Source: a virus
Lineage: Duplodnaviria; Caudoviricetes
Length of the DNA stretch: 64,000 nucleotides
Strand: one strand, 5' to 3'
IMG/VR virus record: IMGVR_UViG_2595698293_000001
Span: 224,001 to 288,000 of that record
The position numbers were made by a program, and so were the translations under genes. Positions within the stretch are counted from its first letter, which is position 1, and every line of letters starts with the position of its first letter. Positions 1-64,000 of this stretch are shown here, piece after piece. The notes under the pieces were generated by a model. That model was not told the DNA's origin. It made no database searches and worked only from the letters and a program-made list of their open reading frames with translations.

Positions 1-42
1 TACTAAACAAATACAAATAAAACCAATGAAGGATTTAAGTAA

Positions 43-600
43 ATGATCATCCAAATCAATAGTTATAAAACAAAAGAAGAACTGACCACCCTTATCATTA
101 AAGCTATTCAAAAAGGGGAAAGTTATATCAAAATTCCATTAGATAAAACAAGCAATCGTAATATTGTTATTTCTCAAATTGATAAAGATTTTGATATCAA
201 TATATGCTATATGGAAGAAACCAGTACTGATATCATTTACTCAGGTACTGAATCATTTAAACCAGACCAAATCATTACAGCAGTGTATAATTGCGTCCAA
301 CGTTATTTCAGTACTGAACCAAATAAAACAATCAGAGAACAACAAAAATACAATACACGAAATATGCAAGAAGTAGAAAAACATAGTAAAAACTTCCCCT
401 GTGGTATGACCGTCAAAGAATTAAAAGAATTAATTAAAGATTGGCCTGAAACCAATCAGTACGGAGAAGATACTTTAGTCTATATCAGTACTGAATCAGA
501 TACGGATTGTACTGTACATTCTTCGTGGTGTTCATCAGTAAGAACTAATGATAATGGTACACTTGTATATGACTTAACTCTTGATACAGAACAAAGATAA
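43..600 (+). CDS. hypothetical phage protein
   Basis: 185-aa ORF, AAGGA RBS, followed by hairpin. Confidence 0.75.
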   Translation: MIIQINSYKTKEELTTLIIKAIQKGESYIKIPLDKTSNRNIVISQIDKDFDINICYMEETSTDIIYSGTESFKPDQIITAVYNCVQRYFSTEPNKTIREQQKYNTRNMQEVEKHSKNFPCGMTVKELKELIKDWPETNQYGEDTLVYISTESDTDCTVHSSWCSSVRTNDNGTLVYDLTLDTEQR

Positions 601-608
601 TTAAAAAG

Positions 609-648
609 ACTCCCCGTAAAACTCGATCAAACGGATTCTACGGGGAGT
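609..648 (+). terminator. hairpin / probable terminator
   Basis: ACTCCCCGTA...TACGGGGAGT inverted repeat just after the stop codon. Confidence 0.55.
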
Positions 649-706
649 ATACTATATTGGACGATATGGTCATTATAGTAGACAATTTAATGGATATGGG
701 TGATTC

Positions 707-802
707 AGTACTGATAATAATGAATAGGAATTGATAAGAATAGTATAGTACTATTCAGTACTATTCAGAGTGAATCAGTACTATTAAGAATGATTAAGTA
801 CT
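707..802. repeat. helically phased AGTACT cluster
   Basis: AGTACT at 707, 747, 757, 777, 797. Confidence 0.8.
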
Positions 803-1075
803 GATATGCCACTAAGTCCGTTTATAAAGTCGCACCCAGTGGGCTACATTTGTAACTATTCAGTACTTAATAATTCAACTCATCAATTATTACAAACCTA
901 ACTATTTCAAATCTAATTACCCCATTAACTAAATCCCCAAATTATATATTAGCAAAAATCCCAGTACTAAATCAAGAAAAATCTGGATTGTCGATGAGAA
1001 AAAATCTGGATTTTAAAAATTTTGAAATGTCGTTCATAGTTCAGGAAAAAAATGAAATCATAACAAGAAAAGTGT

Positions 1076-1104
1076 TGACACGGACATACTGCCATTATAT
1101 AATG
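1076..1104 (+). promoter_or_regulatory. sigma70 promoter for a long non-coding region
   Basis: TTGACA-17-TATAAT, perfect consensus. Confidence 0.85.
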
Positions 1105-1109
1105 TAATC

Positions 1110-1555
1110 CTCAAGACGAGAGAATGTTCTCTCACAGAAAATGCGAAGAAGCCGAGTTTATCTGTCCCTGCGTTAGTGGGCTAACATTTGAATAGGACAA
1201 TACGTAGATGAGTGAAAAAGGTTCAAAGGGAAATATTTGATTCCCTGTAGTATAGTTAATGAGTTAGTACTGATTTAGATATAATCATTGAGTAGTACTA
1301 CTGTCGCAAAGGGAAACCTTTGGCTTCCATGGGGAGTGATGACAGAAGGGCATTATCCTCCATATAGAGTTACTGCGAATAACTCCGTAAGTTGGGTTGT
1401 GGCAAACCTCCTAAAATAGTGAATCTACAGTACTACTGATTGGTAGTACTGCTTTTAATTTAAAGTGTTTCTTTCCATAGAGAAAAGGTGCATGTAACTT
1501 GAACATGTGAACTACGGGAACAGTACTGAACAATTCCAGTACTGATTCCTCTCCA
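1110..1555 (+). ncRNA. candidate large structured ncRNA (~450 nt)
   Basis: perfect promoter, no ORF of 60 aa or more, about 10 hairpins (e.g. GAGAGAA/TTCTCTC, CAAAGG-GAAA-CCTTTG, CAGTACTAC/GTAGTACTG). Confidence 0.55.
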
Positions 1556-1596
1556 AATTTTGGATACAATAATGCTAGGCTTCAGTTAGTACTGAG

Positions 1597-1715
1597 TGAG
1601 AATGATAATGATTCTCATTTGAATTGGATGAGAACGATTCTCATTTACTATTGCAAATGATAATAGATTGCATTTACGAATGGTTCTCATTCGCAGATGA
1701 TAATGATTCTTATTC
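1597..1715. promoter_or_regulatory. array of ~5 Fur-box-like sites
   Basis: TGATAATGATTCTCA (1603-1617) has one mismatch to the Fur 7-1-7 consensus; related copies at 1628, 1655, 1678, 1697. Confidence 0.7.
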
Positions 1716-1847
1716 AAAATTGATTTTTCCGATTTTTTCCATTAGTCACCCTTCAGCGTAGGGTTAATTTTTCCCCTGCCGAATCGGTTTTATATTTTCA
1801 AAATCTGGATTAATCATATCAGTACTAACCCAGATAAACAATACCCT

Positions 1848-1862
1848 TTTACAAATCTTTAC
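1848..1862 (-). promoter_or_regulatory. CpxR-like box
   Basis: TTTAC-AAATC-TTTAC (GTAAA-N5-GTAAA on the - strand), 6 bp from a minus-strand -35. Confidence 0.55.
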
Positions 1863-1885
1863 AAAAAGATTCTAAATGCGAATAC

Positions 1886-1906
1886 AAATGATAATGATTC
1901 TCATTT
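1886..1906. promoter_or_regulatory. Fur-box-like site
   Basis: AAATGATAATGATTCTCATTT. Confidence 0.7.
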
Positions 1907-1914
1907 ACAGTACT

Positions 1915-1960
1915 GAATACTTTTCCCCACGCCCTGGCGTCTCCGGTTCCTCCCGTCTAT
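1915..1960 (-). ncRNA. short two-hairpin RNA unit (divergent copy)
   Basis: minus-strand promoter TTGACT-16-TATAAT (1994-1967); CGG-gaggaa-CCG then ACGC-cagg-GCGT. Confidence 0.4.
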
Positions 1961-2062
1961 ATAAACATTATACAGTACTGAAATATTAAGTCAATACTAT
2001 TTTTTCAAAAAGATTAAAATAAAATACTTGCAATCCTGATATTATTATATTATAATGTTTAC

Positions 2063-2110
2063 AGTACTGAGAAAGTGCTTTTGCCAGCTAGGGTGCGGGG
2101 GAGTATGCGT
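2063..2110 (+). ncRNA. short two-hairpin RNA unit
   Basis: TTGCAA-17-TATAAT; AGTACT-gagaa-AGTGCT then GGGTGC-N6-GTAT. Confidence 0.45.
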
Positions 2111-2111
2111 T

Positions 2112-2132
2112 AAATGAGAATGATAATCATTT
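2112..2132. promoter_or_regulatory. Fur-box-like site between convergent promoters
   Basis: AAATGAGAATGATAATCATTT. Confidence 0.65.
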
Positions 2133-2144
2133 ACAGTACTGGAC

Positions 2145-2180
2145 GGATTTTCCCACCCTCGGGGGTCTCTTTTTGTCTAT
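2145..2180 (-). ncRNA. short RNA unit (divergent copy)
   Basis: minus-strand promoter TTGATA-16-TATAAT; ACCC-ccga-GGGT. Confidence 0.35.
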
Positions 2181-2219
2181 GTAGTAATTATACAGTACTG
2201 AGATACTATATCAAGTCTC

Positions 2220-2234
2220 TTTACAAATCTTTAC
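2220..2234 (-). promoter_or_regulatory. CpxR-like box
   Basis: TTTACAAATCTTTAC, 5 bp from a minus-strand -35. Confidence 0.55.
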
Positions 2235-2328
2235 AAATCACCCGGGGAGATTTTTCTTTACAATAAAAGTACTTGCATAATTCTTTCAGTACTGCTATTA
2301 TATATTCATACCAAACAGGAGAACTACC

Positions 2329-2499
2329 ATGAAATACGCATACTCTTATTTTATTGTGAACGGTGAACGTTTGACCATCGGCCAGGCAGCGGTAAAGCAT
2401 GAAATCATTTGCGATGATCTGGCGAAGATGCTACCAGGTGAAACGCAAGAGTTTTACAAAGGCTTTCAGAAAGTCACTGTGACCCGCTGCGAAGATTGA
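2329..2499 (+). CDS. small early protein (56 aa, not in ORF track)
   Basis: promoter plus AGGAG RBS; MKYAYSYFIVNGERLT... Confidence 0.75.
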   Translation: MKYAYSYFIVNGERLTIGQAAVKHEIICDDLAKMLPGETQEFYKGFQKVTVTRCED

Positions 2500-2562
2500 T
2501 CCAGTACTGGGGCAGCAATGCCCCTAAAACGTCCTGTAACGCATTGTAAGAGGTTTTAGAAT

Positions 2563-2790
2563 ATGGCTAGAGAAGTTAACGCAGGTGATATAAAGGCGGC
2601 TGTACTGCGTACACTGAAAGCATACGGCAGAAAGTTGAATGATCGCAACGTTCCCTATTATTTCCTTGCTGCTACTCATAAAATGGCAATCGCTGAGGCT
2701 CGCGGGTGGCTGAATGATCGCAGTACTGTAAAGAGTACCAGAACAAGAAACGCAATTGAGCGATGGATAAAAGAATTAAATCATTTCTAA
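2563..2790 (+). CDS. hypothetical early protein
   Basis: ORF with GAGG RBS. Confidence 0.7.
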   Translation: MAREVNAGDIKAAVLRTLKAYGRKLNDRNVPYYFLAATHKMAIAEARGWLNDRSTVKSTRTRNAIERWIKELNHF

Positions 2791-2832
2791 TAGTTCAGTA
2801 CTGAAATTATAAGGGGAGTTAATTAATTCCCC

Positions 2833-2847
2833 TTTACAAATCTTTAC
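2833..2847 (-). promoter_or_regulatory. CpxR-like box
   Basis: TTTACAAATCTTTAC, 10 bp upstream of TTGACA. Confidence 0.55.
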
Positions 2848-2892
2848 AAAAGAATTGTTGACATAGTATCCCAGTACTGGTATTATGTATTC

Positions 2893-2940
2893 ATAGACAG
2901 AACAAGTCTTTGGCCCACCGGGTGCGGGGGAGTATCTATT
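2893..2940 (+). ncRNA. short two-hairpin RNA unit
   Basis: TTGACA-17-TATTAT; AGAC-agaacaa-GTCT, CCC-acc-GGGTGC-N6-GTATCTAT. Confidence 0.6.
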
Positions 2941-2946
2941 AGATTG

Positions 2947-2972
2947 AATGAGAATGATAATGATTCTCATTT
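2947..2972. promoter_or_regulatory. Fur-box-like site between convergent promoters
   Basis: AATGAGAATGATAATGATTCTCATTT. Confidence 0.7.
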
Positions 2973-2979
2973 ACTGTAC

Positions 2980-3027
2980 TGAATATATTTCCGCACCCTT
3001 TTGGGCTTTTCGATTACTTTCTACTTG
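2980..3027 (-). ncRNA. short RNA unit (divergent copy)
   Basis: minus-strand promoter TTGCAT-16-TATACT; GCCC-aaaa-GGGTGC. Confidence 0.4.
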
Positions 3028-3066
3028 TTAATAAGTATACCATAATCAGTACTGAATGCAATGGTC

Positions 3067-3081
3067 TTTACAAATCTTTAC
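3067..3081 (-). promoter_or_regulatory. CpxR-like box
   Basis: TTTACAAATCTTTAC, 5 bp from a minus-strand -35. Confidence 0.55.
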
Positions 3082-3178
3082 AAAAGAAAATAATTATAAA
3101 AAGTACTGAAAAAGTACTTGACGTAATAATGTAGTACTGGCATAATACATCCATACCAAACAGAACGGAGTAACTATA

Positions 3179-3466
3179 ATGTTTAATGAAAATGATCATA
3201 TTGTTAAAGAGTTTTCTTTCAGTAAGCCTATCCATTTAGAAAACGGTGAAACGCTGGACAATAAATTTTATGGTAGTATTATTAAGCGTTATACATCGCG
3301 GAGTAGTACTGGAATTTTGTGGGAAGTGAATAAACAGTACAATGGTAATTCGCTGGTTGTCAATGAGTGGGAAAGTTATGCAGTAGCTGAAATGGATTTT
3401 TCTAACTTTATTACTGAATCTTTGAACGATGATATTTTTTACAAGTTCACGGCGGAAAGGGTTTAA
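3179..3466 (+). CDS. hypothetical early protein
   Basis: own promoter, GGAG RBS. Confidence 0.75.
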   Translation: MFNENDHIVKEFSFSKPIHLENGETLDNKFYGSIIKRYTSRSSTGILWEVNKQYNGNSLVVNEWESYAVAEMDFSNFITESLNDDIFYKFTAERV

Positions 3467-3483
3467 AAAGTTTTAAAGAGTAC

Positions 3484-3511
3484 TTGACAACATAAACCAG
3501 TACTGTATAAT
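3484..3511 (+). promoter_or_regulatory. prototype early sigma70 promoter with two AGTACT sites
   Basis: agtacTTGACA-acataaaccagtactg-TATAAT; roughly 30 similar promoters between 2.2 and 20 kb. Confidence 0.85.
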
Positions 3512-3582
3512 GTATTGCATAGAAAGGAGATTCCAGAATAATGGAATCTCCGATAAAACAAACTAATCAGGAGTTAATTACC

Positions 3583-4191
3583 ATGAACGTTATCGATACC
3601 ATCTATTCTAAATCTTTTATCGAACTGAATGAAGAGCAGAAAGAAAAAGCAATTGATATTATGCGGGAAATTGAAAATCAGGACACTACCCCTTATTGGT
3701 CAATTGATCTTGTTAACCAGATGAAAGAAAAATTAGTACAATATGGAATTGATGATTCTGAAATTTTGTGGTCTGGATTTTGTTCACAGGGAGACGGTGC
3801 AAGTATCAGCACTGAATCAATTAATGCTGAGATGTTTTTACGTAAGGTAAAAGCGTGGTCTAAATTTAAAGGCTTGCGTAAATTCATCTCCGAAGAAACT
3901 ATTTCTTTGAGTGTTCGCCGGGTGAGCCATCATTACTATCATGAATATTGTGTTAGTGGTAATGTTGAAATTGCTTATTGTGAAGATGTTACCGCCAAAC
4001 AAGAACAATTAGTGGACGATTTGCAAACTTTGATCACAAGTACTATTCGTGATTTGTCTCGTGAATTGTATAAAGATTTAGGGAATGAAAACGATTATCA
4101 AAATAGTGATGAAGCATTGATTGAATTGATTAATGCAAATGATTATAATTTCAAAGTTAATAGTACTGGTAACGTATTGGGGTTAGCGTAA
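3583..4191 (+). CDS. conserved phage protein (WSGFCSQGDGAS motif)
   Basis: start moved to the ATG after AGGAG; motif recalled from mobile-element proteins of unknown function. Confidence 0.75.
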   Translation: MNVIDTIYSKSFIELNEEQKEKAIDIMREIENQDTTPYWSIDLVNQMKEKLVQYGIDDSEILWSGFCSQGDGASISTESINAEMFLRKVKAWSKFKGLRKFISEETISLSVRRVSHHYYHEYCVSGNVEIAYCEDVTAKQEQLVDDLQTLITSTIRDLSRELYKDLGNENDYQNSDEALIELINANDYNFKVNSTGNVLGLA

Positions 4192-4275
4192 TGACTAAAT
4201 TATATATTCGTTTCTGTTTTGCCTGGTACTTGTATAATCTGCAAAATGGTTATACAGTGAAATAATGCACTGATA

Positions 4276-4321
4276 TACTGTAAAACGTCCTGTAAACGAT
4301 TATGGGACGTTTTAAGGAATA
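4276..4321. repeat. palindromic repeat, copy 1
   Basis: TAAAACGTCC-N14-GGACGTTTTA; near-identical to 11717-11762. Confidence 0.8.
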
Positions 4322-4476
4322 TTAGTACAATGTTAGTACTGAATGATTTAAACGCCTTACAGTGGCTTACCGAGCGTTTAAAAAGTAATTGACGTAATAA
4401 TGTAGTACTGGCATAATTCATCTATACCAAACAACAAAGGGAATCAGTACTGATTCCCCTGTAAGGAGTAACCAAA

Positions 4477-4791
4477 ATGAGTACTAAAGAACTGAATGTA
4501 ACTACCAACACTTATAAGACGTTATGCGGTCGGTTGTTACGTGATTATTACACTGTAGAGATTGAAGAACGCGAATTACCCGAAGATAAACACTATTGGG
4601 AAAGTGGTGTTAGTCCTCTGCTACGGGTAACAACGTCTAAGCATGTTTTCTTTACTTCCCGCATTCATGTTAATAAGCGTGTTGAATTGACTTTCTCTTT
4701 CAGTGGTAGTTATAAAGATCATGAGATCTTGAATGATCGTATCGTTATTAATAAATTTATTCAAATGTATGGTGCGGATTCTTTACTTTAA
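4477..4791 (+). CDS. hypothetical early protein
   Basis: promoter, leader hairpin, AAGGAG RBS. Confidence 0.8.
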   Translation: MSTKELNVTTNTYKTLCGRLLRDYYTVEIEERELPEDKHYWESGVSPLLRVTTSKHVFFTSRIHVNKRVELTFSFSGSYKDHEILNDRIVINKFIQMYGADSLL

Positions 4792-4877
4792 GTACTTGAC
4801 AATTCGATCCAGTACTGTATAATGTATTACATCAAAGGGGATACATAGTGTATCCCTGATATAAAGGAGTAGCGACT

Positions 4878-5237
4878 ATGCGAGCTTTTAACGTTTATAA
4901 GAATGACAAGAAAATTGATGTTGTTTATTATTCCGAAGTAATGACGGCAAAAGAAGTAACCGATTTGCTGAATAGCCGTGGTGAATACAACGGCGAAGTA
5001 AAAGCATTTCGGTCATTGAATAGTGCGAATATTCGCACAGTACTGAAAAATGCTAAAACTGTTTTATTCAATGATGACGAATATTTTAATAAAGATGTTA
5101 CGGGTATTAAAAACCTGGAAGATCTGAAAAGCCTTATTGGTATTAAAGGCAACGTATACAAAGTGGGGGAAGTCGGATCCCGCCATGAATATAAATTAGC
5201 CAATAGTGATTATAAATTTTCAATCCTGGTAATGTAA
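4878..5237 (+). CDS. hypothetical early protein
   Basis: promoter, leader hairpin, AAGGAG RBS. Confidence 0.8.
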   Translation: MRAFNVYKNDKKIDVVYYSEVMTAKEVTDLLNSRGEYNGEVKAFRSLNSANIRTVLKNAKTVLFNDDEYFNKDVTGIKNLEDLKSLIGIKGNVYKVGEVGSRHEYKLANSDYKFSILVM

Positions 5238-5238
5238 T

Positions 5239-5442
5239 ATGAAAGTTTATATTTTGGAAGTGGAAGAATGTAATTCATATTCTTACAGTGGTACACTATC
5301 ACGCGTGGAGGCGGTATTTGCCAGCGAGAAAGAAGCCCACGCCGCTGGGGTTCAAAAAGTAAAAGAAGGCTATGAAGGTTATAGCGTCGATGCTTATGAT
5401 ATTCAGGGCGATCTTTCAGCACTTTTAAAGGAATTAAAATAA
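5239..5442 (+). CDS. hypothetical early protein
   Basis: coupled to upstream ORF. Confidence 0.7.
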   Translation: MKVYILEVEECNSYSYSGTLSRVEAVFASEKEAHAAGVQKVKEGYEGYSVDAYDIQGDLSALLKELK

Positions 5443-5657
5443 TGGAATATGAATTAATATATCACACTCGGTTATATGTTATTTTCTTTGAAATAACGTT
5501 ATGGGGAGTAAAGGCAACGATTTATAATAAAGACGTTGTCGACGATCAAGAATGGATCGTTGTTGCAGAAGATAAAACGCCTCATGATTCGTTAAGTACT
5601 GATTTTAAATTATGCCGTGAATTATTAAAGAGAATAAGAAAAGAGAATAATATATAA
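5442..5657 (+). CDS. hypothetical early protein
   Basis: TAATG overlap, AAGGA RBS. Confidence 0.7.
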   Translation: MEYELIYHTRLYVIFFEITLWGVKATIYNKDVVDDQEWIVVAEDKTPHDSLSTDFKLCRELLKRIRKENNI

Positions 5658-5687
5658 AACAAAGGGGATCGATTGATCCCCTTTGTT
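5658..5687. terminator. bidirectional intrinsic terminator
   Basis: AACAAAGGGGATC-gatt-GATCCCCTTTGTT. Confidence 0.8.
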
Positions 5688-5706
5688 GTTTCAGTACTGA
5701 ATTAAT

Positions 5707-5756
5707 AATAGATACACTACGGCACCCTATGGGTTAGTGCCTTGTGTCCGGCTTAT
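5707..5756 (-). ncRNA. short two-hairpin RNA unit
   Basis: minus-strand promoter TTGACT-17-CATAAT; GCC-ggacacaa-GGC, CCC-ata-GGGTGC-N6-GTATCTAT. Confidence 0.6.
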
Positions 5757-5801
5757 GTGGTTATTATGCCAGTACTGCGAACATAAGTCAATAGTTGATT
5801 T

Positions 5802-5816
5802 GTAAAGAAGTGTAAA
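5802..5816 (+). promoter_or_regulatory. CpxR-like box
   Basis: GTAAA-GAAGT-GTAAA, 10 bp from minus-strand TTGACT. Confidence 0.55.
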
Positions 5817-6019
5817 TGCACAGGAAGCATTGTAAGGCGTTAATCTGTTGCTGGTGGCTGATAGTATAGAGTAGTGTTTTAGATTGATTGTAGGCCGTTG
5901 TAGGCGTTTATAGATAGTAAAGTACTGATAATGTTTAATGATCCTGGTATGTGCAAATTATTTTAATTTTTTTCGTATTGGGTATTGACGGATTATGTCA
6001 GTACTGGCATAATGTATCA

Positions 6020-6150
6020 CATGAAGCGGCGAGATAGAAAATCATCTCAGTAGCTGGCCAGTAAAGCATACGAAGTCCTGGTGTCGCCTCAAACGGTTTT
6101 AGGTATCAAATAACACGTAACATCTAAACGTTGATGATACTGAAAACTAA
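6020..6150 (+). ncRNA. candidate structured RNA or leader upstream of the H-NS-like gene
   Basis: promoter TTGACG-17-CATAAT at 5985; nested stems GGCGA/TCGCC, GAGAT/ATCTC, CCAG/CTGG, GTATCA/TGATAC. Confidence 0.4.
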
Positions 6151-6246
6151 AAAGAAAAAAGTAGTTGACAAGTACTAACGAGAATGAGATAATCTCTCTC
6201 GTTGAAACAAACAAACAATCTTAATCAAAACTTAAAGGTGAATAAA

Positions 6247-6747
6247 ATGGCTAAACTGAATTCTGTGATCGTTGCTCTGCTGGCTGGTGATGTTGCTGCT
6301 CTGAATACTTCTTTCGCGTCGGTATCGATGGAAGATATGAAAACTGTTCGTAATAACTTTAACGAGTTTTACTCCAAGTTTAAAGCTGCTAATGAAGCTG
6401 CTGAAGCGGCGGCGAAAGAGCGTAAAGTACAGATCGAAACCGAAACGAAAGAACTGGTAGACGCCCTGGTAACTGCTGGCCTGGATCTGGAAATGGCCGC
6501 CGAAGTCGCCAGCCAGAAAATGGCGGTGAAATATCCCGAACTGGCTCCGAAGTCTGCAACTGGTAAAACCTGGTCGTTTGAAACCGTATTCGTTAACGTT
6601 GACGGTGAAAAACTGGAAATTGGCACCAAAGGCAACAAAGGCAGTATGAAAGCACTGGCGGCGGCACGCGAAGCAATTGCCGCAGGCAAATACAAAGATC
6701 GTGCTGAATGGATCGCCGCTCACGCCTGGACTGAAACCGAAGCGTAA
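6247..6747 (+). CDS. H-NS/MvaT-like nucleoid-associated protein (putative)
   Basis: coiled coil ending LVDALVTAGLDLE resembles H-NS YREMLIADGIDPNE; C-terminal GEKLEIGTKGN resembles MvaT GEVIETKGGN; highly expressed codon usage. Confidence 0.5.
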   Translation: MAKLNSVIVALLAGDVAALNTSFASVSMEDMKTVRNNFNEFYSKFKAANEAAEAAAKERKVQIETETKELVDALVTAGLDLEMAAEVASQKMAVKYPELAPKSATGKTWSFETVFVNVDGEKLEIGTKGNKGSMKALAAAREAIAAGKYKDRAEWIAAHAWTETEA

Positions 6748-6768
6748 TAATTCAGTACTGTAATAATT

Positions 6769-6794
6769 AGCCTCCTGTAATTAGGAGGCTTTTT
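6769..6794 (+). terminator. intrinsic terminator
   Basis: AGCCTCCT...AGGAGGCT-TTTT. Confidence 0.85.
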
Positions 6795-6904
6795 ATTTTG
6801 TTCAAAAAAATATTTTAATTTATTTTTTGAACGGACTTCAAAAATCGGATATAATAATAAAGGGTGTTAATTACAGAGACCCCCATAGTGTTCGCTACGC
6901 TCAC

Positions 6905-6941
6905 ATAATGATCTTACTCGTTGCACTCGTAAGATCATTAT
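6905..6941. repeat. 13-bp perfect inverted repeat
   Basis: ATAATGATCTTAC-tcgttgcactc-GTAAGATCATTAT. Confidence 0.8.
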
Positions 6942-7397
6942 CCAATCGGCCTTCGGCGATTTCTTTTTGATTTCCTACGGAAACCAAACGAAACCACCAG
7001 CAAAGGCAGATCCCATTATTTGATTTAGTTAGTACTGCGATTAATTAGTAATTCATTGCACTACATAGCAATCAATTCCTTTTGTAATAGCTCACAGGAC
7101 GCAATAAGACGCGTTTAAATGACTTCCCTATGTAATGCCATTCCTTTTTAATAAGTCCTCTTAAAACGCGTTACAGTGCGTTATATGGCGTTTTTATAAT
7201 ACTCATCATTTCTTTTTCAAAAAGTACTTGCATTAATGATCCAGTACTGCAATAATGTACTCACTGAAACGCAGTAAGCGAAGTAAGTAAATGCAAATAA
7301 GTACTTGACAAAGTGTTGTAGTACTGGCATAATGAATACATCAAAACGAAATAGCAAAGGGATTCAGTACTGAATCCCTGTTAAGGAGAAAAACCAA

Positions 7398-7871
7398 ATG
7401 TTAAAACTTCATAAAGTACTTGATAACGCAGTTGTAACCGACTTTTTCCTGTCTCTTAACAACGAACCGAAAACAGCGAAGGAAATTGTTTTGAGTGGTT
7501 ACATCGCCAGCAAGTCAGAGATCGCACATTTGGAAAGTGCTTTCAAGTCCGGTGATGCATTATACAAAAAAATGCAAAATACCATCGAAGATTTGCAATA
7601 TATCAATTTACGTGATATTGTAGACAATAAATTGGATATTTCAGAAGAAGCACGCGAGAAGCTGGTAAGTAAATTATGTTACCGCTGCCGAACTGCAAAA
7701 TGGAATCGCATTCGTAGTATTATTACTTACGATTTAAGTAATATCGATTCCAAATCAATTCTTGAACGTATGTTATTAAATTTACAAAGCAATGAGTGGT
7801 TTTATACCGCCGCTCAATCTCATAGCGAAGAAATTGCATATATTCGTGATTATGTAATTTACAGCAAGTAA
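7398..7871 (+). CDS. hypothetical early protein
   Basis: promoter, leader hairpin, AAGGAG RBS. Confidence 0.8.
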   Translation: MLKLHKVLDNAVVTDFFLSLNNEPKTAKEIVLSGYIASKSEIAHLESAFKSGDALYKKMQNTIEDLQYINLRDIVDNKLDISEEAREKLVSKLCYRCRTAKWNRIRSIITYDLSNIDSKSILERMLLNLQSNEWFYTAAQSHSEEIAYIRDYVIYSK

Positions 7872-7944
7872 TTAATAATTGATTAGCCATCATTAAAGCT
7901 GGTGGCTAATAGAATATTAATAACCTGTTAGGAGAATAATCTTT

Positions 7945-8214
7945 ATGAAAGGTATTAGTACTTTAATTGATAAAAACACTCATGTAAGACGTTCAATGAT
8001 TGCCGTATCACTGGCTAAAGTTGTTGCAAGTGGTTATCTGGTTTTTGTTGTAGATGGTAAATTGCAAGAGCGTTCAATTGCATTTAGTACTAAAGAAAAT
8101 TGCCGTTATATTGTATACAAGAAAGAAGCATACAAGATAGATTTACCAGCGAAACCGATCTCCGGTGGTTACAATGTTGAAAGTCTATATGAAAGGCCAC
8201 CGTATACTGCGTAG
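7945..8214 (+). CDS. hypothetical early protein
   Basis: AGGAG RBS. Confidence 0.75.
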   Translation: MKGISTLIDKNTHVRRSMIAVSLAKVVASGYLVFVVDGKLQERSIAFSTKENCRYIVYKKEAYKIDLPAKPISGGYNVESLYERPPYTA

Positions 8215-8291
8215 AATCGATTTTGAGCGGCTTTAATGAAATATAGGGTATCAGTACTGATACCCGTTTAAAACAGTGTAGGAGTGATTCT

Positions 8292-8462
8292 GTGAAGCGT
8301 GAACAAGCTTTATTGACGCCTGAAGAGGCAAGACGCTATGAAATGTTTTCAAACCAGGAAACGATCAAAGCGGCACAATATAACCCGGTTGCTTGTACAG
8401 TACAAAGAAAGAATTTTGTACTAAATGAAGTAGAAAGTATTATCAAATCAAATAAGGAGTAA
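8292..8462 (+). CDS. small early protein (GTG start, not in track)
   Basis: AGGAG RBS; MKREQALLTPEE... Confidence 0.6.
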   Translation: MKREQALLTPEEARRYEMFSNQETIKAAQYNPVACTVQRKNFVLNEVESIIKSNKE

Positions 8463-8468
8463 CAAGCT

Positions 8469-8741
8469 ATGCAAAATAACCGTCCAATGATCCGCAACAT
8501 GCTTTTCGTATTCCAGAAAAAAGTTAATGTAACTTCGGTAAATGGTGAACGTAAATTAAATGCAGCATTCGCCAAATATACCCAAAGCAAAAACATCCAT
8601 TACTTTTATCTTACTCTGAATGAGTTTAATGATCTGGTAAAAGAAATGTTTGTCAGTACTGAAATTGTTGCACCTGTAAGTACTGACACCATTTTGAAAG
8701 AGTGGGAAAGTTTTTACAAAAGTTCTGTTGTAATCGCTTGA
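8469..8741 (+). CDS. hypothetical early protein
   Basis: AAGGAG RBS. Confidence 0.8.
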   Translation: MQNNRPMIRNMLFVFQKKVNVTSVNGERKLNAAFAKYTQSKNIHYFYLTLNEFNDLVKEMFVSTEIVAPVSTDTILKEWESFYKSSVVIA

Positions 8742-8795
8742 CAACATAATCCAGTACTGGCATAATAACTACATAGACCACAAAGGAGAAACATA

Positions 8796-8975
8796 ATGGA
8801 AACTGTAATTGCTACTACCAAAATCAATGGACTGGATAATGAAGTTTCATTGATCCATGACGGTAACGAATATGTTGTGTCATATGGTATCTATAAAACC
8901 TATCATGACGCTATCAATGAAGCTTTTGAGGATTATATGAAAGCAATTGAAATTGCTTATGATGATTATCGTTGA
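8796..8975 (+). CDS. small acidic early protein (59 aa, not in track)
   Basis: promoter plus AAGGAG; METVIATTKING... Confidence 0.75.
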   Translation: METVIATTKINGLDNEVSLIHDGNEYVVSYGIYKTYHDAINEAFEDYMKAIEIAYDDYR

Positions 8976-9058
8976 AAGTACTTGCTTTAATCATTCAGTA
9001 CTGTATAATGTATTACATCAAAGGGAATGAATGATTCATTCCCACATAACCAGGAGTA

Positions 9059-9418
9059 ATGACTATGTTTGATAAAGTTTTATTTTCTGATAACACCTCT
9101 GAAACCGAGATCCCGGAAGCGGTAAAAGCTTTTGCTCAATTAGTTGCCCAGCGTCAAACTGATAATTACGACGGGCCTTATTCTTTTCTTACTGAGATTA
9201 GTAAAGGCAAAAAGTTTATTAAACTTATTCGCCGCGAGAAGTGGAAAGATAACGGACAATTAACAGGCGGATCGGTATTTGCCTTTATTGATCCCGATGG
9301 TAACATTTACAAATCAGCGACAGCTAAAGCACCAGCTAAAGGCATTCGCGGAAATGTTAACATCAACGGCGGCGGTGATGCAATCGGGCGTGATGGTTAT
9401 ATTCGTTACTTTCGTTAA
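9059..9418 (+). CDS. conserved phage protein (GKKFIKL...GNIYKSA..KAPAKG motif)
   Basis: promoter, RBS, motif recalled from many phages. Confidence 0.8.
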   Translation: MTMFDKVLFSDNTSETEIPEAVKAFAQLVAQRQTDNYDGPYSFLTEISKGKKFIKLIRREKWKDNGQLTGGSVFAFIDPDGNIYKSATAKAPAKGIRGNVNINGGGDAIGRDGYIRYFR

Positions 9419-9440
9419 TTGACAAATCTTTACAAATCCA

Positions 9441-9465
9441 GGGGTTGACTTCGGTCGCCCCTTTT
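9441..9465 (+). terminator. terminator overlapping the -35 of an RNA-unit promoter
   Basis: GGGGTTGAC-TTCG-GTCGCCCC-TTTT. Confidence 0.7.
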
Positions 9466-9479
9466 GTTATTATATATTC

Positions 9480-9529
9480 ATACCACAGAGCAAGTGGTTT
9501 AGCCCACAGGGTGCCGAGATGTATCTATA
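9480..9529 (+). ncRNA. short two-hairpin RNA unit
   Basis: TTGACT-17-TATTAT; ACCAC-agagcaa-GTGGT, CCC-aca-GGGTGC-N6-GTATCTATA. Confidence 0.6.
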
Positions 9530-9661
9530 GTTTAATGATTTTAAGTACTGAAAAATAATTATAAAAAGTACTTGCTAGACGTGAATTCTTTTAAGAATTC
9601 ACTTGTATTTGTGATTCAGTACTGCTATTATATATTCATACCAATTAAGGAGATTATCCAA

Positions 9662-9820
9662 ATGAATACACAATATGTGCCGGTGATGAATATCACTATA
9701 GGAAATGGAAAAGGTATGCATCGATTCAGTACTACAAAGAGTTATACTCAGCGTACATTAGAATCATGTGCAATTACTAAATGGCAAATCAAACATTACT
9801 TCACTACGGACAAGAAATAA
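9662..9820 (+). CDS. small early protein
   Basis: start at the ATG after AAGGAG. Confidence 0.65.
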   Translation: MNTQYVPVMNITIGNGKGMHRFSTTKSYTQRTLESCAITKWQIKHYFTTDKK

Positions 9821-9932
9821 TGATTGTAAAAGTATTGACAACGATAATTCAGTACTGTATTATAACTGGTGTAGCGTTCGTGTTAGCAGTTGCTATAGTG
9901 TTTAGTACTGTAATTGTATTGGGGAACATATC

Positions 9933-10238
9933 ATGATTAAAAATATTGAAGCATTCGATAAAGCATATCTTTACACCAGTACTTTTCGGAATAGCGATGG
10001 CGATCCGGTTGAATTTAAAAATGTAGTACTGATCCGGCCTGGTTTTGATATTATTCATATCTGGAATTCATGGAATCAAGCGGCGGGCAATCGCTATACT
10101 ATTGATAAAGAAATTTCAATAGAAGAAGCGTTAAAACTTCCATCATTGCCGGATCGTTTATCCCTGGCTAGTCGTGTGGAACTGGTGGGTGATACCGCAC
10201 AATATATCACGCATGAGTATGAATTTAAGTACTTATAA
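9933..10238 (+). CDS. hypothetical early protein
   Basis: ORF with RBS. Confidence 0.7.
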   Translation: MIKNIEAFDKAYLYTSTFRNSDGDPVEFKNVVLIRPGFDIIHIWNSWNQAAGNRYTIDKEISIEEALKLPSLPDRLSLASRVELVGDTAQYITHEYEFKYL

Positions 10239-10324
10239 GTGTTGACAACATAATTCAGTACTGTATAATGTATTACATCAAAGGGGATACATAGTGTATC
10301 CCTGAATTAACAGGAGTAACCCAT

Positions 10325-10573
10325 ATGTCTAGTATCGTTATCAATGAAACCTTATTATCTGTTACTTATGACAATGACAGTGTTTTTCCGGGTAAAGATT
10401 ATGGGGACGAAATTCCCGTAAAAGTTGAACTCGATCAAAGTGTCGGTAATGCCGACGATATTAAACGCACTATGGTGGTTAAAATTGGCGATATCACTTT
10501 ATTGCCCATTGATATTGATTATATCAAGTTTATGATTGATCGTGCAAATACCATTGCCGAAACCTTCAAATAA
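10325..10573 (+). CDS. hypothetical early protein
   Basis: promoter, leader hairpin, AGGAG. Confidence 0.8.
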   Translation: MSSIVINETLLSVTYDNDSVFPGKDYGDEIPVKVELDQSVGNADDIKRTMVVKIGDITLLPIDIDYIKFMIDRANTIAETFK

Positions 10574-10656
10574 GTACTTGACAACTGGTTTCAGTACTGT
10601 ATAATGTTTATCAAAGGGGATACATAGTGTATCCCTGATTTAAAGGAGATTCTAAA

Positions 10657-10845
10657 ATGGCAGTAGTATACGGTTATATCAGCAACTATGATTTGACTTT
10701 CCGGGAAGTCGGTACTGAATTAGGTGCAAAGAATGCAGCAACGCGAAACGGCTCGACCCGCGTAGGATATCGCAGTAGTATTAATAATATGTATATTGAA
10801 ACGCATATCCGCAACGATAAAAAGGGTAAATGGGAAAAAGTGTAA
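10657..10845 (+). CDS. small early protein
   Basis: promoter, leader hairpin, AAGGAG. Confidence 0.8.
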   Translation: MAVVYGYISNYDLTFREVGTELGAKNAATRNGSTRVGYRSSINNMYIETHIRNDKKGKWEKV

Positions 10846-10855
10846 TCTAATTCCA

Positions 10856-10870
10856 TTTACAAATCTTTAC
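10856..10870 (-). promoter_or_regulatory. CpxR-like box
   Basis: TTTACAAATCTTTAC, 11 bp upstream of TTGATT. Confidence 0.55.
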
Positions 10871-10916
10871 AAAACCAGTACTTGATTTAATTATTGAGTA
10901 CTGGTATTATATATTC

Positions 10917-10962
10917 ATTGGCAGATAAGCCGCAGCCCACAGGGTGCCGAGGTGTATCTATA
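10917..10962 (+). ncRNA. short two-hairpin RNA unit
   Basis: TTGATT-17-TATTAT; GGC-agataa-GCC, CCC-aca-GGGTGC-N6-GTATCTATA. Confidence 0.6.
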
Positions 10963-11055
10963 GTTTATTGAATTGAAGTACAGAAAAATATTTCTTGCAT
11001 AATTCATTTCTTATGTTATAATAGTAATCACATAAATTAATTGGAGTGAACAAAA

Positions 11056-11169
11056 ATGTTATTAGATTGGCTCAATACTTTATCCCCTGCTGCTGGCCGA
11101 CGCTGGGCTATCGGTTCGTCGGTTGCCATCGTTGTAGGCGTCATTGTACTTTTAGTGATGATTTTCTAA
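11056..11169 (+). CDS. small membrane protein (37 aa, not in track)
   Basis: GGAG RBS; hydrophobic C-terminus VAIVVGVIVLLVMIF. Confidence 0.6.
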   Translation: MLLDWLNTLSPAAGRRWAIGSSVAIVVGVIVLLVMIF

Positions 11170-11235
11170 AAAGTACTTGCTTTAATGATCCAGTACTGTA
11201 TAATGTACTTATACCAAATAACAGGAGTAAAACCG

Positions 11236-11553
11236 ATGAAAGATGTAACTTTACCAGTAGTTCAAACTAACTTTGAAAACCAATTCCTGGCCGAAGTATT
11301 CAAGATTGATAATGGCGTTGTATCAATCAATTACGGTTTCAATAGCGGCGGTTATGAAAAATTCATTTATTTCGTTACTGCCGATGGTGGATGCCTGGCA
11401 ATTGATACGGTACTGAATGAATTCAGTAAAGTAGATTTTAATGATGATAATGATCCTCAGTGGTATATTGTCGGCTATGACGTGAACTATGAAGATGAAG
11501 ATCTTTATGATGATCATACTAATCAAAAAATTGAATCCGCTTATGGGGAATAA
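11236..11553 (+). CDS. acidic conserved phage protein (GGY...DGG...VNYED...IESAY)
   Basis: promoter plus AGGAG, start corrected. Confidence 0.8.
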   Translation: MKDVTLPVVQTNFENQFLAEVFKIDNGVVSINYGFNSGGYEKFIYFVTADGGCLAIDTVLNEFSKVDFNDDNDPQWYIVGYDVNYEDEDLYDDHTNQKIESAYGE

Positions 11554-11716
11554 AAATGATCATCGTACTATCAGAGAAAGAAAAGAAATTAATTCTTTCA
11601 GTACTGAAAGAATATCCCAGAAATATGCGGGAGCCGTTTGAAACAAATGGTGAATTCGAAGAGCATTTAAACGATATCGATTTATTGATATCCAAGATTG
11701 AATCACAATAGTGATG

Positions 11717-11762
11717 TACTGTAAAACGTCCTGTAATCGATTATGGGACGTTTTAAGGAATA
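11717..11762. repeat. palindromic repeat, copy 2
   Basis: near-identical to 4276-4321. Confidence 0.8.
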
Positions 11763-11853
11763 GCACTATGATTTATTCAGTACTGTAAAAAAACGCTTGA
11801 AAATTGATTCCAGTACTGTATAGCTGCATTACTGTTTAATGTGGGGTATTAAA

Positions 11854-12069
11854 ATGAAATATGTTATGGTAGATGAAATTACTAGCACGAAACCCAGTGA
11901 TGATTATAACAAATGGCTTGCCCGTAGCAATAAATGTATTATTCCGCACGATGACCGCGTATATCATTGTTATGAATGCGGGGAGATTATACCAAATGTA
12001 CTGGATCATTCAATCTTTACATATGATGATCTTAATTACGCTCATTCAAGATGCCTTGATAAAAAATAG
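11854..12069 (+). CDS. small Zn-finger-like protein
   Basis: CYECG...HSRC. Confidence 0.65.
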   Translation: MKYVMVDEITSTKPSDDYNKWLARSNKCIIPHDDRVYHCYECGEIIPNVLDHSIFTYDDLNYAHSRCLDKK

Positions 12070-12144
12070 TTGACAGTATCATATCAGTACTGTATAATGC
12101 TTTACATAGGAAAATTATTCTCCCCATTATCAGGAGTAAAGAAT

Positions 12145-12372
12145 ATGTTTTACATCGGTACTGTTAAAAAAAATTCAAATGTAATTGAAGCATCATTGAT
12201 TTGTACTAACAATGAAGTGGCTGGCTATGATTATGCTCAAGAACGATTCATGAAACACTATACCGGTGATGATTCAGTGTCATTCGATTTTGAACGTATC
12301 GGTGATGGTGTTACAATTATGAAATTTGAAGATCTCCCTGAAATCGATTTTGATTTTGTCGTTACACTGTAA
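12145..12372 (+). CDS. acidic early protein
   Basis: promoter plus AGGAG, start corrected. Confidence 0.75.
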   Translation: MFYIGTVKKNSNVIEASLICTNNEVAGYDYAQERFMKHYTGDDSVSFDFERIGDGVTIMKFEDLPEIDFDFVVTL

Positions 12373-12471
12373 AAAAAGTACTTGCATAATTCTTTCAGTA
12401 CTGTATACTGTACTTATACCAAACAAAAGCAAATGGAATCAGTACTGATTCCCTGTAAAGGAGATAGACCA

Positions 12472-12723
12472 ATGTCAGATCGTATCACTCGCAAAATGGT
12501 AGCAGATAAAGTTGCTGGGCTGAATCTTGCTATTGACCGTCGTGGATTGCCTGAAAAATATCAGGTAGTACTGGAAGATGGCAAATTCAATATTGAATTA
12601 CAGCCGTCTCATGTTTATACTAAACCAACGACAGTACAAGGGAATTTAAGTACACGTGAAGCATATCTTTACCTCAAAGGTATGTTTGAGATCCTTCTCA
12701 ATAATGTACCATATAAAGATTAA
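12472..12723 (+). CDS. hypothetical early protein
   Basis: leader hairpin plus AAGGAG, start corrected. Confidence 0.75.
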   Translation: MSDRITRKMVADKVAGLNLAIDRRGLPEKYQVVLEDGKFNIELQPSHVYTKPTTVQGNLSTREAYLYLKGMFEILLNNVPYKD

Positions 12724-12725
12724 AG

Positions 12726-12756
12726 AAAAAGGGGAGACAATGAGTCTCCCTTTTTT
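12726..12756. terminator. bidirectional intrinsic terminator
   Basis: AAAAAGGGGAGAC...GTCTCCCTTTTTT. Confidence 0.8.
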
Positions 12757-12774
12757 GTATTCAGTACTAAATTA

Positions 12775-12823
12775 TATAGATACATTTATGCACCCTGTGG
12801 GTTAGTAGCTTGTTCTGCTTTAT
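12775..12823 (-). ncRNA. short two-hairpin RNA unit
   Basis: minus-strand promoter TTGACA-17-TATAAT; AGC-agaacaa-GCT, CCC-aca-GGGTGC-N6-GTATCTATA. Confidence 0.6.
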
Positions 12824-12949
12824 GTAGTAATTATATGATAAAGCTGGTGGCTTGTCAACACTTATTTTAAAATAAAAAGTACTGAATAGTACTTGCAAAA
12901 AGTATTCAGTACTGTATAATGTTTGTATTGAGATTAAGGAGTTCTTACT

Positions 12950-13507
12950 ATGTTAATCAAAATGTATCACGGTTCTAATAATTTTGATCATCGCTGGGGA
13001 TATCTGGGTGGAAAACCTGGCAATTTTCATATGGGTTTTGGACTATATCTAACTAACTCTTATCGCTGGGCTGATAATTATGGGCGACGTCATTATGAGT
13101 TAGATTTAGATATTTGTAGTACTGGTGCCGCACATAATGTATGGATTCCTACTAAACACTTTATGGAATTCATAAGAGTATATTGTACTAAAAAGTTTTA
13201 TACAATGTGCTGTAAAGAATTTAAAGACCGTGAATCTTTGAATGTAGAACGCGTTGAATTGCTTATTATCAATATGGAAAGGCACGTTACGAAAATCGCT
13301 AAACCATTTGCTGAATTCGTCGCTGCCTGGGGTTGTACGCATAGCATTGAAATATCCGGTAACTATGGTGGTGTTTGCGTGCGGCTTTATGATTTCAGTA
13401 TTATAAAGAATTGTATCATAAGCCAGGAAACGCAGGATTTTTATTATCCAGATGAATTGACAAGATATCCTCAAAAAACTTGTATTAATGATTCAGTACT
13501 GATATAA
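12950..13507 (+). CDS. ADP-ribosyltransferase-fold protein (putative)
   Basis: YHGS...GFGLYLT...A..YG motif typical of H-Y-type ART/PARP-like domains. Confidence 0.6.
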   Translation: MLIKMYHGSNNFDHRWGYLGGKPGNFHMGFGLYLTNSYRWADNYGRRHYELDLDICSTGAAHNVWIPTKHFMEFIRVYCTKKFYTMCCKEFKDRESLNVERVELLIINMERHVTKIAKPFAEFVAAWGCTHSIEISGNYGGVCVRLYDFSIIKNCIISQETQDFYYPDELTRYPQKTCINDSVLI

Positions 13508-13539
13508 TGAATTAAATTAATCAGGAGGAATTATCTTAA

Positions 13540-13668
13540 ATGAATAACCGTCAATTGATGATCGATGCATCTCGTTTTCGTTCAAAAGAAGAAAAGAGAA
13601 GTTGCATTAAATGGGTTTTGTCAACTTTCATTATTGGATTACTTATTGTTGCTTTTGTTTATAGTTAG
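13540..13668 (+). CDS. small membrane protein (42 aa, not in track)
   Basis: promoter, AGGAGG RBS, C-terminal TM segment. Confidence 0.6.
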   Translation: MNNRQLMIDASRFRSKEEKRSCIKWVLSTFIIGLLIVAFVYS

Positions 13669-13752
13669 TACTTGACAATATAATCCAGTACTGTATAATG
13701 TTTATCAAAGGGAATGAATTATTCATTCCCGATTAATCAAAGGAGTTTTGCC

Positions 13753-13977
13753 ATGATCTATATTATCAAAGTATCCCCGACCGTAGGTAAATCAGAAGTT
13801 GTAGCTGTTATCACTTCCCTGGAAGCGAAAGATCTTCATACCCCGTTTAATGTATGGGTGGAGGATAATTTCGGACAATTCAGTACTGCTGAATATATCG
13901 AACAATTCGCTGTCCCGGACACTGGTAAAATCAAAGTGGATCGTGTCCTGGATTTTGATAACAGTAATTACTTTTAA
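13753..13977 (+). CDS. hypothetical early protein
   Basis: promoter, leader hairpin, AAGGAG. Confidence 0.75.
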   Translation: MIYIIKVSPTVGKSEVVAVITSLEAKDLHTPFNVWVEDNFGQFSTAEYIEQFAVPDTGKIKVDRVLDFDNSNYF

Positions 13978-14063
13978 AAACGTTTGACAACTGATTTCAG
14001 TACTGTATAATGTTTATCAAAGGGAATGAATTATTCATTCCCGATTAATCAAAGGGGTTTATC

Positions 14064-14210
14064 ATGAAAGAGTATATCTTTGAAGTAACTTTCACATTTG
14101 GCCCGCACCAACTGATCCGGTCTTCTGGCTACAACCGCGAACAAGCATTCAGCAACCTTCGCCGTATGTACCCCAATGTCGTGACCTGGGTCAAGTGTGA
14201 AGAAGCTTAA
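14064..14210 (+). CDS. small early protein (48 aa, not in track)
   Basis: promoter/leader cassette duplicated from 13.7 kb; MKEYIFEVTFTFG... Confidence 0.7.
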   Translation: MKEYIFEVTFTFGPHQLIRSSGYNREQAFSNLRRMYPNVVTWVKCEEA

Positions 14211-14290
14211 AATAATTAGTCAGTACTATTGACAACGGGTGATAGTACTGCTATAATTATTTTAACTTATACGGAATGGAGTTAAAACAA

Positions 14291-14527
14291 ATGTTCAGTG
14301 TCAGCAAACAAGGCGACAAATTTCTGGTTCAATACCATCATTTTGATCTGGTATACACTCAGCCAGATTGTGTATTCAGTACTCAGGAAGGTGCCGAAAA
14401 GCACAAAAAAGCCTTGATCGAAAATAGCAACAGTGGTACATTAGATTTCATCCAACAGTACTGGAATGAATCTAAGCTGGTGGACGGTTATTCCAACACA
14501 GTTTATTATGTAGGTATCACTGATTAA
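14291..14527 (+). CDS. hypothetical early protein
   Basis: GGAG RBS. Confidence 0.75.
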   Translation: MFSVSKQGDKFLVQYHHFDLVYTQPDCVFSTQEGAEKHKKALIENSNSGTLDFIQQYWNESKLVDGYSNTVYYVGITD

Positions 14528-14629
14528 TCGGGAGTACTGTTAATGTATATGCCAATTATCATACCGTTAGCAGTACTGTTAATCGCCGCCGTTATCTGCG
14601 AACAATATCATTTGTTAGGAATGTAAACT

Positions 14630-14800
14630 ATGATTCAATGTGAATTGTCAGTACTGATCACGCTGTTCTATATGTTGGGGCAAAAGAAACAAGATATTTC
14701 TGGTGATAATGCATTATTGTATCAATCATTAGACCAATGGCAACGATCTGAATTAAGCAATGCATGGGCGAAAGGTTACAACGATAGTACTGCAAAATAA
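14630..14800 (+). CDS. small early protein (not in track)
   Basis: AGGA RBS; ends ...SNAWAKGYNDSTAK. Confidence 0.55.
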   Translation: MIQCELSVLITLFYMLGQKKQDISGDNALLYQSLDQWQRSELSNAWAKGYNDSTAK

Positions 14801-14806
14801 TTTAAA

Positions 14807-14834
14807 AAAGGGGTTGACTTACGCCAGCCCTTTT
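14807..14834 (+). terminator. terminator overlapping an RNA-unit promoter
   Basis: AAAGGGGTTG...CAGCCCTTTT. Confidence 0.6.
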
Positions 14835-14848
14835 GTTATCATTAGTAC

Positions 14849-14896
14849 ATAGCAAGAACAATGCTCAAGCCCACAGGGTGCGGAGGTGTATCTATA
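14849..14896 (+). ncRNA. short two-hairpin RNA unit
   Basis: TTGACT-17-TATCAT; AGCA-agaacaa-TGCT, CCC-aca-GGGTGC-N6-GTATCTATA. Confidence 0.6.
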
Positions 14897-14987
14897 GTTT
14901 ATGTTGGTCTGAATCATTAATTTTCTTGACAATTGGTTTAGTACTGGATATAATAGCCGCCATTGAATACAGGAGGATTTTAAAAAA

Positions 14988-15254
14988 ATGGCCTATCATA
15001 CACCACATAGACATTTCATTGATAAACGCGGTATGGCTTTTAAAGCAATGAGTGACAATCGTAACACACAAATGTACTTTAAAGATATGACGTTAGAAGA
15101 AGCTATTGAAGCTGTAAGGAATGATCGTAAGCTTTCCAAGAAAGTTGCATCAGTACTTAATGCTTTTTGGTTTGAACGTACTACCAACAAAGAATACAAA
15201 GAAAAGATGATTGCACTTGGTAAAGTAGTAAGAGAAGAAAAATTATATCTTTAA
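14988..15254 (+). CDS. hypothetical early protein
   Basis: promoter plus AGGAGG. Confidence 0.8.
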   Translation: MAYHTPHRHFIDKRGMAFKAMSDNRNTQMYFKDMTLEEAIEAVRNDRKLSKKVASVLNAFWFERTTNKEYKEKMIALGKVVREEKLYL

Positions 15255-15317
15255 GTACTTGACTATGTGATTCAGTACTGCTATTATATATTCATACCAA
15301 TTAAGGAGATAGACCAA

Positions 15318-15425
15318 ATGAAACAAGCTAAATTTAATTCAGAAATTAAAGCAGCAAAAGCACACAAAGTACAGTTAGTAGTACTGGTTATTGTATCAAT
15401 CTTTTTGCTGTGCAACATCGGCTAA
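15318..15425 (+). CDS. small membrane protein (35 aa, not in track)
   Basis: promoter plus AAGGAG; TM segment. Confidence 0.6.
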   Translation: MKQAKFNSEIKAAKAHKVQLVVLVIVSIFLLCNIG

Positions 15426-15505
15426 AATAATTATTACAGTACTATTGACAACCAACGATAGTACTGGTATAATTACTTTACCAAATAAAAAAGGAGTAAC
15501 CAAAA

Positions 15506-15781
15506 ATGCGGATTAAACTTACCAGTGATGAGATTCATTCAGTACTGACTACCAATATGCAGGACTGGAAAAAGTACGCTGATATCGAAGAAGTCCAGGA
15601 ACTCAATGATGATTTGAGTGTAGATGAAATTATCACTATTTGCTCATCTCAATTCTTTGATGATATCAATGATGAAGAGCAAGATGTATTTGATATCATG
15701 GAAAAACATTTTATTGCGTATGATGTTTTCCCGTATACTCGCCAGGCTTATATTCTTATTCACAACATTTATAACAAATAA
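15506..15781 (+). CDS. acidic early protein
   Basis: promoter plus AAGGAG. Confidence 0.8.
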   Translation: MRIKLTSDEIHSVLTTNMQDWKKYADIEEVQELNDDLSVDEIITICSSQFFDDINDEEQDVFDIMEKHFIAYDVFPYTRQAYILIHNIYNK

Positions 15782-15793
15782 GGAATAATAATC

Positions 15794-16159
15794 ATGGAAA
15801 AAGAATTTAAAATCAAATACAATATCAGTACCGATGGCGGTTTTGAAGTACCAGAAGAAGATCAAGAACGTCTTAATGATGTTATTATGATTGACATTTC
15901 AAATAAAATCATTCAAGGCTACCGCGAAGGTGAATTGTGTGAATCGTTGATGGATCAATTCGATGAAGTGGAAACGTTTTATCGTGGCTGGTGGAGTATC
16001 GAAGAAGTTCACAAAGTACACGAATACCGTGTATTCTGGATTAATGGCGTTAATGATATCGAAGATATCATTGTAAAAGAAAGTAGTGAATCCGCCGCCA
16101 TTCAGTACTTTAAAGATCACTACCCCAACAAACGTTATCACCATTTAGAAAAAATTTAA
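15794..16159 (+). CDS. acidic early protein
   Basis: AAGGA RBS. Confidence 0.8.
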   Translation: MEKEFKIKYNISTDGGFEVPEEDQERLNDVIMIDISNKIIQGYREGELCESLMDQFDEVETFYRGWWSIEEVHKVHEYRVFWINGVNDIEDIIVKESSESAAIQYFKDHYPNKRYHHLEKI

Positions 16160-16246
16160 AAAGTAATTGACAACATAATCCAGTACTGATATATTAATAC
16201 GCATAGGGGCAAACAACTTGCCCCACTAAACAAAAGGAACTACCAA

Positions 16247-16603
16247 ATGATTACTAAATTCTACGCTACTCGTGAACAGGCTCGGATCGTCGCTCGTGAA
16301 GAAGGCGAAACCTTCAAAGATATGGGTAAAGATTCCCCTGCTGGTCAACGCTGGGCAGTACTGTTCCGCGAGGTCAAAGACCTGGTAGAAAACGCTAAAG
16401 CCGTTGAAATGAACGTTCCCACCAAAGAAGATAAAGAACTGACTGATGCCCTCGCTGCTGCATTCTCCGCGATGGATAAAGCCGCAGCGGTAGTACTGAA
16501 AGTACCGGAATTTGTTACCAGAAAAGTGCATTCAGTACTACAAAATAAATTCAACGGTAAACAGGTTCAAGTGTTTACTAAACGTAAAATTCCGGTCATG
16601 TAA
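16247..16603 (+). CDS. hypothetical early protein
   Basis: promoter, leader hairpin, highly expressed codon usage. Confidence 0.8.
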   Translation: MITKFYATREQARIVAREEGETFKDMGKDSPAGQRWAVLFREVKDLVENAKAVEMNVPTKEDKELTDALAAAFSAMDKAAAVVLKVPEFVTRKVHSVLQNKFNGKQVQVFTKRKIPVM

Positions 16604-16707
16604 AATCTGACTATTACAGTACTAACAAAGGGGCTTCAATGCCCCTTTAAACGTCCTGTAAGCCATTCTAAGAGGTTTTACATGAAAAGGTACAACTACA
16701 CAAAGGA

Positions 16708-16929
16708 GTGATGAAAGTTCATTATAATGCCCCGCAACGCATTATAGATAGAGCCATTGAACTAGCCAATCAATACCTAGCTGGTGGATTAACTCCCAGG
16801 AAGTTAAGCAACGGGAAGTTATATGTAATCAACGTTGATACTAATAATCGTATAGTAATCAAAGGTGAAAGCATATCACTGTATGAACATCAGCAGTATA
16901 ACAAGAAAGTAAAAAATATTAGTAGATAA
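16708..16929 (+). CDS. ParE/RelE-like small basic protein (putative)
   Basis: PRKL...YVINV..NNRIV...LYEHQQYN pattern resembles phage ParE-like domains. Confidence 0.45.
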   Translation: MMKVHYNAPQRIIDRAIELANQYLAGGLTPRKLSNGKLYVINVDTNNRIVIKGESISLYEHQQYNKKVKNISR

Positions 16930-17008
16930 GTGTTGACAACTGATTTCAGTACTGCCATAATGTATACATACAAGGCAATACCGCCTAATAACATAGGAGT
17001 AACTGAAA

Positions 17009-17431
17009 ATGAAAAAATCCACTAAAATTATCTTAGGTGTATTTGTTGTTCCGGCAGTAGCCTTTTTTACTTGTGCTATGATTTTTGGTGATGCTTCTCG
17101 GGTTGCCGCAAAAATCGAAAAAGAAAAACAAGTCCAGGTGGAAGTCAAGAAAGAAGAAAAGAAAAATTATAACACTGTATGGGAAGCAATTTGCCATACC
17201 AGTAATGGTAAAAGGATCTCCATCCTTACAGCGATGAATAATGGAAAATCAATCGTCGGAAACGAATATATGGAAGTTACTTCCAGTACTGGTAAAGAAT
17301 TTGTAATGACGAACTATAATAACAATAACGTTGCAATTGTTACACAAGATTTTAAAGGTAATGCAGTACTTGAATATCATACGGAATATGAAGTAATATT
17401 TGCAAAATGCACATTTGAATGGGGTGCATAA
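17009..17431 (+). CDS. membrane-anchored or exported protein
   Basis: MKK followed by an N-terminal hydrophobic helix. Confidence 0.75.
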   Translation: MKKSTKIILGVFVVPAVAFFTCAMIFGDASRVAAKIEKEKQVQVEVKKEEKKNYNTVWEAICHTSNGKRISILTAMNNGKSIVGNEYMEVTSSTGKEFVMTNYNNNNVAIVTQDFKGNAVLEYHTEYEVIFAKCTFEWGA

Positions 17432-17450
17432 AAATAAACATAATAAACAA

Positions 17451-17480
17451 AAAAGGGGGTTGACACAGGTCAGCCCTTTT
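17451..17480 (+). terminator. terminator overlapping an RNA-unit promoter
   Basis: GGGTTGAC-acag-GTCAGCCC-TTTT. Confidence 0.7.
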
Positions 17481-17494
17481 GCTATTATTAATAT

Positions 17495-17537
17495 CAAGAA
17501 AACAAGCTAACCCACAGGGTGCATAAATGTATCTATA
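17495..17537 (+). ncRNA. short RNA unit (first stem degenerate)
   Basis: TTGACA-17-TATTAT; CCC-aca-GGGTGC-N6-GTATCTATA. Confidence 0.55.
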
Positions 17538-17614
17538 ATTTATTAAAGAATTTTAGTACTTGACAACGTAGTACAGCAGTACTAAAATATCTACATACAA
17601 AGGAGATTACCAAA

Positions 17615-18199
17615 ATGAACAAACATCTTAAAGTACTGAATAAATGTAAATCCAATACCGAAATGTTACTGTACTGTTACAAAAATTTAATTAAACTCGG
17701 GAGAGGTTCATCCAGAACAGTATTTTTGTTAACAAAAAACAAAGTACTGAAAGTTGCTCATAACCATATTGGCAACCAACAGAATACAGCAGAAATCACT
17801 GCATGGTTGTATATTGATTATGACCGCTATTATAATAAACGCTTTTTCGCTAAAGTGTTCCCTGATATGTCGCATTTTAAAGATGTATACATAGTACAGG
17901 AGTACTGCGACAATATCAGTACTAAAGAAGCGAAGCCATACATTGAACATTACTTGACACCTAGCACTATTGAAAATGAGCGTGCTAAACGCTTCCACAC
18001 GGCGTTAAGAGATGTAGACAATACCCTTAACTATAAAACGCTGGTGGACTTAAACGTGGGCAATATAGGCCGTTCTGTAAGGGGTGCAATAAAACTCCGT
18101 GATTATGGATTATCTGAACATATTGCTAAACAGTATAGAGAAGCCCGCGACCAGTACCACCAACTCAAAAGTATTAGTAACATAAGTATTGATTTATAA
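17615..18199 (+). CDS. Ser/Thr protein kinase-like protein
   Basis: GRGSSR Gly loop, VLK, alphaC Glu, DLNVGN catalytic loop, DYG. Confidence 0.8.
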   Translation: MNKHLKVLNKCKSNTEMLLYCYKNLIKLGRGSSRTVFLLTKNKVLKVAHNHIGNQQNTAEITAWLYIDYDRYYNKRFFAKVFPDMSHFKDVYIVQEYCDNISTKEAKPYIEHYLTPSTIENERAKRFHTALRDVDNTLNYKTLVDLNVGNIGRSVRGAIKLRDYGLSEHIAKQYREARDQYHQLKSISNISIDL

Positions 18200-18264
18200 T
18201 TTCAGTACTGCTATAGTACTTTCACAGGGGAGATAATCTCCCCAATCACAAAGGAGATTTTACC

Positions 18265-18627
18265 ATGAGTACTAAACCATTTGTAACCACTCGTTCTAAT
18301 CTGACTGAGATCTATGTACATGGTGGATATGAGGAAACGTATGTCACTGGTATTATGGTAGAATTCAATCAGGGTTATCGGTTTATGTTGGTAGATTCAG
18401 AAATCTATCATACACAACAAGATAAACATGGTTATGTCAATAAGTACTCCACCGATGAAGTACTGAAACGCCTGGATAACAAAATTAAACAAATTCAAAA
18501 ACATCTTGACAACGGCGGAAAACTTAATCATTTACTTTGGGATAGCTTAGATCCCTGCTACGGTTCCGATGCATATGGTAAAAGCCGTGACACTGCAATG
18601 AAAGTACTTAAAGATTATTTCTTTTAA
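18265..18627 (+). CDS. hypothetical early protein
   Basis: promoter, leader hairpin, AAGGAG. Confidence 0.8.
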   Translation: MSTKPFVTTRSNLTEIYVHGGYEETYVTGIMVEFNQGYRFMLVDSEIYHTQQDKHGYVNKYSTDEVLKRLDNKIKQIQKHLDNGGKLNHLLWDSLDPCYGSDAYGKSRDTAMKVLKDYFF

Positions 18628-18707
18628 GTATTGACAAGTAATTCCAGTACTGGCATAATGTATTTCAAGGAGGTAATAACACCTCCTACCTTCAAGGAGT
18701 AGTGACT

Positions 18708-18944
18708 ATGAATACTAAAGAAATGCTTTGTGAGTTCGCCAGTAACAATCTTGGCAACGCCGCGTTCATTGATGGTTTTAATTATGTAGCAACTCGTGAT
18801 CAAGAAGGTAAAGTATTCGTTAAAGATCGTATGGGCTTTTCTATCCAGGTTCAATCCGGTACTGCAAGCCATATCGACGGCATGAATGTATGGGCTGCTA
18901 CTATCCCCGGTGATGGAACATATCATTTCCGTATCGTAAAATAA
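18708..18944 (+). CDS. hypothetical early protein
   Basis: promoter, leader hairpin, AAGGAG. Confidence 0.8.
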   Translation: MNTKEMLCEFASNNLGNAAFIDGFNYVATRDQEGKVFVKDRMGFSIQVQSGTASHIDGMNVWAATIPGDGTYHFRIVK

Positions 18945-19033
18945 TTTAAAAAGTACTGGACAATACAATCCAGTACTGTATAATGTTTTGCATAGGGAGA
19001 GATAATCTCTCCCACTAAAGGAGAATACCGAAA

Positions 19034-19315
19034 ATGATTACTGGTCACATTACTAACTATGCAAAACGCCGCGATGTAGAAATAGAAGTACTGAAAGCAG
19101 GCGAAGTTGACGATGACGCTCAGGTATGGTTCTACACCGCAGACAATGATTGTGAACCAGTACTGATGTACCTGATTAATAATGATGGTTCTCTTACTTA
19201 TCGTAGCAAACTGATGAAGTCCCTGGAAGATATGCCAGCACATATCAATAATAAAGAAGTACTGAAACGCGTAATCTGCTACATCTCAGACCAGCACAAA
19301 GCGGATATGATGTAA
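19034..19315 (+). CDS. hypothetical early protein
   Basis: promoter, leader hairpin, AAGGAG. Confidence 0.8.
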   Translation: MITGHITNYAKRRDVEIEVLKAGEVDDDAQVWFYTADNDCEPVLMYLINNDGSLTYRSKLMKSLEDMPAHINNKEVLKRVICYISDQHKADMM

Positions 19316-19329
19316 TCTTTACAAATATG

Positions 19330-19354
19330 GGGGTTGACTAATGTCAGCCCTTTT
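19330..19354 (+). terminator. terminator overlapping an RNA-unit promoter
   Basis: GGGTTGAC-taat-GTCAGCCC-TTTT. Confidence 0.7.
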
Positions 19355-19368
19355 GGTATTATATATTC

Positions 19369-19416
19369 AATCCAGCGAAATGGTCTAACCCTCAAGGGTG
19401 CCGAGATGTATCTATA
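19369..19416 (+). ncRNA. short two-hairpin RNA unit
   Basis: TTGACT-17-TATTAT; CCA-gcgaaa-TGG, CCC-tcaa-GGGTGC-N6-GTATCTATA. Confidence 0.6.
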
Positions 19417-19513
19417 GTTTAATGATTTTGAAGTACTGAAAAATAATTATAAAAAGTACTTGCTAGACGTGAATTCTTTTAAGAATTCACTTGTATTTGT
19501 GATTCAGTACTGC
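19395..19513 (+). repeat. ~120-bp duplication of 9508-9625
   Basis: near-identical block including palindrome GTGAATTCTT-tt-AAGAATTCAC. Confidence 0.85.
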
Positions 19514-19597
19514 CATAATATATCCATACAAGGGAAACATAGTGTTTCCCGATAATCCACAGCAATAGTGCTGGTGGATGAACCAGGAGTAATAACC

Positions 19598-19894
19598 ATG
19601 CAAGACAAATCAATTCATGTTCAAGTAGTTTCAAGCCGTGGCTATGACGATGTAGTACTGGATATCATGGTTAAAGATCTGCGGGACTATGCAATCATTG
19701 CACGTCATATCATGGTTAACTCCATTTGTATCAGTACTGGTGCTGATATGGAAGAAAACCGCTTACATATAGAAGAACATCTATACAAAGCACGCATGAA
19801 TGACAGCAGTGTATTCATCATTGAAGGTGCCGAGGGTAAAGAGTATACTGTATACCTTCGCCAGTACCAGGAAGTAGAAAAAGAAGAAGATTAA
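19598..19894 (+). CDS. hypothetical early protein
   Basis: AGGAG RBS, start corrected. Confidence 0.75.
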   Translation: MQDKSIHVQVVSSRGYDDVVLDIMVKDLRDYAIIARHIMVNSICISTGADMEENRLHIEEHLYKARMNDSSVFIIEGAEGKEYTVYLRQYQEVEKEED

Positions 19895-19985
19895 TTTATA
19901 AAAAGTACTTGCTTTAATAGTTCAGTACTGTATACTGTTTATCAAGGGGAAGCAATAGTGCCTCCCCACTCATAGGAGATACACC

Positions 19986-20384
19986 ATGTTTACTATCACT
20001 TCTCGACAGGATGTTCTGTACGTTGCTAAAACTTTTGGTCTGGAAGCACTCGATCATATCATTCGCAACAGTACAATGAATGCTGATGCAAATGGGATTA
20101 TCATTGATACTCGGGCATGGGCCGCCAATGAAGTCATTGCCATCGAGCATGTTAACGATGGTAACAATGTCTATGAAGTGGATGCATGTTTCAATGCTGT
20201 TAATGTAGCAGGTATGTATATCACTGGTATTGATGATATCACTATCATCCGCTCCGGTATGGGTAACTTCTCCATGCCTTTACGTTCAGCAATGGAAAGA
20301 AAAGAGATCAGTACAGAACAATGTGCAAATATAATCAATGAGATTACCGCACGTAATGAAGCTGCTGCTATCCTTTACCCGTAG
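19986..20384 (+). CDS. hypothetical early protein
   Basis: promoter, leader hairpin, AGGAG. Confidence 0.8.
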   Translation: MFTITSRQDVLYVAKTFGLEALDHIIRNSTMNADANGIIIDTRAWAANEVIAIEHVNDGNNVYEVDACFNAVNVAGMYITGIDDITIIRSGMGNFSMPLRSAMERKEISTEQCANIINEITARNEAAAILYP

Positions 20385-20403
20385 TAGTTCAGTACAGTAC
20401 TGT

Positions 20404-20434
20404 AAGCCCATAGGATAAACCCTGTGGGCTTTTT
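20404..20434 (+). terminator. terminator closing the early module
   Basis: AAGCCCATAGG...CCTGTGGGCTT-TTT. Confidence 0.8.
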
Positions 20435-20685
20435 CTTTATGGGTAATATGATTGGGTAGGTTATGGTGTAAGTACTGTCAGAATTGATTACAGGAGGATA
20501 GCGTAAAAATTGATTAATTGATTTCAGTACTGAACTGTTATTGAGAAAAAATATTAGTCAAAAAATAATTGACTTAGAAAATATTTAAACCAATACCTTA
20601 TACTGTATGAAATAGTTTCGGACTGTGATTATATATTTGACTAAGTAAAGTGGTATTAGGCTTAGCACTTTTATATAGTATTACA

Positions 20686-20788
20686 GTACTGAACAATTTA
20701 TATCATTCTGTGCACTATTCTGTACTGGAACAATTTATATCATTCTGTGCACTATTCTGTACTGAACAATTTATACTATTCTGTACTA
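20686..20788. repeat. tandem repeat, 36-37 bp x ~2.7
   Basis: unit GTACTG(G)AACAATTTATATCATTCTGTGCACTATTCT. Confidence 0.85.
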
Positions 20789-20892
20789 CACTAATTGAAA
20801 TTAATGGTTATAAAACCCTTGCCTCTTCAATAAAAGTGTGCTATGATGTAATTAATATGTGTGTTTCTATTATGTGAAATTATAGGTACAAA

Positions 20893-21039
20893 ATGAAAAC
20901 CAGACCGTATCACACTGAAATAAAAGAAGCTTTTTATAATGGTAATCCATTAAGAAGTATTGAATTAGTTTTGCTTCGTAATTTAGGTACACCATCGCAA
21001 GAAGAGTGTGTTCAAGAATATATAAATCGTTTGATATAA
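20893..21039 (+). CDS. family C small protein (not in track)
   Basis: IELVLLRNLGTPSQE motif. Confidence 0.65.
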   Translation: MKTRPYHTEIKEAFYNGNPLRSIELVLLRNLGTPSQEECVQEYINRLI

Positions 21040-21168
21040 TGTAAAGTACAAAGCAAAAGGCATTTTTATCATTACTTAAATCGTAATACATAAAGAATTA
21101 GATGATATTTAATGCTGTACTAATATCTTGACTCTTTTTTTCTACAATTGTATATAACAGGAATAGTA

Positions 21169-21534
21169 ATGCAACCTAAATTAATAAATTTTAAAAAATT
21201 TGATTCAAGAGTTAGTAAATCATGTCAAGAGTATACAAAAAGATATTCAATTCAACCCAATACTGTTAGGGTAAAAGAAATCTATCTACTTCATGCACTG
21301 GATACTAATGTACAATACGGGTACTCATTGCAGTACATTGATGCATTAATGCAAGAAATAAAAAGAAAGTGTATATGCGTGTACATTACTGGTGTTAATT
21401 ACGAGAAGTTCAGATTTGCAGTAAAAGACTGGAACGATCCTGCTGTGGTACTGAAAGAATGTGAAACGATGGAAGAAGCCATGGCGTTTATCAAGACCAA
21501 CAATTATCTTTGTGTAGAAAATTTATCAATTTGA
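21169..21534 (+). CDS. family C protein with extra C-terminal domain
   Basis: EIYLLHALDTNVQ; C-terminus similar to 24813 ORF. Confidence 0.7.
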   Translation: MQPKLINFKKFDSRVSKSCQEYTKRYSIQPNTVRVKEIYLLHALDTNVQYGYSLQYIDALMQEIKRKCICVYITGVNYEKFRFAVKDWNDPAVVLKECETMEEAMAFIKTNNYLCVENLSI

Positions 21535-21632
21535 CTAACCTTTGTTTGCATTAAAAGTAGACAAAGGTTTTTCTTTTTGCTATGATATCAGTACTACATA
21601 ATTGTATCAACTCATTGGTGAGGAATCAAAAA

Positions 21633-22031
21633 ATGGCAAAGAAAAAGAAAAAGATTGACAGAACATTACGGCATCCTAAGTACAGAGTTCAATATCATGA
21701 TAGTGAACAGATAGAAGTAGATTTGGGCGGTGGAAGTAGGTTAAAATATGCTAACAATGCATATGTGAATAATAAATTTGTATTAACATTGTATAAAAAT
21801 TTCAAGTATCATTCAAGTAATGATCTTCTTGATTATACATTTATTAGTACTGAAGAAGAATTATTTCAGCATTCTTTGTTGTGTGCAGTTGATATTGATT
21901 TTTCGGTACTGGTACAGTTACAGAAAGCTTTAAAGCATCAAATGTATCAATATATTTTTCCAAATAAACTGGAAATGATTAATATGAAGAATAGATATGT
22001 TTTGGATATTACTGGTACTGAAATTGTTTAA
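21633..22031 (+). CDS. family A (FQ motif) protein
   Basis: TEEELFQHSLL. Confidence 0.75.
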   Translation: MAKKKKKIDRTLRHPKYRVQYHDSEQIEVDLGGGSRLKYANNAYVNNKFVLTLYKNFKYHSSNDLLDYTFISTEEELFQHSLLCAVDIDFSVLVQLQKALKHQMYQYIFPNKLEMINMKNRYVLDITGTEIV

Positions 22032-22055
22032 TAACAATATAACTAATGAGCCAAA

Positions 22056-22583
22056 ATGAAAATTAATATCAAAGATGATAGTGAATTAAGTACATTAGTA
22101 CAAGATATATGTACTGTATACAATAAGATGAAATCTGTAACTAAAGATAAAGGAAGGATAGATGTATTACGCGGTGAATACAGATTTAATCATATATTGA
22201 GTAAAAATTCATCTGTACTGCAAACTTGCATTAGTAATGTTCAATACAATATCATTGAATACGGTTCTTTCTTTTCTGATTACTGCTATGATAATATGAT
22301 AAAGATTGATAGTACTGGTAATATTTTGGATGTTTATTTAGCACCGAGGGGTGCAGTATTAGAAATTATTAAAATTGGTGATATTAATAACACATTGGAA
22401 CACATTGAATTGCCTCCAAGGTCTACTGAGATGACAGAGGAATATGTATTTCAATTAAGTACAGTACATGAATATTTTTCTGCTATTATAATGATCACAG
22501 AGTTAAAGAAAAGAATTAATCGCAAGATGCGTGTTCATGTACCTGATTTCAGTACTGAATTGATCAAGTACATTGAGATATAA
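22056..22583 (+). CDS. family A protein
   Basis: TEEYVFQLSTV; paralog of 34116 ORF. Confidence 0.8.
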   Translation: MKINIKDDSELSTLVQDICTVYNKMKSVTKDKGRIDVLRGEYRFNHILSKNSSVLQTCISNVQYNIIEYGSFFSDYCYDNMIKIDSTGNILDVYLAPRGAVLEIIKIGDINNTLEHIELPPRSTEMTEEYVFQLSTVHEYFSAIIMITELKKRINRKMRVHVPDFSTELIKYIEI

Positions 22584-22662
22584 AATGTCTTGACATTGGC
22601 TTTTCTTTTTGCTATTATAATTATAAACCCTTATTATACTTTACAAAGAGTAAGAAAATAAA

Positions 22663-23307
22663 ATGACTACAAGTGAATTATCTGAACTGTTTGGGATTTT
22701 ATCAGTACTGATGCCTAAGATTGAAAGTAATCCACATCATTTATTGAGTCCAAAAGCACAATCTATTTTTAGTATTGAAAAGCGAGTGGATCTGGAATAC
22801 CATGAATACCATGCTTATTTCAAAGCTATTGAAAATGGTGAGATCATACCAAAAGTATATCATGTTAGTATTAATGAATTGAGTTCTTACACTCGCTGCG
22901 AAGTTACTCGTCGTGGAAATTATTATAATACTACTTATACTTGTGAACGAGTATTAACAGTGAAAGAAAATTCACATGATTTTAATGTAATTAATCTTAC
23001 TGATGATGGTAAAGTGAAAGAAGTTATGTATCATCCTACATCAGAAGAAATTATGATCAACAAAGGTGGTGTTTGGGGAAGTCGACATAAAATTAAAATT
23101 CCTAATTACAAAGACTATGATGATGTTGATGCTTACATGTTTCAGTTAAGTACTGTAAAGGATTTTAGTACTGAAGAAGAAAATATTATGAAGTTCTTTA
23201 TGTTCTTACAGAAGTTTAAAAGTTCACGAAAGCGTTTGCCTAAATTTAGTACAAACATTGAACTGATTTCATTATCTAAACTGCTAGAGTTATATGACCA
23301 AAATTGA
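22663..23307 (+). CDS. family A protein
   Basis: DAYMFQLSTV; own promoter at 22590. Confidence 0.8.
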   Translation: MTTSELSELFGILSVLMPKIESNPHHLLSPKAQSIFSIEKRVDLEYHEYHAYFKAIENGEIIPKVYHVSINELSSYTRCEVTRRGNYYNTTYTCERVLTVKENSHDFNVINLTDDGKVKEVMYHPTSEEIMINKGGVWGSRHKIKIPNYKDYDDVDAYMFQLSTVKDFSTEEENIMKFFMFLQKFKSSRKRLPKFSTNIELISLSKLLELYDQN

Positions 23308-23587
23308 ATACTATTCAGTACTGAATATTCAAGACTTATGTTATGATATGTATAATAATGCGAGTGTTTACAGAAAAGCAATGCGTTCAGTACTGAATAC
23401 CTTAGTCGAAGAATTCAATTCAAAATATAAAGGAACGCAGGTACTGATAAAAATTGATAATGGTGTTTATAAAACTGTAATTAAATATTATACTATATCA
23501 TATATCAATTGTGCATTCAAAACTGATATTGGATGGAGAAGATATTTTGATGAAACTACTATGATAGTCGGGAATAAAAATGACTAA
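23294..23587 (+). CDS. family B protein
   Basis: MTKIEYYSVLNIQ...EFNSKYKG. Confidence 0.8.
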   Translation: MTKIEYYSVLNIQDLCYDMYNNASVYRKAMRSVLNTLVEEFNSKYKGTQVLIKIDNGVYKTVIKYYTISYINCAFKTDIGWRRYFDETTMIVGNKND

Positions 23588-23864
23588 AGATGAATATTTT
23601 TCAGTACTGAATATACAGGAAGTATGTAATGAATTATACTTCACTCCTTATACAGAAGTATTGCGTTCTGTACTACAATCACTACAGAAGGAATTCAATG
23701 CAAAGTACAGAGGAACTCCAGTACGAACAAAAAACAATGAATTTGTCTATGAGACGGTAATTGATCATTATATTATATCGTTCATTGATTGTGTGTTCAA
23801 AACTGATATTGATATTGGATGGAACAGATATTTTGATGAAACCGTTATGATCATTGGGAAATAA
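23580..23864 (+). CDS. family B protein
   Basis: MTKDEYFSVLNIQ...EFNAKYRG. Confidence 0.8.
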   Translation: MTKDEYFSVLNIQEVCNELYFTPYTEVLRSVLQSLQKEFNAKYRGTPVRTKNNEFVYETVIDHYIISFIDCVFKTDIDIGWNRYFDETVMIIGK

Positions 23865-23869
23865 AAAAA

Positions 23870-24151
23870 ATGACTAAAGATGAATATAAATCTGTTTCTA
23901 TTATTCAAAAAATATGTGTTTCTATTTACAGAAATACAGAATACGGTACTGCTATGCGTTCAGTACTGAATATGTTATCAAAAGATTTTACTCATAAGTA
24001 TCATGGCCGAAAGATAAAAATTATTAATATTAATGGAGAATATTACACAAAAATTAAAAAGTACAAGATTACATTAGGTGAATGTGTATTTCGTACTAAA
24101 TCAGGAGTTAACGGTTTATTTTTTGGAAATTATACGATGCTATGTGATTAA
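23870..24151 (+). CDS. family B protein
   Basis: MTKDEYKSV...DFTHKYHG. Confidence 0.8.
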   Translation: MTKDEYKSVSIIQKICVSIYRNTEYGTAMRSVLNMLSKDFTHKYHGRKIKIININGEYYTKIKKYKITLGECVFRTKSGVNGLFFGNYTMLCD

Positions 24152-24221
24152 AAATGGTTTTTTACTTACCATGTTAGTACATAGATAAAACAACCATGAT
24201 ATTTAATATAAAGGAAACGTT

Positions 24222-24476
24222 ATGAAACAATTTTTTAAAACCATCTGGAATTCACTGTTCAGTAAAAATACCAGTAATGTCGTTGATACTGTTGATAGTA
24301 CTGTTAGTACCAATACACAAAGTACATACATTCCGGTATACAGTGATGAAAATCCATTCTATACAGAAGAAGAGAAGAAACAATGGATTGAAGATGAAGT
24401 ACGTTTACGCAAAGAAGAAGCAGAGCGTATGAAACTTGAAAAAAGTAATAAGAAATGTAACCAATGCAACAAATAA
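24222..24476 (+). CDS. hypothetical protein
   Basis: AAGGA RBS. Confidence 0.7.
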   Translation: MKQFFKTIWNSLFSKNTSNVVDTVDSTVSTNTQSTYIPVYSDENPFYTEEEKKQWIEDEVRLRKEEAERMKLEKSNKKCNQCNK

Positions 24477-24633
24477 ATTCTGACTATTATTACAGTACTG
24501 TACAGTACAATATGTATTTAAGTTCTTTTATGAATTTAAAAACGAGTTCAATAGACAAAGACGTGTATGAAAGTATATTGGGTTGTTTGAATCATAGTAT
24601 TCATAAATTATATAAATTAAAAGGTACGTTGGG

Positions 24634-24816
24634 ATGATTGATAATTACCAACAAATAAAAACACTATCTGAGTATTATAAAATTGATACTAATTATATAG
24701 TACGGATGCCTGTAGAGTTAGATGAATCTTTACATAAGTGGAGATATTTTTCAGTATTAAATAATTTGAATTTTGTCATTAATAGTTTATATGAATTACA
24801 AGGTAAATTACCATGA
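24634..24816 (+). CDS. small protein (QGKLP C-terminus shared with 25563 ORF)
   Basis: ORF; shared motif. Confidence 0.6.
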   Translation: MIDNYQQIKTLSEYYKIDTNYIVRMPVELDESLHKWRYFSVLNNLNFVINSLYELQGKLP

Positions 24817-25160
24817 AATATAAACGATGTGATGATGGATATCTGGCTGCCAGGTATTACAGTAAATTTGTATCTACAACTAATAAAGATGATCTGCTAT
24901 TACTTATGTTAGTAGGTACAATTAAACAAGAAATGGCGGCTGAAAGATATATCAACACGTTAATACATAAAATGGTACTTAAACACAGGCTGGTTAAAAT
25001 TAGAACTATTGGTGGTTATGAACCTTATAAGTTTGGTGTATTTTATCTTGACAATACTAATTTAGTTGCTTCTGATTCTATTATAATTTGTGAGTCCATT
25101 GAAAAAGCGGTTCAGTACTGTAAAAATAATAATTATAGATTGATTGGTACAGAGGTATGA
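24813..25160 (+). CDS. family C protein with extra C-terminal domain
   Basis: LLMLVGTIKQE. Confidence 0.7.
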   Translation: MKYKRCDDGYLAARYYSKFVSTTNKDDLLLLMLVGTIKQEMAAERYINTLIHKMVLKHRLVKIRTIGGYEPYKFGVFYLDNTNLVASDSIIICESIEKAVQYCKNNNYRLIGTEV

Positions 25161-25163
25161 ATT

Positions 25164-25415
25164 ATGATGAGTTTAAAATTTTATGACCATTTACCAAAAA
25201 GTATTAAATTCAGTAATATACAATATTATACATTAGAAGATTGGGAAATGCATTATCGAAAGATACTCGGTTTTTCTTTGGGATTTGAAGAAACTGAGTA
25301 CCAGGAAATACATTATAATTATTATATTGAAATATTAAAATGTATGATACATAAAGATTATGAAATTTTAATTTCCAGATATATAGTGACGAGTAAAAAT
25401 GGATCAAGAAACTAA
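25164..25415 (+). CDS. hypothetical protein (family C-like)
   Basis: GAGG RBS. Confidence 0.65.
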   Translation: MMSLKFYDHLPKSIKFSNIQYYTLEDWEMHYRKILGFSLGFEETEYQEIHYNYYIEILKCMIHKDYEILISRYIVTSKNGSRN

Positions 25416-25566
25416 GAAGAAGTTAACAGAACTTATTGAAGCATCTATTAATGCTGAGGGTGCTTTCTTTGAGCACTACGATAAGTACGATAAAAAAGGA
25501 CGAGTATTGTGGGAGAAGCGTAATAGTACCAGGAAGGAGTTGGATGAATTTATTTCTAAATTGTGA
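25399..25566 (+). CDS. small protein (55 aa, not in track)
   Basis: MDQETKKKLTELIE...; fills the gap with overlaps on both sides. Confidence 0.6.
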   Translation: MDQETKKKLTELIEASINAEGAFFEHYDKYDKKGRVLWEKRNSTRKELDEFISKL

Positions 25567-25781
25567 GGAAATTAGTGAATAGTCCAAATGGTCGTGCATC
25601 TATATCACAACTATATTTGTATAATCTTAAATTATCTTATATTATAAAATCAATAAAAACTAAAAATAACTTCATTGGTTTGCCTAATTATGTAAGAGAA
25701 ATGGAGATAGATTCATTTGTTAAGGATATGATAGAAATATATAAAATTCAAGGTAAGTTACCACCGTTTGATGAGTTGTAA
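25563..25781 (+). CDS. small protein (QGKLP motif)
   Basis: GTGA overlap. Confidence 0.6.
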   Translation: MRKLVNSPNGRASISQLYLYNLKLSYIIKSIKTKNNFIGLPNYVREMEIDSFVKDMIEIYKIQGKLPPFDEL

Positions 25782-25882
25782 TACTATCCACTTCATACCC
25801 ACCGTGTGTCTTTTTAAACACTTGACTTCCAGTCAAATCTGTGTTATTGTTATTATTGTAATAATCAAAATGGTACAATATA

Positions 25883-26167
25883 ATGACCAAAAGTGAATAC
25901 TATTCTGTACTGAATATTCAGGAAGCGTGTAAAGGTTTATACTTTACTCCTTATATTGAAGTGATGCGTTCTGTATTTAAATTACTACAGAAGGAATTTT
26001 CTACAAAGTACAAAGGAACACTAATTTCTGTAAAAAACGATAATGAAGTTTTTGATGTTTTAATTAATAGTTATAGTATAACATTTATTCTTTGTTATTT
26101 TGAAACATCGGGTTCTATAGCAGTGACAAGAAAATATTTTGATTCTGATACAAAGATTAGGAAATAA
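25883..26167 (+). CDS. family B protein
   Basis: MTKSEYYSVLNIQ. Confidence 0.8.
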   Translation: MTKSEYYSVLNIQEACKGLYFTPYIEVMRSVFKLLQKEFSTKYKGTLISVKNDNEVFDVLINSYSITFILCYFETSGSIAVTRKYFDSDTKIRK

Positions 26168-26227
26168 AAATAGTGTAATCTTTTATACATCCAACAATCT
26201 TTAAAAATAACGGGTAATTACTGTATC

Positions 26228-26503
26228 ATGACTGAACAAGAATACAAATGCACAACGCATGTAATCGGAGTATTAGGTGATATTGAATCAAAGTATCGCA
26301 GTACAATGCTTACTATCTTATCAATGCTACAAACTGATTTTAATAAAAAGTACGCACAAAGAAAAGTACAAATAACTGTAGGTTCAGGTGTTAAAACCAA
26401 AACAATCAAGGGGTATTGTATTGGATTTAGATATGTGTATTTTACTATTACCAAAGGATATAAAAGAGAGTATTTTAATGAATTCACTACTTTGTGTTCA
26501 TAA
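26228..26503 (+). CDS. family B protein
   Basis: MTEQEY...DFNKKY. Confidence 0.75.
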   Translation: MTEQEYKCTTHVIGVLGDIESKYRSTMLTILSMLQTDFNKKYAQRKVQITVGSGVKTKTIKGYCIGFRYVYFTITKGYKREYFNEFTTLCS

Positions 26504-26512
26504 AGAGGGATT

Positions 26513-26779
26513 ATGAAAAGAGATAAACATTATAAACAAATTGAATTCATTTATAAACTCGCACGATATAGTGATGCTTACACTTATATTTCTTATAAAT
26601 CATATCTCAAAGAAGTTGTTGTTTTGTATCTTAAAAAGTACAAATCAAAAAAGGTTGATTCTGGTACTTACATCATAGACGATATTAAATTTTTATACGG
26701 TGAACTTCGTGTATACCAGAGAAGAGTAAGTGATGGTATGCTTTTGTGGGATTCTATCTGGAATACAAAAATAGATTAA
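26513..26779 (+). CDS. hypothetical protein (family B-like)
   Basis: GAGGG RBS. Confidence 0.7.
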   Translation: MKRDKHYKQIEFIYKLARYSDAYTYISYKSYLKEVVVLYLKKYKSKKVDSGTYIIDDIKFLYGELRVYQRRVSDGMLLWDSIWNTKID

Positions 26780-26781
26780 TT

Positions 26782-27210
26782 ATGAAAACATTAGAAGAAT
26801 TAATTAGAATAAGTAAAAATATCATTTATATTAACAATGTATTCAGTACTGGAAAAGGTCATCTTATTGTTGATGATGTTAGATACTTTTATTCTGAGTC
26901 TGCTCATATATGGTACAGTTCATTTTATGTTCGTGATTTTGAACCCGAGTGGGATTGTATTTCTTATTCGAGGGGTTTAAGTACAGTCACAACTATTTCT
27001 TCTATGAAGGAACATACTCACACACTCGATTGTTCAGAATTTGATTTAAGTGAAGAGATGCTTTTTCAGTACAGTACCATGTATTCCAGTCTTGAGCTGG
27101 AAGCTATATTCGTTAAAGTGTACCTGGATAAATTCACTGATATAGATGAATTTTGTATAAATCTCTCACAATACCCTTCGTATTGCGAAAAACTTGGATT
27201 AATACCATGA
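26782..27210 (+). CDS. family A protein
   Basis: SEEMLFQYSTMY. Confidence 0.75.
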   Translation: MKTLEELIRISKNIIYINNVFSTGKGHLIVDDVRYFYSESAHIWYSSFYVRDFEPEWDCISYSRGLSTVTTISSMKEHTHTLDCSEFDLSEEMLFQYSTMYSSLELEAIFVKVYLDKFTDIDEFCINLSQYPSYCEKLGLIP

Positions 27211-27623
27211 GTTACAGAAGTTCATTATTTTTTGCACAAAAGGTATACTATACCGTTCAGTGCTTTTATAATTCAGAATTTGATAATACAGTACTAAAAA
27301 AGACAGGAAATGACAGTGTATTTGATTACTACGATTATCAGAATTTATTTTTTGGTTATCCGGTCTTCAATACTACACAGATGGATTGTCATATTTCTCT
27401 TGATTTTTCTTTTATGACATTCAATTCATATAGTACAGACTATATGTCACTCGATTCTGTGGTTAGATTAAATTCTGATAACATAGTGTTAATTCATAAT
27501 AGCGAGGATTATGATTTCTTTAGTAATTCTTATACTGAAAAAGAATTGTTTGTTTGTACTGTATTTTCGTACCTAATTCTTAATAAATGCAAACCATTCT
27601 ATCTGGATTTGAGTATAATTTAA
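27207..27623 (+). CDS. family A-related protein (paralog of 28245 ORF)
   Basis: ATGA overlap; FSYL..KC.PFY.DL C-terminus. Confidence 0.75.
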   Translation: MSYRSSLFFAQKVYYTVQCFYNSEFDNTVLKKTGNDSVFDYYDYQNLFFGYPVFNTTQMDCHISLDFSFMTFNSYSTDYMSLDSVVRLNSDNIVLIHNSEDYDFFSNSYTEKELFVCTVFSYLILNKCKPFYLDLSII

Positions 27624-27642
27624 AGAGGGGATTTTCATTATC

Positions 27643-28245
27643 ATGCTAGAGAATTTTTATTCAAATTTAATGAAAGCTTTCCCTACAAAAGAGGAAGTTG
27701 GATTAGGCCATGTATCAGATTTGGATTATGATATTTACGTTGCTATGGTAATTGTTGGTCAAGCAAAAAGTGTTCATGAGGTTCATGAACGATGGACAAA
27801 ACTGGCGAATGAAAGAAATTATACAAATGAATTGAAATCTGAACCTGAAATACAAGGTAGATTGTTTATTGTAAAAAATACAAGAACATTAGAATTAATT
27901 TTGATACCTACTAAAGAAACATTTAATGAGATATCAAAAACCGAAGAATATCTTTTGAATAATCATGGAATTTCTTATAAATCAAAAGACTGGATTATTG
28001 ATACAGTACTGTACGTTTCTCGCAAAGATAGAGGATTAACAAGAGTACATGATTTATATTCTTCTGTTCTAAAAATTGTTACACCAAATGAATTTGGAAT
28101 ATTCAATTCAGAACAATATGATATAATCATGAACTGTATTAATGATAAAATATCAAGATGTTATAATCGTTGTGTATATCCAAATGGATATCATAGTAAT
28201 AAAAATTTTCACTACAAATACAATGAAATATGGAATAAAGTATAA
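27643..28245 (+). CDS. hypothetical protein
   Basis: 200-aa ORF, GAGGGG RBS. Confidence 0.8.
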   Translation: MLENFYSNLMKAFPTKEEVGLGHVSDLDYDIYVAMVIVGQAKSVHEVHERWTKLANERNYTNELKSEPEIQGRLFIVKNTRTLELILIPTKETFNEISKTEEYLLNNHGISYKSKDWIIDTVLYVSRKDRGLTRVHDLYSSVLKIVTPNEFGIFNSEQYDIIMNCINDKISRCYNRCVYPNGYHSNKNFHYKYNEIWNKV

Positions 28246-28640
28246 TGAACAACAACGAATCACTTTTTCTTGCTAAAAAGATATATAACACTGCACAACT
28301 TTTTTATAATTCAAGTTTCAACTGTACTGGATTTAAGAGAAGTTTTGTGGGGCTGGATTATGAATACAAATTTTCCAATTTAATTGTTTTCAGTACTGAA
28401 AATACATATGGCTGTTTCTTTTCTTTTAAAAAAAATATTATAATTTTTGATAATGAATTCGCCGGTATAATTGAATGTGAATACGAAGATGGAACACGTA
28501 ATTATCTTTCCCGTATAATGAATTTACATCAACAGTGCCAACCTGTGAATACAAAGGATAATATGTCAGTACTGACAATTTTTTCGTACTTAGCCCAGAT
28601 GAAGTGTCAACCATTCTATATGGATTTACGCATAATTTAG
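28245..28640 (+). CDS. family A-related protein (paralog of 27207 ORF)
   Basis: SLFLAKKIYNTAQLFYNS. Confidence 0.75.
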   Translation: MNNNESLFLAKKIYNTAQLFYNSSFNCTGFKRSFVGLDYEYKFSNLIVFSTENTYGCFFSFKKNIIIFDNEFAGIIECEYEDGTRNYLSRIMNLHQQCQPVNTKDNMSVLTIFSYLAQMKCQPFYMDLRII

Positions 28641-28652
28641 GGGGTATATTTT

Positions 28653-28952
28653 GTGTTAAAAATTCACTGTCGTAACGGTATATTTTTTTGTAACACTACA
28701 ATACATAACGGAAAGTTGATTTATCATAAAAGTGAGGATTCTTTTTATTATACCACCCATGTGAATTCTAAAAAAATGCACAAAATTATTGATTATTCAG
28801 GATTACAAGAGGATGAACTTTTCCAGATGCATTTAGTATATGATAAAGTACTTAATTTGGATTTTTACACTTTAACATATATTCAGACCAAAATGCGAGA
28901 ATTATCAAAAATTTATACTGCTGATTTTAAGATTATAACACCTGAAATATAA
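28653..28952 (+). CDS. family A protein
   Basis: QEDELFQMHLVY. Confidence 0.75.
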   Translation: MLKIHCRNGIFFCNTTIHNGKLIYHKSEDSFYYTTHVNSKKMHKIIDYSGLQEDELFQMHLVYDKVLNLDFYTLTYIQTKMRELSKIYTADFKIITPEI

Positions 28953-28953
28953 G

Positions 28954-29289
28954 ATGAATAAAAATATAAGAACCAATAATATTATGTGGTGCACTGTATA
29001 TAAACTGATTTATACTACTTATGCTCTTATACGATTGGTTAGCAAAAATAATACAAAAATCGATGTTTATTTCTATAATGACGGTACCAAAGAACACTAC
29101 TTAACAGAGGGTAATGATATATATGAAATTCATGATTTATGCTCTTTGAGCACAGAAGAACATTTCCAATTACTCACAGTATGGGATTATAAAACAGATA
29201 TTGATTTTGTTATTTCTGCACATAAACGCATAGAGGAACTTAAAAAGGATGAGTTTTTCAATCGTGTCGATACAGTGATTGAATATTAA
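28954..29289 (+). CDS. family A protein
   Basis: STEEHFQLLTVW. Confidence 0.75.
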   Translation: MNKNIRTNNIMWCTVYKLIYTTYALIRLVSKNNTKIDVYFYNDGTKEHYLTEGNDIYEIHDLCSLSTEEHFQLLTVWDYKTDIDFVISAHKRIEELKKDEFFNRVDTVIEY

Positions 29290-29456
29290 AAGAGCGTACA
29301 AAAAAATGATTTATGATAAAAATGTTGAGTATATAACCCAGTTCATAGTACTATCATACACCAGATATGGCAGTTCTGGTTCCAGGTATATTGATAGTAT
29401 ACTTAAACAACATATTGAGTTTAATGTTATCAATAACAAGAAAGGTTAATATAGAA

Positions 29457-29921
29457 ATGGGTTTTGATACAAGAGAAGGTGCACTCTTTTATGCAAATCA
29501 AATATGTAATTTAGTTTTGTATTACAAAAGTAATGAAAATTTATTAGATGAATATAAATGTTTGTATTCTAAAGTCGATGATGTATTAAGAATTTCTTTA
29601 GAAATAGAACACAAAAACCCATTCCCTGAATCAATTATTGATTTTCAAGAAAAATATATTAATTATATTCCAGGTAAAGAATGTGAATTAATTCTTTCCG
29701 ATGTATTTGGCCATAGTATCAAAATCGATCCCAGTGTTCTAAATGAAGAATTGAATACCAGTACAGAAGAAGGTTATTTCCAGAAGAGTACTATATACAA
29801 TTCTGATGAATTGTTCTGCATTATTCTTTTTGAAAATATAGTGCGTAAAATTCCTTTTCAATTCTACATTGATTTAGAAACAATTAATTACCTAATAAAA
29901 GAGAAAAATTATGAGATATAA
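29457..29921 (+). CDS. family A protein
   Basis: TEEGYFQKSTIY; start corrected. Confidence 0.75.
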   Translation: MGFDTREGALFYANQICNLVLYYKSNENLLDEYKCLYSKVDDVLRISLEIEHKNPFPESIIDFQEKYINYIPGKECELILSDVFGHSIKIDPSVLNEELNTSTEEGYFQKSTIYNSDELFCIILFENIVRKIPFQFYIDLETINYLIKEKNYEI

Positions 29922-30246
29922 AATATACAAAAGCGACCTCCTTGTTGTAGCTGAATACATTTGTGATGATATGTTCAATATGTTCAAAAATGAACATGAT
30001 TTTATTTTAAATTTAAGTACTAAAAAATTTAAGTTGAACTATTATGGTTCATATGAATTATCTGAACACTATTCAATTGATTTAAATGATTGTACTCAGA
30101 TGCAGGACGATGAATTGTTTCAATACTCTTTAATTTTTTATTTTAATTTATTAAGTTTAAAGGATATTGTATCGCTTCAAAAAGAAATGCTTACTATACA
30201 AGATGATACATATGGCACTAAAGAAATTAATTTTATTGACTTTTGA
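29911..30246 (+). CDS. family A protein
   Basis: QDDELFQYSLIF. Confidence 0.75.
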   Translation: MRYKIYKSDLLVVAEYICDDMFNMFKNEHDFILNLSTKKFKLNYYGSYELSEHYSIDLNDCTQMQDDELFQYSLIFYFNLLSLKDIVSLQKEMLTIQDDTYGTKEINFIDF

Positions 30247-30319
30247 ATGTATACGTGATAATATACGTGATAATATATGTGGTATGGGTGATACAAAACC
30301 ATAAAAAGAGGAATATATA

Positions 30320-30685
30320 GTGCAGACAAATCAAGAAATACAAATAAAATTAAAAATTAATAATTATTATAATAATACAGTTAGTGCTTCATATAATGAA
30401 GAAGTTTTGTACGAAATAAATTATTCCATGAATGATTCCATTTTTACATTTCGTGAGTACAATGGTATCACTTTAATAAGATCTTATATAATTCCAGTTA
30501 TTGATTATACCGAAATGCAAGATGATGAATTGTTTCAGTACTCTTTAATATACGATCTGGAACATGTTATTCCCTTTGACTCTATGGTTGAATTGCAGGG
30601 TATTATGAAATCACGTACACAACTACAAGGTGAGATTGAATACACATTTATCACAATGAATAAGAAGAATTATTATGTACAATGA
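30320..30685 (+). CDS. family A protein
   Basis: QDDELFQYSLIY. Confidence 0.75.
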   Translation: MQTNQEIQIKLKINNYYNNTVSASYNEEVLYEINYSMNDSIFTFREYNGITLIRSYIIPVIDYTEMQDDELFQYSLIYDLEHVIPFDSMVELQGIMKSRTQLQGEIEYTFITMNKKNYYVQ

Positions 30686-30914
30686 ATGTATTAAATCTCA
30701 CATAGAAAAAATAACTCTAATGTCTCCTGAGTATTTTACTTTACGAAATGCAAAAATTTATCGTAAAATACAAAAAGATGTTGTTAATTATTATCTTTCA
30801 TTGTACTGCAATGGAACTAAATCAAATTATATCATAATAGATATAAGGTCTATAATTGATGGTACATTTAGTATCCAGTACAGAGTGTACCAAAGGAGTT
30901 ACAATCATGACTAG
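30675..30914 (+). CDS. hypothetical protein
   Basis: part of overlapping ORF chain. Confidence 0.6.
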   Translation: MYNECIKSHIEKITLMSPEYFTLRNAKIYRKIQKDVVNYYLSLYCNGTKSNYIIIDIRSIIDGTFSIQYRVYQRSYNHD

Positions 30915-31188
30915 AGATGAATATTTTGTATTGCAATGCATCAATTCATTTTACTACGATATTACGATTAATTACAAATACAGGGAAGTATTATTCGAGT
31001 ATATTTGTGAAGCAGAAGAGTACTACAACAAAAAAATAAAAGGTGCACCATGCACAATAAAAAACATAAATGAAGATGCTATACTGGAGAATATACACTG
31101 TATTGGATTTAAACATATATTATTCACTGTATATATGTTTAATCTAAAGAATTCAACAATAACTCGATACGAGAATATAGAATTTTGA
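30907..31188 (+). CDS. family B protein
   Basis: AAGGAG; MTRDEYFVL. Confidence 0.75.
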   Translation: MTRDEYFVLQCINSFYYDITINYKYREVLFEYICEAEEYYNKKIKGAPCTIKNINEDAILENIHCIGFKHILFTVYMFNLKNSTITRYENIEF

Positions 31189-31409
31189 AAACAACAAAAA
31201 ATATATCAAAACAACAAAGTACTGATCTCATGTTTAAAGCTTATTTACAAGTGGAATTGGAAAGTAGTACTTCTCCAGAGTGGTCGAGTTATCGTTTATC
31301 TGAATTGTTCATGTTGTATCATTTGGGTACTACTAGTCAGGATGAAATGTCGGAGTTCTACATTTATGCACTTATTCATAAAATGAATTATGTACACAAT
31401 GGTAAGTAA
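31185..31409 (+). CDS. family C protein
   Basis: ELFMLYHLGTTSQD. Confidence 0.7.
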   Translation: MKTTKNISKQQSTDLMFKAYLQVELESSTSPEWSSYRLSELFMLYHLGTTSQDEMSEFYIYALIHKMNYVHNGK

Positions 31410-31613
31410 ATGAAAACATTAACAATTCCTCAGTGGTCTAATTTGTATGATTATTATCATGAAAAATACAAAACCAATTGCAAATCCAGTAAAGACGTGA
31501 TAAGATGTATTGAAGTGACATTGATTGCTTCACTTGGTACAGATAAACAAACATATTGTGTAGAGCAATATGTTGCAATGTTAATTGATTACACAAAGGA
31601 GTTTCAACATTAG
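31410..31613 (+). CDS. family C protein
   Basis: EVTLIASLGTDKQ. Confidence 0.7.
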   Translation: MKTLTIPQWSNLYDYYHEKYKTNCKSSKDVIRCIEVTLIASLGTDKQTYCVEQYVAMLIDYTKEFQH

Positions 31614-32043
31614 TACAAATTTATCTAGTGCAGAGTTAGATTTTTTAGTTCGAAAATGTGATCCTTATGTCCAAAAATTACTAAAGAAATGTAAAACATA
31701 TTCATACACAAATGTTAAATTACAGTTTGAATTTACTACAATAAAAATTTATTCCTGTGTGTTAATTGATTCTGATATTATACCAAAAAGAAGTTCATGT
31801 GAAATTCCTTTGGAAATCTTTTATAAGAAACATTATAAATTATTAAAGAAGTTGAATTATATTCAGTACTACAGTAATGCACATTTATATACTGAATTGC
31901 AATGTATGTATAATCAGTACCTTGAAAGCATGGGGGTATCTATTGATGATTTTGATGGATATCCTTTAAGTACTGAACAGATTAATTTATACAAATTTGT
32001 TTTTAATTTTAATTGTTCATTTTTAAGGAATGAATTAATATGA
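31585..32043 (+). CDS. hypothetical protein (start uncertain)
   Basis: 152-aa ORF. Confidence 0.65.
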   Translation: MITQRSFNISTNLSSAELDFLVRKCDPYVQKLLKKCKTYSYTNVKLQFEFTTIKIYSCVLIDSDIIPKRSSCEIPLEIFYKKHYKLLKKLNYIQYYSNAHLYTELQCMYNQYLESMGVSIDDFDGYPLSTEQINLYKFVFNFNCSFLRNELI

Positions 32044-32378
32044 AAAACGAATTGCGTGGTTTATTGAGTACTCAAACGTTTCTTAAACGAATATCCACAG
32101 AAGAAATAGATTTTATCAGGAAAGAATTACTAAATCAATTATTTGATAGTGCCATTAAAAATTTTGCAAATGATCTTACTGTAATACATAAAGATAAAAT
32201 TGTATCAATTAAAATTCTAGTGTGTAATACAAATACAAATACGTTTGAATACATTAAATCCGATTTTGTTATAAATGAATTTAGTTGTTCTTTATTCAAT
32301 GCTACCTGTCTTGTTGATAGTATTGAGGGTTACATCAGAATAACACGAGTACATTGTAAATTTATAGTGGATGGGTAA
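32040..32378 (+). CDS. hypothetical protein
   Basis: ATGA overlap. Confidence 0.7.
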   Translation: MKNELRGLLSTQTFLKRISTEEIDFIRKELLNQLFDSAIKNFANDLTVIHKDKIVSIKILVCNTNTNTFEYIKSDFVINEFSCSLFNATCLVDSIEGYIRITRVHCKFIVDG

Positions 32379-32650
32379 TGCAAAAATATGAATTTGACTC
32401 AGTAGATATCATCATAAGTACTTTGTGGGATATGGATCCTTCTTATACAACAGTGTATTATAAAATATTCTCTTCAATACAAGATGATTTTAATAAAAAA
32501 TACGCACAAAAAGAAGTACTCATAGAATCGAATAATAAAGTAATAAAAGAAAAAATATCGTACTACATTATTTCCTTTGGTGTATTGAAATTTATTTGTA
32601 CAAATGCATTTAGTAGACAATACTTCGGCGACAGGTGTCAATTATTATGA
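32378..32650 (+). CDS. family B protein
   Basis: QDDFNKKY. Confidence 0.75.
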   Translation: MQKYEFDSVDIIISTLWDMDPSYTTVYYKIFSSIQDDFNKKYAQKEVLIESNNKVIKEKISYYIISFGVLKFICTNAFSRQYFGDRCQLL

Positions 32651-32946
32651 CTAAAGAAGAATATATGAAAGTTTTGTTCATTAAAGAAATTTTTGTCCAA
32701 ATGGTATTGGGTACTGATTATTTGTACAAAAATGCATTCATTAACATTCTTGAAGTACTACAAGATGATTTTGATTCAAAGTATAATGGAATGAAAATAA
32801 ATTACAAAACATATAATCAGGATTATATTAAAATTATCAAAAAATATACAATTAATTTAAGTTCTGTAAATTTTGAAACTGCACTTGGAATGAGGTTTAA
32901 ACATTTTGATTATTATTTGATTCCCATGGGATTTAAAGATGAATAA
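32647..32946 (+). CDS. family B protein
   Basis: MTKEEY...QDDFDSKY. Confidence 0.75.
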   Translation: MTKEEYMKVLFIKEIFVQMVLGTDYLYKNAFINILEVLQDDFDSKYNGMKINYKTYNQDYIKIIKKYTINLSSVNFETALGMRFKHFDYYLIPMGFKDE

Positions 32947-33244
32947 ATTCGAATACCAATCAATACAATTAATTAAAGAGTATTCAAATTCTTTAAATAG
33001 TTCTTTAATTTTTAAAAATAATAATTATTTTTCTAAAATTTGTGATATAATTAATAATTATTTTAAATGTATATCTAAAGAATTTTCTCTAAAATATAAG
33101 AATAAAAACATAAAAACTGATGCAGATGTTTTTGTAATAGTGGGTTTCATTATACAACAAGATTTATGTGTTGTAAAATCACTGGTGAATAGTACTAATT
33201 ATTTCTTTAATTGTAAATCCCTTATAGAAGGCAAACTTTTGTGA
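32939..33244 (+). CDS. family B protein
   Basis: MNKFEY...EFSLKY. Confidence 0.7.
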   Translation: MNKFEYQSIQLIKEYSNSLNSSLIFKNNNYFSKICDIINNYFKCISKEFSLKYKNKNIKTDADVFVIVGFIIQQDLCVVKSLVNSTNYFFNCKSLIEGKLL

Positions 33245-33579
33245 ATAAACCAAACATTTATCTGGAATTTGATAACAGCATAAAGCAAGTTAATATGTTG
33301 AGATCAATTTTAAGAGATTGTTATATAGAAGCATATTACTACAAGAACTGGAATACTAAAATGTATTCTAATACATTATATTACTCATTCAATGAATATT
33401 TAGATTACATTTCCGAAGAATTCAATGAAAAATATAATTCAATTGTACTTACCTACAATTCAAAAGAACATGTACTGAATAATATAGAAATGAGTTTGAA
33501 ATTTATCACATTACATTTATCCAGTTCAGAATTACCAACGACAATTATTATTCATCCTTCATATCTGGATAAAATATAA
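33241..33579 (+). CDS. family B protein
   Basis: EEFNEKY. Confidence 0.7.
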   Translation: MNKPNIYLEFDNSIKQVNMLRSILRDCYIEAYYYKNWNTKMYSNTLYYSFNEYLDYISEEFNEKYNSIVLTYNSKEHVLNNIEMSLKFITLHLSSSELPTTIIIHPSYLDKI

Positions 33580-33782
33580 TGAATGATTTGGATTCACTGT
33601 TGTGGTATACTTTATCCGTTCTTTCATTTGAACGTGATAAACACAAAGTACAAGCTTCTAAAAATCCAGACATGTTACAGAAAAAGAAAGAATACGCATT
33701 AGTGTATTCTTTGGAAAAATCATTTATTTCTATGCATCTGGAATACAGAGAATACAGAACATCAAATGGTATTAAAAAATGA
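33579..33782 (+). CDS. hypothetical protein
   Basis: TAATG overlap. Confidence 0.6.
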   Translation: MNDLDSLLWYTLSVLSFERDKHKVQASKNPDMLQKKKEYALVYSLEKSFISMHLEYREYRTSNGIKK

Positions 33783-34114
33783 AATATAAATCCATAGTAC
33801 ACAAAAGATTTAAGTCAATATATTACACGGAAATTAATGTTCATAAAAAAGTAAAAGGTATTGATTTTTATATTGATAAAGTATATCTGGATTATGATGT
33901 AGTTACTAATACATTCGAATGTACAGACCTCTTTGATTCAATACCAGTACCTAACTTGGCTGAATTAAGTGAAGAAGAAGAATTTCAGTACTCATTAGTA
34001 TATGAAGATATATGGGGATTTAAATGGGATTATTATCGAATGGTGTCTTATCAAAAAGCACTAATATCCTCTATAAAAAAACAAAATTACTTATTAATTA
34101 ACCTGGAATATTAA
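33779..34114 (+). CDS. family A protein
   Basis: SEEEEFQYSLVY. Confidence 0.75.
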   Translation: MKYKSIVHKRFKSIYYTEINVHKKVKGIDFYIDKVYLDYDVVTNTFECTDLFDSIPVPNLAELSEEEEFQYSLVYEDIWGFKWDYYRMVSYQKALISSIKKQNYLLINLEY

Positions 34115-34115
34115 T

Positions 34116-34649
34116 ATGCAAAACAAGTACAACTATAATGACCCAGAATTTGCTACACTCGCATATGATATAGCAAAAATGGTAAAAGACTTAAAGGAAT
34201 GTGCTATTGGTACTAAGGATATCAGTACTGTAATGAATACCGATGTAAATTTTAAGAAAGAATTACAGGTGACTGATTCGACAAATCCATTGGCTGCATT
34301 CAAGAATTGTGTGGTAAATTACTATGGTGTAGTACAATGTAACATCGGATATAAATCCCACGAATGTAATATAGTAACTTTTGATGCATATGGAAATCTC
34401 CATGAAATTGATATTTATAAGGGTCAAAAATTAATCATTAAATTCATGGATAGATATCAATGTAGCATATCATATCATTTCGAATTACCAAAAATTGATG
34501 GTGCATTCATTGATAATTATGATGCTTATATTTTTCAGTTAAGCACTACAAATGAATATTACAGTATCATTGATTTTGTACTTAGAATGAAAATGAAATT
34601 CCAGAGTAATTTGTACTTAAAAGGAAGTATCCTTGATCTGGTGTTATAA
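34116..34649 (+). CDS. family A protein
   Basis: DAYIFQLSTT. Confidence 0.8.
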   Translation: MQNKYNYNDPEFATLAYDIAKMVKDLKECAIGTKDISTVMNTDVNFKKELQVTDSTNPLAAFKNCVVNYYGVVQCNIGYKSHECNIVTFDAYGNLHEIDIYKGQKLIIKFMDRYQCSISYHFELPKIDGAFIDNYDAYIFQLSTTNEYYSIIDFVLRMKMKFQSNLYLKGSILDLVL

Positions 34650-34654
34650 AATAT

Positions 34655-34840
34655 ATGAAAATTTTAACAAAAGAAGAAGTACAAAAACGATTATTTGTAC
34701 AACAAGATTATACAACAATGCATAGATTTCTTGAGCTTCGTTTATTGAATTTTATTGGTACAGATTATCAGAATTATTGTGTAGATTTTTATATCAAAAT
34801 GCTTGAATCCGAAATTAAACTAAAATTAAAATTAAAATGA
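34655..34840 (+). CDS. family C protein
   Basis: ELRLLNFIGTDYQ. Confidence 0.7.
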   Translation: MKILTKEEVQKRLFVQQDYTTMHRFLELRLLNFIGTDYQNYCVDFYIKMLESEIKLKLKLK

Positions 34841-35013
34841 AACACATTAATAGTATTCAGTACCTTAAATTGTACAAAAAAGCACTTGATAATTCCAGTA
34901 CAATGTTGGAGTTTAATGAAAACTTTTTCATATACGTATTGGGAACTAACTATCAAGAAAAGTTAATGCTTCCATATTTAGAAACTCTCTGCTATTCAAT
35001 GAAGAAAAAATGA
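34837..35013 (+). CDS. family C protein (not in track)
   Basis: ENFFIYVLGTNYQE; ATGA overlaps at both ends. Confidence 0.7.
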   Translation: MKHINSIQYLKLYKKALDNSSTMLEFNENFFIYVLGTNYQEKLMLPYLETLCYSMKKK

Positions 35014-35201
35014 AAATGTTAACTCCAACCGAATATGACAATGTAATAAGTTTAGTATATGTTTCTTTACCACGAAAATGTAGTTCTATTAGAAAATTTG
35101 AATTGTATTTAAAAGCGGTTCTTGACACCAATTACCAGTTACAAATTACAAATATATACATTTCCAGACTTATTCTACATATGCAAGGAAAAATTATATA
35201 A
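35010..35201 (+). CDS. family C protein
   Basis: ELYLKAVLDTNYQ. Confidence 0.7.
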   Translation: MKMLTPTEYDNVISLVYVSLPRKCSSIRKFELYLKAVLDTNYQLQITNIYISRLILHMQGKII

Positions 35202-35213
35202 TTCATTTGAATC

Positions 35214-35238
35214 AAAACCCCCCTTAATTGGGGTTTTT
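35214..35238 (+). terminator. intrinsic terminator
   Basis: AAAACCCC...GGGGTTTTT. Confidence 0.7.
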
Positions 35239-35305
35239 GTAATTGACTTTCTATATAATTTAATGTACAATAACAATAAATGTTAATAGCAAGAGGTATT
35301 ATGTT

Positions 35306-35635
35306 TTGAAAATCACACTAGGCGAAGATAAGTATATCAAATTTTTAATCAATTTATATCAATCATTTAATTCAATGCCAGGAGATACTGAATATGATAA
35401 GAATATAAAATTGATTTCTATAATTATGTTAGATACCATATGTGAACCACATATTGAGTATTTGAACAAAAAATACAAAAACAAAAGAGTAACAGATCGA
35501 TTTAATCATCCATATTATATTGGATATTTCAAAAGCACCCCATTGGCCTTCTTTGCTTATACATTTACTGTTAATTTTCATATGTACAGTTTCAAAGATT
35601 TATATTTAACTGAGGACATTTTATATTGTGAATAA
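35306..35635 (+). CDS. family B-like protein
   Basis: IEYLNKKY; upstream promoter. Confidence 0.7.
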   Translation: MKITLGEDKYIKFLINLYQSFNSMPGDTEYDKNIKLISIIMLDTICEPHIEYLNKKYKNKRVTDRFNHPYYIGYFKSTPLAFFAYTFTVNFHMYSFKDLYLTEDILYCE

Positions 35636-35936
35636 GTATGAGAGAATAGATAAAACTATACTAAAAACATTACAAATGATTTATCGATTGACTAATTCAA
35701 GACACCAATACACTGAAATATTCACTTATACATTTATTGAGTACCTCAATTCCAGATACGAATATTGTACTATAAATGATGATACATTCAATGTGGTAGA
35801 ATTTAAGATTGGGTTATTTGGTATTTTGTGTGTGATTAATAGTGAAAAAACCGGTAGAAATGAATACATTTATACCCATGATTTAGGTGATATAGATTTT
35901 GTTGTACAAAAAAACACCATAGAGATATCACAATGA
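35628..35936 (+). CDS. family B-like protein
   Basis: IEYLNSRY. Confidence 0.7.
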   Translation: MNKYERIDKTILKTLQMIYRLTNSRHQYTEIFTYTFIEYLNSRYEYCTINDDTFNVVEFKIGLFGILCVINSEKTGRNEYIYTHDLGDIDFVVQKNTIEISQ

Positions 35937-36250
35937 AACTATCAGAAGACAAATATTATAGTACTTTAGATTTAATTTCTGAATTATTTCATGATTATAA
36001 AATAAGAAAAACATATGCTTCTTATACATTGAGTAAATTGCTAGGTATTCATTATGAAGAATATATTCAGTACTTATCTATAAAATATAAAAATGCATTA
36101 TGTGATACTACTTCTCACGGAGAAGGTGTTATTATTGAATTTTCATATGATAAATTTGGTATTTTAATTTATTGTACCAACAATTCATATGGTTTTTGTA
36201 CAAGACTGGAGTTTGTGGAAATAATTACTGATGAAAAAACTGAAAAATAG
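35933..36250 (+). CDS. family B-like protein
   Basis: IQYLSIKY. Confidence 0.7.
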   Translation: MKLSEDKYYSTLDLISELFHDYKIRKTYASYTLSKLLGIHYEEYIQYLSIKYKNALCDTTSHGEGVIIEFSYDKFGILIYCTNNSYGFCTRLEFVEIITDEKTEK

Positions 36251-36557
36251 TATAGTACACAAAACAATAAAAATGATTAATACTTCTATCATTTATACAG
36301 ATTTTGTATATTGCTCACAAACATATAAAAATTTATTTGATTTACTAATGGAACCATATATTGAATATTTGAGAGAAAATTATATCAACAAACAAGGTTC
36401 AAGTGCGTATGGTTTTTCTGTGAATCATTTTATAAACATAGTTGAAATTAATTCAGATCACGACTGGTTAGTTATTATTAAAGGACAATCCAGCACTTTA
36501 TATTCACAAACTTATGTATATTTCTCAATTGATGATTTTATTATAAAAGATGAATAA
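36231..36557 (+). CDS. family B-like protein
   Basis: IEYLRENY. Confidence 0.7.
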   Translation: MKKLKNSIVHKTIKMINTSIIYTDFVYCSQTYKNLFDLLMEPYIEYLRENYINKQGSSAYGFSVNHFINIVEINSDHDWLVIIKGQSSTLYSQTYVYFSIDDFIIKDE

Positions 36558-36846
36558 AGAAAAAACACAAAGAACGATAGATTACATAGAAGAATTACTT
36601 TTTGATGATTTGTATATGGGTAATATTATTCCACACAATGGTTCGTTTTTGCATGATATAACATATGAAATATTAAAACCATTTATGGATTATCTTTATG
36701 TAAAATATACAGGAAAATTATGTTTAATTAATTCCCTTAATACCTGTTCTTATATTACTTCAGTTGAAATAAGAGTTGTTGTTGGTATTGTATTCCTCAC
36801 CAATTCAGAAAATAGTTACAAAATGAAGGATATAACAATAATATGA
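36550..36846 (+). CDS. family B-like protein
   Basis: MDYLYVKY. Confidence 0.7.
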   Translation: MNKEKTQRTIDYIEELLFDDLYMGNIIPHNGSFLHDITYEILKPFMDYLYVKYTGKLCLINSLNTCSYITSVEIRVVVGIVFLTNSENSYKMKDITII

Positions 36847-37052
36847 AAAAGATATCAGATTTGGTATATTATGAAATTTTTTATAAGTACTTTGACCGAT
36901 TTACTAATACTATTCTGGATAAACCGTACAGAAAATATGAAATTGAATTATTGGCGTTTATTGGAACAGATCAACAACAACAATGCCAAGATGATTATAT
37001 ACTATCATTGATTCGATACATGAGATTTTACCAAAATGATGAAGAATATTAA
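36843..37052 (+). CDS. family C protein
   Basis: EIELLAFIGTDQQ. Confidence 0.7.
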   Translation: MKKISDLVYYEIFYKYFDRFTNTILDKPYRKYEIELLAFIGTDQQQQCQDDYILSLIRYMRFYQNDEEY

Positions 37053-37230
37053 TATATTCGAAGCAGAAAAACTTCTAAACAAATATGAAAATGAATACAA
37101 ATACAACCAATGTGATAAATTAAGAAAATCCGAAATTCATTTTTTTGCGTTACTTGGTACTAATTTTCAGGATAACGTTTATCATTTTTATTTCGGTAAT
37201 TTACTTAACAAAGCGAGAAATATAAATTAA
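37036..37230 (+). CDS. family C protein
   Basis: EIHFFALLGTNFQ. Confidence 0.7.
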   Translation: MMKNINIFEAEKLLNKYENEYKYNQCDKLRKSEIHFFALLGTNFQDNVYHFYFGNLLNKARNIN

Positions 37231-37231
37231 T

Positions 37232-37414
37232 ATGAAACAGATTACTTTATTGGATTTATCTACCAGAAGAATAGTTGCAAGAAGAACAATGACTGAATAT
37301 AATGAACTTAGATATCATGAATTAAATTTGTTAGCATCACTTGGTACTAATTTTCAGGAAAATCATAATCAGATTTATATTACTGCCTTAAAAGATTCAT
37401 TAAAGATAAAATAA
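37232..37414 (+). CDS. family C protein
   Basis: ELNLLASLGTNFQ. Confidence 0.7.
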   Translation: MKQITLLDLSTRRIVARRTMTEYNELRYHELNLLASLGTNFQENHNQIYITALKDSLKIK

Positions 37415-37541
37415 AAATAATTTTTAATTTAAACTTGACATTTGTTCATTTTGTGATATAGTATTAAAATGAAATTCAAGTACTTGATTTTGTACTGAAA
37501 ATATTTTATCAAATTAAATCTATTCATTTGGGGTTAATAAA

Positions 37542-37751
37542 ATGAAATATACCGTTATTGGTATTTTGGGTTCAGATATTTGTAGTACTAACACCTCACT
37601 GGAAGCAGTACAAGTTGTATTGAAACAGATTCCTTTGAGTGAAAAAAATGCGAAAAAGTTTGAAAATCGATTACAAAATGCAAAAGAAGGCTCCACGATT
37701 TATATTGAATATGGTGGAGCTTCATGTGCTGTTAAAGTTCACAAGAATTAA
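37542..37751 (+). CDS. hypothetical protein
   Basis: promoter at 37435. Confidence 0.7.
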   Translation: MKYTVIGILGSDICSTNTSLEAVQVVLKQIPLSEKNAKKFENRLQNAKEGSTIYIEYGGASCAVKVHKN

Positions 37752-37759
37752 GGGTTACT

Positions 37760-38032
37760 ATGAAATTAATTAAAAATATTTTATTCTTTTTTATTTTTAG
37801 TATATGTATTACAAATAATGTATATGCCATACAAATGAATTGTGTCAATGTACAGGACAATAAATTTTGCACAAGTACAGATGAAAATGGTAATACAGTA
37901 CGTACCAACATTTATCGTTTTGGTAATATAGAAACCATCGAATCATCCGGTACTGATTCTAATGGTAATACTTTTATCAACAAGTGTACTGTAATAAAAT
38001 TGGATAATTATAGTACTATTAACTGCAATTAG
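37760..38032 (+). CDS. small exported protein
   Basis: signal peptide ending VYA; four Cys; internal DxNGNT repeat. Confidence 0.7.
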   Translation: MKLIKNILFFFIFSICITNNVYAIQMNCVNVQDNKFCTSTDENGNTVRTNIYRFGNIETIESSGTDSNGNTFINKCTVIKLDNYSTINCN

Positions 38033-38041
38033 GGTGATATT

Positions 38042-38416
38042 ATGTCATTTAAAAGAGATAGAGAATATATCGACACAATAATAAAAATTATAAAACAATT
38101 AAAAAGTCAAAATTCTGATCTAGGAACTTCAATATACAATGAATATTGCTCTTTTGGTTATTTGTGTTATAATTACAATGAACCAACATTGACTTATTTT
38201 TATGATAAAAAAGATAAAGATTTCGAAAAGTTTTCTACTACACTTGAAGTACCTTCATATGATATCAGTACAGAAGAAGGTTATTTTCAGGCATCTTTGA
38301 TGTATACAGATTCACAAATGCGAGTAATGTTTTTATTTGTTGAATTGAAAAAGAATTTTAAAAATGATTCATTTGTTATTCCCATGAAGTTACTAAATGA
38401 TAATTTAATATATTAA
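38042..38416 (+). CDS. family A protein
   Basis: TEEGYFQASLMY. Confidence 0.8.
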   Translation: MSFKRDREYIDTIIKIIKQLKSQNSDLGTSIYNEYCSFGYLCYNYNEPTLTYFYDKKDKDFEKFSTTLEVPSYDISTEEGYFQASLMYTDSQMRVMFLFVELKKNFKNDSFVIPMKLLNDNLIY

Positions 38417-38421
38417 AGGAT

Positions 38422-38820
38422 ATGTTTCTTATGTCTGAATTTGAAAAAATTATTAAACGTTGTGAAATATATTTTTATCATATTATAAAGAATATAGGAA
38501 AAACAAAAAAATCTACAGTTATAAATTGTGAATACAAAGATAATGGATTTATTTGTTATACACCAGAAAATAATGAATGTTATTTTTATTTCCCAGATCC
38601 AGAATTTGGTTCTTCTGGTATAAAAACAGAAATACCAGATGATGTTCTAACTGAAGAAGGTTATTTTCAGTACTCAACTATTTTTGATGATGAAAAATTA
38701 TTCAGTATGGTGTTAATGAAATATTTTAAAGATAATTGTGATTTTGGATTTTCTGTAGAGGCTCCTGATTGTCTTTTTGACTTCCTACAACGAACCGTAT
38801 ACAATGAAAATACTAACTGA
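38422..38820 (+). CDS. family A protein
   Basis: TEEGYFQYSTIF. Confidence 0.8.
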   Translation: MFLMSEFEKIIKRCEIYFYHIIKNIGKTKKSTVINCEYKDNGFICYTPENNECYFYFPDPEFGSSGIKTEIPDDVLTEEGYFQYSTIFDDEKLFSMVLMKYFKDNCDFGFSVEAPDCLFDFLQRTVYNENTN

Positions 38821-38998
38821 GAGTGATTGCTACAGAATATGTTCTGAAGTATCTTTAAACTCAATCAATAAAAATAAAGTACAACGTGCAGAACTAATAT
38901 TAGTAAGATTTATGGGTACAAACTTTGAAGGAATTGCTTTGTATAATTATATGAATTGTTTAATGGAATATTGTAATGAGTTACATAACAGAAAATAG
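38804..38998 (+). CDS. family C protein
   Basis: ELILVRFMGTNFE. Confidence 0.7.
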   Translation: MKILTESDCYRICSEVSLNSINKNKVQRAELILVRFMGTNFEGIALYNYMNCLMEYCNELHNRK

Positions 38999-39398
38999 TT
39001 ACGAAAGAGATATTTTTATGTGTTCAGAAATAATGAGAATTCATGAACGATTTATTGGTCTTGATTCTTCTACGTGGAGTTTCAGGGAGGATGCATATTT
39101 AATTTTCAGCCCAGGAACCAAAAATCAAATACAGTACCATCTTTCATCACAAGAACGAAAAGAGTTATTTTTTAATGGTTCTGCTTTTCTGAGTTCAATC
39201 GATTTGGATTATCCACTCAAAGAAGACCTTGATTTGTGTACAGAAGAAGGTTATTTTCAGGGTTCATTAATTCTTGACAAAAAATATTTAACAGTATATA
39301 CTATTTTTCAGTACCTTGATAAAAATTGTAATTCTGCGTTCTCTATTGATATGGTACCTTTTTTGAACGGGTTTAGACGAAAATATGAAAATAGTTGA
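38976..39398 (+). CDS. family A protein
   Basis: TEEGYFQGSLIL. Confidence 0.8.
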   Translation: MSYITENSYERDIFMCSEIMRIHERFIGLDSSTWSFREDAYLIFSPGTKNQIQYHLSSQERKELFFNGSAFLSSIDLDYPLKEDLDLCTEEGYFQGSLILDKKYLTVYTIFQYLDKNCNSAFSIDMVPFLNGFRRKYENS

Positions 39399-39780
39399 TT
39401 ATGATTACCAAAGGGATCTAGCTATATCTAATATCATTTTGGAACTCTGTGAAGATGATCCTTATTATACTGTAGTTCGAGGGTATAGTAATAATGAATA
39501 CAAAAGTGATGGGTTTTTGGTTTATTCCAATGGAACACCCGTAAATGAAATTCTTGTATTTCCAATGTTCAATGAAATACTACAAAAGAACATGGTACCA
39601 AATAAACTTGTTAAATTAGTCCAAACTGATTTGTTGTCCGAAGAATCATATTTTCAACACAGTACTTTATATGATGCATTAGAATTGCATGTTATGTTTA
39701 TTTTTCAGTACTTAATGAAATATAGTACACATTCAGTATCAATGCCAATGAGATCAATCTGGAATGAATATGAAAAATAG
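39385..39780 (+). CDS. family A protein
   Basis: SEESYFQHSTLY. Confidence 0.8.
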   Translation: MKIVDYDYQRDLAISNIILELCEDDPYYTVVRGYSNNEYKSDGFLVYSNGTPVNEILVFPMFNEILQKNMVPNKLVKLVQTDLLSEESYFQHSTLYDALELHVMFIFQYLMKYSTHSVSMPMRSIWNEYEK

Positions 39781-40300
39781 TTATATCTATGATGAAAAAG
39801 AAAACAAAGATGAACTAATTCAACACATGACTATACAAGAATGTTTTGAATACGCTGATAAAGTAATTGATTTATATAATATCTTACATAATAAACCAAA
39901 AATAAAAATACTCAATTTAGCTGAACTAGAGTCAGATAAATCAAGAAAACACAAATCTTTTGAATATACAAGTAATGATGATTTGGTTTATTCAGAAGAT
40001 AATCATTATTTTGTTGGTACTTCATTTATTGAGATTTATACTGGAATACGATATATTCCAGAGAGTGTTCATAAAATATTAGGTATAACATCAGGTACAA
40101 CAAGTAAACTTATTGATATCGGTGATGTTATCATTGAGAACACTGAAGAGGATATCTTCCAGTACAGCACAGTTTACAGTGATCACGAATTGAAGCATTT
40201 GATTATTTTAAGTGCAATTAAAAAAAATAGGTGTAGAGAGTTCTTTATGGATTTAAATTATTTGGAATTTTTATTAGATTATCATTCTATCTTAAATTAA
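39764..40300 (+). CDS. family A protein
   Basis: TEEDIFQYSTVY. Confidence 0.8.
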   Translation: MNMKNSYIYDEKENKDELIQHMTIQECFEYADKVIDLYNILHNKPKIKILNLAELESDKSRKHKSFEYTSNDDLVYSEDNHYFVGTSFIEIYTGIRYIPESVHKILGITSGTTSKLIDIGDVIIENTEEDIFQYSTVYSDHELKHLIILSAIKKNRCREFFMDLNYLEFLLDYHSILN

Positions 40301-40310
40301 AAAACAAACT

Positions 40311-40832
40311 ATGAAACCAATTTACACTGAAAGTATTAAACTTATTAATGACATTGATGATTTCTTTAAATTTGTAAATTCAAATTCTTATTATGCACTT
40401 CATAATTTGAATATACTAATTTTTGATCATCCAGGTTCGGTTATTTCTGCATTTGAACCAAAAAATTTTTATCAAATCTGTTTAATTAGAGATAATGTAC
40501 AGGAATCAATTTTTAAGGTGTCATTGAATACAAGATATGAATACTGGAATGAATCAAGAATGTTTTATTTCGACGCGAGCAGAAATGATTTTTCTATATG
40601 TGAAAAAACAAAAATCCAAAATACTGTTGATATTTTGGAATATGATAACAATATAGAAGAGTTAGCATTCCAGTACAGTACTGAAGTACAACTGGAATTT
40701 GTTCCTGTTTGTGTATTGGCTTCATACTTAAAGAAGAATCACGACCCGAAATATCCATTATTTAAACTGATACTCAATGATGTTGATTTTTTATTAAAAC
40801 GATTCAAGGAAATAGAAGATTATGATTGGTAA
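40311..40832 (+). CDS. family A protein
   Basis: IEELAFQYSTEV. Confidence 0.8.
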   Translation: MKPIYTESIKLINDIDDFFKFVNSNSYYALHNLNILIFDHPGSVISAFEPKNFYQICLIRDNVQESIFKVSLNTRYEYWNESRMFYFDASRNDFSICEKTKIQNTVDILEYDNNIEELAFQYSTEVQLEFVPVCVLASYLKKNHDPKYPLFKLILNDVDFLLKRFKEIEDYDW

Positions 40833-41313
40833 TTTAGTTGATTTTGCTTCAGTATCAAAATTCTCAGAAAATTTAATTAGAATTCATAAAGCATTTACTG
40901 ATGGTTTCTTTTTGAAAGTACCGAACTTTTGTACTAAACTGGAAGAAGTACAAGGTGAGTATGAATATTCGGTTATTCAACCAATAAAATGTTCACAAAT
41001 GTATACCAGTTTAACTGAAGAATATATTATTGATATTAATGATATATATTTTATATCTTTCAATCCTGATTCAGTACTTGAGATATACATTAATGCCGTT
41101 AGATCAAAAGTACTTAGTACAAAAGATGTAAATTCATTTGATATATCAGAGGAGGGTTACTTCCAGGGAAGCACGATTTATGAACCAGCAATGTTAAATT
41201 CTATTTTCATTGCATCTGTTCTAAATCGAAGTGATTGTGATAAATTTTATTTTGATTTAGATTATTATGATCTTTGTGTTGAGTATATGGAAAAATATAA
41301 TTATGTTCAATGA
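40822..41313 (+). CDS. family A protein
   Basis: SEEGYFQGSTIY. Confidence 0.8.
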   Translation: MIGNLVDFASVSKFSENLIRIHKAFTDGFFLKVPNFCTKLEEVQGEYEYSVIQPIKCSQMYTSLTEEYIIDINDIYFISFNPDSVLEIYINAVRSKVLSTKDVNSFDISEEGYFQGSTIYEPAMLNSIFIASVLNRSDCDKFYFDLDYYDLCVEYMEKYNYVQ

Positions 41314-41797
41314 ACGTATCAGAACTGCACAAGAAATTATTCAAATTATAGTAGCAATAGAATCTACTGATAAAAAGTATGATGATTTCAAAAGTAATTT
41401 TACAGAAAAATATGTTCAGGACTCGGATTTTATTCAGTACTATATTAAAGGTGAAGAATCTGTAATATTCTATGCAAATGAAACATATATTTGTGATTAT
41501 GACAATTCTTCTAGATTTAATTACATCTGTTTTATTCCAAAATCAAATATTATAGTATATCGTATGTCTGATGAATTCGAAACAATATATGAATATGAGC
41601 TGTTTAAAGATTTTTCAGAAGAACTTGCATTTCAGTACAGTACCTTGTACAATTATGATATAATTGAAATGATGATTATGTTCTGGTATTTTAACCAGAT
41701 CTACAATGGCTCTTTTTATATTAATATGAATTTATTTGAAAAAGCCAAAAAAATATATGAGAGATATCATGACTTCGAATACAAATCCATTAATTGA
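41303..41797 (+). CDS. family A protein
   Basis: SEELAFQYSTLY. Confidence 0.8.
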   Translation: MFNERIRTAQEIIQIIVAIESTDKKYDDFKSNFTEKYVQDSDFIQYYIKGEESVIFYANETYICDYDNSSRFNYICFIPKSNIIVYRMSDEFETIYEYELFKDFSEELAFQYSTLYNYDIIEMMIMFWYFNQIYNGSFYINMNLFEKAKKIYERYHDFEYKSIN

Positions 41798-42359
41798 ACA
41801 CGATAGTCAATTTTTTTACGAAAAAATAACTAATAGTATAGAATTATTAAAAAATATAGTCACTTATTTAAATCAAAATGATATGGAATATGTTGCTCAT
41901 AAAACTGGAGATTTGTATTTTTATATTACAAATGAAAACCCTCGTATTATGTCATTCCATACTGGTGAATATTCTTTTATGGATTTTTATACTAGTACAG
42001 AAAAGAAAGATGGTAGAAATTCAGTAGACATATTCAATAATAAAAAGAAAACGTGTATAGATTTTAATATACTACAAAATACTGATTCTTTTTTTCTCTC
42101 AGATTCCAGAAATGGTACAGCGAATGTAATTGATGCGTCAAAAATAATTGAATTGCCTATAATTAAAGTTCAAACAGAAGAAGAAAGATTTCAGTACAGT
42201 ACTGTGTATAATGATATTGAATTGAGTAGTATTGAATTGTATTATAAATTTATGAAAGAACAATTGTATTTTTACGTTACATTAGATGGTGTTGAAGAAA
42301 TTCAAACTGTACTTCAAACAATACACAATGATTTACCAAAATATATAAGGAAAAAATAA
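41769..42359 (+). CDS. family A protein
   Basis: TEEERFQYSTVY. Confidence 0.8.
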   Translation: MTSNTNPLIEHDSQFFYEKITNSIELLKNIVTYLNQNDMEYVAHKTGDLYFYITNENPRIMSFHTGEYSFMDFYTSTEKKDGRNSVDIFNNKKKTCIDFNILQNTDSFFLSDSRNGTANVIDASKIIELPIIKVQTEEERFQYSTVYNDIELSSIELYYKFMKEQLYFYVTLDGVEEIQTVLQTIHNDLPKYIRKK

Positions 42360-42856
42360 TGAATTGTGAATATAAAAAATCTAAACACATCACGGATTCG
42401 TTGGTAAAATTAATCAAATCAATACTGAATGGTGCAATCGATGGACGACTAAACTATGATGACAGTGATGACATTATTAATGTTACATTAAAATCCAACA
42501 AAAAGAGTTATAGGAATTTATTTTCTACCGGGTGGTATTATAGTGAGTATTTACTTGAAGACAACTCTTCATTGGGATATTCAGAAACCCATTATTTTGC
42601 TTTTGATCCAAATGATAGTTCTCTTGTTGTTACGATTCGAACATGTAATGGTAAAAGAACAAGAGAGAAAATTAATACATCTGGACTTAATATAGATACA
42701 GAAGAAGGGTGGTTCCAGTACAGTACTTTATACGATGATACTGAACTATTTGCTATTATGTTATGGTGTGCATTTAAGAAAGAAAACTTCCCATCATGTT
42801 TAGTTGAATTTTCAGAATTTTTTAAATATTTGGAAGAAACAAATGCTATTATCTGA
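42359..42856 (+). CDS. family A protein
   Basis: TEEGWFQYSTLY. Confidence 0.8.
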   Translation: MNCEYKKSKHITDSLVKLIKSILNGAIDGRLNYDDSDDIINVTLKSNKKSYRNLFSTGWYYSEYLLEDNSSLGYSETHYFAFDPNDSSLVVTIRTCNGKRTREKINTSGLNIDTEEGWFQYSTLYDDTELFAIMLWCAFKKENFPSCLVEFSEFFKYLEETNAII

Positions 42857-43424
42857 TATCAAATCTTTTAGTACTGAACTGGATGTAATTAAAAATATCA
42901 TTATTAAGATGATTGAAATTCACAGAACTAAAAGACGATCTACGTCTTTTAGTGAAGAAGGTTTTGAACTTGAGCGTGGATTGTTTCATATTGATTTGAT
43001 GATTAGTGATTATGAATGTATTTTTAGTTTAAGAAACGATTCGTCTCAAATGAAAAATACTGGGATTGATTTATCCATTATTCCACATCATCAAATTATA
43101 CTTGGTGGTTCTGGAAACGTATACATTTCACCCTTCGAATCTGGATTTAGTAGAAGTATAGCTTTACCAAAAAATGAAGGTAGTGAACCTTACATTTTAA
43201 TTAACGATGATGCACTTGATGAATGGAAATTTCAGTTAAGTACATTATATGATCCAATAATCGTTGATATAATAAACCTAGAAGAAGAACTAAGAGATCA
43301 CTTAGCCTCTTTGGAGCACAACAATAATGTATATGCACCTTTGTTATTGGTTGTTGATTTAAAATGTTTAGAAAAGAAAAAACACGATTTGAATTCTATG
43401 CTTGAATTTTTAGAGAACATATAA
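42843..43424 (+). CDS. family A protein
   Basis: LDEWKFQLSTLY. Confidence 0.8.
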   Translation: MLLSDIKSFSTELDVIKNIIIKMIEIHRTKRRSTSFSEEGFELERGLFHIDLMISDYECIFSLRNDSSQMKNTGIDLSIIPHHQIILGGSGNVYISPFESGFSRSIALPKNEGSEPYILINDDALDEWKFQLSTLYDPIIVDIINLEEELRDHLASLEHNNNVYAPLLLVVDLKCLEKKKHDLNSMLEFLENI

Positions 43425-43427
43425 AAC

Positions 43428-44036
43428 ATGAAATTAGAATATTTCCCAAATTTAGAATACAAACATTGTATTGCTTATTCAATGTTTGTGGAAGATTTAA
43501 TTAACGCATTACATGATCCAGAAATACGAAGAGAATGTGGAATTATAAGAATAGAAAATGATAGATTTTATATCAACACTGGAATTAGAAAAATAGATCT
43601 GGATATATTAAGTGTAGATACAACCTCTACACCAACCTTGATTTCTTCCAGAGTTGGTAATTTCGAATTTTACTGGACTCACTGTTATGAATTCAATAAA
43701 GATTCTAAACATGATTTTATGATAGATGGTGATTTGTGCGAAAAAATTAAGTACAGTTATGACTATACAGAAGAAATGTTCTTTCAAAACAGCTTATTAT
43801 ACAAAAACTGTGATTTGTTTTATATTATATTATTCAATTATTTAAAATGTAATTTAAATCATTCATTCTGTATGGCATCTGCACCCATCCCTGAAGATTT
43901 TTTTAAATTAATTCCAAATTTACTTTACATTGCTACCGAAAAGGGGTATTATGGTGATCTGTTAGAGTTGATGAAAAATATTCATCCAAATAACAACGAT
44001 AAAAGTTCATATCTATCAGGATTTAGCAATCTATGA
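43428..44036 (+). CDS. family A protein
   Basis: TEEMFFQNSLLY. Confidence 0.8.
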   Translation: MKLEYFPNLEYKHCIAYSMFVEDLINALHDPEIRRECGIIRIENDRFYINTGIRKIDLDILSVDTTSTPTLISSRVGNFEFYWTHCYEFNKDSKHDFMIDGDLCEKIKYSYDYTEEMFFQNSLLYKNCDLFYIILFNYLKCNLNHSFCMASAPIPEDFFKLIPNLLYIATEKGYYGDLLELMKNIHPNNNDKSSYLSGFSNL

Positions 44037-44596
44037 CATACGAAGAATACAAAAAGACAATACCAGTACTCGCTGAAATTGTTTCATTACTAAAAAATCA
44101 TCTAAGTAAAAGAACCATATACAACGATAGATTCTTCACCTTACCCAAATCCAATTTTTATATAAAACAAATCAATGATGCTGATATTGACATAAGAATT
44201 TCAAAAAATAGTGATTCTATTATTCGCGTTGCAAAAGAATCTCAGTGTTTTGATGGAGAGATTCCTATGTTACTTCGTCAGTTCGGTGATGTATATTGTT
44301 CATCCAGAAAACACCCAGGGTATATTAAAATATATTCAAGTGAAAGTGACATAGATTTACTTGATGTTGACTGCCCAGAAGAGCAATTATTTCAATATAG
44401 TACAATTCTTTCTAATATAGATCTTATCGTACTTGATCTTGAGTTAGAACTTCAAAAAGTACTTGACGAAAATGTTTACTGTGTAATTACATTATTCTAT
44501 GATAATGATTACTATAGTGAATGTGCTTCATACAATGATTATGTAAATCTACGAGATGATTTAAAAGATGAAAAAAGAACATGGGAACATTATTAA
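44033..44596 (+). CDS. family A protein
   Basis: PEEQLFQYSTIL. Confidence 0.8.
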   Translation: MTYEEYKKTIPVLAEIVSLLKNHLSKRTIYNDRFFTLPKSNFYIKQINDADIDIRISKNSDSIIRVAKESQCFDGEIPMLLRQFGDVYCSSRKHPGYIKIYSSESDIDLLDVDCPEEQLFQYSTILSNIDLIVLDLELELQKVLDENVYCVITLFYDNDYYSECASYNDYVNLRDDLKDEKRTWEHY

Positions 44597-45152
44597 TAAC
44601 TTAAAAGTTATTAAAGAATTAAGCACTGCTATGATTTTGTTGTACAAAAATACAGACAAAATTAATGCTGATAATTATATTCTAAGTACTACCAGATTAA
44701 ATCCATACGAAAATGGAACATTGTACTTGAGAACAAAAGCATCTCAAAATATCATTGGAATTATGAATGAATCAGTTTGCCTGGAAGAATATGCATACAA
44801 AGATGAAGAGGTACCTGGTAATTACAGGGTTATTATACGAGATTCGGCATTCTTCTTATGTAGTCCGATGAATCCATTTTTCAATAAAATATATGCTGAT
44901 TTTAATTATACAAATGGTGTTGAAACTTTTCCCATTCCCAGTGAAGATACATGGGAAGAAGAGATGTTTCAACTATCATTAGTAGTACCAAATATGGTAT
45001 GTTCCGAAGTACTGGAATTATATAAAGAAATACACAATAATATTGAAAGTCATTTTTATATTTCATATGAATATGAAAATTATGATACCACATTATTAAA
45101 AGATGCATTAAATGACGTTAAAAAATTTATCAAGCACTACATCAACAAATGA
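44568..45152 (+). CDS. family A protein
   Basis: WEEEMFQLSLVV. Confidence 0.8.
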   Translation: MKKEHGNIINNLKVIKELSTAMILLYKNTDKINADNYILSTTRLNPYENGTLYLRTKASQNIIGIMNESVCLEEYAYKDEEVPGNYRVIIRDSAFFLCSPMNPFFNKIYADFNYTNGVETFPIPSEDTWEEEMFQLSLVVPNMVCSEVLELYKEIHNNIESHFYISYEYENYDTTLLKDALNDVKKFIKHYINK

Positions 45153-45690
45153 TACTGAAATGTACTTATTGTACAAAAATATTTTACTTGAATTAAAAAG
45201 ATTATTGCATACTGATAATGTACGCGATAATTATCTACATCAAGATATAAATGGTGAAATTTATTGTATAATTTCTGATGGTAAAATCGCATTATATGCT
45301 AATTCCGAAAATATAGCATTCACTTATGTTTTATTTGCTTATTCGTTTAATTCACCAAATTACGTATCAGAAAAATATAGAGTAGAATATGATTCATATG
45401 TATACCTTGATCGTGATAATTCAACTAATGAATATATGATTAATCACGAAACAAATAATATCATCCAATTGATTAAAGAAAATGAGTTGAGTTCAGATGA
45501 ATTAGAAAGTTTATTATTCCAACATAATACACTGTATTCAGATGAAGATAAATTTTGTATTTGGATGGATTATTATATCAGAGACTACATCGAAGATGGA
45601 TATTATTTCTGTGTAAACTACAACAGACTAAATGAATTCAGTACTGACATATATGAAAATATTCTATTGGAATTAAAGAAATATGATTGA
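45112..45690 (+). CDS. family A protein
   Basis: LESLLFQHNTLY. Confidence 0.8.
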   Translation: MTLKNLSSTTSTNDTEMYLLYKNILLELKRLLHTDNVRDNYLHQDINGEIYCIISDGKIALYANSENIAFTYVLFAYSFNSPNYVSEKYRVEYDSYVYLDRDNSTNEYMINHETNNIIQLIKENELSSDELESLLFQHNTLYSDEDKFCIWMDYYIRDYIEDGYYFCVNYNRLNEFSTDIYENILLELKKYD

Positions 45691-46294
45691 ATTAAAATTT
45701 AAAATACAAGAACTAAAAGAACTGGTAATTAATTTAAAGAATGTAAATGATAAATTCCATCTCTCAGAAAATTTCATGATTTATATTCCGGGTACCGAAT
45801 CAACACTCATTCATGAAATGTCAACAAAAGGAATATATTCCAATATTACATTGAAATCAAAAGATTACAAAACTAATATCTGTTACAACACTATCTCTTT
45901 AATCAGGAGTTCAGATCCCTCTGAAGAACGTATCAGGAAATCTAAAACAGTAGGTTCAATTTATAGTAGTTCATGTAATATATATTCTTTATCCGATAAT
46001 ACTAAAATGGAGATTGGTATATATGAAAACTATCATAGAAAGTGTGATACCAGTGAAAACGGAACTATTGAATTACCTGAATATGTAAAAGATTCTGATG
46101 AATTTGAAGCATTATTATTTCAATACAGTACAGAGAGTGGTATTAAGTACAACCGATTATTAAAAATGCGTATCATACACGAAATATGTGATTTACTTCA
46201 ATATGAAGAAATATCAATAGATGATACCTTATTTGATTTGAATTCAGATGATTTAAAAACAATTATACAGGAATTAAAATTAAAATTATGCTGA
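45683..46294 (+). CDS. family A protein
   Basis: FEALLFQYSTES. Confidence 0.8.
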   Translation: MIELKFKIQELKELVINLKNVNDKFHLSENFMIYIPGTESTLIHEMSTKGIYSNITLKSKDYKTNICYNTISLIRSSDPSEERIRKSKTVGSIYSSSCNIYSLSDNTKMEIGIYENYHRKCDTSENGTIELPEYVKDSDEFEALLFQYSTESGIKYNRLLKMRIIHEICDLLQYEEISIDDTLFDLNSDDLKTIIQELKLKLC

Positions 46295-46851
46295 CATTGA
46301 CCGAAATTATTGAGTACGACAATAAAATTATCAATCTGTTGAGTGATATATCATTTGAATTTAACAAAAAAGAAGATAAAAACAACAATAAAGCCACTAT
46401 ACTGAAAGTAAATGATAGTGAATTAGTTGTATTAGAAAATAATCTTCATTTTTATTCTGTTATACTTAAAGTGTATAATGGTATGTCAGACACTCCGTGG
46501 TATATGGTGAAAAACACAGATGATTATGATACATTTCGTGGTATTAAACCATTCATCAACGAGTATGGTATTTTTTGTACTGCAAATGATTACGATGTAT
46601 TATATGATGAATACGATCAATTCGGTACTGTTCATAACGTACTAACAGAAGAACAGTACGCTTGTATAGAAAGCACTGCGTTTCAGTTGAGTACTGAGTT
46701 TGATTTACAAGTAGTAAGAGTATTAGCAATGCAAACCAATTTGTATTACAACAAAAGACACTATCAAATAATGTGTAATACAAAAATTCAGGATCATTTA
46801 TATAATCCAAAGTTAATTTTAAATCTAGAAAAATATCTGGAAAAATTATGA
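46288..46851 (+). CDS. family A protein
   Basis: IESTAFQLSTEF. Confidence 0.8.
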   Translation: MLTLTEIIEYDNKIINLLSDISFEFNKKEDKNNNKATILKVNDSELVVLENNLHFYSVILKVYNGMSDTPWYMVKNTDDYDTFRGIKPFINEYGIFCTANDYDVLYDEYDQFGTVHNVLTEEQYACIESTAFQLSTEFDLQVVRVLAMQTNLYYNKRHYQIMCNTKIQDHLYNPKLILNLEKYLEKL

Positions 46852-47339
46852 AAGAAATTATTGAACTAATAGAATTAATACAATCATGTATAAGTTCATA
46901 TAAACTTGCTGCCGGTGAACATAATTTGAATGCTGATTTTGATTTAGTAGTCAATAATCAAAAGAAATGCATTCACTTGATTAAAAAATCCAGTACTAAA
47001 ACAATCAAACACACAGCACTCATGATAGCTTCTTCACATCCTGCTAAAAAATATAATTCAAATATTGCTAATATAAGTTCACTGTACAAACCAGAAAGTA
47101 CATCTTCATATATCAGTTCAATTAAAAGTGAATTAGATTTTCATAAATGCACTTTGGATTCTTATGAAGAATTAGAATTTCAGTACAGTACGATAATTAC
47201 ACGAAGTGATATTTTTATAATTCAATGCTTATTATATTCAATTGATTTTAAAGATATTGTGTACATGACAAATGATTTCACGAAATACAATTATATTGAA
47301 ATACTCCGATTATTAAAGGACAAACTATGCCAAAATTAG
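46848..47339 (+). CDS. family A protein
   Basis: YEELEFQYSTII. Confidence 0.8.
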   Translation: MKEIIELIELIQSCISSYKLAAGEHNLNADFDLVVNNQKKCIHLIKKSSTKTIKHTALMIASSHPAKKYNSNIANISSLYKPESTSSYISSIKSELDFHKCTLDSYEELEFQYSTIITRSDIFIIQCLLYSIDFKDIVYMTNDFTKYNYIEILRLLKDKLCQN

Positions 47340-47920
47340 ATGCACAGTACTGTGATAAATTACTTAATGCATTGATTACTATACAGAAGAATATAAAAAA
47401 AGAAAAGAGTATTCAAATTTACTACAATGACAGTTATATTCTCGTACAATGCAACCCAGATGGGAATTATGTAGAGTTCAGTTTAAAGAAAGAAGATGTT
47501 CATGATTGTATTAGTATTGATTTACATGAAGCAACACCACAACAAAGTTTAAAAAATATCATTAAAGCATATAAAAGAACTACATATGCATTTGACACTT
47601 TAGTACACAGATATAAAACATTTTATTGTATGTTTGATACAGATGACTATGATTTTAATTTAGTGGGATTTGATGAAAATAATATAATTAACATTCCTTA
47701 TGACTTTGATGATGAATTATATTTTCAGTACAGTACTTTGTATAGTTTACCACCACAGAGCGTTCTTGAGCTTCATAAAAACATTCATAAAAAATGTAAA
47801 AATGAACTACCAATTAAAAGTGTAGTAAGAATTTCATATCTATCCATCGAATTAGATCAAAACGAAATGGATGAAATTTTGGAATCTTTGTATTCATTGG
47901 TTCCTGTGTTTAAGCATTAA
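47327..47920 (+). CDS. family A protein
   Basis: DDELYFQYSTLY. Confidence 0.8.
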   Translation: MPKLDAQYCDKLLNALITIQKNIKKEKSIQIYYNDSYILVQCNPDGNYVEFSLKKEDVHDCISIDLHEATPQQSLKNIIKAYKRTTYAFDTLVHRYKTFYCMFDTDDYDFNLVGFDENNIINIPYDFDDELYFQYSTLYSLPPQSVLELHKNIHKKCKNELPIKSVVRISYLSIELDQNEMDEILESLYSLVPVFKH

Positions 47921-47957
47921 AATCCCCCTTGACTGGGGTTTTTTTATTTGTTATAAT
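47919..47957 (+). terminator. terminator overlapping a sigma70 promoter
   Basis: CCCC-cTTGACt-GGGG-T7; TTGACT-17-TATAAT. Confidence 0.7.
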
Positions 47958-47976
47958 AAAAAATAGAGAATATAAA

Positions 47977-48603
47977 ATGAAAAAAGAATCATATAACATA
48001 CTTCGTGTATGTGAAAATTTAATATTGTTGTTACTGGCTTATAAGAAAAATATAAATTTAAGCAAGAAAATTCTTGATTATCATATTAATATTAATATTA
48101 CATGTAGTACTCATATTTCAATATATTTAAATATTAGTAATTTTGGTTCTATTACAACAACATCATCCAATATAATTTCATTTAATGCTGATAATATTCA
48201 ACCAGTTGAATTAAATTTACCAATTGAAGATATTAAAGGTGAAATGATTTATTTTGATGACCGATATTGTGAATATGATGTTAATAGTCCAAATTTAGTC
48301 GGAGCGTATTTAAAAAAATATGATCCTGATATTGATGGATACAATGAAACAAACTGCCATGAAGTAATGGAAAAGACGTATGATGAATGGGCTTTTCAGT
48401 ACAGTACATTATATGATTTTGTTCCAGATAAAGAAGATTATTTTTACTTGAAAAATTTCATGCATAAATTGGGTAACGAATTCGATTATACATATTCAAA
48501 TATTTTATTTGAATCAAAAGTGGATATTGTGAATCTAAAATCCGCAATTGATATATGTACCGAAACTGTTAAAAGGAAGATTGATGAAAACTCCGATATT
48601 TGA
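47977..48603 (+). CDS. family A protein
   Basis: YDEWAFQYSTLY; start corrected. Confidence 0.8.
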   Translation: MKKESYNILRVCENLILLLLAYKKNINLSKKILDYHININITCSTHISIYLNISNFGSITTTSSNIISFNADNIQPVELNLPIEDIKGEMIYFDDRYCEYDVNSPNLVGAYLKKYDPDIDGYNETNCHEVMEKTYDEWAFQYSTLYDFVPDKEDYFYLKNFMHKLGNEFDYTYSNILFESKVDIVNLKSAIDICTETVKRKIDENSDI

Positions 48604-49099
48604 AAAATCAAAGGAATATGCACAACGCATATCTGATTGTATTGAACTTATTCAATCAATGAGAAAAACTTTTTACGTAAATCACAAAGGTTCTTTTCGA
48701 TATCAACATGAAAATAATGGACTTATTACCATGAGCAGAGGCAAATCGCCTTTTGGTGAGGTTATATTAACATATGTACCAGATAATATTCATATTCCGT
48801 TCAATGATAATTATCTAATAGAAATATCAAATTATATTCCAGTACTAGATTATACAGAAGAAACCGAATTTCAATATAGTACTTTGTATAATAATGAAGA
48901 ATTGTTAATGCATTATATATATTCCATTCTATGGAATTTGAACATCAAAGGGAAAATTTATATAAACCAAAATATAAATTTAAGAACATATACAATGGCA
49001 TTGAAAAATATCAATAGTTATTTTCAGGACACAAATTATAATTTATATAAAGAATTGTGTAATAAAAAATTCAAATCAATGGAAATAAACTACTTATGA
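48584..49099 (+). CDS. family A protein
   Basis: TEETEFQYSTLY. Confidence 0.8.
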   Translation: MKTPIFEKSKEYAQRISDCIELIQSMRKTFYVNHKGSFRYQHENNGLITMSRGKSPFGEVILTYVPDNIHIPFNDNYLIEISNYIPVLDYTEETEFQYSTLYNNEELLMHYIYSILWNLNIKGKIYINQNINLRTYTMALKNINSYFQDTNYNLYKELCNKKFKSMEINYL

Positions 49100-49680
49100 T
49101 TGAAAGATATGAGTTTAGTACAAGAATATTAAATGAAGCACTCAAAAAAGTGCCATTAATTGTGGAAAAACATAGTAAATTATATTCTAAGTACAATAGT
49201 AATAGTACATTCAATGTTGGTATTAAAAATCAGAATTATGAAACTAACATTGATGATAGTTCCATTGAATATGGTTCAGCAAATGGTTCTTCATGGACAA
49301 TTGAATTTGACAATTCACTCCATGATTATTATAACTGGACACCAGAATATAATGAATTTAGCTTTAATACATCATCTGTTGCTTTTTTGGTTAGTAGTGA
49401 ACATATGTTGTACGCTCTTTATGATTTTAATACTGAAATTTTTATAATCGAAGACACCGATTTATCTTTTGAAGTAAATTGCATAGATTCGCTACGTGAA
49501 ATGATTTTTACATTACAACTGGAGTACTCAGATATTATTGAGACTGAATTACTATGGAGTATGCTATCACCGATGATTGAGTTTAAAAAGCTGTTGACAC
49601 CTGACAAAGATGTTGCTATTATATTTGAACCATATAGACAAGAGTTTTTAGAATTAAACCCAGAGATACCAAACGTATGA
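49096..49680 (+). CDS. family A-related protein
   Basis: degenerate motif LREMIFTLQLEY. Confidence 0.75.
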   Translation: MIERYEFSTRILNEALKKVPLIVEKHSKLYSKYNSNSTFNVGIKNQNYETNIDDSSIEYGSANGSSWTIEFDNSLHDYYNWTPEYNEFSFNTSSVAFLVSSEHMLYALYDFNTEIFIIEDTDLSFEVNCIDSLREMIFTLQLEYSDIIETELLWSMLSPMIEFKKLLTPDKDVAIIFEPYRQEFLELNPEIPNV

Positions 49681-50087
49681 TTCTATATCACTGTAGTACT
49701 GTAAAAATTGACAGCTTTTATATCCCCTTTGGTGGCTTACATTTTGGTGGTATTAATAGTGCTTTAGAAGCGGCGTTACGTAAGCTGAGAAGCCCACGAA
49801 ACACGTTGGATCACAAGGAGATACATATCCATAAATGTTTCGTGGAACTCGGTAAAACACAGCACAGTGAGGATTTGGGTGGTGAGGATTCGTGGAGAGC
49901 GGTGATCGATGAATGCTCACGATTAGGATTTAATTCAGTACAATATAAGAATGTATATGAACCTGATTCAGTACCTAGCTATATGATTTGGGACGCCAGT
50001 AGAGTAAAAATCATAGAAGTGGATTGTATTCATATGGATGACGCCGAACAAATACTGGAAGAATTTTATGATTCACATTGTACTTAA
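49677..50087 (+). CDS. ADP-ribosyltransferase-fold-like protein (putative)
   Basis: LYHCS...GLHFG...A and Y.N..E...SY motifs; internal promoter TTGACA-17-TATTAT at 49594. Confidence 0.5.
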   Translation: MILYHCSTVKIDSFYIPFGGLHFGGINSALEAALRKLRSPRNTLDHKEIHIHKCFVELGKTQHSEDLGGEDSWRAVIDECSRLGFNSVQYKNVYEPDSVPSYMIWDASRVKIIEVDCIHMDDAEQILEEFYDSHCT

Positions 50088-50107
50088 ACTAATACAGGTA
50101 ACGATTC

Positions 50108-50659
50108 ATGTCAGAACCAATAGAATATTTTAAAGCATGTTCTCGTTTGGTTAATTCAATTTCAAAGGATTTTTTATCAAGAAAACCAAAAGAGTATATT
50201 GATGATGTACTTGGATATAATTTTATATTATATTGTGGTTTTAGTTCATTAAGAATTTCAGTTGATGATGAAAACGAAACACCAGTACTTACAATTTTTA
50301 ATGTTGATTACATAACATGCAACCCAAAAGTATTTCATAAACCACGCTGGTGTATAACTAATATTGTTAACAGTGGTATTCAATGTGGTTTGGTGAAAAA
50401 AATTACCCACCGTTTTGATTCAGACGCTGAACTCATAGATTATGAGAATGATTTTAGTTCTAAGTTATTCTCTAATACTTTAACTGAAGAAGAATTTTTT
50501 CAGTACAGTACGGTACTGAAATTAAACACATTGGAATATTATCTGGAATGGAATAAAACTATAATGCAAGACAATACAAATGAAAAAGTTGTTTGGCATT
50601 GGTATTATGGTGATTTCATTTCAAAAGAAGCTATTGATGAATTATCGAAAAGAATATAA
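50108..50659 (+). CDS. family A protein
   Basis: TEEEFFQYSTVL. Confidence 0.8.
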   Translation: MSEPIEYFKACSRLVNSISKDFLSRKPKEYIDDVLGYNFILYCGFSSLRISVDDENETPVLTIFNVDYITCNPKVFHKPRWCITNIVNSGIQCGLVKKITHRFDSDAELIDYENDFSSKLFSNTLTEEEFFQYSTVLKLNTLEYYLEWNKTIMQDNTNEKVVWHWYYGDFISKEAIDELSKRI

Positions 50660-50672
50660 TAAGGATTAAAAA

Positions 50673-51161
50673 ATGATGCTTGACATTATCGGAAATTTAG
50701 ATATAGTTAATCAAATCATTCAATCAGCAATTGATGATATTAAGAAGAAGGAGATTGAAGTACGATGGAATTTCTTATCGTCTGATATTGGATACCTTGT
50801 TGATATTAGTGAACCAACAAAGAAACAAATGGTTGTACAAATCAATGCACTAAGTAACAGGCAATCTCTCTGTAAATTTTATATTACAAAGAATGGGATA
50901 ATTCTCAGATATAATAATAAATTGTTGTTTGAATACAAAAACAGTACTAAAACATTCATTACAAATTTATTTGATGAACCATTTTATATTGATGATTTAG
51001 AAAGTACTTTCTTTACTCAAAGATGTTTAAATTCGTTTGGTTCACTGGATAATATAGTATTTGATTATGATATCATGACTGAAACATTAAAGAAAACACA
51101 GGATTTATATTATGCCTACTTGGTGTTTACCCAAAAACGAGAAAATGCTAACACAGCCTGA
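50673..51161 (+). CDS. family A-related protein
   Basis: degenerate motif LESTFFTQ. Confidence 0.75.
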   Translation: MMLDIIGNLDIVNQIIQSAIDDIKKKEIEVRWNFLSSDIGYLVDISEPTKKQMVVQINALSNRQSLCKFYITKNGIILRYNNKLLFEYKNSTKTFITNLFDEPFYIDDLESTFFTQRCLNSFGSLDNIVFDYDIMTETLKKTQDLYYAYLVFTQKRENANTA

Positions 51162-51591
51162 CGATAGCGTATATAAGTGTATTGAGCATTTCGATTATTT
51201 TATTAATTCAAACAAAGAATTTATTGTGGTCGATTGTATACCATTGTATTTCATTAAATCCGATTCAAATACAATCAAAGAATTTAATATGTACTATGGT
51301 AGTGAATTTATATCAATTAAATTAATCAATAAATATTTGAAAAATTCTTATTCAATTGAAAGTTATTACAATGGAATATTTTTGCTCGGTATTAGTAATG
51401 AGTACATAAATTCAGTACTATTAAAATCAAACACAAATAAACCAGTTTATGCTGATCGAGAAGCATTCAATGAAATCGATTTCTTCCAGTATACATGTGG
51501 TGATGCTTATATACCATTACACACCAATACGATGTGTTTAGTTAAAGATAAATTGTTGGAGATTGAAAATGATTTCAAAAAATACTATTAA
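51145..51591 (+). CDS. family A protein
   Basis: NEIDFFQYT. Confidence 0.75.
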   Translation: MLTQPDDSVYKCIEHFDYFINSNKEFIVVDCIPLYFIKSDSNTIKEFNMYYGSEFISIKLINKYLKNSYSIESYYNGIFLLGISNEYINSVLLKSNTNKPVYADREAFNEIDFFQYTCGDAYIPLHTNTMCLVKDKLLEIENDFKKYY

Positions 51592-52060
51592 AACTGGAAT
51601 GCAATGTTTGATTGATTATTTTGAAAATCCAAAATCATACACTGAGGTACTGAAAGGTGATCACACATTTCATTACTACGGTGATGATATTCAGATTATA
51701 GTTGGATTTCATACATTAAAACTTTGTATTATTGATAATAAAAATTCAAATTGTTTTATTTTCTCTCCAGTAAAAATGCGAGAAGATGATATTTGCACCG
51801 AATTCGGTACTATTGTTGCTGTAATTGATGATGATGGTAGAAAAACACATGTATACGATACACTATTCATTGAAAGTTCTACTTTATTTCAATTGAGTTT
51901 AATTCACGATATTAATATTGATGGATTGGATATATTGATGTATAAGTACGGTGAATTACTTGAATTACTAGGGAAATCTAAAATTAATCACAATACTAAA
52001 TACATTAAAGAAGCATGTGAAAATTTATCAAAAGCTCACGTGCAATACTCTAACGAATAA
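51563..52060 (+). CDS. family A protein
   Basis: ESSTLFQLSLIH. Confidence 0.75.
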   Translation: MKMISKNTIKTGMQCLIDYFENPKSYTEVLKGDHTFHYYGDDIQIIVGFHTLKLCIIDNKNSNCFIFSPVKMREDDICTEFGTIVAVIDDDGRKTHVYDTLFIESSTLFQLSLIHDINIDGLDILMYKYGELLELLGKSKINHNTKYIKEACENLSKAHVQYSNE

Positions 52061-52101
52061 GACACTTCAGGAAGAAGTGCATTTTTTGGAAAGGATGCCC
52101 C

Positions 52102-52578
52102 ATGGAAAAGACCAGCATCATCGAAAATGGTGATATTAACGATATTTTATCTTTGAATGGATTTAAAATTCATGATATAATGTTTTCAGTGAGAGACATA
52201 ATTCAGTGCTTATTTTTATGTAGTAAAACAATGTACGATTATTATCATAGTGATTTATGTAATATGTTTGTCATTACTATCAGTACTGAAAACTCTTTTG
52301 TATTATCTTTTCCAATGAATACCAATGAAGAATTCATTCAAGCAGTACTAAGAAATGATAATGTAACTAATGCACAAACTGAAGTTCATAGAAAGAAGAA
52401 TACTTATACAATTAAAGATGATAAAATCATTATGTTTGTTAGTAAAGGTTTTATCATGGATAACTTCATTGTTAAAGAATCTTATCATGATTTTAAAATT
52501 GAACCTGATAGTTCTAAAGTTATGATTTATGCTAGTGATATTGAATCAATTACAGTATCTGATCCTGAACTGGAGTAA
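52102..52578 (+). CDS. hypothetical protein
   Basis: AAGGA RBS. Confidence 0.75.
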   Translation: MEKTSIIENGDINDILSLNGFKIHDIMFSVRDIIQCLFLCSKTMYDYYHSDLCNMFVITISTENSFVLSFPMNTNEEFIQAVLRNDNVTNAQTEVHRKKNTYTIKDDKIIMFVSKGFIMDNFIVKESYHDFKIEPDSSKVMIYASDIESITVSDPELE

Positions 52579-52582
52579 TATT

Positions 52583-52723
52583 ATGTCAAAGAAAAATAAA
52601 GTAAACAACTACGTTGCAAAGTACTGCAATGAGTTCAATAAAGCTCAAACTCACGTAGATCGTAAAAAAGAATTCAAAAAGGGTAAAATCAAACACAAAG
52701 GCGGGAGTGAATACTTCCGCTAA
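52583..52723 (+). CDS. small very basic conserved phage protein
   Basis: GGAG RBS; NYVAK...FNKAQTHVDRKK..KKG..KHK. Confidence 0.7.
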   Translation: MSKKNKVNNYVAKYCNEFNKAQTHVDRKKEFKKGKIKHKGGSEYFR

Positions 52724-52757
52724 TTTTTCGCCTAAATTTCGAGAAGAATAAAATAAT

Positions 52758-53651
52758 ATGAAAGACTTTTTAAATTTCTCTGTACTATCTGTAAAAGAGC
52801 ACTTTGATATAATTAAAGGAAGCTCTTTAAGCAATCCACCATTTAATTCAATTCATAAAAAAACTTATAGAAATGCAATAATTTATGAACTAATGGACTA
52901 TGATATTTGTTTTTATAAACACGACGGTGATAGTACTGAATTTAGTATTCAGGATCATTCATTTAATCTACCGTGTTATTCATTAGTTGAATCAAGAAAT
53001 TATAGTTCTTATTGTTCACATGATTATTCGTACAGAAAAGATTTATACACAAATGAATTGTCTTACAAACAATTCACATTAAATGGTATTGATTATGCAA
53101 AAAACACATTTAATGCAAGTGTAAGATATCACAGTATTTCTGATAAAATCAAATACAACCGAATTCTTACTGACTATAATTACTGCATTCGTTCATTATA
53201 TAGTGATATCAATAATATAAGTGCAACTGCAATTGAATCAGAATTCTTCAACAGAAATTTTCAAATTTTAGAAAAATCTAAAATTAGTACTGGATTTGTA
53301 TTCGAATCTAATTTTGATATTAGTATACCAAAAGAAAATAATAATAAATTATTAACAAGTGTTCACGTTAATCTAAAGAAAGAAACAAAAGATAGTAACA
53401 CATTATTTGAAATGAAATGGAATTATGATGATAGATTGGTATTTGAATTAGATACTCCAGATGCAAGTATTATGCATTTATATAATACACTATACACATT
53501 TCAATCTGAATTGTTGTTTGGTAAAACCGATTATTATCATTTTAAAAATTCATTAATTTATCTGGAAAAAATATTAGAGTATTATAAATCAGAATTACCC
53601 ATAATCAGTATTGTGTTAGAAAATATTAAGAGGAACAAAGATGGAAACTAA
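52758..53651 (+). CDS. hypothetical protein
   Basis: 297-aa ORF. Confidence 0.8.
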   Translation: MKDFLNFSVLSVKEHFDIIKGSSLSNPPFNSIHKKTYRNAIIYELMDYDICFYKHDGDSTEFSIQDHSFNLPCYSLVESRNYSSYCSHDYSYRKDLYTNELSYKQFTLNGIDYAKNTFNASVRYHSISDKIKYNRILTDYNYCIRSLYSDINNISATAIESEFFNRNFQILEKSKISTGFVFESNFDISIPKENNNKLLTSVHVNLKKETKDSNTLFEMKWNYDDRLVFELDTPDASIMHLYNTLYTFQSELLFGKTDYYHFKNSLIYLEKILEYYKSELPIISIVLENIKRNKDGN

Positions 53652-53949
53652 TTTTAAAATTGTATTCAAGGAATTTTTAATTCCATACCTTGGAAAGAGA
53701 TTCATTCCTTATAATGCGAAGAAAGTACAACACCCAGATGGTACTGAACTGTATTTGGTTGAAAGCACAGAACAAGATGCACTTGATTTATTCCTAATGC
53801 ATATCAAGAATGCAAATTCAGACGTTTATAACAAATATTTTGAGTACTTGTATAATGAATATATTCTTGAATTCCAGGATGAAAATATGTTCAGATTAGC
53901 AATGAGTGATTATTCTGAATGGTCAAATATCGTAATTGGAACAAACTAA
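53641..53949 (+). CDS. hypothetical protein
   Basis: GAGG RBS. Confidence 0.75.
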   Translation: METNFKIVFKEFLIPYLGKRFIPYNAKKVQHPDGTELYLVESTEQDALDLFLMHIKNANSDVYNKYFEYLYNEYILEFQDENMFRLAMSDYSEWSNIVIGTN

Positions 53950-53971
53950 ACTAACAAGAAGGATTAAAATT

Positions 53972-54358
53972 ATGCGTGATGAAAAGACAAGTAAAATTCT
54001 AAAAGCAATCGGTGGTGTTCTTATTATTGATGTAAAAGGAGAACCAAAACTTTGTGCTATGGAAGATCTAAAAAAATCAAAATTCTTTGATATTGGATCA
54101 CTCTTCAATGCTATCCGAGTGCTGAATAATAAAGAAGTTGAAGATTATGGTCTTAAATGGCCTACATACCGTGATGCTTCAGGTGAAATCAGCAATTCAT
54201 GGAAAACAATTCAGGAAGTACACAGTCGTTCTGATAATGATTGGGACTTTATCGTTGCTGTCTGTGAACAACTAAATGAAGAAGTACCTGAAGTACTGGA
54301 GAAATATATTGTATTACAAAATCTGGATAGTTTTCGTAATGGAACTTTGCAGTACTAA
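53972..54358 (+). CDS. hypothetical protein
   Basis: AAGGA RBS, start corrected. Confidence 0.75.
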   Translation: MRDEKTSKILKAIGGVLIIDVKGEPKLCAMEDLKKSKFFDIGSLFNAIRVLNNKEVEDYGLKWPTYRDASGEISNSWKTIQEVHSRSDNDWDFIVAVCEQLNEEVPEVLEKYIVLQNLDSFRNGTLQY

Positions 54359-54387
54359 TTAACAAAAAAACATAAAGGAATATAATA

Positions 54388-54675
54388 ATGAAAGAACAAG
54401 ATATGGATATGGAATACGATTTTATTAAAATTGAAGAAGGTGAAGAGAGTGAACAAGTAAGTACACAACTTGTTGCTAATACAAAACGTTCAATGATTGC
54501 CCGCAAACCAACCAGAACGCAGGAGGAATATGAATCGTTTATTGAATCAAAATACACAGAAGTCCATTATATGCAAGATGGTACACCATATGACGTCACC
54601 GTTACAGTACTGAAACCTGAAGTTAATGATCTTGAAGGTTTAAAACAGTGCTACGCATACCAAACACGTAGTTAA
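54388..54675 (+). CDS. hypothetical acidic protein
   Basis: AAGGA RBS. Confidence 0.75.
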   Translation: MKEQDMDMEYDFIKIEEGEESEQVSTQLVANTKRSMIARKPTRTQEEYESFIESKYTEVHYMQDGTPYDVTVTVLKPEVNDLEGLKQCYAYQTRS

Positions 54676-54684
54676 TATATTAAA

Positions 54685-54713
54685 GGCAGAGATGTACTTC
54701 TCTGCCAATTTTT
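54685..54713 (+). terminator. intrinsic terminator
   Basis: GGCAGAGA...TCTCTGCC then T tract. Confidence 0.6.
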
Positions 54714-54744
54714 AATTTAAAACAAAATAAGGTTTAGTAGATAT

Positions 54745-55605
54745 ATGAAATTATATTTTTTATTTTCTTTTGCTGAAGATATGTATGGATTTGCAGAAGT
54801 TGCAGAAAGTGATGGAATCTCATCACATACCAGGCATCAAAAACACCCACATGAGTTTTATAATAATTTATTCATGTTTATGCAATATAAAATTTTCTCA
54901 TCTGAATTTGATAATTTAGATCACCCATGGGAATTACCTTTAATTGATATTCCAGACGAATACGTATTTCAGTTCATGTTAATGGGTCTGGAAGACTATG
55001 ACTTAGTTGTTTATAACTACAGAACTAAACGCATTATGCTTGGAACTCACGATAGTTCCATTGTATATGTTTCAAGTACCAATGATGAGTTAGCGTCTGA
55101 TGAAGGTAATTATAGAAAATCTTATGGTTATATAGAAAATGATAATGATTTTATTTTAGATTTTCGTGTATCAGAAGAAGAAAGAAGAAAAAGAGAAACT
55201 TATCAAGTGGAGTTAAAACCAGATAATGGTTATAATGAAATTTTGGAAGTACTTAAACCATACTACCTTGATATTGTTTATAAGAAATATAAACGCCTGT
55301 TAAATCATCTTAGCGAAAAAGAACCAATTGGTTTTGAAACCAATTCATTACGTAATAGCATCATATTTCCACCTAGAGTAATGAAATATGGCGAGGTTTC
55401 TAAACACAAGATGAAACTATATCCCGATGATATTGAAGTTCTATATCATTCGTGGTTGAATAATGATGAACTATATGTAGAAAATAAAAAGTTAATGCGT
55501 ATAAGTAATAATGATGATAGATTGCTACAAGCGTGGTATAATGATTCATATTCTGCATTTACTGACAGTAATTCTGAGTATTGGAAGAACACAGGACAAA
55601 AATAA
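54745..55605 (+). CDS. hypothetical protein with family A-like motif near the N-terminus
   Basis: PDEYVFQFMLM. Confidence 0.8.
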   Translation: MKLYFLFSFAEDMYGFAEVAESDGISSHTRHQKHPHEFYNNLFMFMQYKIFSSEFDNLDHPWELPLIDIPDEYVFQFMLMGLEDYDLVVYNYRTKRIMLGTHDSSIVYVSSTNDELASDEGNYRKSYGYIENDNDFILDFRVSEEERRKRETYQVELKPDNGYNEILEVLKPYYLDIVYKKYKRLLNHLSEKEPIGFETNSLRNSIIFPPRVMKYGEVSKHKMKLYPDDIEVLYHSWLNNDELYVENKKLMRISNNDDRLLQAWYNDSYSAFTDSNSEYWKNTGQK

Positions 55606-55608
55606 ACC

Positions 55609-55636
55609 AAGGACGGCGTAAAAACCGTCCTTTTTT
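55609..55636 (+). terminator. intrinsic terminator
   Basis: AAGGACGG...CCGTCCTT-TTTT. Confidence 0.85.
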
Positions 55637-55684
55637 AATACATAAATATCTGAACGAAAAATAGATTTAAGATATAATGTTTAT

Positions 55685-56300
55685 AATTACAAGGATGTTG
55701 GATGCACAGGATGTGCATACACTAAAAACCTGATCCACTCGAAACAAGTAGAGGGCAGATGAGTATACCAACAATACGCCGTGTAGAGGATACCCGTTTA
55801 GGCGAGTCGACACGTTAAAGGGCAAAGGTAGCACGATTGCCCCAATCTCTCAGGAGATTGATAGGACGCGAATCCAGTTAAGTCTGGACATTAAGTGTAA
55901 AAGGGAGATTATTTTCTTTTAGATATTTTGGAAATAATCACAGTATTGAATTGCTTGAATAGTTCGGTACTGAAGTGCAAGTATGTTTAAACTTGTGACC
56001 GTTGCATGTGACTGCGATAAGGGGAAACCGGGCAACCCGCCTCTGCCTAATAAATTAAATTTATTAGAATTCGCAATTCAAGGAATTTCGACAGCTACGA
56101 GCTTCAAGGCTTAGCTTTTTATTTCTCTTCCCCTCCCTGTGGGGGGATGAAAATATCTCGTGCAAACGCCTTCAAGTATTGAAATTCACGAAGTGAATTG
56201 AAATTACTTGTTCTGTAGTCGAACGACAGTGAGACGTGAGAACAAGTAATTTCTGCATGTATCAACGAAGTGACAACGAGTTGATACATAGCACTTTAAA
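55685..56300 (+). ncRNA. candidate large structured ncRNA region with CsrA-consensus sites
   Basis: 740-bp gene-free gap, GC-richer, more than 10 stems, long-range GGGCAGA/TCTGCCT pairing; TACAAGGATGT and GCAC-AGGAT-GTGC at the 5' end. Confidence 0.55.
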
Positions 56301-56344
56301 ACATTATTGAATTCAATAATTAATATTATTATGGTTTTAAAGAA

Positions 56345-56956
56345 ATGAATTTAGAAGAACAGAAAAAAATCGCTTCAAGAAAACAAAAGAAAGGAATTGA
56401 TATTAAGTACTTGAATAAGGAATTTCAAATAGTTCATAATCCAGATAGCTCTTTTTGTGGTTACAGAATACGAACAGAACAAAATACATTATCTAATATA
56501 AGCGAGTATGAAAATGGTACTGAAATAGGAATTATTAACTTCAGACCAACTCAAACACCAACAATACTCGGAGCTAGATATAAACAATATTTTGAAGAGA
56601 GATATGCCAATGGAAACATTTCTCTTCATTATACATTTTATAAAAGCGTACTAATTGGTGAATACAAGAAATATGATTCAGATGGGAATTTAACACTAAG
56701 AGAATTCTATGATGGAAATGGTGATTGTACTAAAGAAATAAAAGAATTCATTGGTTTTAATGGAACCGATGAGGAATTTATGCATTACGAATTTAAAGAA
56801 GATGAAGAATTTAATATATTAATGCGATATGGTTCTCACTTCAAATTAATAAAAGAAATAAAATTTAAAACAGAATATTTTAATTACGTATATGAAAATT
56901 GCCTCAAACGTGGCTATATACGCAATGATTTAAATAAAAAGAAATTCAAACACTGA
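56345..56956 (+). CDS. MORN-variant repeat protein
   Basis: ERYANGNI...GEYKKYDSDGNL repeats. Confidence 0.65.
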   Translation: MNLEEQKKIASRKQKKGIDIKYLNKEFQIVHNPDSSFCGYRIRTEQNTLSNISEYENGTEIGIINFRPTQTPTILGARYKQYFEERYANGNISLHYTFYKSVLIGEYKKYDSDGNLTLREFYDGNGDCTKEIKEFIGFNGTDEEFMHYEFKEDEEFNILMRYGSHFKLIKEIKFKTEYFNYVYENCLKRGYIRNDLNKKKFKH

Positions 56957-56979
56957 GTTCAAATAAGGAAAACAATTTC

Positions 56980-57498
56980 ATGGAAAAGAAGAAAAATAAA
57001 CACGCGGTACATTTCAGTACAAGAAAAAATGATCTATGGACAACACCAAAACCATTGTTTGATAAACTAAATGCTTTGTGGAATTTTACAGTAGATGTTG
57101 CTTGCAGTAATGAAACAGCTTTGTGTCTTAAACACTACACACCAGAAGATGATGGTTTATCACAGGACTGGAGTAACGAAACATTTTGGTTAAATCCACC
57201 TTATAGTGATTTATCTCCTTGGTTATCAAAAAGCGTTGAAGACTATAACAGAGGTGCTACTGGTTTGATTTTGGTTCCAGCAAGAACTGATACCAGAGCT
57301 TTTCAGAATTTTGCTTCTCCTTTTTGTGATGCTATGTGTTTTATAAAAGGAAGGCTTAAATTTGGTAATCCACTAAAACCGAATGATAAACTAACATCAG
57401 CACCATTTCCTTCATGTATTATAGTACTGGATAAGAATCTAACACAAGCGAAAATAGATTGCCTAAAATCTTTAGGAAACACTATGGTTAACATATGA
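56980..57498 (+). CDS. dam: phage DNA N6-adenine methyltransferase (T1 Dam-like family)
   Basis: W.TP..LF, DVAC, DDGLSQDW, WLNPPYS, LVPARTDT, FIKGRLKF, APFPS. Confidence 0.9.
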   Translation: MEKKKNKHAVHFSTRKNDLWTTPKPLFDKLNALWNFTVDVACSNETALCLKHYTPEDDGLSQDWSNETFWLNPPYSDLSPWLSKSVEDYNRGATGLILVPARTDTRAFQNFASPFCDAMCFIKGRLKFGNPLKPNDKLTSAPFPSCIIVLDKNLTQAKIDCLKSLGNTMVNI

Positions 57499-58031
57499 AT
57501 AAATGTATAATTACTTTTGGTAGAATAAATCCAATTCATTTAGGTCATGGGATTTTATTCAATAAAGTACAAGATATTAGTACTGAATTAAATGCAGATT
57601 TTCGAATTTATCTCAGTACTACACAAGATCCAAAGAAAAATCCACTTCCACCTAATCTAAAACAATATTACACTTCAAATTTTTATCCAAACATTAAAGA
57701 TGTATTGAGTACTGAAAGTAATGTAATTAATATTATGCAAGATTTGGATTCTAAGTACAATGATATTATTTTTGTTTGTGGATCAGATAGAATAAATTCC
57801 TTTAAAAAAGCACTTGACAGTGCTAATGGAAAATTATATAATTTCGATTCAATACAAGTAATTCAGGCTGGGATTGAAAGAGAATGTAGCAAATATAGTA
57901 GTACTGTAATGCGTTCGTATGCACTTGATGGTGATTACAACTCATTTAGTACCTTTTTACCTGGAAAAGATGTTTATTTAAAAGAACAGCTATTTGAAGA
58001 TGTTCGACTGTATTTGGGAGTACAAAAATGA
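57495..58031 (+). CDS. HxGH-family nucleotidyltransferase (cytidylyltransferase-like)
   Basis: TFGRINPIHLGH, KNPL, GSDR, SSTVMR. Confidence 0.8.
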   Translation: MNKCIITFGRINPIHLGHGILFNKVQDISTELNADFRIYLSTTQDPKKNPLPPNLKQYYTSNFYPNIKDVLSTESNVINIMQDLDSKYNDIIFVCGSDRINSFKKALDSANGKLYNFDSIQVIQAGIERECSKYSSTVMRSYALDGDYNSFSTFLPGKDVYLKEQLFEDVRLYLGVQK

Positions 58032-58318
58032 TTCTGTTTAACACCAATGCACTACATTGGGATGAAAATGAAAAAACTGGATTCAGGAAAATTTCAGTAC
58101 TATATAAATCAAACAATGTATTGAATATTATTGCAAATAAAACGAATAATCAATGGATGACACAAGTGGTACCTATGGGTTATTCATATACAAAAGATGA
58201 AGTTGAATTTCTTGTTGAATTGTACAAAATTATAGTACCTATTATGGATTTTTTAGAACAAGATATCGTAATGGAACATTCCGATGTTCTTGATTTTCTG
58301 GAATCCATAAATGTCTAA
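58028..58318 (+). CDS. hypothetical protein
   Basis: ATGA overlap, GGAG. Confidence 0.75.
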   Translation: MILFNTNALHWDENEKTGFRKISVLYKSNNVLNIIANKTNNQWMTQVVPMGYSYTKDEVEFLVELYKIIVPIMDFLEQDIVMEHSDVLDFLESINV

Positions 58319-58571
58319 AATAGATATTTCATCTATATTCAATGAATCATGGCTTGAGCTTCGAGATGAACTGGCTATCATTGAATTTACTGAATTGTGG
58401 TTAATCAAGAGCCAAAAAAAATTCTCAGTAGAATTAAAACATAAATTATATCACGCATATAAAAATTCTCTACCTTGTACCATTAAAACAAAAAACATTA
58501 ATTACGATGGTAAAATAATATACTTAGACGATGGTTGTATATTTTATCTAGTAAAAATTGAATACATTTAA
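58311..58571 (+). CDS. hypothetical protein
   Basis: overlap chain. Confidence 0.7.
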   Translation: MSKIDISSIFNESWLELRDELAIIEFTELWLIKSQKKFSVELKHKLYHAYKNSLPCTIKTKNINYDGKIIYLDDGCIFYLVKIEYI

Positions 58572-58580
58572 GGAATAAAA

Positions 58581-59186
58581 ATGAATACTAATAGTAATAC
58601 TTATTTTCGTTATCTACGTCTGGGTCTATCTCTTCGTCCAGTACGTGGTTATTGTGATGATCTGGAAGATTTTGAATACGCGTGGGCTGTTCATTGTGAA
58701 AATGTACAATACGTACTTAATGATTTTGGTGAATTTGAAAAAGATAATGATGCAACTTCAATGATGAATGCAATTGATAATCTTGATTGTATTGCTAATT
58801 CAGATCGTCATGAAACAGTACTTGCAGTACAAAAATATATTGAAAGCAATCTGAGCAAGCCAGTTTGGTGCATGGTAAGCACTGAAGAACAACTTGGAAT
58901 TACTTTTGGTACTGAAGATGGTTATGTTGCACAATTAATTATGGATTTTAGTACTGAAGAAAAATTCATTTCTTATCGTGATAAAATTTATCAAGCACTA
59001 TTACGCAGTGGTATCAGTGAAGATCAAGTACCAGAAATTGCACCAATGAAAGATTTCTTCCTTATCCCAAGTGATGAAAAATATGATGCAATGTTTTATA
59101 AAATGAATGTGCCAGGTGTTATTGTTGAACATTTTGATGATGATAATACTGAGTGGTTGGACTTGGGTGATGACGAAGACGATTGA
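58581..59186 (+). CDS. hypothetical acidic protein
   Basis: AAGGA RBS. Confidence 0.8.
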   Translation: MNTNSNTYFRYLRLGLSLRPVRGYCDDLEDFEYAWAVHCENVQYVLNDFGEFEKDNDATSMMNAIDNLDCIANSDRHETVLAVQKYIESNLSKPVWCMVSTEEQLGITFGTEDGYVAQLIMDFSTEEKFISYRDKIYQALLRSGISEDQVPEIAPMKDFFLIPSDEKYDAMFYKMNVPGVIVEHFDDDNTEWLDLGDDEDD

Positions 59187-59334
59187 TGATTTTTATTGCT
59201 TTATAGAAAATACAACTGCACTATTAGAGTATTTTGACAATAATCCTTATCATAAAATATTAGTGCAGGTTTATGATGATCTTTTTTATGAATATGGTAA
59301 CTATTTTGATTGGTTCGCACATCTTAGTACATAA
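59170..59334 (+). CDS. small hypothetical protein
   Basis: overlap chain; start inferred. Confidence 0.5.
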   Translation: MTKTIDDFYCFIENTTALLEYFDNNPYHKILVQVYDDLFYEYGNYFDWFAHLST

Positions 59335-59596
59335 CTTTTTATTACTTCTTAATAACAAAATACAAATTAACTATATTTTCAGAGATGATCCTTTATATAA
59401 AAATGAAATCTCTGATATATACAAGAATATGACAACTGAAATCTATCATTATTACATGAATAAAAAATTCAAGTGCTATTATATCAAAGCAATTGTAAAA
59501 CCAGCAAGGTTATATATATGCACTAAAAATGATATGGTTAGTAAAGTTATAGATATCAAAGATTTAAAAGATGAGGTTCTTAGGGATGAATGGTAA
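59273..59596 (+). CDS. hypothetical protein (family B-like; start uncertain)
   Basis: ORF. Confidence 0.6.
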   Translation: MMIFFMNMVTILIGSHILVHNFLLLLNNKIQINYIFRDDPLYKNEISDIYKNMTTEIYHYYMNKKFKCYYIKAIVKPARLYICTKNDMVSKVIDIKDLKDEVLRDEW

Positions 59597-59903
59597 TGAA
59601 TGTGTGAAAAAGAAAATAGAATTTATACAAATGACATGTAAGGTAATTTTCGATTTAGCACACAATACCAATATGCCAACCTTGTTCAAAGAAGAATTAT
59701 TATTAAGTACTGAGGTTATTTTTGAAGAATATTTCAGTACTAAATTATATTTAAAATATGGTAACTTTTACAAAATTCACGGCTTTACTATATGTAGTTC
59801 AAATGGAAGTGTCCATATTACAACTTCATACGGCTATTTCGAATTAACAGAAAGTACTGTAAAAAATTTATATGAATATCCATCAAAAATGAGAGTAAAT
59901 TAA
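59586..59903 (+). CDS. hypothetical protein (family B-like)
   Basis: GAGG RBS. Confidence 0.65.
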   Translation: MNGNECVKKKIEFIQMTCKVIFDLAHNTNMPTLFKEELLLSTEVIFEEYFSTKLYLKYGNFYKIHGFTICSSNGSVHITTSYGYFELTESTVKNLYEYPSKMRVN

Positions 59904-60103
59904 TGAAAAAATGTTCGTGTTGTGGATCTACTCAAATTGCACGTTTTCGATTAGATTCTGATTGGGCCGTTGGTTGTGGTGATTTCTACCCAGTTAATGA
60001 TGATTCAGAATATACTGAAGAACAACTGAAAGATTTTGATAATAGTTGGAGACCAGATTTTGAGTTTCTATATTGTTTGAATTGTAATTCGGTACAGGAA
60101 TGA
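59903..60103 (+). CDS. small Zn-ribbon protein
   Basis: CSCCG...CLNC. Confidence 0.7.
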   Translation: MKKCSCCGSTQIARFRLDSDWAVGCGDFYPVNDDSEYTEEQLKDFDNSWRPDFEFLYCLNCNSVQE

Positions 60104-60369
60104 TTAAACCACATTATCATTGTATTCACTACTTAGGAACGACTATTTGTAATGAATTTACGAAAAATAAACATCATCAATTCAGTACTGTAATACGTGA
60201 TATATTGTTATACATTGAAAAAGAATTAACATTATTTTATAAAAATACCGTATATACTTATTGTAATAAAAAGTACAAAATACTCAATTTATCATTTGAT
60301 GATAGAGGATTTTTATATGTAATGAGTACTGAATATTATACTCATTTGGTTCTGCATACGGATTTATAA
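60100..60369 (+). CDS. hypothetical protein (paralog of 60369 ORF)
   Basis: IRDILLYIEKEL. Confidence 0.7.
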   Translation: MIKPHYHCIHYLGTTICNEFTKNKHHQFSTVIRDILLYIEKELTLFYKNTVYTYCNKKYKILNLSFDDRGFLYVMSTEYYTHLVLHTDL

Positions 60370-60638
60370 TGAACAAACAATTATTATATTGTAAAGTGGT
60401 TTATTACTTGACTAATTCAGTACTGAATATGAATAACACACATTTTAACTATTCACTATGTATTAGAAGTATTTTAGATAACATAGAAGATGAACTAAAT
60501 GTGTTATATACTGGAAAAACATTCACAAAAAACAATATCCGACACAAATGTAATGGTATTGTTATAACATATGGGCGTATATTTGCTTTATACGGTATAC
60601 GTTACACTTGCTATTTTCATAGGGCTAAATTTAAATGA
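60369..60638 (+). CDS. hypothetical protein (paralog of 60100 ORF)
   Basis: IRSILDNIEDEL. Confidence 0.7.
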   Translation: MNKQLLYCKVVYYLTNSVLNMNNTHFNYSLCIRSILDNIEDELNVLYTGKTFTKNNIRHKCNGIVITYGRIFALYGIRYTCYFHRAKFK

Positions 60639-61252
60639 AAACAGATTATTCAAAACTAAGAACAAAACTTTATGGAATTATAGAGGGGCTATCTCTAATC
60701 GATCCAAAGTACTATGAATTGCGTCGTTTACTTGCATTCGCCGAACAATATCATTGTAATACACGAAAAGATGGTTCTGAAGAATTCTCTCATCAATTGC
60801 AAATGCTTGGATTGGCTCTTACGCTTCATGAATCGCTGTGTAAGCCGTTTGAAGTATACATGGCAATTGTATCTCATGATTTAATCGAAGACTATCCAGA
60901 AGCTTCTGAAACGCTTGAGATGTTATTCCCTGATGTAATCCAATATAGTCGTAAACTGGCTAAATTTAAAGATTCAAATACTGATGAAGATTCATACTAT
61001 GGATACTTTAATCAGCTTTCTAATTGTCAAGTATGTTCAATTGTAAAACTAGTAGATAGAGTGCACAATTTGAGTACCGCACCTGGTGTATTCAGTACAG
61101 AAAAAATTATAAGTTATTGTGATGAAACTGATAAGTATTTCTTTGATATGATAAAAAAATCCAAAGTTATGTTCAATCAGCGTTCAGCTTATGAAGTTCT
61201 AAAATTCATGTTGAATACCGAAGTCAGTACTATCAGGAATTTATTAAAATGA
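60635..61252 (+). CDS. HD-domain phosphohydrolase, SpoT/Mesh1 (p)ppGpp hydrolase-like
   Basis: AEQYH...RKDG...H, HDLIED, VKLVDRVHNL. Confidence 0.85.
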   Translation: MKTDYSKLRTKLYGIIEGLSLIDPKYYELRRLLAFAEQYHCNTRKDGSEEFSHQLQMLGLALTLHESLCKPFEVYMAIVSHDLIEDYPEASETLEMLFPDVIQYSRKLAKFKDSNTDEDSYYGYFNQLSNCQVCSIVKLVDRVHNLSTAPGVFSTEKIISYCDETDKYFFDMIKKSKVMFNQRSAYEVLKFMLNTEVSTIRNLLK

Positions 61253-61455
61253 AAATAGTTTTAGAATTTGCATTTATTATTTTTGGTTTCATTTGGTTCA
61301 CTGCTATTTCAATTTTTGCTGGATATCTCATTATTAAACCGGATATGTTGATTTTCTACTGGATTTTGACTTTAATTGCATTCATCAGTGTTGTCTGTTT
61401 GTCTTATAAACTGGTATATCTATATGCAGATGAAATCAAAAAATATAACACTTAG
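61249..61455 (+). CDS. small two-TM membrane protein
   Basis: two hydrophobic helices. Confidence 0.7.
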   Translation: MKIVLEFAFIIFGFIWFTAISIFAGYLIIKPDMLIFYWILTLIAFISVVCLSYKLVYLYADEIKKYNT

Positions 61456-61562
61456 TTGGCTTTATGTTGAAAAGATTTAAAATCGATATTGAATAAACAT
61501 TTCTCCTTGTGATATAATACTATATGTAAAAGGATTTTACATAAGCACAAGGAGAGTCAAAG

Positions 61563-62291
61563 ATGATAGATAATTTAGCATTTGCATCCGAAATGGCTAA
61601 TCAGTTGAACATGAGCAATTTTCAGAGTCTTACGCCAGTGATGGCGGAATATGCTGTTGCTCATGCCACCTGTGGTGAACAAGTTGGATCAGCAAATTTA
61701 TTGGCTGATGTATTCAGTACTGTACAAAGTACCCAATACAGTGTTAAAATGTATAGGGATAAGTTTGTACAGTTGTATATGCTTGATGTAATAAAAGAAG
61801 AACCAGAATGGACTGATTTTATTATTGAGCGTAGGATTAGTGGTGTTTCTAATCCAGATAAAGACGCAGTACAAGTATTTGATGAAATACTTCAAGATGT
61901 ATATAGTAATGAACAAAAAAGTCTAAATCAATACAATGTACGTTCTACCAAGACAGTGCTCGTGGGATTTGATGAAGATGAAGAATATTACTATTTTCGT
62001 TGTACTGAAGTAGATTTTAAATACGAAACTCCCAGTACAGTGAAAGTTAAAGAATTTACTGAAAAGAGTAAAAACTTCAAAAAACATTCTTCTAATATTA
62101 GTAATATAGTTGGTTATAATAAAGATGGTATTGATATATATCAATGGGTACATCCAAATAATTCAACTTATACCAGATGTTTAAAGAAACGTTATAATTT
62201 AAAACAAGAAGAATCATTTTATTTTAAGATAAAGAAACATTCTTATCAACGACCTGATGAATCAGTGTTACTTGGTATGATTTACTTCTGA
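61563..62291 (+). CDS. hypothetical protein
   Basis: AAGGAG RBS, upstream TATAAT. Confidence 0.8.
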   Translation: MIDNLAFASEMANQLNMSNFQSLTPVMAEYAVAHATCGEQVGSANLLADVFSTVQSTQYSVKMYRDKFVQLYMLDVIKEEPEWTDFIIERRISGVSNPDKDAVQVFDEILQDVYSNEQKSLNQYNVRSTKTVLVGFDEDEEYYYFRCTEVDFKYETPSTVKVKEFTEKSKNFKKHSSNISNIVGYNKDGIDIYQWVHPNNSTYTRCLKKRYNLKQEESFYFKIKKHSYQRPDESVLLGMIYF

Positions 62292-62297
62292 TTAGCA

Positions 62298-62331
62298 GTC
62301 CAGTACAATATAAGTACTGGACATTTTTTTT
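62298..62331 (+). terminator. intrinsic terminator
   Basis: GTCCAGTAC...GTACTGGAC-A-T8. Confidence 0.8.
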
Positions 62332-62342
62332 AAGGTAAAAAA

Positions 62343-62621
62343 TTGAATATATTACAAAAAGTCAATTTATTTGGAAAAGCGTATGTAAATGCTTTTTATG
62401 ATATTGATAAACGTTATGAATATGCTAATTTTTTAAATAGAGAAATTGAATTTAGTAGAATGAATAGGTTATTGTCTGGTAAACGAGTAACTATTATTTT
62501 TAATGGTTATCAGGGATATATTAATCAAATTCGCCATCTAGATAAGAAAATTTTTGCATTCGTTTATACTAATAATGGAAATTTATTGGTTAATGTATCT
62601 TTTTTGGAATTGATTGAATGA
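62343..62621 (+). CDS. hypothetical protein (paralog cluster)
   Basis: TTG start, AAGG RBS. Confidence 0.7.
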   Translation: MNILQKVNLFGKAYVNAFYDIDKRYEYANFLNREIEFSRMNRLLSGKRVTIIFNGYQGYINQIRHLDKKIFAFVYTNNGNLLVNVSFLELIE

Positions 62622-62902
62622 AATTAATAGACCAAGTTATTCTTTATAAGAAAGTATTTGATTATATGGAAGATTTTCTTGATGGTACACATTATGAATG
62701 TTGCATTTATGTTACATGGAAAAAGAATGTAATGGAAATAGAAAAAGCTACTATTTCTAAAATAGTTCGAGTAAAAAGCCTTGATATTATCGGTACTATC
62801 ATTGAACTTAATATAGGAAGATATTTTGCATTTTTTGGTGTAAAAGTACCTGAAAATGATTTTGCTCTTATAATTTCATTAGATGATATTGAGTTTCTTT
62901 GA
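62618..62902 (+). CDS. hypothetical protein (paralog cluster)
   Basis: ATGA overlap. Confidence 0.7.
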   Translation: MKLIDQVILYKKVFDYMEDFLDGTHYECCIYVTWKKNVMEIEKATISKIVRVKSLDIIGTIIELNIGRYFAFFGVKVPENDFALIISLDDIEFL

Positions 62903-62931
62903 TTTTTATCTATTTGGTAATACAGAATATT

Positions 62932-63243
62932 ATGGATAAATTACACAAAGCATTATTATTTTTAAAAGCATATAGCTATGAGTACTTACAAAGTCATGGA
63001 AGATGGAATGGTAGTTATAAGGATTTGTATTCATCTGTTTTTCTCAATGAAGTAAATCTTGTGATATCAGAGGTACAAAAATTATATAAAAGAAAACTTG
63101 TGCATACGAGATTTGGTATTGGAATTATTATTGATATATTTTGCTTCACATACGGTACCCTTTTTGCTACAATCGAAACAATAATAGAGAGCAAACCACA
63201 AACAATAGTATTAAAATTAAGTGAGATATACCTAGATGAATGA
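62932..63243 (+). CDS. hypothetical protein (paralog cluster)
   Basis: start corrected. Confidence 0.65.
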   Translation: MDKLHKALLFLKAYSYEYLQSHGRWNGSYKDLYSSVFLNEVNLVISEVQKLYKRKLVHTRFGIGIIIDIFCFTYGTLFATIETIIESKPQTIVLKLSEIYLDE

Positions 63244-63508
63244 ACATTTTAATAGAATACAATTAATCACCCAACTTCTACAAATGGTTGATGACACATT
63301 TGATGAATTAAAAAATAATCTTATGAATAAGAAAATCAAATGTAAGGTATATATGAATGATGGTGATTATTTCGATATGCGTGAAGTTGAAGTAACTGGA
63401 ATTGTTACTAATATTACTTTATATGAATATGATCTAACTATTACAGTGAAAATCGACGAAGGTCGTGAATATTACGTTTGTAATCAACATATTGAGGTGG
63501 TTGAATGA
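63236..63508 (+). CDS. hypothetical protein
   Basis: overlap chain. Confidence 0.7.
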   Translation: MNEHFNRIQLITQLLQMVDDTFDELKNNLMNKKIKCKVYMNDGDYFDMREVEVTGIVTNITLYEYDLTITVKIDEGREYYVCNQHIEVVE

Positions 63509-64000
63509 GTGTAGTAGAAATTTATAATGATTTAATGAATTTAGTACAAAATAATGAAGCATTTGAATATAAAGATCAGCGTTCAATTGGTGGTGGTTTG
63601 TATAGAATCTTTTCTTATCGAATGGCCTCATATACTGATTTCTGCGAACCAAATGCTAAAGAAACACGTGGTTCAATGTGGGAAATTAGTGAAGATGGTA
63701 AAATGATTCGTTGTGCAGCACGTACTATGAATAAGTTTTTTAATGCATATGAAAACCCATTCACGATGTTTGATAAAAATATGCTTAGTACTGAAATTGA
63801 AGTGGCGATGGATAAACGCGACGGTTCTATTATCAGTACTTTCAGAGATAATGACGGAATTATTCGTTGTAAATCTCACACTTCTCTATCTTCAGAACAC
63901 GCAATTAATAGTAATGCTATCATGCTTCCTGGTTCTAGTTTATATCAATACGTAGAAGAAGCTGAACTTCAACAATATACCGTGAACCTCGAATATACTT
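63505..64000 (+). CDS. rnlA: RNA ligase 1 (T4 Rnl1/gp63-like), truncated by the window end; not in ORF track
   Basis: manual translation MSVVEIYNDLMNL...YRIFSYRMASYTDF...ETRG...KFFNAYENPFTM...KRDGSIIST matches T4 Rnl1 (YRIFSY, ECRG, KFFNLNENPFTM, KEDGS motif I). Confidence 0.92.
   Translation, partial: MSVVEIYNDLMNLVQNNEAFEYKDQRSIGGGLYRIFSYRMASYTDFCEPNAKETRGSMWEISEDGKMIRCAARTMNKFFNAYENPFTMFDKNMLSTEIEVAMDKRDGSIISTFRDNDGIIRCKSHTSLSSEHAINSNAIMLPGSSLYQYVEEAELQQYTVNLEYT

What the first reader, a model, noticed from the sequence alone, without database searches (positions are those of the whole stretch)
832..19416. Dispersed family of ~12-14 individually promoted ~45-nt two-hairpin RNA units
Seen: gene-free units on both strands (2063+, 2893+, 5756-, 9480+, 10917+, 12823-, 14849+, 17495+, 19369+; divergent copies at 832-, 1747-, 1960-, 2180-, 3027-). 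Nearly all have their own sigma70 promoter. Hairpin 1 has a stem that changes sequence but stays paired (AGAC/GTCT, GCC/GGC, ACCAC/GTGGT, GGC/GCC, AGC/GCT, AGCA/TGCT, CCA/TGG) around a purine-rich loop, often AGAACAA. Hairpin 2 is CCC-N3/4-GGG, followed by TGC-N6-GTATCTATA. There is no RBS or ORF, and the minus-strand copies face no gene. Established: stem covariation indicates RNA-level selection, and lambdoid boxB is a short stem with a GAAGA/GACAA-type loop. Inference: a multicopy early phage sRNA acting as decoy, sponge or antitoxin mimic for a host (defence) protein, or a nut-like antitermination element. I do not recognise it as a known family.
Basis: partly seen in the sequence, partly recalled or inferred. 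Interest (0 to 1): 0.9.

Follow-up and report, generated by a model that had tools for sequence, protein, structure and literature searches.

The report
Promoter-coupled early RNA family, jumbo phage
A giant Klebsiella phage and its relatives carry 8 to 13 copies of a short promoter-plus-structured-RNA cassette, found only in the terminal repeat that holds their early genes; the RNA family appears to be undescribed and its job is unknown.

Summary
The family is real, but smaller than claimed. There are 8 canonical units (2893+, 5706-, 9480+, 10917+, 12774-, 14849+, 17493+, 19368+), one borderline copy (2977-3025-), and 4-5 degenerate look-alikes.

Each unit is about 49 nt. All 66 copies first collected start 4-10 nt after the -10 box of a sigma70-type promoter, so the unit is nucleotides +1 to +49 of a transcript.

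- **Hairpin 1** starts at nt 3 and shows strong covariation: its four pairs are the four highest mutual-information column pairs.
- **Hairpin 2** (R-CCC-AYA-GGG-U), GC, a purine-rich hexamer and GUAUCUAU are nearly invariant.

Twelve RaK2-like jumbo phages, from six enterobacterial host genera, carry 8-13 units each. In all 11 searched as whole records they lie in one terminal block of about 20 kb. Nothing matched in Rfam, in E. coli genomes or in 185,579 species genomes. Three contexts recur: upstream of a second promoter and a gene, head-to-head pairs, and antisense copies facing terminators.

Best reading (about 0.4): the RNA itself is the product, an abundant very early small RNA that binds a conserved partner. 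Rivals are a cis-acting put/nut-like element, a PeSL-like regulatory cassette, and a DNA operator. No expression data were found.

This scan reached the same reading earlier on another genome (e1-1960540).

The parts
2858..2941 (+). Sigma70-type promoter (TTGACA-17-TATTAT) plus canonical unit 2893-2941. It converges on the borderline unit 2977-3025(-).
   Evidence: (E 5.5e-15).
2977..3062 (-). Borderline unit (2977-3025) with its promoter. It keeps CCC-AAAA-GGGTGC but has a degenerate tail. It is the head-to-head partner of 2893+, with a Fur-box-like palindrome between them.
   Evidence: E 0.025; E 0.0046.
5706..5792 (-). Canonical unit 5706-5755 with its promoter. It is transcribed leftward into the bidirectional terminator at about 5658-5687.
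   Evidence: (z -5.2 with the terminator).
9445..9530 (+). Terminator-embedded promoter (GGGGTTGAC...CCCCTTTTG TTATTAT) plus canonical unit 9480-9530. A second promoter follows at about 9594-9644, then a gene.
   Evidence: (D11, D14).
10882..10963 (+). Promoter plus canonical unit 10917-10963. A TTTAC-N5-TTTAC box lies upstream at 10856-10870.
12774..12860 (-). Canonical unit 12774-12822 with its promoter. It is transcribed leftward into the bidirectional terminator at about 12727-12756.
   Evidence: (z -2.8).
14813..14897 (+). Terminator-embedded promoter plus canonical unit 14849-14897, the best-scoring copy. Its first 43 nt are identical in five phage records (four Salmonella phages and one Klebsiella aerogenes phage).
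   Evidence: (E 8.4e-16).
17458..17538 (+). Terminator-embedded promoter plus unit 17493-17538. Hairpin 1 is lost; hairpin 2 and the tail are intact.
19333..19417 (+). Terminator-embedded promoter plus canonical unit 19368-19417. Hairpin 2 has a 4-nt loop.
   Evidence: E 5.9e-5; E 4.5e-10.
2030..2112 (+). It has a promoter and a 5' hairpin and shares GGGTGCGGGGGAGTAT with unit 2893, but hairpin 2 and the tail are degenerate.
   Evidence: 3 mismatches; E 7.5. Not found.
822..859 (-). Degenerate look-alike (CCC-ACT-GGGTGC) lying at the left boundary of the terminal repeat as mapped from phage Muenster.
   Evidence: E 0.64; E 3.2.
815..20666 (.). Extent of the direct terminal repeat, inferred by homology to phage Muenster (its annotated repeat is 1-20030). 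All units lie inside it.

Best explanation
This is a lineage-specific family of promoter-coupled structured RNAs. Each cassette is a strong sigma70-type promoter followed by a 49-nt RNA that starts at +1.

**Anatomy**
- Two unpaired nucleotides come first.
- Hairpin 1 has 3-5 bp of free sequence and a 6-8-nt purine-rich loop. It works as a 5'-terminal protective hairpin.
- An invariant core follows: YUA, hairpin 2 (R-CCC-AYA-GGG-U), GC, a purine-rich hexamer ending in U, then GUAUCUAU.

**Proposed mechanism**
The RNA itself is the selected product. It is made by host RNA polymerase from 8-13 promoters in the terminal repeat that holds the early genes. That gives a high dose of a small 5'-triphosphate RNA of about 50-100 nt.
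- Antisense copies are ended by a terminator.
- Head-to-head pairs would be ended by polymerase collision.
- Tandem copies would be ended by cleavage in the A/U-rich stretch that follows.

The RNA then acts in trans through its invariant core, by binding a partner conserved across Enterobacterales or across these phages, most likely a protein.

**Shown:** the family, its position at +1, RNA-level selection, confinement to the terminal block, and gene-less contexts.
**Inferred:** discrete short RNAs, action in trans, and the existence of a partner.
For: - All 66 of 66 collected units have a promoter scoring >= 8 of 12, with a 17-18-bp spacer. The -10 box ends 4-10 nt before unit nt 1, and 51 of 66 score >= 10 of 12. 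Only 20 of 2000 random positions in the same loci reach 10.
- Hairpin 1 is 91.7-92.1% paired, against 12.5-51.6% in slid controls. All 4 pairs show changes on both sides, and 0 of 500 shuffles reach the observed score.
- Its 4 pairs are the top 4 of all column pairs by mutual information, at 1.21-1.66 bits; the next is 0.64.
- Without any alignment, 55 of 63 distinct units fold a single hairpin. In all but two of them it opens at nt 2-5, usually nt 3.
- Hairpin 2 is 99.8% paired, with 2 CCU/AGG double changes.
- 38 of 125 units sit in 19 head-to-head pairs, and 10 more meet a terminator first. In these contexts no gene can be served.
- The distance from the unit to the next promoter varies from 13 to 90 nt, so the core is not a phased upstream site for that promoter.
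- There are 8-13 copies per genome in 12 genomes. In all 11 searched as whole records they lie in one block of <= 22 kb.
- The first 43 nt of unit 14849 are identical in five phage records from other genera (four Salmonella phages and one Klebsiella aerogenes phage). With a 5-kb query from this region, those same records matched only over a unit and its promoter.
Against: - There is no transcript evidence. The only runs holding this DNA are wastewater contigs that cannot show ends or levels. The one deeper RNA-library contig (9390-9578) begins upstream of the promoter, so it is not a discrete small RNA.
- 47 of 125 units meet a second promoter with no terminator between. Those transcripts may simply be long mRNA leaders.
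- No partner was identified. The terminal-repeat proteins conserved in 6 of 6 genomes gave no RNA-binding family.
- The hairpins are weak: z is -1.2 to +0.5 for plus-strand units.
- The covariation counts rest on alignments fitted to the model, and copies within a genome are paralogues. One search is independent of the alignment.
Confidence: 0.4

Rival explanations
1. The unit is a cis-acting, co-transcriptional element in the manner of put or nut. The nascent two-hairpin RNA, alone or with a host or phage factor, modifies the polymerase that made it. That polymerase then pauses, or reads through the many terminators of the terminal repeat, including the terminators that follow the antisense copies.
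For: - The unit always sits at +1 of a promoter.
- There are two adjacent hairpins, with conserved sequence in the second.
- 4 of the 8 unit promoters in the window are embedded in the terminator of the preceding operon. Both antisense units are followed within about 35 nt by a terminator, an arrangement like a short terminated RNA awaiting read-through.
- Invariant GG and a near-invariant U, usually followed by G, are spaced as in a polymerase pause signal (the pause consensus is recalled, not tested).
Against: - No boxA lies near any unit.
- No NusG-like or Q-like gene was found in the genome.
- No arginine-rich small ORF exists in this phage's repeat.
- Head-to-head pairs 13-31 nt apart make two modified polymerases collide, which suits no read-through design.
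- Rfam gave no hit of any kind.
Confidence: 0.25
2. The unit is a PeSL-like regulatory cassette with no specific RNA function. The repeats would be terminator-promoter modules with a 5' stabilising hairpin that set operon boundaries. Head-to-head and antisense promoters would act as insulators by collision. The repeats would also serve as recombination points that shuffle early genes.
For: - Composite terminator-promoter structure: 38 of 66 units have a hairpin of <= -8 kcal/mol over the -35 region (a rough count).
- The units lie in a region of small, variable early genes. Indels relative to Muenster lie between blocks.
- Wastewater contigs join repeated promoter or unit regions, for example 3062 to 5798, which lie just upstream of two minus-strand unit promoters (table 5).
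- PeSLs are described for T4-like phages (PMC4122927, text parts 1-2 read).
Against: - PeSLs end in a Shine-Dalgarno sequence and a start codon. These units have neither in conserved form.
- The strongest conservation lies downstream of the start site, in a 27-nt core kept across six host genera. That exceeds what promoter function or recombination needs.
- Hairpin 2 shows compensatory changes.
Confidence: 0.2
3. The conserved core (CCC-N3-GGGTGC-N6-GTATCTAT) is a DNA operator at +21 to +48. A phage or host protein would bind it to shut these promoters off, or to activate a downstream one.
For: - The core is nearly invariant in sequence. CCC-N3-GGG is a short palindrome.
- The helix GGGUGC/GUAUCU has no support beyond shuffles. 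The tail could therefore be read as DNA.
Against: - An operator on a promoter that serves no gene makes no sense for pairs and terminator-facing copies.
- Two CCU/AGG double changes keep pairing but would weaken both half-sites.
- The distance to the next promoter is not fixed, at 13-90 nt.
- Hairpin 1 covariation needs an RNA reading anyway.
Confidence: 0.08

Closest known systems
PeSL (promoter-early stem-loop) cassettes of T4-like phages (Comeau, Arbiol and Krisch 2014, PMC4122927, text parts 1-2 read; Arbiol et al. 2010, PMC2839356, search listing only)
   Same: Both are short repeated regulatory cassettes built on a sigma70-type early promoter joined to a terminator-like stem-loop. Both are dispersed among small variable early genes, and both are probable recombination points.
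   Different: PeSL conservation lies in the stem-loop, the promoter, the Shine-Dalgarno sequence and the start codon. Here the conserved part is a 49-nt transcribed RNA with covarying structure and no coding start. It is confined to the terminal repeat and is often head-to-head or antisense.
Lambdoid nut sites and HK022 put RNAs (processive antitermination elements; features recalled from general knowledge)
   Same: All are small hairpin RNA elements in early phage transcripts. Hairpin 1 has a purine-rich, GNRA-like loop on a stem of free sequence. Like put, there are two adjacent hairpins.
   Different: There is no boxA, and no N-, Q- or NusG-like gene was found. Loops are 6-8 nt. The element is always at +1, is present in 8-13 copies, and many copies face no gene.
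5'-terminal stabiliser hairpins of bacterial and phage mRNAs (ompA-type; recalled)
   Same: Hairpin 1 starts 2 nt from the predicted 5' end and is conserved in pairing but not in sequence.
   Different: This accounts only for hairpin 1. The invariant hairpin 2 and tail, and the gene-less copies, need another function.
Non-coding RNAs in the terminal repeat of the related jumbo phage PA5oct (PMC7318152, passages read)
   Same: [quoted passage not shown]
   Different: The PA5oct RNAs are 236-450 nt single loci found by RNA-seq. No sequence relation was tested, and they are not a multicopy 49-nt family.

Membership tests
Lambdoid nut site (boxA + boxB, N-dependent) | boxB: a short hairpin with a GNRA-like pentaloop | tested here: inconclusive
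   Hairpin 1 has 3-5 bp and loops of 6-8 nt (GAGAAA 11, AGAACAA 10, GCGAAA 10, AGAUAA 7 of 63). The loops are purine-rich but are not pentaloops.
Lambdoid nut site (boxA + boxB, N-dependent) | A boxA element next to the hairpin | tested here: not met
   Three boxA consensus strings (recalled) were tried at <= 1 mismatch. There was no hit at a consistent place within 150 nt of any of the 8 units, only two stray 9-mer hits.
Lambdoid nut site (boxA + boxB, N-dependent) | A phage-encoded arginine-rich N-type protein, or another known antiterminator | tested here: not met
   0 ORFs of >= 35 aa in the window's repeat have >= 6 Arg in 18 residues. Pfam NusG and Phage_antitermQ gave 0 matches in the genome. 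This is a weak test, because N proteins are poorly conserved.
HK022 put-type RNA | Two adjacent stem-loops in the early leader that act on the polymerase without a protein | not testable with these tools
   Two adjacent hairpins are present. No put model or sequence was at hand, and the Rfam scans gave no match at the units. Activity needs in vitro transcription.
PeSL cassette | Repeated sigma70-type early promoter joined to a terminator-like stem-loop | tested here: met
   A promoter is present in 66 of 66 units. A hairpin of <= -8 kcal/mol lies over the -35 region in 38 of 66. 4 of the 8 window units have the GGGG-TTGAC...CCCC-TTTT form (D11).
PeSL cassette | The cassette ends in the Shine-Dalgarno sequence and start codon of the next gene | tested here: not met
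   Only 53 of 111 distinct units have ATG, GTG or TTG at the one recurrent position. The open frames run 1-38 codons, and the stop is not conserved.
Any Rfam family | A score at or above a family's gathering threshold | tested here: not met
   The whole window gave 0 matches at gathering thresholds. In 9430-11000 at E <= 10 there were only chance-level hits, none on a unit.
Type III antitoxin RNA (ToxI-like) | A tandem array of repeats directly upstream of the toxin gene | tested here: not met
   Copies lie 1.4-3.8 kb apart on both strands. None adjoins the ParE-like ORF at 16708-16929.
RNA anti-CRISPR (solitary CRISPR-repeat mimic) | Sequence like a host CRISPR repeat | tested here: not met
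   The unit found nothing in 5,426 E. coli genomes at E <= 10. Two core patterns found 0 matches in genomes of 185,579 species. These exact-pattern searches would miss a loose mimic.

The most novel reading that the evidence does not exclude
The units are a new class of multicopy, very early phage RNA made in the first minute or so of infection. That timing assumes, untested, that the terminal repeat enters the cell first. The RNA's invariant 27-nt core would titrate or re-programme a conserved enterobacterial protein, such as a defence sensor, a ribonuclease or the transcription machinery. The head-to-head promoter pairs would be a terminator-free way to make short RNAs by polymerase collision.
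Probability: 0.25. Interest if true: 0.85.

Novelty: new variant of a known kind. Interest (0 to 1): 0.65.

Why it matters
RaK2-like jumbo phages are being developed against Klebsiella, Salmonella, E. coli, Cronobacter and Erwinia, yet their early programme is unknown.

A structured RNA kept nearly unchanged across six host genera is probably central to takeover or to early transcription control. It is present in 8-13 strongly promoted copies and is confined to the terminal repeat.

It also gives a clean covariance model for annotating these genomes. At present the units are unannotated, or are mis-called as small hypothetical proteins. The family is a tractable test case for RNA-based phage-host conflict.

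Tried and rejected
**Rfam.** The whole window at gathering thresholds gave nothing. A unit-rich stretch at E <= 10 gave only chance-level hits. There are no tRNA or tmRNA genes.

**Third helix.** GGGUGC/GUAUCU is 92.4% paired, but only through one-sided transitions opposite G or U. It does no better than shuffles, so it is unproven.

**Tail as a -10 box of a third promoter.** The hexamer register is not kept outside this phage (by eye). The unit-to-next-promoter distance is 13-90 nt.

**Mini-ORF (MYL-stop).** It is present in only 19 of 111 distinct units.

**Other resemblances, dropped after inspecting the column profile.**
- The purine-rich hexamer as a CsrA or Shine-Dalgarno site. GGA occurs in only 50 of 111 units and GGAG in 27.
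- A resemblance of one hexamer variant to the RfaH ops element (recalled). It holds only for the 5706- type.
- A 7-nt complementarity of the tail to a 16S rRNA loop (recalled). That is chance-level for a 7-mer, and tail variants would break it.

**Host mimicry.** There was no match in E. coli genomes or in 185,579 species genomes with two patterns.

**Protein partner.**
- Six ORF families are shared by 6 of 6 terminal regions.
- Pfam found a ParE-like domain above its cut-off. An H-NS N-terminal domain and a protein kinase domain scored below their cut-offs.
- PHROGs gave unknown-function families for nine of the ten proteins and no match for the tenth. One protein also had a weaker second match annotated as DNA ligase.
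- The protein atlas gave no usable hit for two proteins.

**Expression.** All 23 listed runs are Logan contigs, and most are labelled wastewater metagenome. I laid four of them. Bins holding units tended to have higher summed contig depth in one RNA library. Contig depth cannot rank regions, DNA may be present, and the deepest contig starts upstream of the promoter. This is not evidence either way.

**Literature.**
- Six searches found no description of these units (and the passages read).
- I read passages only of the CBB and PA5oct papers.

**Script correction.** A first promoter-scoring script picked wrong -10 boxes. I replaced it. Only its hairpin and box counts are used, and they are marked as rough.

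Full report
**What the window is.** A 5-kb stretch (8700-13700) is 95-97% identical to Klebsiella jumbo phages Muenster, K64-1 and others. The window is bases 224001-288000 of a 345,809-bp virus record. In Muenster the first 20,030 bp are annotated as a terminal repeat predicted by PhageTerm. Alignment maps that repeat to about 815-20666 of the window. The region is packed with small plus-strand ORFs and sigma70-type promoters.

- The core GGGTGC-N6-GTATCTAT is exact at 8 places. With up to 3 mismatches there are 12 hits against 2.71 expected, and 0 of 100 shuffles reach 12.
- Those 8 are the only exact copies in the whole genome. The reversed pattern gave 0.
- I built a covariance model from three units. 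Run without filters, it finds 8 hits at E <= 5.9e-5, and the next hit is at E = 0.51.
- The model rebuilt from 66 hits finds the same 8 at E <= 4.5e-10, plus 2977-3025(-) at E = 0.0046.
- So there are 8 canonical units, not 9, and one borderline copy.
- 832- is marginal. The models do not find 1747-, 1960- or 2180-; by eye these are promoter-plus-hairpin look-alikes.
- Unit 17493 lacks hairpin 1.

**Position relative to promoters.**
- I scored the upstream 60 nt of all 66 units first collected from seven genomes. All 66 have a -35/-10 pair scoring >= 8 of 12, and 51 score >= 10.
- The spacer is 17 bp in 47 and 18 bp in 19. The -10 box ends 4-10 nt before unit nt 1, at 6-7 nt in 52.
- Of 2000 random positions in the same promoter-rich loci, 20 reach 10.
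- The unit is therefore the first 49 nt of a transcript.
- Four of the eight window promoters lie inside the terminator hairpin of the preceding operon (D11).

**RNA-level selection.**
- On 63 distinct sequences, hairpin 1 is 92.1% paired. All four pairs show changes on both sides: AU, GC, UA, UG and CG at one pair alone.
- Slid controls pair 13.5-51.5% of cells, and 0 of 500 shuffles reach the observed score.
- On 112 distinct sequences from 12 genomes the figures are 91.7% paired, 171 hairpin-1 cells changed on both sides, and 12.5-51.6% in slid controls.
- These alignments were fitted to the model, so I made two further checks.
  - The four hairpin-1 pairs are the four highest mutual-information column pairs of all 1770, at 1.21-1.66 bits; the next is 0.64.
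  - When the first 13-22 nt of each unit are folded alone, 55 of 63 give one hairpin. In all but two of them it opens at nt 2-5, usually nt 3. 42 beat 95% of their own shuffles, and 8 have no hairpin.
- Loops are purine-rich: GAGAAA 11, AGAACAA 10, GCGAAA 10, AGAUAA 7.
- Hairpin 2 is 99.8% paired. CCC/GGG is invariant apart from two CCU/AGG double changes and one break. The outer pair is A-U in 64 and G-U in 48.
- GC, the U that ends the hexamer, and GUAUCUAU are near-invariant.
- The structures are weak on their own, with z between -1.2 and +0.5 for plus-strand units.

**Distribution.**
- Model searches covered eleven whole records: the window's own genome, five jumbo phages from the viral-contig collection, and five from GenBank. 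Every hit lies in one block of <= 22 kb, or in its duplicate at the other end of records that carry both repeat copies.
- With the refined model there are 8-13 units per genome in 12 genomes, 125 in all.
- A blastn search of 50,697 phage records with one unit hit 23 records. All are about 320-384-kb phages of Klebsiella, Salmonella, Escherichia, Erwinia, Cronobacter and Pectobacterium, apart from one 52-kb partial Klebsiella phage record.
- The first 43 nt are identical in five records from other genera (four Salmonella phages and one Klebsiella aerogenes phage). With a 5-kb query from this region, those same records matched only over a unit and its promoter.
- Nothing matched in E. coli genomes, in genomes of 185,579 species or in Rfam.

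**Contexts.** Of the 125 units:
- 38 form 19 head-to-head pairs, with 13, 24 or 31 nt between their 3' ends;
- 47 meet a second sigma70-type promoter first;
- 10 meet a strict terminator first;
- 30 were unclassified by my strict rules. By eye many of these have weaker promoters, terminator-like hairpins or a degenerate partner.

In the window, six plus-strand units precede a second promoter and a gene. Both minus-strand units run into bidirectional terminators. Unit 2893 converges on 2977-3025, with a palindrome between them. Pairs recur about 1 kb from the left end in several genomes.

**What it is not.**
- There is no conserved ORF and no boxA.
- No NusG-like or Q-like gene was found.
- This phage's repeat has no arginine-rich small ORF.
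- The core does not sit at a fixed distance from the next promoter.

**Interpretation.**
- The fixed relation to a promoter, the covariation and the gene-less contexts argue that the transcript, or the act of making it, is the selected product.
- Hairpin 1 lies two nucleotides from the 5' end and is free in sequence. It looks like a 5'-terminal protective hairpin. That such hairpins prolong RNA lifetime is established knowledge that I recall.
- The invariant core looks like a recognition site.
- I favour an abundant early small RNA acting in trans (0.4).
- A cis-acting put/nut-like element comes next (0.25). It fits the +1 position and the neighbouring terminators, but not the head-to-head pairs.
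- A PeSL-like boundary and recombination cassette follows (0.2). It fits the terminator-promoter build and the joints seen between repeats in environmental relatives. It does not explain the conserved transcribed core.
- A DNA operator is least likely (0.08).
- No expression data could be had.

**Prior knowledge.**
- The papers on CBB and PA5oct, of which I read passages, do not mention the units.
- PeSLs are the closest described kind.
- An earlier agent of this scan, working on another genome, described the same cassette and reached the same reading (e1-1960540). I had reached the cassette and the PeSL comparison before seeing that note.

Noticed in passing
window 1590-1720, 1880-1905, 2113-2135, 2945-2972: Palindromes of the form AATGAGAAT-N7-ATTCTCATT resemble Fur boxes. 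There is an array at 1590-1720. Single copies lie exactly between convergent unit pairs (2063+/2180- and 2893+/2977-). A similar site lies between a pair in another genome (L142 978/1055).
   Followed up: partly
window 1848, 2220, 2833, 3067, 5802(-), 10856: TTTAC-N5-TTTAC direct repeats occur 6 times against 0.54 expected. All lie just upstream of unit or look-alike promoters. A single CTTTACAA half-site recurs upstream of units in other genera. Other first-reader notes call this a CpxR-type box.
   Followed up: partly
window 1-20700, mostly: CAGTACTG occurs 88 times in the window against 0.5 expected, and about 66 of these fall in the first 20.7 kb. It sits in the spacer of most gene promoters just before an extended -10 box, and also in the loops of 5'-UTR hairpins.
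   Followed up: partly
window e.g. 4828-4875, 7350-7397, 10270-10310, 13700-13748, 18985-19025: There is a second repeated RNA-like element. Transcripts from the gene promoters begin with a GGG(R)...(Y)CCC hairpin of variable stem sequence, directly before the Shine-Dalgarno sequence (repeat families D8, D15, D17 and D18).
   Followed up: no
window 1076-1560: A perfect TTGACA-17-TATAAT promoter is followed by about 400 nt of GC-richer sequence with no long ORF, near the left end of the terminal repeat. It may be a larger non-coding RNA.
   Followed up: no
window 16708-16929, 6202-6747, 17615-18199: Two ORFs are conserved in the terminal regions of 6 of 6 genomes compared. One is a 73-aa ParE-like toxin-domain protein (Pfam E 2e-10). 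The other is a 181-aa protein with an H-NS N-terminal-domain hit below the cut-off. A 194-aa protein kinase-like ORF in this window did not reach the 4-genome threshold of that comparison.
   Followed up: partly
window 2317/12430, 3062/5798, 12390/18978, 7235/18978: Wastewater contigs of related phages join distant repeated promoter or leader sequences. This suggests deletions and shuffling by recombination between the repeated cassettes.
   Followed up: no
window 4271-4321 and 11712-11762: A 51-nt repeat is 96% identical between the two sites and has an internal hairpin (AAAACGTCC...GGGACGTTTT). Weaker copies lie at 2515 and 16637.
   Followed up: no

Follow-up and report, generated by a model that had tools for sequence, protein, structure and literature searches.

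Candidate binding sites for host Fur cluster just inside the terminal repeat of a Klebsiella jumbo phage

The 64,000-nt window analysed here belongs to a 346-kb, K64-1-like Klebsiella jumbo phage (345,809 bp). It carries a 1.4-kb stretch of putative Fur boxes that starts within the phage's terminal repeat, ~0.8 kb from its left edge. Judged by their sequence, these are Fur boxes of the highest quality. Our best explanation, which we hold tentatively and at slightly less than even probability, is that they are high-affinity sites for the iron-loaded Fur protein of the host, kept as cis-acting elements of the terminal repeat. Fur is the best candidate to bind them, and the interpretation given in the first-pass annotation is partly supported.

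We infer that Fur binds the phage DNA, that the bound protein forms a barrier, and that the effect depends on iron. The layout comprises an array of four to five candidate boxes, 0.8–0.9 kb inside the left repeat edge, and single boxes that sit at the tip of promoter-hairpin-terminator units, 50–80 bp downstream of flanking predicted early promoters. In an iron-replete cell, Fur would occupy these sites and so form a protein barrier along the phage genome. RNA polymerase arriving from either direction would be stopped by it at the small units, and the array could in addition retard other machines that track along DNA close to the genome end. Titration of free Fur would be a by-product, and one that increases with replication of the genome.

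The established role of Fur is to repress host iron genes and a small number of prophage cargo genes. If our explanation is true, conserved high-affinity Fur sites that lie off promoters in the repeats of lytic phages would represent a new role for this protein, either as a host factor that phages put to use on their own DNA or as a target of phage manipulation. Fur would then be a concrete, testable host candidate for the injection stop of T5, and its boxes could bear on how terminases recognise genome ends. The outcome of infection would also be tied to the iron status of the host, which would be relevant to Klebsiella phage therapy in iron-poor tissues. In the literature within our reach, which did not extend to subscription journals and supplements, no publication described Fur boxes in the terminal repeats of lytic phages, in the stop region of T5 or next to cosQ; a paper retrieved alongside dealt only with a prophage sit operon.

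Results

Fur-box sequences concentrate near the left edge of the terminal repeat

The 19-mer AATGATAATGATTCTCATT is present in exactly three perfect copies, which start at window positions 1601, 1887 and 2953. Three variants, starting at 1627, 1696 and 2113, differ from it at two or three positions, and a further match, shifted by 6 bp and overlapping the copy at 2953, begins at 2947. The first-pass annotation had proposed a Fur-box cluster at 1597–2972, and the cluster is real: seven of the ten places in the entire genome (345,809 bp) with at most three mismatches to the 19-mer fall within 1.37 kb. Allowing up to three mismatches to the 19-bp Fur consensus, from which the phage 19-mer itself differs at three positions, we obtained five matches where 0.18 were expected, and none of 100 shuffles reached five; for the phage's own palindrome the figures were seven and 0.07. 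The reading of TGATAATGATTCTCA at 1603–1617 as a 7-1-7 motif with one mismatch was correct, and equivalent sites begin at 1889 and 2955. The half-site is mostly TGAGAAT/ATTCTCA in the phage and TGATAAT in its textbook form, and the full phage palindrome has 9-7-9 symmetry.

The array spans 1597–1715 and includes boxes at 1601 (no mismatches), 1627 (three) and 1696 (two), together with an overlapping site at 1595 (four) and degenerate units at 1651–1676 and 1678–1692. It had been credited with about five sites, a count that holds only with the degenerate units included, because the array holds three sites with at most three mismatches and the one that overlaps. Single copies announced at 1886, 2112 and 2947 were recovered with starts at 1887, 2113 and 2947/2953. 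The first of these, in what we call module A (1887–1905), is an exact 19-mer; the second, in module B (2113–2131), has two mismatches and lies between convergent promoters; the third, in module C (2947–2971), consists of overlapping sites at 2947 (three mismatches) and 2953 (exact). Pairs of sites overlapping at a distance of 6 bp recur at 1595/1601, 2113/2119 and 2947/2953. None of these features is assigned a strand.

We placed the left boundary of the terminal repeat, a direct repeat of ~20 kb, at window position 815 by homology to phage Muenster, as the first bases of the Muenster record align from 815 onward. The terminal repeat of Muenster covers positions 1–20,030 of its record according to a PhageTerm prediction in its annotation. 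The array of the window phage occupies the interval 783–901 bp inside the repeat edge, and the repeat is present twice in every virion DNA. The phage is lytic, no iron gene adjoins the boxes, and most genes of the terminal repeat lack a known function.

The DNA around the boxes is gene-free, AT-rich and repeat-rich, as would be expected of a replication origin or iteron region. The units, however, are palindromic and of mixed orientation rather than phased direct repeats, and they equal a known operator. We rejected the origin reading, to which we give next to no weight, as window positions 600–3300 contain neither a DnaA box (TTWTNCACA) nor an IHF consensus.

The phage 19-mer adjoins iron genes in bacteria

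Perfect copies of the 19-mer turned up in at least 120 bacterial contigs from many phyla, including genomes of 60–69% G+C, next to feoA, TonB-receptor and tonB genes. We collected the ORFs that start at most 350 nt from the motif and read away from it. The 147 such ORFs flanking 122 exact sites included 17 FeoA, 10 TonB-dependent receptors, 7 TonB_C, 4 Peripla_BP_2, 2 NEAT and 2 BFD, in a raw tally that has no random-site baseline and in which many of the ORFs from G+C-rich genomes are probably not genes.

E. coli K-12 has 14 places that match the 19-mer with at most three mismatches, all of them annotated, and the best has a single mismatch. Eleven of the 14 are among the strongest Fur clusters in the portions of Chen et al. 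2007 (PMC2189734) used here: yoeA, gpmA, nohB/D, ryhB, fecI, yebN/mntP, nohA, oppA, sufA, yqjH/nfeF and yddA. Ten of these were matched by their centre, which stands at a constant offset from Table 4 of that paper, as would be expected between versions of the genome, and yddA by name only; six of the eleven were gel-shifted or footprinted in the same study. The E. coli clusters and the phage boxes share their sequence class and the overlapping of sites 6 bp apart. The phage boxes, as candidate sites, are unlike usual Fur sites in that no iron gene is adjacent and in that they stand off the −35 and −10 elements, a departure from the usual Fur arrangement that counts against our best explanation. 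In E. coli, again according to those portions of the paper, 303 of the 363 Fur clusters overlap a strong promoter, and no more than weak repression is reported for clusters downstream of promoters (PMC2189734), which also counts against our explanation.

We wondered whether the likeness to Fur boxes could have arisen by convergence, the real binder being an early protein of the phage or a host factor other than Fur. The TGAGAAT/ATTCTCA half-sites and the 9-7-9 symmetry would agree with such a binder, as would the lack of a known function for most of the repeat genes. Such convergence would nevertheless have to reproduce an exact 19-mer found beside iron genes across bacterial phyla, and a half-site, ATTCTCATT, found in the top E. 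coli Fur sites gpmA, ryhB, fecI and oppA. T5-like, phi92-like, lambdoid and jumbo phages would moreover need one shared protein. We assign this possibility a low probability. A phage-encoded Fur was rejected, since the Fur-family profile PF01475 had no match in the phage genome; the control was positive in 13 of 14 known genomes.

The cluster is conserved in relatives, and similar arrays occur in unrelated phages

The array and the single boxes are kept in five relatives, Muenster, K64-1, RCIP0023, KP13-7 and phiKp_21. The array is identical or almost so in all five, and the box variants of the relatives interchange GAGAAT and GATAAT hexamers. The more distant fENko-Kae01, whose 19,736-bp repeat was mapped with PhageTerm, has its array region at 690–800, at the same distance from the repeat edge, and a hairpin-unit box at 1037–1055, and none of its sites with at most three mismatches is further than 2.4 kb from the repeat start. 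The record of Munch has the cluster at matching coordinates. The two groups of phages whose ends have been mapped keep the cluster at a fixed place, 0.7–1.0 kb inside the edge of the terminal repeat.

When only the loci around the hairpin unit were searched in fENko-Kae01, Munch, CBB and GAP32, no box with at most three mismatches was found; a scan of the whole records placed the fENko-Kae01 and Munch boxes nearer the repeat start than these loci. The hairpin unit evidently does not need the box, because it is box-free in GAP32 and carries a degenerate box in CBB. The occurrence of the unit without a box, or with a degenerate one, speaks against our best explanation.

Arrays of this kind extend beyond the jumbo phages. 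By BLAST, the window array and those of T5-like and phi92-like phages align with 70–78% identity. The unrelated phages that bear arrays all infect Enterobacterales and account for 231 records, mostly of Escherichia and Salmonella phages; what they have in common is thus their host. Arrays, counted as at least three sites per 300 nt, are far commoner in viral than in bacterial loci (25 of 118 versus 1 of 120).

T5 and lambda carry Fur-box sequences near genome ends

That entry of T5 DNA into the cell halts after 8% of the genome is an old puzzle, and the A1 and A2 genes are required for the second step of transfer. The T5 genome contains the same units as the window array at 9468–9640, with an exact 19-mer at 9577; the units make up the core of the injection-stop region, Repeat Region 3, with copies 1–4 of direct repeat C and palindromes E–I. 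In T5 and in the jumbo phage alike, the array occupies a part of a long terminal repeat that has no genes, ~0.5–0.9 kb from a repeat boundary, which is the inner edge of the left repeat in T5 and the outer (left) edge in the jumbo phage. Two-step DNA transfer is a feature of T5 and is not known for the jumbo phage. A search of the jumbo phage for A1 and A2 homologues at E ≤0.01 was negative, but it had no positive control and would miss distant analogues. The T5 region also has a conserved set of DnaA boxes, according to the part of the Davison preprint (10.1101/866236) that describes it, and these have no counterpart at window positions 600–3300; the word "Fur" has no occurrence in the full text of that preprint.

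In lambda, a perfect TGATAATCATTATCA is located at 48,452–48,466, which puts it 36 bp short of the right end. A box also lies 35–53 bp to the left of an exact cosN 12-mer in two cryptic prophages, DLP12 and Qin, at their nohA/nohB sites, and the nohA site is reported to be gel-shifted by Fur in the relevant part of Chen et al. 2007 (PMC2189734). Like the jumbo phage, all three have a Fur box near a physical genome end. They differ in being of the cohesive-end type and in having a single box tens of base pairs from the end, as against an array at ~800 bp. The same grammar is shown by the candidate boxes of T5 and of lambda.

These positions bear on a different explanation, in which the boxes are a decoy that titrates Fur and thereby, with replication of the phage genome, derepresses the iron-uptake regulon of the host. 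Seven near-consensus places are present in each of the two repeat copies per virion DNA, they equal or exceed the best chromosomal sites, whose closest E. coli representative has one mismatch to the 19-mer, and they avoid promoters; the excess of arrays in viral loci points the same way. The Fur titration assay (FURTA) likewise relies on many strong Fur-site copies on replicating extrachromosomal DNA, although it is a laboratory assay, and we know of no natural element that uses its principle. Some hundreds of copies of a plasmid suffice for FURTA; the Fur molecules of E. coli number several thousand. One infecting genome would carry too few sites to matter early, and derepression late in infection would be useful only with host transcription still active. 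Raising a Fur-regulated receptor would be of no general benefit, because the receptors of array-bearing phages, going by host names and record titles, are unrelated (capsule, flagellum, FhuA and BtuB). The single box of lambda, finally, cannot titrate. We consider the decoy improbable. The data agree better with a cis-acting barrier of bound Fur close to the genome end than with titration alone, and we favour the barrier because of the fixed position relative to the repeat edge and the linkage to genome ends in T5 and lambda, neither of which a titrator needs to have.

The barrier explanation can be extended, speculatively, to a cis element, linked to the terminus and common to many phages of Enterobacterales, that uses host Fur-Fe2+ as a "speed bump" for DNA translocation. 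The distance to the genome end would be 36 bp in lambda, 0.2–0.7 kb in T5 and 0.7–0.9 kb in Rak2-like jumbo phages. Fur might pause DNA entry, which would be the injection stop of T5, or slow the packaging motor before the terminal cut, and the ~20-kb repeat of the jumbo phage would behave like the first-step-transfer segment of T5. We regard this extension as unlikely.

Single boxes lie inside small promoter-hairpin units

The region upstream of the array contains a non-coding leader unit with a perfect-consensus sigma-70 promoter on the plus strand at 1075–1103 (TTGACA-17-TATAAT; score 12/12) and, 3′ of it, a terminator-like hairpin at 1428–1451. The unit has no CDS in the careful Muenster annotation and no Rfam match. 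Toward box 1887 points a predicted early promoter on the minus strand at 1967–1994 (TTGACT-16-TATAAT; score 11/12), which places the box at +56 to +74. In module B, a plus-strand promoter at 2028–2056 places box 2113 at +51 to +69, a convergent minus-strand promoter at 2187–2214 (score 11/12) places it at +50 to +68, and a T run accompanies the terminator-like hairpin at 2150–2175. In module C, a plus-strand promoter at 2858–2886 (score 11/12, with an upstream TG) places the box at +55 to +79, and it is followed by a long GC-clamped hairpin and U run on the plus strand at 2912–3007, with the Fur-box palindrome at 2947–2971 as its tip. Relative to the flanking predicted transcription starts of both strands, the boxes thus stand at +50 to +79, a geometry that fits the roadblock idea.

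The promoter scan agreed with the first-pass annotation that the boxes avoid promoters, as no predicted sigma-70 promoter overlaps any of them. The same annotation had put the single boxes downstream of the short RNA units; in fact they lie inside, between promoter and terminator. It had also described convergent pairs around 2112 and 2947. The pair is clear for box 2113, but box 2947 has no minus-strand promoter above the scan threshold, only a promoter-like copy that is degenerate by eye. Box 1887 has a minus-strand promoter only: module A has lost its plus-strand promoter in the window phage, and KP13-7 retains a complete promoter-hairpin unit there. The combination of promoter, stable GC stem and U run is found in modules B and C, and not in module A or the array.

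We also considered that the palindromes might act at the RNA level only, as the tips of terminator or small-RNA hairpins with no protein-binding role in the DNA. Module C is a complete transcription unit with a predicted fold of −45.6 kcal/mol (z −5.55), and none of 200 shuffles was equally stable. The GC helix is kept in nine units from seven phages, with 90% of cells paired compared to 33–59% when the partner was slid. Because the module C hairpin is so stable, part of the conservation of the palindrome could indeed act on RNA. The folds of modules B and A, however, are no more stable than those of shuffled sequences (z −0.66 and −0.82), and the array has neither a promoter nor a GC clamp. 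In RCIP0023, a G-to-T change disrupts the long palindrome, and with it the stem, and improves the Fur hexamers. Covariation in the GC helix is weak, with two pairs in which both partners changed and with the observed cell count reached by 58 of 500 shuffles, and a search of window positions 1–8000 against Rfam returned two chance-level matches, both elsewhere (E 0.63 and 0.98). A hairpin, moreover, does not require the exact sequence of a bacterial operator. We judge a purely RNA-level role very unlikely. A scan of viral contigs with a "GC stem plus box" pattern was set aside, as its 12 matches were all unrelated and mostly coding-looking.

Public RNA data touch this region in four metatranscriptome runs from wastewater or fermentation, whose contigs have no strand or ends and may reflect DNA carry-over, and on which we base no conclusion. 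Their coverage of window positions 600–4300 is patchy, at 2–8×, and falls to zero at 2088–2211 and 2832–3327. In three of the runs, from two studies, contigs span approximately 1664–1967, 1683–1947 and 1793–1927, and these could be a leftward transcript from the promoter at 1994–1967 through box 1887 into the array.

A Fur-box cluster in the phage genome

The window covers positions 224,001–288,000 of a virus record 345,809 bp long. The 19-mer AATGATAATGATTCTCATT, a Fur-box sequence, starts at window positions 1601, 1887 and 2953 as exact copies and at 1627, 1696, 2113 and 2947 as variants with two or three mismatches. In a whole-genome scan, seven of the ten places within three mismatches of this 19-mer fell in a single 1.37-kb stretch, as did three of the four sites matching the 7-1-7 Fur motif with at most one mismatch. 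Matches to the 19-bp Fur consensus with up to three mismatches numbered five against 0.18 expected, and none of 100 shuffles gave five. The array at 1597–1715 contains three good boxes, one weaker overlapping box and two degenerate units; the single boxes, at 1887, 2113 and 2947/2953, lie in small units that we call modules A, B and C. A PF01475 search of the phage genome found no Fur-family gene.

The 19-mer as a Fur operator in bacteria

Exact copies of the 19-mer are present in at least 120 bacterial contigs, including Janthinobacterium, Burkholderia, Legionella, Bacillus, Paenibacillus, Vibrio and Shewanella, and many of these contigs have 60–69% G+C. For 122 sites, we tallied the closest ORF (80 aa or longer) reading away from the site, with its start no more than 350 nt from it. 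At least one such ORF was found at 100 sites, giving 147 ORFs, many of which, where they lie in G+C-rich DNA, are probably spurious. Pfam assigned these ORFs to FeoA (17), TonB-dependent receptors (10), TonB_C (7), Peripla_BP_2 (4), NEAT (2) and BFD (2), a raw tally with no random-site baseline.

The E. coli K-12 genome has 14 matches with up to three mismatches, all of which we annotated: upstream of gpmA, yoeA, ryhB, sufA, fecI, nfeF, mntP and oppA; at the starts of yddA and ybeQ; in the prophage spacers ylcI–nohD (DLP12) and nohA–ynfO (Qin); and within wbbK and gss. Of these matches, eleven belong to the strongest Fur clusters of Chen et al. 2007 (PMC2189734), ten assigned by site centre and yddA by name, and six of these eleven were gel-shifted or footprinted there. 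Judged by sequence, the phage boxes are first-class candidate Fur sites, and we consider it improbable that they are bound by a different protein.

Position in the terminal repeat and conservation

Window 1000–4200 matches jumbo phages of Klebsiella in the genus Alcyoneusvirus: RCIP0023 (96.6% identity), Muenster (96.3%) and K64-1 (91.9%). The Muenster record annotates 1–20,030 as a PhageTerm-predicted terminal repeat, with no annotated gene upstream of 1304. Since window 815 aligns with Muenster position 1, the Fur-box cluster sits in the gene-poor leader of a long direct terminal repeat, with the array 783–901 bp inward from the left edge. Within window 1075–1460, a perfect-consensus promoter precedes a non-coding leader of ~350 nt that ends in a terminator-like hairpin (1428–1451) and has no Rfam match; an analogous promoter lies at 332–360 of the repeat of Klebsiella phage fENko-Kae01. 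The counterpart of a 216-aa ORF at 3541–4191 is named YeeU-like antitoxin in the Muenster and K64-1 records.

The array and single boxes are retained in Muenster, K64-1, RCIP0023, KP13-7 and phiKp_21, with GAGAAT and GATAAT hexamers swapped among box variants. The fENko-Kae01 repeat is 19,736 bp, mapped with PhageTerm in its published description. Every site with up to three mismatches in the whole fENko-Kae01 record lies at 772–1055 or 2345, counted from the start of the repeat, and both copies of the repeat have them. The site at 2345 falls within a gene and is a chance match in a coding stretch homologous to the 3541–4191 ORF. Together with the array position here, these sites indicate that two groups whose ends are mapped have both kept a Fur-box cluster 0.7–1.0 kb inward from the edge of the repeat. 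Whole-record scans found sites at the fENko-Kae01 coordinates in Salmonella phage Munch, counted from its record start, four box places inside 0.9 kb in Erwinia phage Hallingskeid, a single stray site in Cronobacter phage GAP32, and none with up to three mismatches in Pectobacterium phage CBB.

Single-box modules and their transcription signals

A 58-nt module is common to the three single boxes; in it, the box is followed by TTTACAGTACTG and a GC-rich hairpin arm. By promoter prediction, module A has a minus promoter at 1994–1967 and has lost its plus promoter in the phage under study; the unit at this location is complete in KP13-7. Module B has predicted plus (2028–2056) and minus (2214–2187) promoters and a terminator-like hairpin with a T run at 2150–2175. 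Module C has a predicted plus promoter (2858–2886), no predicted minus promoter, and a long GC-clamped hairpin whose tip is the box palindrome. The first-pass annotation correctly noted that the boxes avoid promoters; relative to the predicted starts of flanking promoters, their positions are +50 to +79. It also placed them downstream of short RNA units, and the single boxes instead lie within small units. At the module B location, KP13-7 carries an inserted 528-bp gene (2329–2856 of its locus, L243), which marks the unit region as a hot spot of gene gain and loss.

Our tentative reading, which we rate a little short of an even call, is that the phage sites are bound by host Fur-Fe2+, which then forms a cis-acting barrier on the phage DNA. 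In the small convergent units, such a barrier would stop RNA polymerase; at the array, it might also impede other machines that track along DNA close to the end of the genome. A role of the hairpins in RNA only seems very unlikely to us. The module C RNA folds at −45.6 kcal/mol (z −5.55), and modules A and B fold no better than shuffles. RCIP0023 has a G-to-T change that disrupts the long palindrome and improves the Fur hexamers. The promoter-hairpin unit (GCCCACAGGGTGCGG ... CCGCACCCTGTGGG) has a Fur-like tip in Hallingskeid, fENko-Kae01 and Munch, a degenerate tip in CBB and no Fur-like tip in GAP32. In its helix, 90% of cells are paired, versus 33–59% with the partner slid, and only two pairs covary with changes on both sides.

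Units of promoter, hairpin and terminator with this stem form a family that is conserved among Rak2-like jumbo phages from hosts of six genera, with no RNA family match. Members lie at window 2020–2180 and 2850–3016, at 2060–2235 of the KP13-7 locus, and, in further loci, at L260 2725–2885 and 3275–3425 and around 3465–3625 of L274–L277; fENko-Kae01 and Munch show the stem double change CCCAC/GTGGG to CCCAT/ATGGG. The palindrome CAGTACTG has 247 copies genome-wide versus ~3 expected from base composition, densest at 215–250 kb of the whole genome (window 1–26000). It occupies the spacer between −35 and −10 in the early promoters and directly follows each of the single Fur boxes, and may be an early-promoter signature of the phage group or a separate binding site. 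Just upstream of the early-promoter −35, TTTACAAATCTTTACAAA (1847–1868, 2219–2240, 2832–2853 and 3066–3087) could be a UP-element-like sequence or an activator site; its 18-mer has five exact genome copies, every one in the Fur-box region.

Fur boxes near the ends of other phage genomes

A 136-nt array query matched 231 phage records, aligning for the greater part of its length at 70–78% identity; these are mainly T5-like and phi92-like phages that infect Escherichia and Salmonella. T5 9468–9640 is made of the same units as the window array, exact 19-mer included, and spans direct repeat C copies 1–4 and palindromes E–I of the injection-stop region, with a calculated shear point at 9618. A full-text term search of the T5 injection-stop preprint (10.1101/866236) did not find the word Fur. 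Elsewhere in T5, a perfect 7-1-7 box occupies 233–247 (locus L241), within the dmp gene and 233 bp from the left physical end. The 10,139-bp length of the T5 repeat puts the right-hand array copy ~0.5–0.7 kb from the right physical end. Unlike in T5, the array of the Klebsiella phage lies at the opposite repeat edge, a consensus scan of window 600–3300 found no DnaA boxes around it, and a search run without a positive control found no A1/A2 homologues in the genome. That the region is an origin appears extremely improbable.

Lambda carries a perfect TGATAATCATTATCA, a 7-1-7 match, at 48,452–48,466 (153–167 of locus L279), 36 bp from its right end and adjoining GGGTCCT, which we take to be cosQ. 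In DLP12 and Qin, a Fur box lies 35–53 bp to the left of a 12-mer identical to cosN (501–519 of locus L248; also locus L249), and Chen et al. 2007 (PMC2189734) observed a gel shift of the Qin (nohA) site with Fur. The first-pass annotation had offered a Fur decoy beside an iron-dependent roadblock. Pure titration of Fur, late in infection, is in our estimate improbable, as it leaves unexplained both the fixed position by the repeat edge and the single box at the lambda end. We give some chance, smaller than that of a cis-acting barrier, to a bolder reading in which Fur-box arrays are generally elements tied to genome termini; they would pause the entry of DNA, as in the T5 stop, or slow the packaging motor ahead of the terminal cut. 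Searches of open-access article texts turned up no description of Fur-box arrays in lytic phages or of Fur boxes beside cosQ. At least 118 viral contigs contain the exact 19-mer; among the matches listed, 76 of 118 viral loci versus 19 of 120 bacterial loci have at least two sites per 300 nt, and 25 of 118 versus 1 of 120 have at least three.
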